From a virus (Duplodnaviria; Heunggongvirae; Uroviricota; Caudoviricetes): a stretch of 18,077 bases of DNA. The notes below the pieces were generated by a model. That model saw only the letters and a program-made list of their open reading frames with translations, made no database searches and had not been told where the DNA came from. Below are positions 1-18,077 of the stretch, one piece after another. Made by a program: the position numbers and the translations under genes. Within the stretch, counting starts at the first letter, position 1, and the number at the start of each line of letters is the position of its first letter. The DNA lies in the IMG/VR virus record IMGVR_UViG_3300045016_000151, positions 1 to 18,077 of that record; one strand, given 5' to 3'.

Positions 1-2
1 CA

Positions 3-347
3 TATCGCAGAACACATAAAATCTTCGGCACCGTAATTCATACCTGTCATCATGGCTGTCGATCCAGAAGATATTTTTGGCATGGAACTATTCGTCCATG
101 GCTCTACTACCAACATGCCTATGAGCACCATATACACAGTGCGTTTGATGATGCTTTTAAGTTTAATGTATGGAGAGCAGACCCGAAATACAATAGGGAT
201 GTAGTTATAAAGGAGTGCTATGCAATGCTGTTACGGTATATTATCCAACGTAAAAATCGTTATACAACCCCCATCCCAATTGCAGGAAATTATATTACTT
301 ATCATCATCACCCTGGCCTAACCTCAATACATTCCAGAAAAAAATGA
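3..347 (+). CDS. 5'-truncated hypothetical protein (His-rich; ...YRRTHKIFGTVIHTCHHGCRSRRYFWHG...SIHSRKK*), not in ORF track
   Basis: Frame 3 is open from the window start to TGA 345-347, which overlaps the next ATG at 344 (ATGA coupling). Confidence 0.7.
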   Translation, partial: YRRTHKIFGTVIHTCHHGCRSRRYFWHGTIRPWLYYQHAYEHHIHSAFDDAFKFNVWRADPKYNRDVVIKECYAMLLRYIIQRKNRYTTPIPIAGNYITYHHHPGLTSIHSRKK

Positions 348-652
348 AATTTATTGACGAAGAGTTGAATACATACATAGCCAAGGTATCGGGTTATAAA
401 ATCGACACTATGGTCGACGGCCTGCTTTTATATGCAAAATTAATGAAGTTTAAAGTTTGTTTTAGCGAAAATTATAAGGAACTGGCGGTTATTGCAAATG
501 CAAACGACTTTACATGGTATTATGCTGATGAAAACTTCTTGTATATGAGATATAATGAAAACACTCGTGTTCAAACAGTACCTATTTATATAGCCACAAA
601 AGCCGTATATTCGGGAATTATAAAATGCTTAGTACAACCCCCATCAAGATGA
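344..652 (+). CDS. hypothetical protein, 102 aa
   Basis: ATGA overlaps at both ends (344 and 649-652); no recognisable motif. Confidence 0.7.
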   Translation: MKFIDEELNTYIAKVSGYKIDTMVDGLLLYAKLMKFKVCFSENYKELAVIANANDFTWYYADENFLYMRYNENTRVQTVPIYIATKAVYSGIIKCLVQPPSR

Positions 653-1863
653 ACGCTGACAAACATTTGGTAATGGTTACGACTGACAATAATAATAAAT
701 ATTACGATATGCATGATAATGATGACGGTACATTTACCGCCACATGGGGGCGTATCGGTGTCACAACGTCTAATCAGACTTACCCGATAAAACAGTGGAA
801 TAGTAAGTTTAATGAAAAGGTAAAAAAGGGTTACACAGATCAATCGCATTTATTTATAAAACCAACTACTACTTCAAAACTACTTACAATTTCCGACGGA
901 AATATTAATGCGCTCGTAACTCTGTTACAGGGTTACGCAAATAAATCGATCGATGATAATTATACGGTTGATGCAAAAGTTGTCACACAAGCACAAGTAA
1001 ATGAAGCGCAAAAAATTATGAACGAACTCACGATATTTGTGAATAAATGTTCGGTTGACGCAGATGAAGTCAATGAAAAATTAATACTGTTATACGGAGT
1101 TATTCCACGTCGTATGTCTAATGTAAAAGATCATATTCTATACAAAGACACAAATCCACAAATGAAATTACGACTACAGAATTTTATAACCGCAGAGCAA
1201 GATACATTGGACGTTATGGCCGGTCAAGTGTCCGCACAGGCTGCAACTATACAAACCACTAAATCCAATTATACAATTTTGGACGCCATCGGTGTTGAAT
1301 GCAAACTCGTTGAAGACAAACAAACAGAGCAGAAAATTCTAAAGGCTATGGGTAACGACGCCAACAGACTTTTAACTGCTTATGAAATTGTGCATACTTC
1401 CTCAGCTGATAAGTATGCTAAAAATCTCGCGAGTTCCAAAAATAAAACCACAGAACTGTATTGGCATGGGTCACGTAATGAAAATTGGTGGAGTATATTG
1501 CAAACAGGATTACTGGTACGACCTACGAACGCCGTAATAACTGGCAAGATGTTTGGGTACGGTATATATGGTGCGGACAAATTCCAAAAGTCATTTGGAT
1601 ATACGTCTGGTAATAATTCTTATTGGGCACGTGGTAATCAAAACACGGCATTCTTAGGATTATTTGAATTTCATATGGGCAATACATTAACTGTACGACG
1701 TCACGAGCATTGGCAGTCTGAATTAACTCATAAGAAATTACGTGAACGCGGAGATTATGATAGTCTTACCGCTCTAGGCGGGGCTGATCTAAGAAACAAT
1801 GAGTTTATAGTATACCAGGAAGAACAACTAACTATTCGATATCTAATAAAGGTAAAAGGATGA
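649..1863 (+). CDS. PARP-family ADP-ribosyltransferase (WGR + helical regulatory + catalytic domain)
   Basis: N-terminal NNNKYY...TWGRIG...KVKKGY (WGR domain). QVNEAQKIMNEL...LYGVIPRRM resembles the PARP helical domain. Catalytic motifs YWHGSRNENWWSILQTGL, GKMFGYGIYGAD, KSFGY, NNEFIVY give the H-Y-E triad. Start moved from 625 to ATG 649 (ATGA overlap with the upstream stop). Confidence 0.93.
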   Translation: MNADKHLVMVTTDNNNKYYDMHDNDDGTFTATWGRIGVTTSNQTYPIKQWNSKFNEKVKKGYTDQSHLFIKPTTTSKLLTISDGNINALVTLLQGYANKSIDDNYTVDAKVVTQAQVNEAQKIMNELTIFVNKCSVDADEVNEKLILLYGVIPRRMSNVKDHILYKDTNPQMKLRLQNFITAEQDTLDVMAGQVSAQAATIQTTKSNYTILDAIGVECKLVEDKQTEQKILKAMGNDANRLLTAYEIVHTSSADKYAKNLASSKNKTTELYWHGSRNENWWSILQTGLLVRPTNAVITGKMFGYGIYGADKFQKSFGYTSGNNSYWARGNQNTAFLGLFEFHMGNTLTVRRHEHWQSELTHKKLRERGDYDSLTALGGADLRNNEFIVYQEEQLTIRYLIKVKG

Positions 1864-2150
1864 AAAAGCTAACACCTGCATTACAAGTATTAGTCGATCA
1901 GAAAGTCCGAGAGAATGCGGATAAAATTATCAACACTGTTATAAAGAAAAATGCTGATCGTATTTTAGCCGGCTTAAACGAATATTTACAAAGCGATGAA
2001 TTTAAACGAAAACTGTTGGCTACGGCGAAACTCGAAATTGACGACCGTATAGAAAACGAGAATTTGGATTCAATACTTACTCCAGCAAATTACAGGAAAT
2101 TTATTGTTAACTTCCAAGATACCGTCGCACGTATTCTCGGTGTAAAATGA
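1860..2150 (+). CDS. hypothetical protein, 96 aa, predicted helical
   Basis: ATGA-coupled to the PARP stop; no motif. Confidence 0.7.
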   Translation: MKKLTPALQVLVDQKVRENADKIINTVIKKNADRILAGLNEYLQSDEFKRKLLATAKLEIDDRIENENLDSILTPANYRKFIVNFQDTVARILGVK

Positions 2151-2316
2151 AATTCTTAAAACAAATCGTGGCGGTACTTATAGCCTTTATACCGACATGG
2201 TTATTCTTAATAGTAAAGGCCCTTTCAAGTCCAGAGGGATTTTGACAACAGTTGGTAATGTACTGCAATTGATTTTAATCCTTATCTGGTTTTCATTTAT
2301 AATATGGGAAAAATAA
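2147..2316 (+). pseudogene. small two-TM membrane protein apparently split by a -1 frameshift (or two overlapping micro-ORFs, 2147-2245 and 2197-2316)
   Basis: ATG 2147 gives MKFLKQIVAVLIAFIPTWLFLIVKALSSPEGF* (TGA 2243-2245). The -1 frame continues LTTVGNVLQLILILIWFSFIIWEK* to TAA 2314-2316, just before the next ATG at 2318. Confidence 0.45.
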
Positions 2317-2317
2317 T

Positions 2318-2671
2318 ATGTCAAACAAAGCTTTAGCAGCAGCACTCGCCACGTTACAACGTGCCGGGCAACTGAAACAAGTTGGAAGCGCTCTTTGTGT
2401 ACCAGTGAATGATGAAGTTATACATGATACAGCACTGGAATTGATTGAAAAACAGGGGTTTGTTACTACCCTACAAATTAAAAAGCAGTTACGATCGACC
2501 GGTTACTTTGTAAAGCAATATCAAATAAGTCAGGCGATGACCGATATGGTCGATAATGGTGAAGTATGTTTTACCAATGTCGATACACACGGAACTACGC
2601 ATCGCTTATTTTTCGATGAACAAACACCGGAACCGATAGCAGTAGCGGCTTATTACACAACAGTAAAATAA
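2318..2671 (+). CDS. hypothetical protein, 117 aa (possible winged-helix-like central part)
   Basis: Clean ORF. ALELIEKQGFVTTLQIKKQLRSTGYFVKQYQISQAM followed by beta-like segments is only suggestive of wHTH. Confidence 0.65.
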   Translation: MSNKALAAALATLQRAGQLKQVGSALCVPVNDEVIHDTALELIEKQGFVTTLQIKKQLRSTGYFVKQYQISQAMTDMVDNGEVCFTNVDTHGTTHRLFFDEQTPEPIAVAAYYTTVK

Positions 2672-2676
2672 CATGT

Positions 2677-2696
2677 GGAGAGTAGCAATACTCTCC
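2677..2696 (+). promoter_or_regulatory. perfect 8-bp RNA hairpin with GNRA (GCAA) tetraloop upstream of nadE
   Basis: GGAGAGTA-GCAA-TACTCTCC lies in the 40-nt gap, followed by SD-like AGAAAGG (2701-2707) and ATG 2712. Confidence 0.6.
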
Positions 2697-2711
2697 TTCA
2701 AGAAAGGTAAT

Positions 2712-3521
2712 ATGAAAAAACTAAACATATCTAAGGTATTATTATACCTTGTAGCACAAATACAAAAACGATTTAAAGCTGCTGGATATAGCAAAGCCAT
2801 TATTGGTTTATCTGGTGGGTTAGACAGTGCAACTGTCGCGGCATTAGCCGTTTTGGCATTAGGTCGGAAAAATGTTAGTTGTATTTATTTGCCGGCACTG
2901 GTCTCATCCGAGCGCTCTTTAAGGTTGGCAGAAGGTTTCTGTACAATTAATGAAGTATTTTTCAAGAGTAGCTCTATACAACCCATAGTCGATCGTTTTT
3001 CTGTCGAGTTGCCTATGAATTGTCTTTCGATTCCATATCAAAATTTACAGGCTCGCGTTCGCGGCGTTGTTCTTATGACTAAAGCAAATATTGATCATGG
3101 ATTAGTTATTGCAACTGGCAACAAATCCGAAAACTTAACAGGTTATTGTACATTATATGGTGACACTGTTGGCGCATTTGAGCCGCTAGGTGATTTATAT
3201 AAAACCGAAGTAATTGAATTAGCGTGTTATATTAATAAAATGACTACGGTACAAATATTGAATGAAATTATAGAACGTCCCCCTACCGCCGAATTAGCAC
3301 CAAATCAAACCGATGAAAAGGAATTGTTGCCATACGATAAGCTGGATCCGCTGCTAGATGGCTTATTAAAAGATACCTCACATAAGACGCTGGCGCGAAA
3401 ACTTCGTATTGCATTAGCGGATGTTGCGCGTATTGACCGAAGAATGAAAAACTCAGCGTTCAAGCGACGACAAACAGCACCAACTATAAAAATTCCTAAA
3501 AGGTGTTATGTCACCAGATAA
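2712..3521 (+). CDS. nadE: NH3-dependent NAD+ synthetase
   Basis: IIGLSGGLDSATVA (PP-loop SGGxDS), NLQARVRG, ATGNKSE..GYCTLYGD, PLGDLYKTEV, PPTAEL..NQTDE, AFKRR. No glutaminase domain. Start 2712 preferred over 2673 because of the SD and because 2673-2711 holds the hairpin. Confidence 0.95.
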   Translation: MKKLNISKVLLYLVAQIQKRFKAAGYSKAIIGLSGGLDSATVAALAVLALGRKNVSCIYLPALVSSERSLRLAEGFCTINEVFFKSSSIQPIVDRFSVELPMNCLSIPYQNLQARVRGVVLMTKANIDHGLVIATGNKSENLTGYCTLYGDTVGAFEPLGDLYKTEVIELACYINKMTTVQILNEIIERPPTAELAPNQTDEKELLPYDKLDPLLDGLLKDTSHKTLARKLRIALADVARIDRRMKNSAFKRRQTAPTIKIPKRCYVTR

Positions 3522-4086
3522 AGAAAAATACTTAACTACCACCTATCCCAAACTCTTTCCACCAAGACATGATCCGCGTGAAAGCTTAATGGTATTTGGT
3601 TTTGAGTGTGGAGATGGGTGGTTTTGGATTATAGATCAGTTATGTGCCATGATACAATGGAAAATTGATCAAGAATTTGAAAATTATAACCGTAAAGTAT
3701 CATATAATAAAATGATAGCCGATGCCCAAGCTGGTAATACCGACGACTTGGACAAATATTTTGAATTCATTGCGGATTTAAAACAGCGTGCCGAACGCAA
3801 AGCAGCCGCTTTAAATGCAGGATTAACGGATATTAAAGATGAAGACAAACCATATCAACCAGAAGTTATACAGGTAAAAGAGAAATATGGTACTTTACGG
3901 TTTTATATATCTGCCAGTTCATCGGAGATACATAATTATATTGCGTTTGCCGAACATTTGTCTGCAACCACATGCGAATTCTGCGGTAGTCATGAAAACA
4001 TCAAGACATCACAAGGCTGGATGATAACCGCTTGTGATAAATGTATACAAAGTCACGAGTCATTAAAAAATAGGAGTTGGAAATGA
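3508..4086 (+). CDS. conserved phage-type hypothetical protein with C-terminal Zn-binding CxxC pair
   Basis: FECGDGWFWII...QVKEKYGTLRFYI...TTCEFCG...GWMITACDKC, a motif pattern I recall from large-phage hypotheticals; function unknown. Confidence 0.75.
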   Translation: MSPDKEKYLTTTYPKLFPPRHDPRESLMVFGFECGDGWFWIIDQLCAMIQWKIDQEFENYNRKVSYNKMIADAQAGNTDDLDKYFEFIADLKQRAERKAAALNAGLTDIKDEDKPYQPEVIQVKEKYGTLRFYISASSSEIHNYIAFAEHLSATTCEFCGSHENIKTSQGWMITACDKCIQSHESLKNRSWK

Positions 4087-4451
4087 ACCCAAAATATTTA
4101 AAAATTACTTCATATATAGTAGGGAATACATTATTATTTATCGTAGAGGAACAAGGTGAATTATGGTATCATTTGAAGGGTTTTAAGTGTCCAAAGCAAA
4201 AGGTCGAATTCACGGACAAAGGATATGCTTGTATCGAACAGCATCCAAGCAAAACTGGTTGGCTCAGAGTTGGTTTGCGGGGTGATTCACGTTACAATGA
4301 CTTTAGAATAGAAGCAGTCAAGAGTGATGATCTTCTCAACATGCAAAAACGTGTCCTAGCTGCACTCGAGGTAGCAGCACAGCATATAGCAACGATAAGT
4401 GATTCAGCTCCAACTACACATTCACCTATTGTAAAAGAATTTAATGCTTAA
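4083..4451 (+). CDS. hypothetical protein, ~122 aa
   Basis: ATG 4083 overlaps the upstream TGA (ATGA); track start 4077 is an alternative. Confidence 0.7.
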   Translation: MNPKYLKITSYIVGNTLLFIVEEQGELWYHLKGFKCPKQKVEFTDKGYACIEQHPSKTGWLRVGLRGDSRYNDFRIEAVKSDDLLNMQKRVLAALEVAAQHIATISDSAPTTHSPIVKEFNA

Positions 4452-4860
4452 AGCCGTAAATCATTACTGGACTCGCGAAGAGGTAGCGAAAGATACAGAA
4501 CATTTATACCTTTTTGGAGAAAATATTGCTGACGCAAAACCAGATCCAATTAGTAAGAAGATCTTTATCCCAACAACGACTCAGGCAGTTATACGTGGAC
4601 TTAAGAACGCAATTGGGATCCCCACCAAAAAAACCCGTGGTACAAACAAAGATGCCTACTTTAACGATACTAATGCCGACTTTGAACTATTCAAGCGTGG
4701 AGTTGATGAAGCGATTGAGAAAGCCAAAAAAGACGGACGACCAATAAAGATCAGCGTATATGGACTAGGTACCGGAGCCGCCGCTGTAAGAGGTGCATTT
4801 AAAAATGGTACCGGGCGATTTTTTGATTACTTATATACACGGTTAGGAGAGCTAGACTAA
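4444..4860 (+). CDS. macrodomain-like protein (putative ADP-ribose binding/processing)
   Basis: LYLFGEN...TQAVIRGLKNAIGIPTKK...IKISVYGLGTGAA. The FGxN, QAxIR and NAxGIPTK pattern plus a C-terminal GxGTG loop resemble phage macro-like families. The CDS itself is solid; the function is inferred. Confidence 0.6.
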   Translation: MLKAVNHYWTREEVAKDTEHLYLFGENIADAKPDPISKKIFIPTTTQAVIRGLKNAIGIPTKKTRGTNKDAYFNDTNADFELFKRGVDEAIEKAKKDGRPIKISVYGLGTGAAAVRGAFKNGTGRFFDYLYTRLGELD

Positions 4861-5087
4861 TGTTCAATATATTAGAGTTGTTAATAATTGTTCCTGCGCT
4901 GTCAGCAATAATTGTACTGACGATACTTTCTTTGATTGACTGGAAATCAAACAACATCTGGTTTTGTGAAAAAATGGGTTGGCACAAGCCACCAGAACGA
5001 GTAGGATTTGACGGCTGTAGTATGGAGGGTTTTTGCCCCAGGTGTGGAAAGCACGTGTTAAGGGATTCACAAGGGAATTGGTTTTGA
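4860..5087 (+). CDS. small membrane-anchored protein with C/H Zn-ribbon-like C-terminus
   Basis: Hydrophobic N-terminus ILELLIIVPALSAIIVLTILSLI, then CEKMGWH...CPRCG; TAATG coupling. Confidence 0.7.
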   Translation: MFNILELLIIVPALSAIIVLTILSLIDWKSNNIWFCEKMGWHKPPERVGFDGCSMEGFCPRCGKHVLRDSQGNWF

Positions 5088-5100
5088 TCAGGAGATTGCC

Positions 5101-5253
5101 ATAAAAGAACATTTTACATTAACAATAGATTTATTTACCCTAGTATGGCTTACTATTGGTGTCATTTTGTGTTTAAACAATTTAATTAGCTGGTGGGTAC
5201 TATTACTCATTGGCCTTTCACACGTTCACGCAAAATTGGATTTTCATATATGA
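5101..5253 (+). CDS. 50-aa hydrophobic protein with non-canonical (ATA) or mutated start, not in ORF track
   Basis: GGAG at 5091-5094, 6 nt before ATA 5101. Frame reads IKEHFTLTIDLFTLVWLTIGVILCLNNLISWWVLLLIGLSHVHAKLDFHI*. The TGA overlaps the next ATG at 5250. Confidence 0.5.
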   Translation: MKEHFTLTIDLFTLVWLTIGVILCLNNLISWWVLLLIGLSHVHAKLDFHI

Positions 5254-5459
5254 TACACAAATTCTTTTTATACATAACAAATAACTTGCCAACGTCCTGT
5301 CATGAAGAAGTTTTCGACACGATATTTTTCATACTCAATTCGATTGCATTAGTTGTAGGTATTATTATACTAATCCTAGTAAATGAACCGCAATGGATAG
5401 CATTTCTTGTAATTGAGTATGACTGGGCATTGGATAATATAAGGCATAATAGACTGTGA
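5250..5459 (+). CDS. small membrane protein, 69 aa
   Basis: ATG 5250 in an ATGA overlap (preferred over track start 5193); hydrophobic stretch IFFILNSIALVVGIIILILV. Confidence 0.65.
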   Translation: MIHKFFLYITNNLPTSCHEEVFDTIFFILNSIALVVGIIILILVNEPQWIAFLVIEYDWALDNIRHNRL

Positions 5460-5845
5460 TGTCTTGGTTCGAAGCTGGTGCCTATAAAGATCCTCGACAA
5501 TTAAAAGGAGTCTGGATTCGTTTTAGTGCCGAATCCGATATAATGAAACGATTATATAAAACAAAACTACTCCGTTGGACCGATTATCCGTTATGGATGG
5601 CTATTGAAGAATATAACAAAGAACGCAATGAGTTGGGTGTTTATATATGGTGTAAAAATATTACTGATGTATTAAGAGGTAAATCCAGATATAATGTAAT
5701 ATTTATGTGGATTCCATATGATCCGCATTTGTCTTGTGAGGGCGATCTTGGGAAAGGATTAATAAAAAGTGAAAACAAAAAAAGAACTAAAGCAACAGGC
5801 GTGGGTCGAACGAAAGCAAAAACGAAATATCGAAAGAAAACTTAA
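5456..5845 (+). CDS. hypothetical protein with basic C-terminal tail
   Basis: GTGA/TGATG coupling to the upstream stop; no known motif. Confidence 0.65.
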   Translation: MMSWFEAGAYKDPRQLKGVWIRFSAESDIMKRLYKTKLLRWTDYPLWMAIEEYNKERNELGVYIWCKNITDVLRGKSRYNVIFMWIPYDPHLSCEGDLGKGLIKSENKKRTKATGVGRTKAKTKYRKKT

Positions 5846-5891
5846 ACGTAAGTCACGTAACCGCGCAATGCGCAGAAAGTTCGGATTGTAG
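5769..5891 (+). CDS. 40-aa highly basic micro-protein (MKTKKELKQQAWVERKQKRNIERKLKRKSRNRAMRRKFGL), not in ORF track
   Basis: GTG 5769 to TAG 5889-5891, which overlaps the GTG start of the next gene (TAGTG) and fills the 5846-5890 gap. 18 of 40 residues are K/R. Confidence 0.5.
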   Translation: MKTKKELKQQAWVERKQKRNIERKLKRKSRNRAMRRKFGL

Positions 5892-6259
5892 TGTCCACGT
5901 CAGATCGTGAGTTATTAAGAAAATGTGATCGCTTGGCACAGTTTATGAGCGTTCAGCAAGAAATAATTAAACGTCATATAGATGAACATAAATGGTATAG
6001 ACATATATCAGATACCACCGAAGCCGTCGCTGCTTTTAGCGATGAATACGGCTGGTTAATTCGCGAAGTGTGGTGCCGTTATACATGTCCAATTCGTAAT
6101 CAATGCACACTTTCAAAAAGTGGAGCCAAAATGAGAGCGATTACTACACGATTATTCAGAATATGGTGTTGGGCATGGTACGCACATGATCGGGATGTAC
6201 CCGGCCGATCCGTTGAAATATGTGGTCGATGCGGAGCACATATTGTAGGAGATGCCTAA
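5891..6259 (+). CDS. hypothetical Cys-containing protein, possibly two fused ORFs
   Basis: QQEIIKRHIDEHKWY...WCRYTCPIRNQC, then an in-frame internal SD (GGAG 6122-6125) and ATG 6131 before a WC..AH...CGRCG unit. Confidence 0.65.
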   Translation: MSTSDRELLRKCDRLAQFMSVQQEIIKRHIDEHKWYRHISDTTEAVAAFSDEYGWLIREVWCRYTCPIRNQCTLSKSGAKMRAITTRLFRIWCWAWYAHDRDVPGRSVEICGRCGAHIVGDA

Positions 6260-6492
6260 TGTCTGGACTAAGATGCTGTGTTTATTGTGATCGTCCTCTT
6301 ACCAACGAAAACAGTACAAATGTCTGTACTGTCTGTACTGAAGTTCGTGATACTAATTTTAGGAATGCATTCGTATACACTAAGATTTTAATGCTTAATC
6401 TCACCGATGAGCAACGTCGAAGTATAATGCGTGATTACTGCATTCACTGCGGCACACCTAATTTACCCTGTTTTTGTTTAAACGATGAATAA
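6259..6492 (+). CDS. small Zn-finger-like protein, 77 aa
   Basis: TAATG coupling at 6257-6261; CVYC...CTVC and CIHC...CFC motifs. Start moved from 6220. Confidence 0.65.
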   Translation: MSGLRCCVYCDRPLTNENSTNVCTVCTEVRDTNFRNAFVYTKILMLNLTDEQRRSIMRDYCIHCGTPNLPCFCLNDE

Positions 6493-6502
6493 GGAGAAAC
6501 AC

Positions 6503-6652
6503 ATGCAACAACTTTCACCCGAAGATGAAAAGAACATTCGAAATTATGTTGAGGAATTTGAACAACAAGGCAATGCCTCGAACGTATATCATTTACGCAT
6601 GTTATTAAATGAAATAGACCGATTAAGGGAACAATGCCAGATCAAGAACTAG
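6503..6652 (+). CDS. 49-aa hypothetical protein, not in ORF track
   Basis: Strong SD AAGGAG 6491-6496 and ATG 6503; MQQLSPEDEKNIRNYVEEFEQQGNASNVYHLRMLLNEIDRLREQCQIKN*. Confidence 0.7.
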   Translation: MQQLSPEDEKNIRNYVEEFEQQGNASNVYHLRMLLNEIDRLREQCQIKN

Positions 6653-6948
6653 ATACTTGGATTTGCCAGGCACTAAAACTTCCGAAAATGGAATTAGATT
6701 CTGACACCTTATTTAGTATAATAAAATATTTTTTCCCCGCAGCAGATTTTTGTGCCGATGAAAAAACTATAAAAGAAGTTGGTGCCGCATATATAAGGCT
6801 ATTGAATAGTGACAATGCTAGAGATTTAATTTTAATTGAAGAGCCCAATATCAAAAAAGTTAATCGAGCTTTATATATTGTTGTTATAGCAATAGCAAAA
6901 ACTGTCGAACAAGGAAAAGACACAATTGAGGTCTTAAAATTTCTATGA
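6634..6948 (+). CDS. hypothetical protein, 104 aa
   Basis: Clean ORF in the same-strand array. Confidence 0.7.
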   Translation: MPDQELDTWICQALKLPKMELDSDTLFSIIKYFFPAADFCADEKTIKEVGAAYIRLLNSDNARDLILIEEPNIKKVNRALYIVVIAIAKTVEQGKDTIEVLKFL

Positions 6949-7022
6949 AAATATCAAAAAAGCTGATCGCTGCCTGGTGGCCATTTTCCTTTGCCCTAAA
7001 AGCTATGGAGTCGCACTAAGAT

Positions 7023-8114
7023 ATGAGTACATTTATAGTACCGATTGTAACTATTAAAACTGTTATTAAACATCCAAACGCCGATTCATTAGATATACTA
7101 TCGTTTGAAGAAGTATCTTGGCAATGCGTAGATAAAATTAATACACGCAAACCTGGCGACATGGTAGTATATATTCCAATTGATAGTGTAGTGGACGTCC
7201 GTCGGCCAGAATTTGAGTTCTTAAAATCAAAGGCTAAGGCTGACTATTCTTGTCGTATACGTACAATCAGATTGCGTGGCGAGATTAGCCAGGGGTTGGT
7301 TATTTCTATGCCCAGCGATATGATAAAATGGCTGTGCGATAAAATTACTGGTCATAAAGACTGCGCACAAGGTATATCGTTTGATATACCAGGGCAGGAT
7401 GTATCGGAGTATTATGGTATAAAAAAATATGAGCCACCACCAGAAAGTATACCTCCTTTATCGGCAGGTAATTATCCAAGTTGGTGTGAAAAAAGCGATG
7501 CTGAACGATATCAAAACTATAATCGCACTATTGAGCCGTTTCGAGACCATGCATTTTATAAAACTATAAAAATGGATGGTGCCAGTATAACGGTATTTTA
7601 TGATGCGGAAACAGAACATAGCGGAGTCTGCAGCCGAAACTGGGAAATTAAAGAAAATAGTGATATCACAAGACTTGACAACTATTGGCTTATCGCGAAG
7701 AAATATAATTTACTCCAAATCGTAAAAGATATTGCTATGGATAAGGGTATAAAGCGCCTTGCGTTGCAGGGAGAGATGTGTGGTCCAGGCGTTCAAGGAA
7801 ATAAGATGGGACTTTCAGAACTACAATTTTTTGCCTTTGATATGTATAATGGTGATATTGGTGAATTTATCGAATATCCTTTCTTCATTGCATTATGTCA
7901 TTATTGGAAAATACCGACCGTCGAGATTTTAGAGGTTGGTACACTTGGGAAAGAACTCGATACTAATTTTGCGTATGTGTCACAATTGAAATATGATAAT
8001 GATTTACCTGCCGAAGGTGTAGTATATGTAGCAGTTAATTCACAGCGTGTAGGTACGCTTGGTAGACTAAAATTTAAATTTATCAACCCAGAATTTTTAT
8101 TAAAATATGATTGA
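7023..8114 (+). CDS. ATP-dependent RNA ligase, DRB0094/Rnl5-like (N-terminal OB-like domain + nucleotidyltransferase domain)
   Basis: IKHPNADSLD, GDMVVYIPIDS, RIRTIRLRGEISQGL (N-domain). Motif I IKMDGAS (KxDG), LQGEMCGPGVQGN, FFAFD, EGVV, FKFINPEFLLK. Confidence 0.9.
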   Translation: MSTFIVPIVTIKTVIKHPNADSLDILSFEEVSWQCVDKINTRKPGDMVVYIPIDSVVDVRRPEFEFLKSKAKADYSCRIRTIRLRGEISQGLVISMPSDMIKWLCDKITGHKDCAQGISFDIPGQDVSEYYGIKKYEPPPESIPPLSAGNYPSWCEKSDAERYQNYNRTIEPFRDHAFYKTIKMDGASITVFYDAETEHSGVCSRNWEIKENSDITRLDNYWLIAKKYNLLQIVKDIAMDKGIKRLALQGEMCGPGVQGNKMGLSELQFFAFDMYNGDIGEFIEYPFFIALCHYWKIPTVEILEVGTLGKELDTNFAYVSQLKYDNDLPAEGVVYVAVNSQRVGTLGRLKFKFINPEFLLKYD

Positions 8115-8721
8115 ACAAAAATGGGGGCAAACCCCCACCGCTTCGGAGGAAAAACCGAAGAATATCGAAATAGTTAAAGATCCTGCATTTGTTGAAGTAG
8201 TTGCAGTAAATAGATTTTATTTTTACTCCGAAATTGGTAGGGCGGAGGTTTTACAATTAAACCGACGTTTATTCGAAGCTAGCAACCAGTTATTAATCGA
8301 TGCGGCTGCACAAGAGCGCCCACCCGCAGAAATTTATCTGCACATTAACAGTTACGGCGGAAGTATCTTTGCAGGGCTTGCGGCAATGGACGCGATATTG
8401 CATTCAAAAATTCCCGTAGTAACCATTATCGACGGCTGTTGTGCGTCAGCGGCTACGTTTTTAAGCGTGGCCGGCAAACGTAGAATTATACGACCTAATG
8501 CTTATATGCTTATACATCAGTTATGGTCAGTAAGTTGGGGAAAATTTCGTGAGCTCGAAGATGATCATAAGAATAATAATAAACTTATGGACAAAATTCG
8601 TGAGATTTATGCAAAGTATACAAAGATTCCCGCAGAAAAAATAAACGAAATATTAGATCATGATCTGTGGTTTGACGCAAAGACATGCCTAGATTATGGA
8701 TTAGTGGACGAAATAATATGA
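8107..8721 (+). CDS. clpP: ClpP-family serine protease
   Basis: LHINSYGGSIFAGLAAMDAI, CASAATFL (Ser), MLIHQ (His), HDLWFDA...GLVDEI (Asp). Confidence 0.9.
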   Translation: MIEQKWGQTPTASEEKPKNIEIVKDPAFVEVVAVNRFYFYSEIGRAEVLQLNRRLFEASNQLLIDAAAQERPPAEIYLHINSYGGSIFAGLAAMDAILHSKIPVVTIIDGCCASAATFLSVAGKRRIIRPNAYMLIHQLWSVSWGKFRELEDDHKNNNKLMDKIREIYAKYTKIPAEKINEILDHDLWFDAKTCLDYGLVDEII

Positions 8722-8729
8722 GTTGCTGC

Positions 8730-8762
8730 ATTGTGCCCACACTATGCGGGCACAATAATTTT
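8730..8762 (+). terminator. intergenic hairpin, possible weak intrinsic terminator or processing site
   Basis: ATTGTGCCC (8730-8738) / GGGCACAAT (8748-8756) perfect 9-bp inverted repeat with a 9-nt loop, then AATTTT. Confidence 0.5.
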
Positions 8763-8774
8763 ACAAGGAGAAAA

Positions 8775-9056
8775 ATGAATAAAAGACATTGGTTGTTTAT
8801 ATTTATTGTGATATTTTTATTATTAACGGTGTCGGCAATTGCAGATTACAACAGTAATAATTACTGGGTAATCGATTTTCACGCTAACTTAGATACACCT
8901 GTGCTAGTAAGACCATTTTATGCGAAAAGTGGACGTCTATATGGATTATATAGAGCATTTGATTGGCAGACCGGCAATATTATATACATTACAGTGTTTG
9001 AAGGGAACGGCGTTCATCAGATGTGTGTTGCACCTATTACAAGAGCATCTAAATGA
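8775..9056 (+). CDS. secreted or membrane-anchored protein, 93 aa
   Basis: SD AAGGAG 8765-8770 and ATG 8775; signal-peptide-like MNKRHWLFIFIVIFLLLTVSAIA. Start moved from 8685. Confidence 0.75.
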   Translation: MNKRHWLFIFIVIFLLLTVSAIADYNSNNYWVIDFHANLDTPVLVRPFYAKSGRLYGLYRAFDWQTGNIIYITVFEGNGVHQMCVAPITRASK

Positions 9057-9280
9057 AATATCAAGCTGAGCATTACAACGACGTTTTACAACGGGCACAA
9101 GCCGCGGTGGTACATTTACAGGCGCAGCCTTTAGTAAATACCTGTGCTATGGAATTACAATCCATAATTAAAAAACATACTATTCAAGAAGCGGCTATCT
9201 GGATCCTGGCTATTCAACAAACTCAAGGCGTATTAATGCGTAGTGCGTTAGATATAAAAGATGTTGAGGTAGTACAATAA
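9053..9280 (+). CDS. hypothetical protein, 75 aa
   Basis: ATGA and TAATG couplings at both ends. Confidence 0.7.
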   Translation: MKYQAEHYNDVLQRAQAAVVHLQAQPLVNTCAMELQSIIKKHTIQEAAIWILAIQQTQGVLMRSALDIKDVEVVQ

Positions 9281-9591
9281 TGGAAGGTGTATTTATTACC
9301 ATTGACTTTAATGATGTAAAAGATAAAAATGACCTACCAGTTAACGGAGTATTTGACTTCATCGATCGAGTAGTCAATTACAACTACAATCGGGTGGTTA
9401 TTTTTATTTCGGACATCACAAAGAAAAAACAAATCGAAGATTGGTTAATTGAGCAACACTCACCAATGTTAATTCACATACAGATACAAGCTGTAATTGT
9501 AACCAATGTAATTCCTCAATCACTGTTGTACATAAGTTCCAGAGCGTTGCGGTTCATTAACTGGGCTGACGCAGAAAGGTATTTGCTATGA
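9280..9591 (+). CDS. degenerate capless HAD-superfamily-like protein
   Basis: ITIDFND..LPVNGVFDFI..VVIFIS..IEDWL..VTNVIPQSLLYISSRALRF aligns by eye to the IxIDFDG..PxxGAxEFI..IVIFT..IxxWL..VTNxKPPAxxYIDDRAxRF pattern, with catalytic residues substituted. Confidence 0.55.
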   Translation: MEGVFITIDFNDVKDKNDLPVNGVFDFIDRVVNYNYNRVVIFISDITKKKQIEDWLIEQHSPMLIHIQIQAVIVTNVIPQSLLYISSRALRFINWADAERYLL

Positions 9592-9752
9592 CAAAAAATC
9601 CGGCTGTAATTGCTTTATTGGCGTTATTAGTCGTTGTGGCAGGGTATATTTTATTTAAAGCTATTGAATTTGTATTACCAATTATTCTTATAGTTTGTGG
9701 TATTGCGGCGGTTGCATTTATTCTTGGATATTGGGCAAGGAAACAAAAATGA
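9588..9752 (+). CDS. 54-aa two-TM membrane protein, not in ORF track
   Basis: ATGA overlaps at both ends; MTKNPAVIALLALLVVVAGYILFKAIEFVLPIILIVCGIAAVAFILGYWARKQK*. Confidence 0.75.
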   Translation: MTKNPAVIALLALLVVVAGYILFKAIEFVLPIILIVCGIAAVAFILGYWARKQK

Positions 9753-10051
9753 ACGAGAAATTTATAATTCGGGGGATTACAAGTGTAATAGCATTATTTT
9801 TTGTGCTCATCACTTATTATTTGGTAGGACTTATGAGTACAATCGTAAGCATCGTTATGCCGCTAGTGTATATATTATTAGTAGATAAACTCTGCACGAG
9901 GGACTATTTAGGAGATGAACTAGTATTATATATTGTTCTTATATTTATTGTTGCAGCTATGTGCGGTTTTATATGTATAGGCACGTTTATCGCCTGGACG
10001 CTGTTAGAGTCCTTTTTTGTACATATTTGGTTAAGATCAGGTGATAAATGA
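9749..10051 (+). CDS. multi-pass membrane protein, 100 aa
   Basis: ATG 9749 in an ATGA overlap (preferred over 9695); three to four hydrophobic segments. Confidence 0.75.
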   Translation: MNEKFIIRGITSVIALFFVLITYYLVGLMSTIVSIVMPLVYILLVDKLCTRDYLGDELVLYIVLIFIVAAMCGFICIGTFIAWTLLESFFVHIWLRSGDK

Positions 10052-10386
10052 TTTATGCGGATGGTAGTGGTTGGAATGGCGAACGTTCAGCATGGGGGCT
10101 TGTTCTAAATGATGGACGTAAAGCAATTTTTGAAACCGACAAAAAACGCACAAACAACGAAACCGAATATCTAGCGGTAATTGCTGCCTGTGACTATGTT
10201 ATACGCGGAGAAGAAATATTGACAGATAGTCGTCTTGTATATGGCCAAATAAATGAAAAGTGGAAAATCAATCACGCTCATCTACATGAACTATATACCG
10301 TTTTAAAAAAACGATTGTCCGAAACAGGTGCGAGTGTCCGCTGGATTCCAAGAAAACAAAATAAAGCAGGAAAATTATTTGAATGA
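10048..10386 (+). CDS. ribonuclease HI family protein
   Basis: IYADGS, TNNETEYLAVIAA, ILTDSRLVYGQI..KWKI, WIPRKQNKAG. The D-E-D carboxylates are present; the C-terminal Asp of N-x-x-AD is replaced by G. Confidence 0.88.
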   Translation: MIYADGSGWNGERSAWGLVLNDGRKAIFETDKKRTNNETEYLAVIAACDYVIRGEEILTDSRLVYGQINEKWKINHAHLHELYTVLKKRLSETGASVRWIPRKQNKAGKLFE

Positions 10387-10604
10387 AAATAAATTGTTTA
10401 ATTAAGCACCATGAGAATTTAGGGCTGTATCGCATTGAAAATAAACAGTTTGAGGTGGAATTAGATCATATACCCAATACGAATAGTACGTTTGCGATAA
10501 GTACGGGCGAGTGTGCCGGCGTATATAGTGTCTCAGCACCAATTTATGAGCTCGATGATGCAAAAAGTAACCCATCAATAACTATAATACTAACACAAAA
10601 ATAA
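10383..10604 (+). CDS. hypothetical protein, 73 aa
   Basis: ATGA-coupled ORF. Confidence 0.65.
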   Translation: MKINCLIKHHENLGLYRIENKQFEVELDHIPNTNSTFAISTGECAGVYSVSAPIYELDDAKSNPSITIILTQK

Positions 10605-10606
10605 CT

Positions 10607-11488
10607 ATGAAAACTTCCTATTCCGAAATTGTCAGCACCAAGAAGCAGCACGATTTACTTATTGCTGCAAATCAGGAAATGCTGACTCCGGCGCACACAG
10701 ATGCGCACAACACGTTATTAATCTTAATTGATTTTCAGCAAGATTTTATGCCCAATGGGGCGCTGGGAGTACCAGGCGCAGATCAGGATGTTATGCGTGT
10801 CACAAAATGGATCTACGATAATATTGCAAAGCTTACTACGATTGCAGTTTCTATCGATACCCATAATCCTTTCCAGATATTTCACCCATGTTGGTGGGAA
10901 AACGAAAAAAGCGAAAATCCTCCTCCGTTCACTGCCATCTCTTTAGCCGATCTCGATTCTGGGAAATGGCGTCCAGTAATCTTACCAAACCATTCCCGCG
11001 AATATGTTGAAGCACTTAGTAAGTCCAACAAAAAAGTGCTTGTTATTTGGCCTTATCACTGTTTGCAGGGAACGCAAGGTTGTGCATTAGATCCCCAGAT
11101 AAGTAATATGGTATATTTTCATAGCGTGGCCAGGAAATCTATGGCTATCCGCATTGTAAAAGGCACCGATCCTGGTACTGAGATGTATGGTATTATCAAA
11201 CCAGAATGGGATCCGAAGAATTTTGTTAATATTCAGTTCCTGAATAAACTGGAACAATACCAGCAAATTGTCATTGCGGGTGAAGCAAAGTCGCATTGTG
11301 TATTAGAATCCATATTACAGATGCTTGAGCATTACAAACAAAGGCCAGAAATTACAAAACGAGTGTTTATTCTCGAAGATGCAATGAGTATTATTCCGGG
11401 GTTTGAAGGCATTACCGATGCAGCATTTAAAGATTTTAAATCCAAATATCAAGTAAATTTAACTACAACTAAGGATTTCGCACTATGA
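10607..11488 (+). CDS. pncA: nicotinamidase-like cysteine hydrolase (isochorismatase family, long form)
   Basis: LILIDFQQDF (catalytic Asp), SIDTH and IWPYHCLQGTQG (metal ligands), VKG (Lys), GEAKSHCV (Cys nucleophile). Substrate is inferred. Confidence 0.82.
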   Translation: MKTSYSEIVSTKKQHDLLIAANQEMLTPAHTDAHNTLLILIDFQQDFMPNGALGVPGADQDVMRVTKWIYDNIAKLTTIAVSIDTHNPFQIFHPCWWENEKSENPPPFTAISLADLDSGKWRPVILPNHSREYVEALSKSNKKVLVIWPYHCLQGTQGCALDPQISNMVYFHSVARKSMAIRIVKGTDPGTEMYGIIKPEWDPKNFVNIQFLNKLEQYQQIVIAGEAKSHCVLESILQMLEHYKQRPEITKRVFILEDAMSIIPGFEGITDAAFKDFKSKYQVNLTTTKDFAL

Positions 11489-12150
11489 ACGAAGAAAAAA
11501 CGGTACTTGGTTTAGATGAATTAGAGATCGAAAATACTTCTATCGAGGAAATCGATAGTGAGGAAGTACACCTAGTATGTGTAGCCGTCGATGCTTCTGG
11601 ATCTATGTCGCCATATGTCGAGGATATGAAGAAGTGTTTAGCGGACTTTAAAGGTGCGTTGACAGCATCAAAAGAAGAGAATAAAATCTTACTTGCCAGA
11701 GCAACTTTTAGTGATATTACTGATATTAGTGGCTATAAACCAATCAAGGATTTTGATGGGTCATATTCAGCCGCCGGTGGTACTACGTTGTATGATGTAA
11801 TAGTTGAAAGTGCCACAAAACTCACAGAGTACATGGATCATCTGAAGAGCCAGGGCATGCGTTGTCGCGCTGTTATTGCTGTCTTCTCTGATGGTGAAGA
11901 TACCTGTTCTCGTAAAAGCGCCGCTAAAGCACGTCAAGCCATTGAAGCTTTAAATAACAAAGAGATCACCACGGCTTTTGTATCGTTTGGCGGTGAAGCC
12001 GATACTGTAGCGAAAGATCTCGGATTTAAGAATCTTTTAACCGTGCAAAGTTCTGCACATGATTTACGAATCGCATTTAATTGTTTATCGAAATCTGTGA
12101 TCGAAAATTCAAAAGCAGTAACTCCTTCACAGGATGCGTTTTTCGTGTAA
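11485..12150 (+). CDS. von Willebrand factor A domain protein (TerY/YegL-like)
   Basis: Complete MIDAS: VAVDASGSM (DxSxS), GGTTLYD (T), VFSDGED (D). Confidence 0.9.
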   Translation: MNEEKTVLGLDELEIENTSIEEIDSEEVHLVCVAVDASGSMSPYVEDMKKCLADFKGALTASKEENKILLARATFSDITDISGYKPIKDFDGSYSAAGGTTLYDVIVESATKLTEYMDHLKSQGMRCRAVIAVFSDGEDTCSRKSAAKARQAIEALNNKEITTAFVSFGGEADTVAKDLGFKNLLTVQSSAHDLRIAFNCLSKSVIENSKAVTPSQDAFFV

Positions 12151-12158
12151 GATATTTA

Positions 12159-12191
12159 GGGTCGGGGAGTTAATCTCTCCGACCCCATTTT
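12159..12191 (+). terminator. GC-rich hairpin, putative intrinsic terminator
   Basis: GGGTCGGGGAG-TTAAT-CTCTCCGACCC (11 bp with one G-U pair) followed by CATTTT. Confidence 0.65.
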
Positions 12192-12446
12192 ATGGAAACA
12201 CGTAGATACTCGATTTGTTGTAATGCATCACCTGTACAGGAATTATGTGTATATAATCTGATATATCACGGTTTATGCAGTCGCTGTAGAGAAAACTCAA
12301 TTTTTTATACATTAGCACAATTGGAGCGTTTAGATGGTAATCAACAAAATAGGAAAATATCATTTAGATTCGGGATTGAACAAGCAGGATATTGGTTACG
12401 AGGACTCGAAGATAAAATTTGTGGCGGACGGCTGCGGAGAAAGTAA
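12192..12446 (+). CDS. small Cys-rich (Zn-binding-like) protein overlapping the phosphatase gene
   Basis: YSICCNA...GLCSRCREN motif in the N-terminal half; the last 113 nt overlap the next gene. Confidence 0.6.
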   Translation: METRRYSICCNASPVQELCVYNLIYHGLCSRCRENSIFYTLAQLERLDGNQQNRKISFRFGIEQAGYWLRGLEDKICGGRLRRK

Positions 12447-13041
12447 GTTTTCCGAGTTTGGGGTAATTATGGCTTATTGGTACTTTAAGAAATGCGCTGC
12501 GCTACGAGAACTCGAATGCGGCGCTTATATGGATACTCCACACTTAAGCCATATGTTCAATCACATTGCCTCAAGATTTGACTTAACCACAAAACCAACG
12601 GCCCTCGATCAAATAAATTTAGACTTTATCAGAGAATGTTTATTATTTACTACGCTATTACTCTTTGAAACTCAAGATACCTTCGAAGCTGAAACTATAG
12701 GAGATGGGTTTTTGATTCTTATAGATCACAATGATAAAATTACATTTGAAGAACTGGCACCAACGGAAAAATACGTCCCATTTTTTGCGTATGATTTTAT
12801 CCCTGAAACACGATTAAGCACACACAAAGATCCCATAGAAATAAAAAAGTATTCGTTTTCTAAGTCACAATATAAATGTGTTGGACTGGCTTCAGATGGA
12901 CTTCGGTTTTATTTTAAACTTCCACCGCTATTGCAAGAAGAATTTCTTAAGTTATTAATAAAAGGAAAGGAAGTACCGGTTAAGCTTTTCATAAATCGTA
13001 ATTATTCATATTTTCAGGATGATATCACAATAGTACTATGA
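12334..13041 (+). CDS. PP2C-like protein Ser/Thr phosphatase (YegK/TerY-P type)
   Basis: GKYHLDSGLNKQD, VADGCG, IGDGF, LASDGL, QDDITIV; the metal-binding Asp motifs are present. Confidence 0.85.
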   Translation: MVINKIGKYHLDSGLNKQDIGYEDSKIKFVADGCGESKFSEFGVIMAYWYFKKCAALRELECGAYMDTPHLSHMFNHIASRFDLTTKPTALDQINLDFIRECLLFTTLLLFETQDTFEAETIGDGFLILIDHNDKITFEELAPTEKYVPFFAYDFIPETRLSTHKDPIEIKKYSFSKSQYKCVGLASDGLRFYFKLPPLLQEEFLKLLIKGKEVPVKLFINRNYSYFQDDITIVL

Positions 13042-14741
13042 AAATAGATAAACGTACACTAGGTCTACCAATTGCCGAAGGCGGTGAAGGGCAAATCTAT
13101 ATTGGCAAGACTACCGGAGATGTACTTAAGGTCTTTAAACCCGGGGCTGATCTGGATGCCAAAAGAAATAAACTCGAAATATTATTACATACAAAATTAC
13201 CCACTACAGTTGTAGCTCCCAAGGATTTACTATACAATTACGCAGGTGATTTTATTGGGTATGTGATGCCTAATTTGCATGAGATTGAGGAATTTAGAGC
13301 ACTGACAAGTCGAAAAACACTTGCAGCATATAATATACATATAATAGATATTCTTCATATGCTCGTATCGGTTCGTGATACAATTTTAGAACTACATCCA
13401 CAAAATATTTTTATTGGGGATCTAAATGATGCCAATGTGGTATTTACTGGGGGGCTGGACGCGCGTATTCTTGACGTTGATAGCTGGAGCATTGGTTCTT
13501 ACCCATGTGTAGTGGCAATGGATTCATTTAAGGATCCTAAATTGAAAGGAACTAATTTTAATGCGAACACTGATGCGTATTCTTTTGCGATTTTGGCTTT
13601 TAAGAGTCTTACCAGATTACATCCGTTTGGTGGTACGGTTAGCCCTAATATGGATCTTCTTGAGCGAATGTCTAAGGGCCGTTCCGTACTAAATCCAAAA
13701 GTAAAAGCAATTATACCACGAATCATAGATCCCTGGGAATATATGTATCCAGGATTTCTCGAGGACTTGTCTCGAATATACGATCAAGGTGTTCGAATAA
13801 TGCTTGTAAAATCATTGGATGAGTTCGCAGAAAACCTAACGCGTTGTCAAGCACATGGCAATGATTACTATGCAAAGTATGATAAATGTCCGGTATGTTT
13901 TAAGGCCACATTAAAGCCGATACAACCACAAAAAGTTCCGACAACAGCTGGTATTATTATGACTAAAATATTTGCAAGTAGAGATCGTGTAGAACTTTTA
14001 AATGATAACTCGTATATAGATTCAAATGGATATGTATGTCATATAAAAACAGCGGCGCAGGCACTTATACACTTTGGCGAAAAGACTTATTTTTATGATG
14101 ACGGTACCAAGTTAACAACTAATACCGACAACATTTTTTTGGGATCGGCTACAATACCAAAATTACATAACAGTAACGTAATAATAAAGCCGGCGGATAA
14201 ACAATTCTTCTATGTTTCTCCTAACCTGACACTACATAAGTGCAATATTGTTGGTGCGGCAGGAGTCTCGCCACAGGTATTAGCGCATGTTGCTATAAAT
14301 CACGTTTATTCAGTGGCTTCTGATTCATATTGTGTTATTAATTTTTATGATCATAAAACTATTATTGAAACCGATAAAAATTTTATCGAGTTAGCCGATA
14401 TTATTCGACCGACAAGCTACGGACTGCATTATGATGATATTACTAAAAGATGGTTATTTATATATGAATCTACGACGGGTAAGTTCGTCACATATGTCAT
14501 TGAGAAAACAAACGTCTTATTTAAGAATGATGCATTAAGATATAATGTACCTTTAGATTCTTTAGCATTTCATTCAAATACTATTTATACTGCGCACACT
14601 GATTTAGTGCGCGGATATAATTGGAAGAAAAATGAATATAAAGATTTTAACTGCATAGGTACTGAGGAAGGTGCAATGCTAATGTTCAAGGGTAAGAAAA
14701 TCATTATTATTAATCAAAAAGAAATATATGAGGCAGGTTAA
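13038..14741 (+). CDS. Ser/Thr protein kinase (YegI/TerY-P type) with Zn knuckle and long C-terminal domain
   Basis: IAEGGEGQIY (Gly loop), VLKVFK (Lys), IGDLNDANV (catalytic loop), ILDVDSW, DAYSFAILAF..LTRLHPFGG; then CQAH...CPVC and a beta-rich tail of about 270 aa. Confidence 0.9.
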   Translation: MKIDKRTLGLPIAEGGEGQIYIGKTTGDVLKVFKPGADLDAKRNKLEILLHTKLPTTVVAPKDLLYNYAGDFIGYVMPNLHEIEEFRALTSRKTLAAYNIHIIDILHMLVSVRDTILELHPQNIFIGDLNDANVVFTGGLDARILDVDSWSIGSYPCVVAMDSFKDPKLKGTNFNANTDAYSFAILAFKSLTRLHPFGGTVSPNMDLLERMSKGRSVLNPKVKAIIPRIIDPWEYMYPGFLEDLSRIYDQGVRIMLVKSLDEFAENLTRCQAHGNDYYAKYDKCPVCFKATLKPIQPQKVPTTAGIIMTKIFASRDRVELLNDNSYIDSNGYVCHIKTAAQALIHFGEKTYFYDDGTKLTTNTDNIFLGSATIPKLHNSNVIIKPADKQFFYVSPNLTLHKCNIVGAAGVSPQVLAHVAINHVYSVASDSYCVINFYDHKTIIETDKNFIELADIIRPTSYGLHYDDITKRWLFIYESTTGKFVTYVIEKTNVLFKNDALRYNVPLDSLAFHSNTIYTAHTDLVRGYNWKKNEYKDFNCIGTEEGAMLMFKGKKIIIINQKEIYEAG

Positions 14742-14989
14742 TGAAATTTCAACAATGGAAAGAGAATTTTAAATGCAAAGCATGCGGAGAATTAAATGAG
14801 GATCTGTTAAAGGCCGTAGTTGTTGCCACCGGCATCACATGTTGCCCCAATTGTGATGAAGTGTTAATTCTTGATCGCAAAACAAACAACTATGTTGGTT
14901 GTCAATGTACAGAGGATGAAAGAATAGCGGCATCCAGACGAAAATTATTTTCTGACACACTATTTAGCGACATAGAAAGGATGCATTAA
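14741..14989 (+). CDS. small Zn-ribbon protein, 82 aa
   Basis: CKACG...CCPNC...CQC; TAATG coupling to the kinase stop. Confidence 0.7.
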   Translation: MKFQQWKENFKCKACGELNEDLLKAVVVATGITCCPNCDEVLILDRKTNNYVGCQCTEDERIAASRRKLFSDTLFSDIERMH

Positions 14990-14995
14990 TATAAG

Positions 14996-15253
14996 ATGAA
15001 CTGGAAATGCTGTAAAAAGACAATTGTCGATGCCCTCTATAACTATGACTTAATTGATATTCGATATAAGATTATCGGTTGCCTAGGTAGTATGTTAATA
15101 GGAAGTATTATTTATATTTTCGATCATAGTTTGGAAGGCCTTTTGTATTGGTGTTTTGGTGCAATTATGCCATGGCCTATTATTCATGTGTTAGTACGTA
15201 CGAAAGAATGGTATGAAAGCTACGTTACTTATCGAGAACAAAGACTTCATTAA
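14996..15253 (+). CDS. small membrane protein, 85 aa
   Basis: Two hydrophobic segments (IIGCLGSMLIGSIIYIF; LLYWCFGAIMPWPIIHVLV). Confidence 0.7.
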   Translation: MNWKCCKKTIVDALYNYDLIDIRYKIIGCLGSMLIGSIIYIFDHSLEGLLYWCFGAIMPWPIIHVLVRTKEWYESYVTYREQRLH

Positions 15254-16286
15254 AAAATACTCTAATGAGTACGGGGAAAGATTAGTATTAATAACACCAC
15301 AGTATCAGGGGTGTGCTTGGGACAAGATGAACCTGATATTTCGAAGTTCTATCTGGACCGAAGACGGTTATTTAGTTAGCCCCAGCTTTCCAAAGTTTTT
15401 TAATTGGAATGAAAAAGATAATTTAGTACCGCCTCCGCAGAGTTTAATCAATACTACGGCTGTAGAGAAGATCGACGGTAGTGCATTAATAGTAACTCCT
15501 TACAAAGGACAACTTATCATACGTACACGAGGTACATTTAATGCCGATATTTTTGAGAATTTTGATGAAATCAAGTTTTTCAAAAAAGAGTTTCCCAAGG
15601 CATTTGATTTTTCTGATGAAACATGCACCCGTATATTTGAATGGTATAGTCCAAAAAATAAAATTGTATTGGATTTAGGAAAAACTCCGCGATTGTTCTT
15701 AGTAGGTATAATAAGGCACGAAGACTATAGTTTATACACTCAAGCTTCATTGGACCTCATAGCTCGTCAGCTTGGCGTTGAAAGGCCTGCATCTTTTACT
15801 TTTGAATCTGTAGAGCATTTATTAGAGGAGGTACAAAGATTCGATGGTAAGGAGGGGGTCTGTTTATACTATGATTTGGATCAACACATAAAAAAGATCA
15901 AAGGCGATAAATATTTGGCTGTGCACGCATTTAAAAGCGATCTCAGTATAAATAATTTATTGGAAGCCTATACACTTTATGGTAGACCCAAGTACCAAGA
16001 TTTTTATAATTATATTGCCAATACATATGATTTTGAATGCGCTGAAATAGCTAAAGGAGACATTTCAAGATTATGTGATGCCAATAAGGAAGTTGAAAAA
16101 ATAGTCGAGCATATGAAAGTATTTGCGAATGATTGTAAATTACTGTCTCGAAAAGAAGCCGCGTTAAAGATTACACAAGCCTACGGCAAAACCAGCCGTG
16201 CGGGATTTGTGTTTACATTATTAGACGGCCGGCAGCTCGACGCGGAAGCATACAAAAAACTCTTACATCAGGTGATACCAAAATGA
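15213..16286 (+). CDS. T4 Rnl1-like ATP-dependent RNA ligase
   Basis: FRSSIW...SFPKFFNWNE, motif I EKIDGS, RTRGT, IFEWYSPKNKIV, EGVC, KIKGDKY. Confidence 0.88.
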   Translation: MKATLLIENKDFIKKYSNEYGERLVLITPQYQGCAWDKMNLIFRSSIWTEDGYLVSPSFPKFFNWNEKDNLVPPPQSLINTTAVEKIDGSALIVTPYKGQLIIRTRGTFNADIFENFDEIKFFKKEFPKAFDFSDETCTRIFEWYSPKNKIVLDLGKTPRLFLVGIIRHEDYSLYTQASLDLIARQLGVERPASFTFESVEHLLEEVQRFDGKEGVCLYYDLDQHIKKIKGDKYLAVHAFKSDLSINNLLEAYTLYGRPKYQDFYNYIANTYDFECAEIAKGDISRLCDANKEVEKIVEHMKVFANDCKLLSRKEAALKITQAYGKTSRAGFVFTLLDGRQLDAEAYKKLLHQVIPK

Positions 16287-16690
16287 ATATAAAATTAGGA
16301 TCAAAGATCGTTCCTCGCAAAAATAGTAATAGTCATAACTATGAACTCGGCAAAACATATGAAGTGTATACACATCCAATATCTATGGGTGCGGTCTGTA
16401 CATTTTCAGCAAAAGACCCAGTAACCGGTACAATTGGAAATACTTTACTCAGTACGGACTGCGAACTAGCGATAGTTACTAGAGATGAACTAAAAGAGGA
16501 ACTTGAGCGGTTAGAGAGGGAAATCGACCTTGTTCAGGCGAAACTTGACTGGATGGATGAATTTAATGCAGATACACTTAATCCAGAAGAATTTCGTGTT
16601 TTTCATATATTACAAGAAGCCAATTATACTGGAAAAACGTTACTTGAGCGATCTCGAGCTATAGTGAAGATTCTGAACGAAAATGCCTAA
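16283..16690 (+). CDS. hypothetical protein with coiled-coil segment
   Basis: ATGA-coupled; heptad-like RDELKEELERLEREIDLVQAKL. Confidence 0.7.
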   Translation: MNIKLGSKIVPRKNSNSHNYELGKTYEVYTHPISMGAVCTFSAKDPVTGTIGNTLLSTDCELAIVTRDELKEELERLEREIDLVQAKLDWMDEFNADTLNPEEFRVFHILQEANYTGKTLLERSRAIVKILNENA

Positions 16691-17102
16691 GAAAATATCT
16701 GCCGGTGCCATTATCACTGATGGCACCGTGTTTCTTGTATGCCACGCAACAGGACAGAAAATTTGGGATATTCCCAAAGGTGGTGTTGATCCTAATGAGA
16801 ATTTTCTTGAAGCGTGCATTCGTGAGGTCAAAGAAGAAACTAACTATGATGTACCAGAGACAGCTGTAATCGAGGAACTTGGACAGTTTACATATTTACC
16901 GGCCAAAGATCTCTATTTATTCAAGATCACTGTTGAGCCGTTACCTAATATCGATTATATGAAATGTACGTCGATGGTAAATCTTCCAGACAAACCTCCA
17001 TTTCCCGAGGTTAACGCATTTAAGTATATTTATCCAAGGGTTGCTGATGAATATATATCACAAAATCTAAAACGCACATTAGTAATGGCAGGAGTACTAT
17101 GA
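16683..17102 (+). CDS. Nudix hydrolase
   Basis: Nudix box G-GVDPN-E-NFLEACI-REVKEET preceded by WDIPK; substrate unknown. Confidence 0.92.
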   Translation: MPKKISAGAIITDGTVFLVCHATGQKIWDIPKGGVDPNENFLEACIREVKEETNYDVPETAVIEELGQFTYLPAKDLYLFKITVEPLPNIDYMKCTSMVNLPDKPPFPEVNAFKYIYPRVADEYISQNLKRTLVMAGVL

Positions 17103-17287
17103 AATACTATATGGCTACAATTAAAAGATCTCCATATGCTAAATTGAAGACCGCTTTTATACGCGGCAGCTTAAGCGATTTTATATGTGTAGAACACAAA
17201 CTAGGCAAAAATACGGTAATGCTTTATCATATAGAAATTACTGAAGATGAATATGATACAGGAGTAAGAGTATTTAGAAATTCATGA
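17099..17287 (+). CDS. hypothetical protein, 62 aa
   Basis: ATGA-coupled ORF. Confidence 0.6.
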   Translation: MKYYMATIKRSPYAKLKTAFIRGSLSDFICVEHKLGKNTVMLYHIEITEDEYDTGVRVFRNS

Positions 17288-17290
17288 CCA

Positions 17291-18007
17291 ATGGAATTAA
17301 TAACACTATACACATGTAAAATAGGTTCACACGCTTATGGATTGGCTACACCAGAATCCGATTTAGATCTTCGCGGAGTTGTTGTACCAAATGATCTATC
17401 ATATTTTTTTGGTTTAAATTTCTTTGAACAAGAAATATACAAAGATCAGGAAGATCATGTTGCCTGGAATTTACAAAAATTTGCAAAACTCGCGGCCGCA
17501 GCTAATACACAAATGCTTGAAATGTTATTTAGTAGCGAAGAGCACATTATAACACTTCATCCATTATTTAATAAATATTTTTTAAAGAATCGTGATAAAT
17601 TCTTAACAAATAAAATTTATGACGTCATTAATGGTTATGCTGGCAGCGAATATCGAAAAGCCTTAGGAGAATCATCTCGAGATCTTGGTGCAGTACGCAA
17701 AGAAGATATAAATAACTTTGGTTACTCATGTCGTAATGCATCTCATTGTGTACGGCTACTTTATGCCGCCACGCATGCGCTGAGCACCGGAGTCTTTCCA
17801 GTCATGCTTCCAAAGGATATAAGAAACACATGTATGCAGTTAAAAAGAGGTGTAAGTACACTAAGCGAGTTTAAAATTGCTTATGAGTTTTGGACTGTTA
17901 TGCTTTTTGAAGCAAAATTAAGAAGCGTGCTTAAAGATGAGTTCGATTATAATTGGTTAAATCAAATGTTGGTAAATATACATAAGGACTTATTATGCAA
18001 AAATTAA
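17291..18007 (+). CDS. Pol-beta superfamily nucleotidyltransferase (RlaP-like, RNA-ligase-associated)
   Basis: GSHAYGLATPESDLDLRGV (GS...DxD), NTQMLEML, helical C-terminal lobe. Confidence 0.85.
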   Translation: MELITLYTCKIGSHAYGLATPESDLDLRGVVVPNDLSYFFGLNFFEQEIYKDQEDHVAWNLQKFAKLAAAANTQMLEMLFSSEEHIITLHPLFNKYFLKNRDKFLTNKIYDVINGYAGSEYRKALGESSRDLGAVRKEDINNFGYSCRNASHCVRLLYAATHALSTGVFPVMLPKDIRNTCMQLKRGVSTLSEFKIAYEFWTVMLFEAKLRSVLKDEFDYNWLNQMLVNIHKDLLCKN

Positions 18008-18077
18008 TTATATGCCGAGGATTACCTGCGAGCGGCAAATCAACTTGGGCTAAAAAATACGCCGCAGATCACAGCGG
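17995..18077 (+). CDS. 3'-truncated P-loop kinase, T4 polynucleotide kinase (PseT)/AAA_33-like N-terminus, not in ORF track
   Basis: ATG 17995 gives MQKLIICRGLPASGKSTWAKKYAADHS..., with Walker A GLPASGKST followed by W as in T4 PNK (GCPGSGKSTW). Overlaps the upstream gene by 13 nt. Confidence 0.8.
   Translation, partial: MQKLIICRGLPASGKSTWAKKYAADHS

Follow-up and report, generated by a model that had tools for sequence, protein, structure and literature searches.

Much of the conflict between bacteria and phages turns on NAD+. Three phage NAD+ reconstitution pathways have been validated so far (NARP1-3), and all of them are amidated. Li et al. (Microbiome 2024, PMC11662467) described NAD-jumbo phages, that is, phages with a genome of >200 kb that encodes one or more NAD+ synthesis pathways in full; one of them, Kuafu_71, carries a pncB-nadD-nadE cluster. 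Here we analyse an 18,077-nucleotide stretch of phage DNA (IMGVR_UViG_3300045016_000151:1-18077, hereafter the window), whose source is a 215,016 bp genome from lake water (G000; CheckV 100%), and compare it with these systems.

Gene layout

A first-pass annotation of the window had joined five ORFs into a dispersed NAD+ cycle: a PARP, NadE, a macro-like gene, a nicotinamidase and a Nudix gene. All five are real and lie where it had placed them, on the plus strand, in one tightly packed co-directional array (Table 1). The starts that it gave to PARP (649) and NadE (2712) agree with the onset of the homologue alignments.

Table 1. Features of the window and the two distant pathway genes. Positions refer to the window, except those of PncB and NadD, which refer to the genome G000.
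Feature	Position	Strand	Evidence and remarks
WGR-PARP	649..1863	+	ORF opens at 625, likely start 649; PF00644 79.9 bits, WGR 28 bits (profile search)
ORF117, small winged-helix protein	2318..2671	+	homologues in PARP/DUF7831 loci; structure model
NadE, single-domain NAD+ synthetase	2712..3521	+	ORF opens at 2673; PF02540 205 bits, TIGR00552 182 bits (cut-off 63.65)
DUF7831 protein, candidate divergent macro-like ADP-ribose reader/eraser paired with PARP	4444..4860	+	
Predicted long-form nicotinamidase PncA	10607..11488	+	first gene of a four-gene cassette; active-site residues kept
vWA protein, intact MIDAS motif	11485..12150	+	VWA 19.8 bits, sub-threshold
PP2C-type phosphatase of the PncA cassette	12334..13041	+	PF13672 36.4 bits
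567-aa Ser/Thr kinase-like protein of the PncA cassette	13038..14741	+	Pkinase in L010 orthologue
RNA ligase	15213-16286		RNA-repair block
Nudix hydrolase	16683..17102	+	PF00293 54.5 bits; probably RNA-repair block
RlaP	17291-18007		RNA-repair block
PncB	G000:122641-124038		NF006695 597 bits (cut-off 469)
NadD	G000:134355-134921		TIGR00482 139.7 bits (cut-off 112.45)

The Nudix gene is the least secure part of the proposed cycle. Its catalytic REVKEE is intact, and in the PDB it scores highest against Ap4A hydrolase, Dcp2 and RppH (27-32 bits), with ADP-ribose pyrophosphatases lower (~22 bits). Around it lies a conserved RNA ligase-Nudix-RlaP/PNKP block, whose order is also found in two relatives (L015 and L018), and the gene probably belongs to RNA repair and not to the NAD set.

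Completeness of the route

The two middle steps of the deamidated route had been left to a search of the rest of the genome. Both were found, PncB at 122.6 kb and NadD at 134.4 kb, and with them the route from nicotinamide to NAD+ is complete. The gene at 122.6 kb has the domains of a nicotinate phosphoribosyltransferase, not of Nampt (NAPRTase_N, 146 bits, and NAPRTase_C; TIGR01513 547 bits, cut-off 297), NadD has the motifs HxGH (GSFDPPHAGH) and SSTxxR (SSTDIR), and the PP-loop SGGLDS of NadE is intact. PncB, NadD and NadE are above curated equivalog cut-offs and PncA was identified by its complete active site. The same four families, with catalytic motifs intact, make up the bacterial Preiss-Handler salvage. 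A search of the genome for PRPP synthetase found no such gene, so that PRPP, like ATP, has to be drawn from the host.

The claim that the route differs from NARP1 and NARP2 holds, as the amidated markers were not found in the genome. For NARP1, there is no Pribosyltran_N (PRPS-like) match at E<=0.1 and the sole NAPRTase-family gene has PncB architecture; for NARP2, the single PF04095 locus has NAPRTase_N/C without NAMPT_N, and there is no Nampt; for NARP3, there is no PF04973 (PnuC) match at E<=0.1. The NadR NMNAT model gives the NadD protein no more than 17 bits. The CN_hydrolase (glutaminase) domain is absent from NadE, and no gene with this domain occurs anywhere in the genome. In summary, no alternative NAD route was found among the markers that we searched (Nampt, PRPS-like, PnuC, glutaminase).

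Compared with the bacterial Preiss-Handler enzyme, the phage NadE resembles the synthetase half of the glutamine-type enzymes without their glutaminase domain, and it is presumed to be ammonia-dependent. It had been suggested that PncA hands its ammonia over to NadE. Such a hand-off is not required: in one relative the NadE that goes with this PncA has two domains and is glutamine-dependent, and many phages have PncA without any NadE.

If the enzymes are active as their motifs predict and flux runs through all of them, PncA would turn nicotinamide into nicotinate and NH3, PncB would convert nicotinate to NaMN with host PRPP, NadD would form NaAD, and the glutaminase-less NadE would do the last step, the amidation of NaAD to NAD+. 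The nicotinamide to be recycled would come from the phage's own WGR-PARP and from any host NADase. We consider it probable that the phage encodes this full deamidated recycling of nicotinamide and that it most likely serves to keep up the NAD+ pool during infection. The need for host PRPP and ATP speaks against this, as do the dispersal of the four genes and the much closer tie of PncA to the cassette described below.

The last two steps could also run in another order. Single-domain NadE enzymes reportedly include NMN synthetases, as in Francisella (reference 186 of PMC7824862); in that case NadE would convert NaMN to NMN, the adenylyltransferase would then yield NAD+ directly, and NaAD would not be an intermediate. 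Several relatives that combine PncB and NadE with a NadM-type enzyme instead of NadD are consistent with such an order. On the other hand, NadD enzymes prefer NaMN, and the G000 adenylyltransferase passes the NadD equivalog model, so that we regard this order as very unlikely here.

The nicotinamidase and its cassette

The nicotinamidase is weak by HMM score, with 22.7 bits for Isochorismatase (below the cut-off of 27) and 43.9 bits on the PncA equivalog model, whose cut-off is 174. Its predicted active site is complete. The triad D42/K185/C231 aligns with D10/K94/C133 of Pyrococcus horikoshii PncA (1ILW) and the metal site D84/H86/H151 with D52/H54/H71, so that both the D-K-C triad and the D-H-H metal site of a nicotinamidase are present. 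These six residues are invariant in all 12 relatives (12/12), and the significant PDB matches are nicotinamidases without exception. Unlike bacterial PncA, the phage protein has an insertion of ~48 aa and terminal extensions, including an N-terminal one, and scores far under the equivalog cut-off.

PncA is tied most tightly to the vWA, PP2C and kinase genes, a cassette that often occurs without any NAD genes. PncA and vWA share 4 nt at the PncA stop codon, and the PP2C and kinase genes likewise overlap by 4 nt. The MIDAS residues of the vWA protein (DxSGS, T, D) are invariant, its gene lies directly 3' of PncA at every locus with a recovered flank, and the PP2C gene is conserved downstream of PncA-vWA. 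No Pfam match was found for the kinase copy of the window; an orthologue in L010, 38% identical, matches Pkinase with 46.9 bits. The cassette resembles the TerY-P triad, a predicted phosphorylation switch (Anantharaman et al. 2012, in the summary given by PMC10542128), in which a vWA protein with MIDAS, a PP2C and a Ser/Thr kinase are likewise encoded together. All three components lie in one operon here, with the kinase domain recognised only in the L010 orthologue. What sets the present triad apart is that phages carry it and that it shares its operon with a nicotinamidase gene.

Perhaps there is no integrated cycle, and PncA is the output of vWA/PP2C/kinase signalling, with NadE, PncB and NadD acting as separate auxiliary metabolic genes that boost the host's NAD+ synthesis from nicotinate. 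The purpose of the cassette might be, for example, the removal or sensing of nicotinamide. The gene overlaps argue for this reading, as do the presence of the cassette in practically all 69 loci that have flanking sequence and its occurrence in complete genomes without NadE/PncB (G012, G008 and the ~83-kb G023-G026). Moreover, PncA, PncB, NadD and NadE are dispersed over 130 kb, with PncB and NadD each >100 kb from PncA among genes unrelated to NAD, and a co-fold of PncA with vWA (score 0.32, best control 0.00) gives weak support. However, in PncA-bearing phages NadE and PncB pair perfectly, and elsewhere among phages they are rare (of 50,697 phage GenBank records, 15 have a NadE-like and 24 a PncB-like gene). 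In G006 both genes are inserted into the cassette, between vWA and PP2C, and in G008, G007 and G009 a NadM-type adenylyltransferase gene lies directly upstream of PncA. We think it unlikely that the genes act separately.

The PARP core

The phage PARP keeps the H-Y-E triad intact (H281, Y315, E393) and aligns with human PARP1/2 along the helical regulatory region and the catalytic domain (PARP1/2 residues 120-328). Judged by its sequence, it is a eukaryote-like core of WGR, helical and catalytic domains, as in PARP1/2. It is the sole NAD+ consumer recognised in the 215-kb genome, where no SIR2, Tpt1 or NAD-dependent ligase was found; nor were PARG, canonical macro or ARH erasers.

The gene that had been called macro-like is assigned to the family DUF7831. 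What stands of the earlier name is the predicted fold, which bears only a weak resemblance to macrodomains. Between PARP and DUF7831, homologues of ORF117 occur in five relatives (L003, L015, L017, L018, L019). The model of this protein (pLDDT 92) has winged helices of the PadR/Fur/MarR type as its top PDB matches (best E 6e-4), and a protein of this kind always accompanies PARP and DUF7831 in the relatives. The relatives retain a core of PARP, winged-helix protein and DUF7831, which would be the conserved consumer side of the cycle.

Relatives: module exchange and co-occurrence

The slot adjoining PARP/DUF7831 is occupied by different NAD modules: a single-domain NadE in L003 and L017, a glutamine-type NadE in L019 (628 bits, cut-off 479), and Nampt with NadM-Nudix in L015/L016 (L015 Nampt 515 bits, cut-off 405). 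Going by the protein families, the modules replace each other functionally at a single locus.

The expectation that pncA and nadE co-occur was borne out in part. All five loci with NadE also have the PncA cassette (5/5), and among 20 large PncA-bearing IMG/VR records, NadE and PncB are both present in 11 and both absent in 9; the converse does not hold, and of 9 records with a completeness of 90% or more, only 3 have the pair. Between lineages, the PncAs are 53-56% identical, whereas the NadEs are ~32% identical, PncB is of the TIGR01513 or the TIGR01514 type (30% identity), and the adenylyltransferase is NadD or NadM. As the lineages do not share orthologous PncB, NadE and adenylyltransferase genes, the pathway was probably put together more than once.

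These relatives also bear on a possible, though less probable, main role in counter-defence, in which NAD+ would be rebuilt in a NARP-like way after depletion by host TIR, SIR2 or SEFIR-type NADases and PARP would be incidental. The nicotinamide released by NADase defences is the entry substrate of PncA, phages are reported to be rescued by NAD+ reconstitution in NARP1-3, a relative has the NARP2-type Nampt and NadM-Nudix in the same neighbourhood, and Li et al. (PMC11662467) proposed this role for NAD-jumbo phages. Against it, the established biochemistry of the pathway requires PRPP and several ATP-consuming steps, ADP-ribose is not reused, unlike in NARP1, and a deamidated route is not mentioned in the NARP papers. 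Furthermore, NadE and PncB occur in the sampled relatives almost only in PARP-bearing lineages (G015, a 95%-complete strain, is the only PARP-less record with NadE or PncB), a correlation that is suggestive only, since it comes from few lineages, which are related to one another. Counter-defence is compatible with the recycling that we prefer.

A more far-reaching version of this recycling, which we consider quite improbable, is that the clade has an ADP-ribosylation system of its own that is self-contained. Its parts would be the WGR-PARP, its winged-helix partner, DUF7831 as a macro-like eraser or reader, a dedicated and exchangeable NAD+ supply, and a PncA gated by the vWA/PP2C/kinase phosphorylation switch. 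If so, nicotinamide clearance and NAD+ resynthesis would stay off until PARP or a host NADase becomes active.

Comparison with known systems

The deamidated route had been put forward as unlike the known phage pathways. Yet Preiss-Handler pncB-nadD-nadE sets together with PARP in jumbo phages are already in print (PMC11662467), and G000, with 215,016 bp, PncB, NadD and NadE, is a NAD-jumbo phage by the definition given there. The published phages likewise have >200 kb, pncB, nadD, nadE and PARP, lakes are among their habitats, and the same roles were proposed for them, namely to supply phage enzymes with NAD+ independently and possibly to counter host defence. G000 is thus a clean example and not a new kind of system. 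It differs from sets of the Kuafu_71 type in that its genes are dispersed, not clustered, and in that a nicotinamidase takes the route back to nicotinamide (phage pncA is named in the Discussion of that paper only). Neither the vWA/PP2C/kinase cassette of PncA nor the core of PARP, winged-helix protein and DUF7831 was found described in PMC11662467.

From bacterial Preiss-Handler salvage the genes of G000 differ in being carried by a virus. The bacterial WGR-PARPs (Clostridioides difficile CdPARP, Herpetosiphon PARP; PMC5966428) and the known phage PARPs (PMC7824862) have the same WGR, helical and catalytic architecture and the H-Y-E triad; unlike the bacterial ones, the PARP of the window is encoded by a phage, and its conserved companions are a winged-helix protein and DUF7831, in place of PARG, canonical macro or ARH erasers.

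NARP2 and the NadV/NatV pair of Vibrio phage KVP40 (Nampt and Nmnat-Nudix; 10.1101/2024.02.11.579819, PMC7824862 section 3.4.8) are also phage-encoded routes from nicotinamide to NAD+. NARP2 is amidated, takes two steps and was shown to work, whereas the predicted route of G000 has four deamidated steps and does without Nampt. Exactly a NARP2-type pair adjoins the orthologous PARP in the L015/L016 relative. With four intact enzymes, no competing route and this swap at the same place in close relatives, G000 is a clean test case that ties NAD+ supply to a phage PARP. If the deamidated route works, it would be a fourth strategy next to NARP1-3, and phages would be able to carry a four-step cofactor pathway.

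A gene set for the deamidated route

The genome of this lake-water phage (G000) carries a complete gene set for a four-step deamidated route from nicotinamide to NAD+, with enzyme activities predicted from sequence. Domain and motif checks uphold the PARP, NadE, nicotinamidase-like and Nudix genes that the first-pass annotation had recognised in the window. The PARP has a WGR and a PARP catalytic domain; its alignment with human PARP1 and PARP2 starts at the helical regulatory region, and H281, Y315 and E393 are retained. NadE (Pfam, 205 bits; TIGR00552 passed) has an intact PP-loop. The model that fits it best over its full length is the synthetase half of a glutamine-type NadE, yet it lacks a glutaminase domain, and a family search across the whole genome found no CN-hydrolase gene. 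The nicotinamidase-like gene (PncA) scores below threshold in both Pfam and NCBIfam because about 48 residues are inserted and its termini are extended. Every significant phmmer match of its protein in the PDB was a nicotinamidase. In an alignment to P. horikoshii PncA, its D-K-C triad and D-H-H metal site fall exactly into register, and all 12 of the 12 relatives compared keep every one of these six residues. For DUF7831, earlier called macro-like, a Foldseek search of the model against the PDB returned nothing at E <= 0.001, the AFDB clusters yielded just other DUF7831 or unnamed proteins, and the family HMM matched no PDB sequence.

Features of the phage genome discussed in the text
Feature	Position	Strand	Assignment
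WGR-PARP	649-1863	+	NAD+ consumer
ORF117	2318-2671		winged helix (predicted structure)
NadE	2712-3521	+	deamidated route
DUF7831	4444-4860	+	
PHA02142/RNA_ligase-type ligase	7023-8114	+	RNA-repair set
ClpP-like protease (PF00574, 114 bits)	8107-8721	+	
PncA	10607-11488	+	deamidated route
PncA-vWA-PP2C-Ser/Thr kinase-like cassette	10607-14741	+	
T4 Rnl1-type ligase	15213-16286	+	RNA-repair set
Small Nudix	16683-17102	+	RNA-repair set
RlaP nucleotidyltransferase	17291-18007	+	RNA-repair set
PncB	122,641-124,038		deamidated route
NadD	134,355-134,921		deamidated route

The two middle steps missing from the window had been predicted, and both are encoded elsewhere in the genome. The domains of the sole NAPRTase-family gene, NAPRTase_N (146 bits) and NAPRTase_C, are arranged as in PncB, and it scores 597 and 547 bits on PncB equivalog models; NadD passes TIGR00482 and contains both signature motifs. 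With these two genes, the path nicotinamide -> nicotinate -> NaMN -> NaAD -> NAD+ is fully encoded. PRPP synthetase, which had been sought along with them, was not found (no match to its N domain in a genome-wide family search), and therefore host PRPP would be needed. The route is unlike NARP1 and NARP2, as proposed: their markers, PRPS-like and Nampt respectively, are absent from the genome, and a genome-wide family search did not find the NARP3 marker PnuC.

Genome-wide family searches gave no match for Macro, ADP-ribosylglycohydrolase, Tpt1, SIR2 or the adenylation domain of NAD-dependent ligase, and the DNA ligase of the phage is of the ATP-dependent type. This leaves the PARP as the only NAD+ consumer that we recognise.

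There are no NAD-related genes around PncB or around NadD. Near PncB (G000:119517-131929, locus L021) we see a dCMP deaminase-like gene and the ATP-dependent DNA ligase, as well as a PcfJ-like gene with another small vWA gene, the second one, after it. A PolyA_pol/CCA-adding-enzyme-like gene (73 bits) ends in a stop that NadD overlaps by 4 nt (G000:133645-134921, equivalent to L002:779-2055), which suggests that NadD is co-translated with a tRNA-repair gene and with none of the other NAD genes.

The parent IMG/VR record is 215,016 bp long with completeness rated 100%, the window being its opening 18 kb, and the phage recurs in lake-water metagenomes. All long ORFs of the window lie on the + strand, most of them overlapping their neighbours by 1-8 nt. 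The window contains no tRNAs, and a megablast against GenBank phages gave no match.

Variation among relatives

In the contigs recovered through DUF7831, WGR-PARP, an ORF117 homologue and DUF7831 form a common core with an RNA ligase after it, and the NAD genes between or beside these vary among loci. The window and two other loci (L003, L017) have a single-domain NadE, while L019 has a two-domain glutamine-dependent NadE (628 bits, cut-off 479). L015 and L016 carry a NARP2-type pair, that is, Nampt (515 bits, cut-off 405) and a NadM-Nudix-like protein; L018 has no NAD genes by the core. The PncA-vWA pair lies downstream in every NadE-bearing locus. In L019, the slot of the single-domain NadE is occupied by a 566-aa protein with CN_hydrolase and NAD_synthase domains (L019:5975-7675). 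Since the best model of the window's NadE is the synthetase half of this type, its lineage may possibly have lost the glutaminase domain. It had also been proposed that an NH3-only NadE is fed by the ammonia that PncA releases. This does not hold in general, because the same PncA accompanies a glutamine-type NadE in L019 and NadE is missing from many PncA phages.

At L020:519-1325, a more distantly related DUF7831 gene (46% identity) adjoins a YAcAr (SLOG-family) gene; the contig has an integrase, RecT and no PARP, which is a temperate-phage-like setting.

The PncB of our phage is of the TIGR01513 type, whereas that of a second phage, G006, is of the TIGR01514 type (416 bits), with 30% identity between them over 186 residues. 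Between lineages the NadEs are about 32% and the PncAs 53-56% identical; one lineage has NadD as its adenylyltransferase and others have NadM. By sequence comparison, then, parts of the pathway are non-orthologous. From the differing NCBIfam subfamilies and the identity of about 30%, we propose that the pathway was assembled more than once and that PncB and NadE may have been acquired independently. Among 50,697 GenBank phage records, 4 have this form of PncA, 24 a PncB-like and 15 a NadE-like gene, and none has all three; an IMG/VR scan with a single PncB protein found one relative only.

The PncA cassette across phages

A PncA-clade profile matched 69 IMG/VR loci. Wherever the flank was recovered, vWA, with an invariant MIDAS motif, lies directly 3' of PncA, and PP2C and the kinase come next in nearly all. 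In whole-record searches of 20 large PncA-bearing records, NadE and the NAPRTase family occur in the same 11, Cytidylyltransferase-like genes in 14 and PARP in 12; among the nine records at least 90% complete, just three have NadE and PncB. PncA is thus tied primarily to the signalling cassette, with the remainder of the pathway as an optional add-on.

For example, the NadE and PncB of G006 (168 kb, terminal repeats) lie within the cassette, between vWA and PP2C, and there is a PARP elsewhere in that genome. In a lineage of about 160 kb, PncB and NadE are adjacent and are accompanied by a NadM-type adenylyltransferase and PARP. G012 has only the cassette and PARP, G008 only the cassette and an adjacent NadM-type gene, and four genomes of about 83 kb (G023-G026) the cassette alone. 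These last lack NadE, PncB, NMNAT and PARP, and the cassette should therefore have a function that does not depend on phage-encoded salvage. Such loci (L051 and similar) come from about 40 near-identical contigs, mostly of one sample, one being flagged as provirus. The gene 3' of PncB within the G006 cassette (L008:15797-17428) encodes a protein of 543 aa that has a CoaB/DFP-like domain (67 bits).

Co-folding PncA with vWA gave weak support, at a score of 0.32 (best of three controls 0.00), with at least 78% of contacts agreeing between runs and a partner pLDDT of at least 84. Of 80 solved complexes, 58 attain this mark, as do 2 of 110 mismatched pairs; with the score at or below 0.60, it is attained by just 7 of the same 80 complexes and by both passing mismatches. 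The model is at most a hint that the two proteins may interact.

The RNA-repair block

The Nudix gene had been counted as a member of the NAD cycle, a placement that we reject from its context and similarity. In relatives the small Nudix invariably has an RNA ligase before it and RlaP or PNKP after it, and because of this constant position we assign it to RNA repair as a probable member. Its catalytic box is intact, and among structural relatives Ap4A hydrolase, Dcp2 and RppH match it better than ADP-ribose pyrophosphatases do. The order of the RNA-repair genes is kept in L015 and L018, with PNKP and Ro60 further downstream. The ClpP-like protease gene is directly 3' of the first RNA ligase; this pairing also occurs in L019, in reversed order.

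Function and comparison with known systems

The most likely function of these genes would be NAD+ maintenance linked to the phage PARP, in which nicotinamide would be recycled to NAD+ by PncA, PncB, NadD and NadE. Possibly, such a salvage route could also be useful against NADase defences. In the literature we did not find a deamidated phage route that had been tested by experiment.

Amidated NAD+ synthesis and PARPs of jumbo phages were described by Iyer et al. 2021, and the NARP1/2 preprint and the NARP3 paper deal with amidated routes only. The deamidated route, first taken to be unknown in phages, has already been published as Preiss-Handler sets (Li et al. 2024, PMC11662467); phage pncA is named solely in the Discussion of that paper. 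Complete NAD+ synthesis was found there in 174 of 668 gut jumbo phages, including pncB-nadD-nadE clusters with PARP and other consumers, and both self-supply and counter-defence were proposed.

Follow-up and report, generated by a model that had tools for sequence, protein, structure and literature searches.

A predicted PARP1/2/3-type enzyme of a lake-water phage and its co-inherited winged-helix partner

Described PARPs of eukaryotes, bacteria and phages

To our knowledge, bench work has covered just two bacterial PARPs and not a single phage one. Among described enzymes, human PARP2, PARP3 and the core of PARP1 have the same three domains in the same order as the phage protein reported here, i.e. 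a WGR domain, a helical domain (HD) and an ART catalytic domain, and share with it the H-Y-E triad and the motifs GxMFG, KSxxY and NEY/F (fold comparison, Z 26-28). Break sensing by the WGR domain and release of the HD, as in PARP2 and PARP3, are presumed to be common to the phage protein by analogy. The phage protein differs from the human PARPs in its low sequence identity (20-24%), the absence of an N-terminal tail, zinc fingers and BRCT domain, a shorter region between the Tyr and Glu motifs, and a Gly instead of Phe after the catalytic Tyr. In addition, the phage PARP gene lies near the gene of a winged-helix partner, which eukaryotic PARPs lack.

In bacteria, Garcia-Saura et al. described in 2018 a group of Cytophagales proteins consisting of WGR and ART domains as 'Clade 1.1' (PMC5966428). 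As in the phage protein, the HD of these proteins is missed by Pfam yet seen in models. The phage PARP is about 47% identical to proteins from Flexithrix, Microscillaceae, Saprospiraceae and Spirosomataceae. The bacterial enzymes HaPARP from Herpetosiphon aurantiacus and CdPARP from Clostridioides difficile CD160 make poly-ADP-ribose (PAR) in vitro, and HaPARP requires DNA (PMC8120803). Both belong to other clades, and they sit with PARG genes.

Annotated phage PARPs occur in Cellulophaga phages phi4:1 and phi17:2, Xanthomonas phage XacN1 and phages of Klebsiella and Stenotrophomonas (Perina et al. 2014, PMC4245714; Iyer et al. 2021, PMC7824862). These are full-length but distant relatives of the protein described here (23-39% identity). 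The 'NAD-jumbo phages' of Li et al. (2024, PMC11662467) carry a PARP1-like gene together with an NAD+ synthesis cluster of pncB, nadD and nadE. The present genome is likewise that of a jumbo phage with NAD+ synthesis genes and NAD+-using enzymes, but its pathway genes are dispersed, NadE is tied to the PARP/winged-helix cassette, and its origin is lake water instead of gut. The kind of enzyme is thus already known from the phage papers of 2014, 2021 and 2024 and the Cytophagales clade of 2018. New here is the co-inherited winged-helix partner of PARP, which has previously gone unremarked and is not mentioned in the published accounts of bacterial PARPs that were examined.

Domain architecture and relatives of the phage PARP

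The window analysed here is the whole stretch of 18,077 nucleotides at positions 1-18,077 of a 215,016-bp IMG/VR virus record (IMGVR_UViG_3300045016_000151) from a lake-water habitat; the genome is 100% complete according to the CheckV estimate. It carries phage head-protease and RNA-repair genes, and an earlier note on this DNA had called it phage-like. A nucleotide search of positions 1-6000 against 50,697 phage records gave zero matches, so no close cultured relative is known. The PARP gene and its immediate surroundings comprise the following features.

344-652: open reading frame upstream of the PARP gene
649-1863, plus strand: PARP gene, 404 aa, stop-free translation
649-882, plus strand: WGR domain, aa 1-78, with T-W-G-R-I-G at aa 32-37; pI 8.9
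883-1368, plus strand: helical domain, aa 79-240, equivalent by structure to the PARP1 HD / PARP_reg
1369-1860, plus strand: ART catalytic domain, aa 241-404, with the H-Y-E triad, GKMFG, GIYGA, KSFGY and NNEF
1465-1467, 1567-1569 and 1801-1803, plus strand: catalytic codons of H273, Y307 and E385
1860-2150, plus strand: open reading frame of 96 aa
2318-2671, plus strand: PARP-associated winged-helix protein, 117 aa, homologous to genes downstream of PARP

The ATG of the PARP gene at 649 overlaps the stop codon of the upstream reading frame (ATGA), and an in-frame ATG at 625 is an alternative start. At the other end, the start of the 96-aa reading frame overlaps the PARP stop codon, again as ATGA. 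The upstream reading frame has no relatives in other PARP loci and no family match; none of the other 165 PARP loci holds a relative of the 96-aa reading frame, which also lacks a family match and is lineage-specific. Sigma-70 promoter-like sites are not enriched (21, against 18.6 +/- 4.1 in shuffled sequence), and no terminator-like site was found on the plus strand across positions 1-5200.

Sequence and fold both bear out the WGR, helical and H-Y-E ART layout of PARP2/PARP3 that the earlier note had read from the translation. Pfam recognizes the WGR domain (PF05406, 2.4e-6, aa 11-66, 28 bits against a cut-off of 22) and the PARP catalytic domain (PF00644, 2.2e-22, aa 237-403); PARP_reg (PF02877) was not reported for the 404-aa protein. 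Residues 112-320 were aligned by phmmer to the HD and ART of PARP1; in the alignment with PARP2, the NNNKYY block is matched. The protein has the W33-G34-R35 motif, of which G34 and R35 are invariant in the family. Structure prediction recovered all three folds: the AlphaFold2 (AF2) model of the 404-aa protein (pLDDT 92.9, pTM 0.87) superimposes with residues 1-404 on the WGR-HD-ART part of PARP1 (4dqy_C, 546-1007) with Z 28.5 and an rmsd of 3.3 A over 361 residues, and with residues 79-404 on PARP1 662-1007 with Z 27.5. Matches to the catalytic fragments of PARP1/2/3 reach Z 27, and Foldseek returned E 1e-22. The HD helices of the model span residues 84-104, 114-131, 138-151, 169-202 and 224-240, and the predicted domain arrangement resembles that of DNA-bound PARP1 in 4dqy. 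With an H-Y-E ART fold, an HD N-terminal to it and a WGR domain before the HD, the protein groups with the DNA-dependent PARP1/2/3 clade.

The catalytic residues named in the earlier note are conserved among 120 homologues. H273, Y307 and E385 are invariant, the Met of GxMFG (M301) is found in 119/120, and the Lys and Tyr of KSxxY (K314, Y318) in 120/120. The sequence ggt ata tat ggt gcg at 1561-1575 indeed encodes G-I-Y-G-A in place of GIYFA. The ten closest sequences (57-69% identity) have the same G308 and keep every other catalytic residue, so the glycine is a trait of the lineage and not an error.

The family to which this protein belongs is large, comprising 3,410 database clusters at 90% identity, 490 clusters at 50% identity (E<=1e-30) and at least 242 IMG/VR contigs. 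Of 201 genomes from a single Bacteroidota order, 27 have a PARP gene. 'Sporadic', the word used earlier for prokaryotic and phage PARPs, does not fit these numbers. The roughly 400-aa WGR-HD-ART protein matches the profile of the Bacteroidota/phage WGR-PARP family with winged-helix partner, as defined here, over its full length; 119 database proteins match at 45-69% identity with at least 95% of the length aligned, and there is a match to phrog_23333 (7e-53). The closest relatives are encoded on metagenomic contigs (69%), and in the phage collection the best match is an uncultured phage record (39%). The description as eukaryote-like therefore holds for the architecture but not for kinship, the nearest relatives being those of phages (69%) and Bacteroidota (about 47%). 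In the tree, the phage PARP falls outside a single bacterial clade that holds 79 of the 80 bacterial sequences.

The winged-helix gene downstream of PARP

Overlooked in the earlier note, a conserved gene at 2318-2671 encodes a winged-helix protein. It starts 455 nt past the PARP stop codon on the same strand, with one small reading frame in between. The conserved core of the family reads G.TTTL.VK..LR..GY...Q..VS...W....NG..R.Y., in which L52, K55 and R59 are invariant and S71 is nearly so. The AF2 model has a pLDDT of 91.3, and fold searches gave generic winged-helix matches only, to repressors of the PadR/MarR/BlaI type. The family profile gave zero matches to PDB sequences at E<=1. Members are near neutral (median pI 6.9; 5.8 for the copy in the window), which is unusual for a general DNA binder. 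A complex prediction for PARP and the winged-helix protein, run without controls, scored 0.00 and gives no verdict either way.

The distribution of this gene was compared over 81 bacterial and 85 viral PARP loci. Iterative HMM searching located a winged-helix homologue in 60/81 bacterial and 16/85 viral loci; counting only genes on the PARP strand that are no more than 1 kb downstream of it leaves 54/81 and 10/85 loci, respectively. It accompanies most PARP clades, including the most divergent, that of the Cellulophaga phage. In phage phi17:2 it comes directly after the PARP gene, and a CCA-adding enzyme and a DNA ligase are encoded alongside. The 201 genomes of the Bacteroidota order include 27 with both genes, none with PARP only, 3 with the partner only and 171 with neither (Fisher p 1.8e-30); in 21 of the 27 genomes that have both, PARP and partner are neighbours. 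A 7.6-Mb genome has just two winged-helix copies, each directly following a PARP gene, and the 215-kb phage genome has a single copy. In at least four bacteria (loci L107, L094, L128 and L118) the winged-helix protein is fused to a second WGR domain; an Atlas search with the long fusion protein of L107 gave zero usable matches. Five whole PARP-bearing phage genomes, four of them at least 95% complete, are without a winged-helix homologue, so not all phage PARPs need the partner.

The winged-helix protein is most likely a co-sensor or a preferred acceptor of ADP-ribose. A doubtful but serious alternative is that it is a mere transcriptional regulator, of this operon or of other genes, with no direct role in the PARP reaction, and that PARP acts alone like PARP3. 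The repressor-type fold matches point in this direction, as do the occurrence of PARP without the partner in some phages and the fact that small winged helix-turn-helix genes beside an enzyme gene often regulate that gene. However, the gene lies downstream of PARP on the same strand, often overlapping it, and not upstream or divergent; it is almost confined to PARP carriers (3 of the 201 genomes have the partner only); the protein is not basic; and the WGR fusions link it to break sensing over promoter control.

NAD+ supply, RNA-repair context and proposed role

Beyond the winged-helix gene, the following features were considered, the last of them given in positions of the full genome.

2673-3521, plus strand: NadE, NAD synthase without glutaminase domain (Pfam NAD_synthase 1.3e-60; PHROG NAD synthetase)
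4444-4860, plus strand: DUF7831 protein (Pfam DUF7831, 3e-15)
10607-11488, plus strand: isochorismatase/nicotinamidase-like (PncA-like) protein (Pfam Isochorismatase 1.2e-4, below the curated cut-off)
117,882-118,292: NADAR protein

NadE catalyzes the last step of NAD+ re-synthesis. Its gene starts 2 nt after the winged-helix gene and is syntenic in loci L002 and L007. The PncA-like protein is a candidate, by a weak match, for the first step of nicotinamide recycling, and genes for PncB and a NadD-like protein are found elsewhere in the 215-kb genome. The phage thus appears to encode, judging from sequence, a complete deamidated route from nicotinamide to NAD+ consisting of PncA-like (weak match), PncB, NadD-like and NadE proteins, a route that the earlier note did not mention. 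The four genes are dispersed, lying at about 3, 11, 123 and 134 kb.

PARP, winged-helix, NadE, DUF7831, ClpP and RNA ligase genes are syntenic in related phages. Copies of the DUF7831 protein that are 58-70% identical occur in L002 and L006, and the gene is syntenic with PARP in the closest phages. A role of this protein as a macrodomain-like eraser was considered and is unsupported: Pfam gives DUF7831 only, a Macro search of the genome was empty, phmmer gave chance matches only against the PDB, and the Atlas returned DUF7831 clusters only, without a structure. Searches of the 215-kb genome for erasers gave no match to PF10021, PF01661 (Macro) or PF03747, all three of which matched control genomes; PF05028 matched neither this genome nor the control genomes and is therefore uninformative. 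With that limit on the PF05028 part, no PARG, macrodomain or ARH was found in the 215-kb genome, and a reversible PAR cycle is not evident. Of the 85 viral loci, 21 encode an RlaP-type RNA-repair nucleotidyltransferase within 8 kb of PARP, in most cases on the PARP strand and 0.1-6 kb downstream; RNA ligases are encoded within 8 kb in 13 and 10. This clustering may just reflect a shared accessory-gene region.

The best explanation as a whole, to which we assign a probability of roughly 0.6, is that the gene encodes a predicted catalytically competent, minimal enzyme of the PARP1/2/3 type, that it belongs to an old phage/Bacteroidota family inherited with a small winged-helix protein, and that this break-activated PARP with its partner serves in a response to nuclease damage. 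By analogy with the eukaryotic enzymes and with HaPARP and CdPARP, break-activated, NAD+-dependent ADP-ribosylation is the best-supported and most economical reading of the activity. In the resting state the HD would cover the NAD+ site; binding of a broken nucleic-acid end or nick by the N-terminal WGR domain would loosen it. Since the phage protein retains the PARP1 residues that grip the acceptor ADP-ribose, PAR chains are likely. Sequence cannot decide between PAR and mono-ADP-ribose (MAR), given that PARP3, with an identical triad, produces MAR only. The glycine at 308, where a Phe usually adjoins the catalytic Tyr, counts against this explanation. Nicotinamide released by PARP could be recycled by the PncA-like, PncB, NadD-like and NadE proteins of the phage. 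Because the PARP cassette is followed directly by an NAD synthase and forms part of an island of RNA-repair and NAD-salvage genes, we read PARP as part of a phage response that would counter nuclease damage during infection.

A different role has been offered for jumbo-phage PARPs (PMC7824862), namely host takeover by a transferase that, like Alt, ModA and ModB of T4, ADP-ribosylates host proteins, for example RNA polymerase or translation factors, early in infection, the WGR domain serving for localisation only. Such a role would suit the location of the PARP gene among the small, probably early genes of an accessory region, and also the many phages that keep PARP without the partner. We nevertheless consider it unlikely: the WGR-HD apparatus, needless for a constitutive modifier, is conserved in phage and bacterial members, bacteria carry the same cassette in their chromosomes, with no host to be taken over, and the catalytic triad is H-Y-E, as in the diphtheria-toxin/PARP clade, and not the R-S-E motif of the T4 enzymes.

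It is quite improbable that PARP is a weapon that burns NAD+ at the expense of host metabolism or competing phages while the phage is protected by its own synthesis. An NAD+ consumer does adjoin an NAD synthase in a genome with a full recycling route, and NAD+ is a known phage-host battleground (PMC7824862), but dedicated NADases (TIR, SIR2) would be simpler, chromosomal copies would harm the bacteria that carry them, and specific transfer is what autoinhibition, break gating and the conserved acceptor-site residues suggest.

Very little credence is due to a counterpart of vPARP/PARP4 working with major vault protein: the fold matches do include the catalytic domain of PARP4 (Z 27.0), but PARP1-3 match as well or better, and the domain content (WGR, HD and ART only, without the BRCT, VIT, vWA and MVP-binding regions of PARP4) led us to reject an analogue of this vault-particle enzyme. 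An inactive relic, unable to bind NAD+ since the Phe of GIYFA became Gly, is just as hard to credit. F does occupy position 308 in 93/120 homologues, but G is found in 18/120 (the ten closest sequences, with the other catalytic residues intact, and eight others), and A, L and Y also occur there, so that the position tolerates change.

The preferred explanation, a break-activated PARP with a winged-helix partner, can tentatively be extended to an ancestral two-component system for ADP-ribosylation in phages and Bacteroidota, with the winged-helix protein as obligate co-sensor or dedicated acceptor. If this holds, the winged-helix protein would have a role comparable to that of HPF1 or linker histone for eukaryotic PARPs, the phage system would mark the ends of broken RNA or DNA for repair enzymes encoded next to it, and the deep phage clades would be a candidate source of the WGR-HD-ART core inherited by eukaryotes. 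The locus presents a minimal regulated PARP (WGR-HD-ART, 404 aa) in a phage, beside its own NAD+ supply. The partner is a new handle on prokaryotic PARP function and offers a simple two-protein system for reconstitution, and culturable carriers of the cassette exist in Cellulophaga phages phi4:1 and phi17:2 and in Fibrisoma, Spirosoma and Larkinella species. The family is also large enough, with its thousands of clusters and with deep phage clades that stay separate from one bacterial clade, to bear on the debate whether prokaryotic PARPs are recent loans from eukaryotes.

Domain architecture and catalytic site of the encoded PARP

The window covers 18 kb at the start of a 215,016-bp IMG/VR virus record (genome G000), which is rated complete by CheckV; every sizeable ORF in the window lies on the + strand. 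The ORF at 649-1863 gives a stop-free translation of 404 amino acids. The start codon is either ATG 649, which overlaps the upstream stop codon as ATGA, or the in-frame ATG 625; alignments with homologs begin around residue 4-7 of the 649-start version, which is used for numbering here. Pfam searches identified a WGR domain (res. 11-66, 2.4e-6) and a PARP catalytic domain (ART, res. 237-403, 2.2e-22), the full-length protein matched phrog_23333 of the PHROGs collection (7e-53), and phmmer searches against PDB sequences returned PARP2 and PARP1 at ca. 1e-13. The PARP1 alignment spans residues 112 to 320 and therefore extends into the helical domain (HD). An AlphaFold2 model built from 120 homologs (pLDDT 92.9, pTM 0.87) had as its top Foldseek matches WGR-HD-ART chains from structures of PARP1 and PARP2 bound to DNA (E 1e-22). 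With VIA-align, residues 1-404 of the model were placed on residues 546-1007 of PARP1 (Z 28.5, rmsd 3.3 Å, 361 residues), and residues 79-404 on the PARP1 catalytic fragment 662-1007 (Z 27.5). From these matches it follows that the three domains are all real, despite the lack of a Pfam PARP_reg match in the 404-residue protein; the same PARP_reg miss was described for Cytophagales PARPs (Garcia-Saura et al., PMC5966428). The PARP2/PARP3-like layout claimed in the earlier note is thus borne out by sequence as well as by predicted fold.

Among the 120 homologs, the H-Y-E triad (H273, Y307, E385), K314 and Y318 are invariant and M301 is kept in 119. The codons quoted for the GIYGA motif lie at 1561-1575 and indeed translate to G-I-Y-G-A. 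Position 308 is Phe in 93 of the 120 homologs; Gly308, found in the window's PARP, is common to its ten closest sequences and eight others, and is therefore a lineage trait that the family tolerates.

The best-supported reading of the sequence is that of a break-gated PARP, in which the WGR domain would bind a nucleic acid end, the helical domain would then be let go, and the H-Y-E site would transfer ADP-ribose. Since Met, Lys and Tyr of the acceptor site are conserved, formation of chains is likely; as PARP3 illustrates, sequence alone cannot decide chain formation. The observation in the earlier note is confirmed and its interpretation as a break-activated transferase partly supported, the functional steps all being ones that we infer.

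Family size and phylogeny

The description of prokaryotic and phage PARPs as sporadic does not hold, as the family is large: 3,410 clusters at 90% identity match the protein (E≤0.001), and at least 242 relatives in IMG/VR and at least 133 in species-representative genomes were found with two peptide patterns alone. An exhaustive search among 50%-identity representatives gave 3,060 matches, the weaker of which will include eukaryotic PARPs, counted here along with the rest; 490 of the matches are at E≤1e-30. The 80 genome loci kept among the matches listed are nearly all from Bacteroidota (Saprospiraceae, Cytophagales, Spirosomataceae). Relatives occur in only 16 of 50,697 curated phage records, several of them already annotated as poly(ADP-ribose) polymerase, and metagenomes of lake water dating from 2018 to 2025 contain the window's phage repeatedly.

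Phage PARPs are already known in silico, since Perina et al. 2014 (PMC4245714) listed the PARP of Cellulophaga phage phi4:1, Iyer et al. 2021 (PMC7824862) noted that a few jumbo phages have PARPs, which they suggested modify host proteins, and Li et al. 2024 (PMC11662467) described 'NAD-jumbo phages' with PARP1-like genes; the window's PARP adds one more member. In vitro activity was demonstrated only for the Herpetosiphon and C. difficile enzymes (PMC8120803).

A maximum-likelihood tree was built of 154 PARPs (74 viral, 80 bacterial), sampled as the best 80 loci per set by similarity to the query, minus short, ambiguous and duplicate sequences. Viral and bacterial labels change only twice on this tree, versus ca. 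51 times in shuffles. A single clade (SH-aLRT 97) holds 79 of the 80 bacterial sequences and the viral PARPs form several deeper clades, the window's PARP grouping with those of loci L009, L006 and L002 (support 100). The tree has no outgroup and the direction of transfer can therefore not be read from it. The sequence identities do not support a recent capture from a host: they reach 69% with the nearest relative among viruses and 47-48% with the nearest among bacteria. The sole 'bacterial' outlier is the PARP of L158, a 73-kb contig binned as Candidatus Nanoarchaeia; as this PARP falls inside a viral clade, L158 probably comes from a phage and was wrongly assigned to an archaeal MAG.

The winged-helix partner

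Genes downstream of the PARP gene in the window, and two further NAD+ genes of G000 (positions, strand where noted, product)
1860-2150, +, 96-residue ORF overlapping the PARP stop codon
2318-2671, +, 117-residue ORF (winged-helix partner)
2673-3521, +, NAD synthase (NadE, 1e-60)
3508-4086, 192-residue ORF without family match
4444-4860, +, DUF7831
7023-8114, RNA ligase
8107-8721, ClpP-like protease
10048-10386, RNase H
10607-14741, weak nicotinamidase-like gene (PncA-like, 10607-11488, weak match), then vWA, PP2C and a 567-residue ORF
15213-16286, Rnl1-type ligase
16683-17102, Nudix
17291-18007, RlaP-type nucleotidyltransferase
G000 ~122,641-124,038 (L004:1048-2445), PncB-type nicotinate phosphoribosyltransferase (NAPRTase_N 8e-43)
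G000 ~134,355-134,921 (L005:1489-2055), NadD/NMNAT-family enzyme (CTP_transf_like 1e-17)

The 117-residue protein has no match in Pfam or PHROG, but related phages, Cellulophaga phage phi17:2 and a Flammeovirgaceae chromosome encode homologs of it directly downstream of PARP. An iterative HMM search of the ORFs of 166 PARP loci detected the partner in 60 of 81 bacterial loci (54 on the same strand at most 1 kb downstream, 47 within 300 nt) and in 16 of 85 viral loci, 10 of these having it at most 1 kb downstream. A sample of 201 genomes from the order to which Fibrisoma limi belongs contained 27 with PARP and partner, none with PARP only, three with the partner only and 171 without either gene (Fisher p 1.8e-30); in 21 of the 27, PARP and partner lie side by side. 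The 7.6-Mb genome of F. limi has only two partner copies, both directly after the PARP gene, and in G000 the partner is single-copy. Two genomes carry truncated or split PARP genes with partial profile matches (G032:C1:6056474-6057545 and G196:C42:20707-21526), directly followed by an intact winged-helix gene; in three others the winged-helix gene occurs without any PARP match. As the partner is found in most of the bacterial clade and in most viral clades of the PARP tree, even the most divergent, the linkage seems to be ancestral and to have been lost repeatedly among phages; a profile that detects the window's copy found none anywhere in five whole PARP-bearing phage genomes.

The AlphaFold2 model of the partner is a winged helix (pLDDT 91.3), for which fold searches gave generic PadR/MarR/TFE-type matches only and a profile search against PDB sequences gave none. 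L52, K55 and R59 in the second helix are invariant, Q67 and S71 at the start of the third helix are nearly so, and G92 and R96 lie in the wing. With a median pI of 6.9, the family is not basic. At least four bacteria have a longer form with a Pfam WGR domain directly after the winged helix. Such fusion genes, right after PARP, are L107:9242-10186, L094:3526-4473, L128:9301-10254 and L118:9115-10152, encoding 314-345 residues with a C-terminal region of ca. 150 residues without family match. The most likely role of the winged-helix protein is that of co-sensor or acceptor. That it is fused to WGR domains, and that its gene lies downstream of PARP and often overlaps it, speaks against its being only a repressor. 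Caution about its role is called for by its neutral charge and by the many phages that have lost it. We found no mention of the partner in the papers searched, and absence of mention is not proof that it is undescribed.

RNA repair, NAD+ supply and a possible role of the PARP

Related phage contigs share the synteny of PARP, 117-residue ORF, NAD synthase, DUF7831, ClpP and RNA ligase. In the closest phages DUF7831 is likewise syntenic with PARP (the copies in L002 and L006 are 58-70% identical), its Atlas clusters are mostly viral, giant viruses included, and a macro-like assignment found no support at sequence level. The ORF at 3508-4086 has relatives of 121-141 residues in 15 other viral PARP loci, on the same strand and 3.6-7.5 kb upstream of PARP. 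In one related phage, a gene of the Anti-Pycsar Apyc1 type with a metallo-beta-lactamase fold (L007:2748-3569) lies ca. 4.4 kb upstream of PARP.

Single-sequence searches within 8 kb of PARP found RlaP in 21 of 85 viral loci, RNA ligases in 13 (PHA02142 type) and 10 (Rnl1) of them, and a PNKP-like gene in 6, but none of the four in 81 bacterial loci; these are raw counts, and the association is suggestive only. In members of several PARP clades, RlaP lies mostly 0.1-6 kb downstream, on the strand that carries PARP. The Cellulophaga phage cassette is flanked by a CCA-adding enzyme, directly upstream of PARP, and a DNA ligase.

With PncA-like, PncB, NadD-like and NadE genes, dispersed over the genome, G000 covers each of the four steps of the deamidated route that leads from nicotinamide back to NAD+, the PncA-like step being a weak match. 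The NadD-like gene is abutted by a CCA-adding/poly(A) polymerase head-domain gene (L005:779-1492, G000 ~133,645-134,358), to which the enzyme upstream of PARP in the Cellulophaga phage is similar. Searches for macrodomains, bacterial-type PARG and ARH, all of which gave matches in control genomes, found none in G000; that for eukaryotic-type PARG found nothing in G000 or the controls and is therefore uninformative. The only ADP-ribose-processing family found in G000 is a NADAR-domain protein (117,882-118,292, L169, Pfam 2.2e-25), ca. 116 kb from PARP.

The analysis adds a conserved winged-helix partner and a complete set of NAD+ recycling genes to the picture, and shows that phage and bacterial PARPs fall into cleanly separated clades. 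The setting of the PARP among RNA-repair and NAD-salvage genes suggests that it may help the phage to cope with nuclease damage during infection.

Follow-up and report, generated by a model that had tools for sequence, protein, structure and literature searches.

A TerY-P-like kinase switch most likely controls NAD+ recycling in a four-gene cassette of bacteria and phages

The window analysed, an 18,077-nucleotide stretch, belongs to a 215-kb phage contig from lake water. Genes for a large terminase, a tail sheath and a baseplate protein are present, and on this gene content the contig is a real tailed phage and not chromosomal, in line with the phage-like setting proposed in the initial annotation. 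Four intact, co-oriented open reading frames (ORFs) occupy positions 10607-14741 of the + strand (Table 1). They had been described as carrying intact catalytic motifs and as joined in pairs by ATGA overlaps, and both descriptions held. The motif residues were invariant or nearly so in family alignments, and overlaps were found between hydrolase stop and vWA start at 11485-11488 (...CTATGAAC) and between PP2C stop and kinase start at 13038-13041 (...CTATGAAA). The vWA and PP2C genes are uncoupled, with a 183-bp gap between them. A terminator-like hairpin (RNA fold -21.9 kcal/mol, z -3.85 vs shuffles) parts the phage cassette into two gene pairs.

Table 1. Features of the phage cassette and of the NAD+-related genes on the same contig (window positions unless a contig label is given)
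Feature	Position	Strand	Details and basis
WGR + PARP-catalytic-domain protein	625..1863	+	Pfam PARP E 2.4e-22, WGR E 2.4e-6
NadE, NH3-dependent NAD+ synthase	2673..3521	+	Pfam NAD_synthase E 1.3e-60
ORF 1, nicotinamidase-like cysteine amidohydrolase	10607..11488	+	293 aa; profile, model, invariant residues
ORF 2, TerY/YegL-like vWA protein, complete MIDAS	11485..12150	+	221 aa; alignment, hhalign
Terminator-like hairpin + T-run (putative function)	12159..12185	+	11-bp stem, 8 G-C pairs; pattern scan
ORF 3, PP2C-type Ser/Thr phosphatase	12334..13041	+	235 aa; Pfam, alignment, hhalign
ORF 4, kinase	13038..14741	+	567 aa
Hanks-type Ser/Thr kinase domain	13038..13832	+	aa 1-265 of 567; homologues, alignment, hhalign, Foldseek
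Zinc-ribbon-like element	13836..13907	+	aa 267-290; C270-x2-H ... C284-P-x-C287, directly 3' of kinase domain
C-terminal all-beta domain, predicted beta-propeller	13935..14738	+	aa 300-567; AF2, Foldseek
Nudix hydrolase, downstream of cassette	16683..17102	+	Pfam NUDIX E 1.5e-14
PncB	G000:C1:122641-124038		597 bits vs cut-off 469
NadD	G000:C1:134355-134921		139.7 bits vs cut-off 112.45

Profile and structure comparisons identified the ORF 1 product as a divergent nicotinamidase, a relative of PncA/Pnc1. Catalytic residues D42, K185 and C231 and metal-site residues D84, H86 and H151 were invariant among 32 aligned homologues. A PDB search with a profile of these homologues ranked only nicotinamidases and pyrazinamidases highest (yeast Pnc1, E 1.1e-18), and the top 17 Foldseek matches of the AF2 model (pLDDT 96.2) were all nicotinamidases. 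The substrate could be other than nicotinamide, however, because the enzyme has extra segments, namely ~35 additional N-terminal aa and a lengthened insert separating the D-x-H from the WPxHC motif, and scores under the cut-offs for Pfam Isochorismatase (22.7 bits, cut-off 27) and NCBIfam PncA (N-terminus vs PRK11609, E 2.3e-11). A canonical short PncA is also present beside the cassette in several bacterial loci, so that the cassette enzyme cannot be regarded simply as "the" nicotinamidase of salvage. With ~100 residues more than canonical PncA, it may instead be a deamidase that yields the nicotinate form of a pyridine nucleotide or nucleoside (NMN, nicotinamide riboside or even NAD+), or it may act on some other amide. 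Working with NadV, which turns nicotinamide into NMN, and with NadE, it would then form a triad-regulated shunt from NMN through NaMN and NaAD to NAD+, and the commonest partners of the cassette, NadE and prs-nadV rather than PncB, fit a deamidase acting after NadV. Against this, the metal site and catalytic triad are those of a full nicotinamidase and are invariant, the nearest solved structures are all nicotinamidases, and PncB, which uses free nicotinate, is paired with the cassette in this phage and in two CPR loci. We consider a different substrate unlikely.

The three remaining proteins are, by profile comparison, distantly homologous to YegL, PphC and YegI of E. coli, i.e. to the TerY-P triad, as the initial annotation had suggested. 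Single-sequence Pfam matches were weak, and the identities of the cassette genes draw on family profiles, predicted structures and homologues. The vWA protein matched YegL in hhalign (94% probability, E 1.3e-7) and phrog_7371 (E 3.7e-9), while its match to Pfam VWA (E 1e-3, 19.8 bits) was under the cut-off of 23.8. In its MIDAS (D36-x-S38-x-S40, T100, D136), D36, S40, T100 and D136 were invariant across 29 homologues, and position 38 was S or T, with Thr in the CPR rows. The phosphatase was the only cassette protein to pass its Pfam cut-off (PP2C_2, E 5.2e-9, 36.4 bits vs 24). It matched PphC (YegK) in hhalign (90.6%, E 1.3e-6), and its metal-binding Asp motifs (D19, D32-G33, G123-D124-G125, D188-G189, D229-D230) were invariant in 28 homologues.

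As a single sequence the kinase had no match in Pfam, whereas PF00069 was found in most of the full-length homologues listed (at least 120). The kinase motifs comprise a Gly-rich loop (14-18), K31, D128, N133 and D146/D148, of which K31, D128, N133 and D146 were invariant in the family alignment, as were C270, C284, P285 and C287 of the zinc-ribbon-like element in 31 homologues. The hhalign match to YegI (98.8%, E 5.5e-17) extended through the CPxC zinc ribbon, with the phage element aligned to the C...CPWC element of YegI. A zinc ribbon just after the kinase domain agrees with the published TerY-P definition (PMC11090510). In Foldseek, the Swiss-Prot model that fitted the kinase domain best was that of YegI (residues 8-287, rmsd 3.1 A); other protein kinases were also matched. 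The AF2 model (pLDDT 91.4) contains ~28 beta-strands from residue 298 onward, and full-length matches were kinase-plus-propeller proteins, namely LRRK2 kinase-WD40, RqkA, PkwA and PknD. The predicted propeller is presumed to be the sensor or partner-binding part of the kinase.

Of 63 bacterial species loci, 57-59 have the order hydrolase-vWA-PP2C-kinase, and contig ends cut the remainder. Most of the 72 viral contigs keep it too, as does L002, a related assembly contig identified by exact look-up. The bacterial loci belong to Lachnospiraceae, Clostridia, Saccharibacteria and other CPR. The four-gene arrangement is far beyond chance; well over 100 independent loci share it, in at least four bacterial phyla as well as phages and down to 30% identity. 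The four proteins also diverge in step with one another. The linkage of hydrolase and vWA genes, which the initial annotation had set as a check on its proposal, was thus kept across phyla. The phage setting it described stands, but the cassette is not peculiar to phages: it appears to be a cellular NAD-regulon module that also occurs in phages and prophages. The uses put forward in that annotation (host takeover, counter-defence or exclusion of competing phages) are hypothetical, as is the toggling of the kinase by nicotinamide status. We found no published description of the four-gene cassette in the literature.

Phage accessory regions are mosaics, and an ordinary salvage nicotinamidase could merely adjoin an unrelated signalling triad. 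The hairpin and gap that part the gene pairs would agree with this, as would the few large phage-like contigs in which the cassette is rearranged or partial (L138, L139, L156). The breadth of the conserved order, the ATGA overlap of hydrolase and vWA genes and the in-step divergence all speak for coupling, and mere adjacency, already disfavoured, is highly improbable.

Apart from the four core genes, those most often found nearby in the 63 bacterial loci encoded NadE (15 loci), Prs (12), NadV (11) and NrtR (9). At least one of these lay within 8 kb in 24 loci, in three different arrangements, while no NAD gene was found within 8 kb in the other 39. Genes for PncB, PncA, NadM-like proteins and PnuC also lie beside the cassette in CPR loci, and in Clostridia the cassette and prs-nadV form one same-strand run. 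Matches to the NrtR box TAGTGT-N7-ACACTA with at most one mismatch, as defined in PMC2330246, numbered 28 in 182 kb of CPR loci, compared with 0.35 in shuffles, and immediately preceded the hydrolase gene as well as nadE, nrtR, pncA and pncB. In Lachnospiraceae, a 21-bp palindrome, TTATTATC-N5-GATAATAA, precedes both the hydrolase gene (14 loci) and a pncA-prs-nadV-nadE operon (3), with 30 matches overall vs 4.7 expected. The hydrolase loci in the genome scan were L007, L009, L011, L014, L015, L018, L019, L020, L024, L026, L027, L029 and L032; the fourteenth locus, L150, is the same contig as L007. This palindrome is a candidate operator; NrtR is unproven as its regulator, because the GT-N7-AC core typical of NrtR boxes is absent. 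Neither an NrtR gene nor an NrtR box was found at the phage copy, and its control must therefore differ.

The phage has NAD+ genes of its own. NadE, the enzyme of the final step, scored 182 bits against TIGR00552 (cut-off 63.65), and because PncB, NadD and NadE would supply the steps after the nicotinamidase, the gene content makes up a complete predicted route from nicotinamide to NAD+. With the salvage clusters and NrtR operators of bacteria, this makes the link to NAD stronger than initially claimed. A Nudix gene occupies the same relative place, downstream of the kinase, in L002 and a related JGI contig, and NadE, Nudix and cassette are kept together in related contigs. The WGR-PARP gene belongs to the same co-oriented array and lies 9 kb upstream; its product is likely an NAD+ consumer that releases nicotinamide.

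Nicotinamide is an established inhibitor of PARPs and sirtuins, and in yeast its inhibition of Sir2 is relieved by Pnc1. The enzyme might accordingly clear nicotinamide and so keep the PARP-like protein and other ADP-ribosyl transferases active, with NAD+ recycling secondary; the array position of the WGR-PARP gene, with NadE and Nudix nearby and kept with the cassette in relatives, would suit such a role. ORF clustering, however, showed no PARP-like neighbour at most bacterial cassette loci, clearance would account for the enzyme but not the triad, and the complete PncB-NadD-NadE set points to recycling. Clearance as the main role is quite unlikely.

The cassette may also be a conflict system, in which a TerY-P-type module for defence or superinfection exclusion uses the nicotinamidase as its effector. 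The kinase and vWA protein would sense infection or NAD+ cleavage, and the enzyme would destroy nicotinamide, so that a competitor could not rebuild NAD+ by nicotinamide routes such as NARP1 Namat or NARP2 NadV, while a PncB-NadD-NadE carrier still could. NARP1/2 are described as using nicotinamide. TerY-P-like triads are described in PMC11090510, citing Gao 2020 and Anantharaman 2012, as stand-alone anti-phage systems that also accompany restriction-type systems. The cassette moves between phages, prophage-like elements and chromosomes, and some surroundings are of conflict type. In L027 it is preceded by ParB_N and PAPS-reductase/DUF3440 genes and followed by MoxR-DUF5682-vWA-SWIM; L151 carries Lar anti-restriction and methylase genes, and L152 a Tad8-family gene nearby. 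However, no PADLOC model, kinase-based systems included, matched the cassette beyond E 0.01. Its carriers also include small CPR genomes, where it belongs to salvage clusters under NrtR control, and the prs-nadV of the Clostridia run itself consumes nicotinamide to make NAD+. The Gao-type defence kinase has an OB fold instead of a propeller (PMC11090510). A conflict role has a small chance of being correct.

We read the cassette as, most likely, a nicotinamidase module of NAD+ salvage that is switched by phosphorylation and that phages have borrowed. Because bacteria keep it inside NAD+-recycling gene sets, a "TerY-P" kinase switch most likely controls vitamin-B3/NAD+ recycling. The fuller proposal, one functional unit with a metal-dependent nicotinamidase hard-wired to the triad, has in our estimate an even chance. 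We infer its substrate, the direction of phosphorylation and the benefit to the phage as follows. In bacteria, the cassette would be transcribed with or next to nadE, prs-nadV, pncA, pncB and nrtR, behind NrtR operators. NrtR is an ADP-ribose-sensing repressor, and because the operators are of this type, the cassette would be on when NAD+ is cleaved to ADP-ribose and nicotinamide. Nicotinamide would most likely be converted to nicotinate by Cys231, Asp42 and Lys185, while Asp84, His86 and His151 would hold a metal, and the product would feed the Preiss-Handler route. The vWA adaptor, PP2C phosphatase and Ser/Thr kinase with its zinc ribbon and propeller sensor would use reversible phosphorylation to control either the nicotinamidase or a neighbouring salvage step, in its activity or its partnering, with the MIDAS as docking element and the propeller as signal input. 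In the phage, since the remaining steps are phage-encoded, the cassette would open a phage-owned pathway that keeps NAD+ available in infection for phage users such as the PARP-like protein, and that also counters host defences depleting NAD+.

Phage-encoded rebuilding of NAD+ from breakdown products is shared with NARP1, NARP2 and NARP3 (bioRxiv 10.1101/2024.02.11.579819; PMC13464706), whose routes use Adps/Namat, NadV/NMNAT or PnuC/NadR, whereas the present route would pass through nicotinate (PncA-like, PncB, NadD, NadE). The full Preiss-Handler set is also reported for many gut jumbo phages, the 'NAD-jumbo phages' (PMC11662467), a paper in which kinase, phosphatase and von Willebrand/vWA have no occurrences. 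As in the NrtR regulons of Rodionov et al. (2008, PMC2330246), the CPR cassettes lie behind 21-bp palindromes with a GT-N7-AC core, shared with nadE, nrtR, pncA and pncB of the same loci; the regulon members in the accessible text do not include the four cassette genes, and both the Lachnospiraceae core and the phage copy depart from this pattern.

With PncA/Pnc1 (EC 3.5.1.19; yeast Pnc1 2h0r, Acinetobacter 2wta, M. tuberculosis PncA 3pl1), the phage hydrolase has in common the fold, the Asp-Lys-Cys triad and the Asp/His/His metal site. It differs in length (293 vs ~180-216 aa), with N- and C-terminal extensions and the longer insert, in its scores below the curated family cut-offs, and in being always encoded with the kinase/phosphatase/vWA set, often alongside a canonical PncA. 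With the TerY-P triad (E. coli yegL-pphC-(yegJ)-yegI), the cassette shares three protein families, the order vWA, PP2C, kinase, intact MIDAS and PP2C metal sites, and the zinc ribbon directly after the kinase domain. Unlike that triad, it always begins with a nicotinamidase-type gene, and its kinase runs on into a predicted beta-propeller, which does not align with the remainder of YegI or with the OB fold seen in defence-type TerY-P. The genomic company of the TerY-P triad is tellurite-resistance or restriction genes, whereas that of the cassette is NAD+ salvage and NrtR.

The window forms the first 18 kb of a record of 215,016 bp that CheckV rates as complete, and its sizeable ORFs are closely packed and all on the plus strand. 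The ORF listing reproduced exactly the positions that the initial annotation had given for four genes encoding a nicotinamidase-like hydrolase, a vWA protein, a PP2C phosphatase and a kinase, and the ATGA overlaps it had reported between hydrolase and vWA and between PP2C and kinase are both present in the sequence. The vWA and PP2C genes are uncoupled, being separated by 183 bp, and a strong hairpin within this gap divides the phage cassette, leaving two gene pairs that are each coupled in translation; the hairpin could be a terminator or attenuator. A small Cys-rich ORF next to it, probably not a real gene, was considered as a fifth component and dropped, as it had no family match, overlapped the PP2C start and had no counterpart seen in relatives. 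Scans with single sequences gave weak matches: Isochorismatase and VWA stayed under the Pfam cut-offs, only PP2C_2 passed (36.4 bits against a cut-off of 24), and the kinase had no Pfam or PHROG match. Identities were therefore tested through homologues, profiles and structure.

Features of the window, of the full record (G000, contig C1) and of collected loci (L-numbers)
Feature	Location	Strand	Details
WGR + PARP-catalytic-domain protein	window 625-1863		heads same gene array as cassette
NadE	window 2673-3521
Rnl2-like RNA ligase	window 7023-8114		RNA-repair-type flank
RNase H	window 10048-10386		RNA-repair-type flank
Hydrolase (nicotinamidase-like)	window 10607-11488	+	293 aa
vWA protein	window 11485-12150	+	221 aa
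Hairpin, then T-run	window 12159-12185	+	11-bp stem; fold -21.9 kcal/mol, z -3.85; inside vWA-PP2C gap
Small Cys-rich ORF (dropped)	window 12192-12446		84 aa; begins right after hairpin; 113-nt overlap with PP2C start
PP2C phosphatase	window 12334-13041	+	235 aa
Kinase	window 13038-14741	+	567 aa
T4 Rnl1-like ligase	window 15213-16286		RNA-repair-type flank
Nudix hydrolase	window 16683-17102
RlaP-like nucleotidyltransferase	window 17291-18007		RNA-repair-type flank
Baseplate wedge protein	G000:C1:82186-83538		PHROG
PncB	G000:C1:122641-124038		NF006695, 597 bits against cut-off 469
NadD	G000:C1:134355-134921		TIGR00482, above cut-off
Tail sheath	G000:C1:154812-156455		PHROG
Large terminase	G000:C1:181996-184656 (L159:3997-6657)	-	PHROG E 6e-53
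TTATTATC-N5-GATAATAA palindromes	L007:5479, L009:399/5923/5978, L020:5514/11136/11191, L029:5554/11609/11664 and others

Alignment of 32 hydrolase homologues showed that the cysteine-hydrolase triad (D42, K185, C231) was invariant, as was the Asp/His/His metal site (D84, H86, H151; D-x-H plus the His of WPxHC), which is nicotinamidase-specific. When the profile of this alignment was compared with solved structures, nicotinamidases/pyrazinamidases came first, with yeast Pnc1 at E 1.1e-18. The AlphaFold (AF2) model (pLDDT 96.2) had an isochorismatase-like fold, and its best 17 Foldseek matches in the PDB were all nicotinamidases. The hydrolase thus shares fold, Asp-Lys-Cys triad and metal site with PncA and Pnc1, whereas it scores under the curated cut-offs (PF00857, 22.7 bits against 27; NF008623 (PncA), 43.9 against 174) and is ~100 residues longer than canonical PncA. 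Judged by alignment and predicted structure, it is a nicotinamidase-family enzyme of a divergent subfamily. Nicotinamide is its probable substrate, though not a certain one; the alternative is another pyridine amide, such as NMN, to be weighed with the metal site and structural matches on one side and the low curated scores on the other.

Family profiles of the window proteins were also compared with E. coli K-12 proteins using hhalign. The vWA protein matched YegL (probability 94%, E 1.3e-7), the PP2C matched PphC (YegK; 90.6%, E 1.3e-6), and the kinase matched YegI through the zinc ribbon with its CPxC element (98.8%, E 5.5e-17). The vWA MIDAS residues (D36-x-S/T-x-S40, T100, D136) were conserved in 29 homologues, and the PP2C Asp motifs were invariant in the homologue alignment. 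The kinase family has many full-length homologues of ~565 aa, the majority with Pfam Pkinase, and its invariant positions comprise the Gly-rich loop, K31, D128, N133, D146 and a C...CPxC element (C270, C284, C287). Together with the hydrolase triad, these alignments upheld the view that the catalytic motifs of all four proteins are intact. In the kinase model (pLDDT 91.4), the kinase domain is followed by a short region of zinc-ribbon type and then, from about residue 300, by a domain made up entirely of beta structure. Foldseek matches of the full-length model were kinase-plus-propeller proteins (LRRK2, RqkA, PkwA), while for the kinase domain alone E. coli YegI fitted best (rmsd 3.1 A).

By the published definition (PMC11090510), TerY-P systems combine a TerY-like vWA protein with a PP2C and with a kinase that bears a zinc ribbon at its C-terminus. 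The window triad has all three parts, so the TerY-P likeness first proposed for it stands; the beta-propeller that follows the zinc ribbon in the kinase lies outside the definition. According to the same source, the defence-type TerY-P kinase of Gao et al. 2020 has a C-terminal OB fold, whereas the window kinase is predicted to end in a propeller. PADLOC models had zero matches to the hydrolase, vWA and PP2C proteins, and only chance-level matches to the kinase (E at least 0.011), none of them to a TerY-P model. NCBIfam and PADLOC also gave weak kinase matches, with E at least 2.8e-4, to the kinase domains of LanKC, MAD6, MkoA and PD-T4-6; these reflect a generic kinase fold only. Since no PADLOC model matched and a propeller takes the place of the OB fold, the cassette is not grouped with the anti-phage TerY-P subtype. 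Complex prediction for hydrolase and vWA protein from purpose-built alignments scored 0.00, which is evidence neither way.

The kinase family, taken as an unbiased anchor, led to 74 loci in bacterial collections limited to one genome per species, and to 72 viral contigs. Bacterial counts refer to the 63 loci with a real kinase relative. The order hydrolase-vWA-PP2C-kinase on one strand was kept in 57-59 of these, contig ends truncating the others, and the comparison of synteny between phage and bacterial genomes that the initial annotation had called for thus came out in its favour. Set beside this conservation, mere adjacency of nicotinamidase and triad is strongly disfavoured; the set is reordered or split in a few large phage-like contigs (L138, L139 and L156). 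One of these has PP2C-Nudix-kinase with neither hydrolase nor vWA within 10 kb (L156:8373-11698), another has the hydrolase relocated to downstream of the kinase (L139:6610-10773), and in the third the vWA gene adjoins a NadE-like gene, with PP2C-kinase 5 kb away (L138:817-9692).

Lachnospiraceae carry the cassette, with Lachnospiraceae bacterium A4 and Diplocloster hominis as cultured examples; further carriers include other Clostridia, MAGs of Treponema, Prevotella and Muribaculaceae, and Saccharibacteria with other CPR lineages. The four proteins diverge in step, hydrolase and vWA being the better-conserved pair: identities between the window and a Clostridia MAG were 57% for hydrolase, 53% for vWA, 33% for PP2C and 34% for kinase. 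In CPR loci the vWA gene and the hydrolase gene, the latter at 30-35% identity, remain in place, and the kinases can be aligned to the phage protein over the kinase domain alone. In the hydrolase tree the window clustered, at a support of 100/99, with two large contigs of related phages; this phage group lay within a clade made up of sequences from Lachnospiraceae, Clostridia and IMG/VR, and the CPR versions were placed on a deep second branch. The hydrolase of a Prevotella MAG (L021) is near-identical to that of Diplocloster hominis (L028, Lachnospiraceae), with equal cassette spacing, which points to recent mobile-element transfer or a binning error.

Clustering of every ORF in the 63 bacterial loci identified NadE (15 loci), a Prs-like protein (12), NadV (11) and NrtR, the ADP-ribose-sensing repressor of NAD genes (9), as the top neighbours beyond the core four. 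At least one of them lay within 8 kb in 24 of the 63 loci. Arrangements differed by lineage. In Lachnospiraceae, pncA-prs-nadV-nadE-nrtR lies downstream of the cassette; Clostridia have prs-nadV immediately upstream and co-oriented with it, plus a divergent nadE; CPR bacteria have nadE-nrtR upstream or genes flanking the cassette, and in their loci PncB, PnuC, a NadM-like protein and a canonical PncA occur at its flanks as well. Two observations weigh against a link with salvage: many bacterial loci have no NAD neighbour within 8 kb, and canonical PncA is frequently present beside the cassette enzyme.

NrtR boxes are described in PMC2330246 as 21-bp palindromes with a GT-N7-AC core, from which NrtR is released by ADP-ribose, a product of NAD+ cleavage. 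The sequence TAGTGT-N7-ACACTA (at most 1 mismatch) occurred 28 times in 182 kb of CPR loci, against 0.35 in shuffles and 4 sites in the remaining 2.2 Mb of loci. The CPR sites lay immediately upstream of the hydrolase gene, nadE, nrtR, pncA and pncB, and an operator with this core, shared with NAD genes and with an nrtR gene nearby, was found in CPR loci only. In 14 Lachnospiraceae loci the hydrolase gene was preceded, at a distance of ~20-80 bp, by a different 21-bp palindrome, TTATTATC-N5-GATAATAA, which in 3 of these loci also stood 5' of the pncA-prs-nadV-nadE operon (30 matches overall against 4.7 expected). Unlike published NrtR boxes it lacks the GT-N7-AC core, so any regulator assigned to it is only a candidate, whether a divergent NrtR, NiaR or another. 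Gene neighbours and operators together indicate that the cassette is co-regulated with NAD+ salvage in bacteria, and a functional tie between the two is, in our judgement, very probable.

A different role, as a conflict system whose effector destroys nicotinamide, has to be set against this tie. Some loci do lie among conflict-type genes, which counts against a function in salvage, while NAD genes and shared operators at other loci argue for it. The cassette of Lachnospiraceae bacterium A4 has a ParB_N + PAPS-reductase/DUF3440 pair upstream (L027:21-1981) and a MoxR(AAA_5)-DUF5682-VWA_CoxE-SWIM set downstream (L027:9918-16512), surroundings that look like a conflict-system neighbourhood.

Viral origin of the window copy, which the initial annotation had asked to have checked, was confirmed by PHROG matches elsewhere in the record to a large terminase, a tail sheath and a baseplate wedge protein; the scan of large ORFs also found a head-maturation-protease-like protein. 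The Pfam models Terminase_6N, Terminase_6C, TerL_ATPase, Phage_capsid and Phage_sheath_1C had no match in the genome, and Baseplate_J matched weakly. The terminase ORF is 886 aa long, with the large-terminase match confined to residues 511-877 and a thymidylate-synthase-like PHROG match at residues 138-270; it may be a fusion or contain an inserted element. The cassette block recurs near-verbatim in DNA runs from lake-water metagenomes, and several of these runs may represent the source sample itself; a sequencing-run search for the stretch listed DNA runs alone, with no RNA run. Related phage contigs retain the RNA-repair-type gene order around the cassette and add a PNKP-like kinase-phosphatase. 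A 244-kb phage-like contig has a Tad8-family gene (Pfam PF25189) two genes 3' of the kinase (L152:12560-12814).

The phage also encodes PncB, the sole NAPRTase-family gene in the record, as well as NadD and NadE. By gene content, these and the nicotinamidase would cover every step of a Preiss-Handler route that leads from nicotinamide to NAD+. With as many as 2 mismatches allowed, the window showed neither an NrtR box nor the Lachnospiraceae motif, and tblastn with a Lachnospiraceae NrtR found no homologue in the record. NrtR-type control was rejected for the window copy because no box was found, and its absence from the phage cassette counts against the salvage reading. The PARP-type gene at the head of the array raises a further alternative, in which nicotinamide is cleared on behalf of PARP-type enzymes; beside it stand the genes of the putative Preiss-Handler route.

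Triads of the TerY-P kind, such as E. coli yegL-pphC-yegI and its relatives, are widespread, and to our knowledge neither their signal nor their target has been assigned. In the present cassette the triad has a permanent partner, an enzyme of readable chemistry, and lies inside the well-understood setting of NAD+ salvage and NrtR; switch function is therefore open to direct, cheap assays. In the mechanism we propose, NAD+ cleavage would yield ADP-ribose and nicotinamide, the cassette enzyme would convert nicotinamide to nicotinate, and PncB, NadD and NadE would rebuild NAD+. The propeller may be the signal input of the kinase, which with PP2C would set the phosphorylation state of a target docked by the vWA MIDAS site; this target may be the cassette's own hydrolase or vWA protein, or else a salvage enzyme encoded next to it. 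This would keep the phage supplied with NAD+, both for replication and for the NAD+-consuming enzymes it encodes, and would blunt NAD+-depleting defences. Taken whole, phage benefit included, this account of a regulated nicotinamidase module in NAD+ salvage could equally prove right or wrong. A stricter version, in which the triad directly gates the nicotinamidase on NAD+ breakdown and gives phages a fourth way of reconstituting NAD+, this one through nicotinate, by which NAD+-depleting immunity is overcome, seems to us unlikely. If true, direct gating would be the first physiological output assigned to this widespread, enigmatic vWA/PP2C/kinase module. For phage biology, the proposed mechanism would add a regulated nicotinate-based branch to the NAD+ battleground between phages and bacterial immunity; in CPR bacteria and gut Lachnospiraceae, the cassette suggests an unstudied post-translational layer of control over NAD+ recycling.

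Among known systems, the phage NAD+ reconstitution pathways are defined as Adps with Namat (NARP1), NadV with NMNAT (NARP2) and PnuC with NadR (NARP3; PMC13464706). In a comparison covering Prs-like, NadV and NAPRTase genes, the phage fits none of the three: tblastn found no Prs-like or NadV homologue in the record, and PncB is its only NAPRTase-family gene. Megablast of the cassette block against GenBank phages gave no match, and tblastn of the kinase gave only five weak, unannotated metagenomic ones. No published description of the four-gene unit was found in the literature on nicotinamidase/isochorismatase with vWA, PP2C, kinase or TerY-P, and a survey of viral NAD+/ADP-ribose systems (PMC9503650) mentions no nicotinamidase, PncA, PP2C or TerY. 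NAD-jumbo phages are those of >200 kb that encode all salvage or Preiss-Handler genes (PMC11662467); kinases, phosphatases and von Willebrand/vWA proteins go unmentioned in that paper. With its 215,016 bp, PncA-like enzyme, PncB, NadD and NadE, the present phage is of this kind. Its cassette is no new category; it is a variant of two known things, the TerY-P triad and the NAD-salvage regulon.
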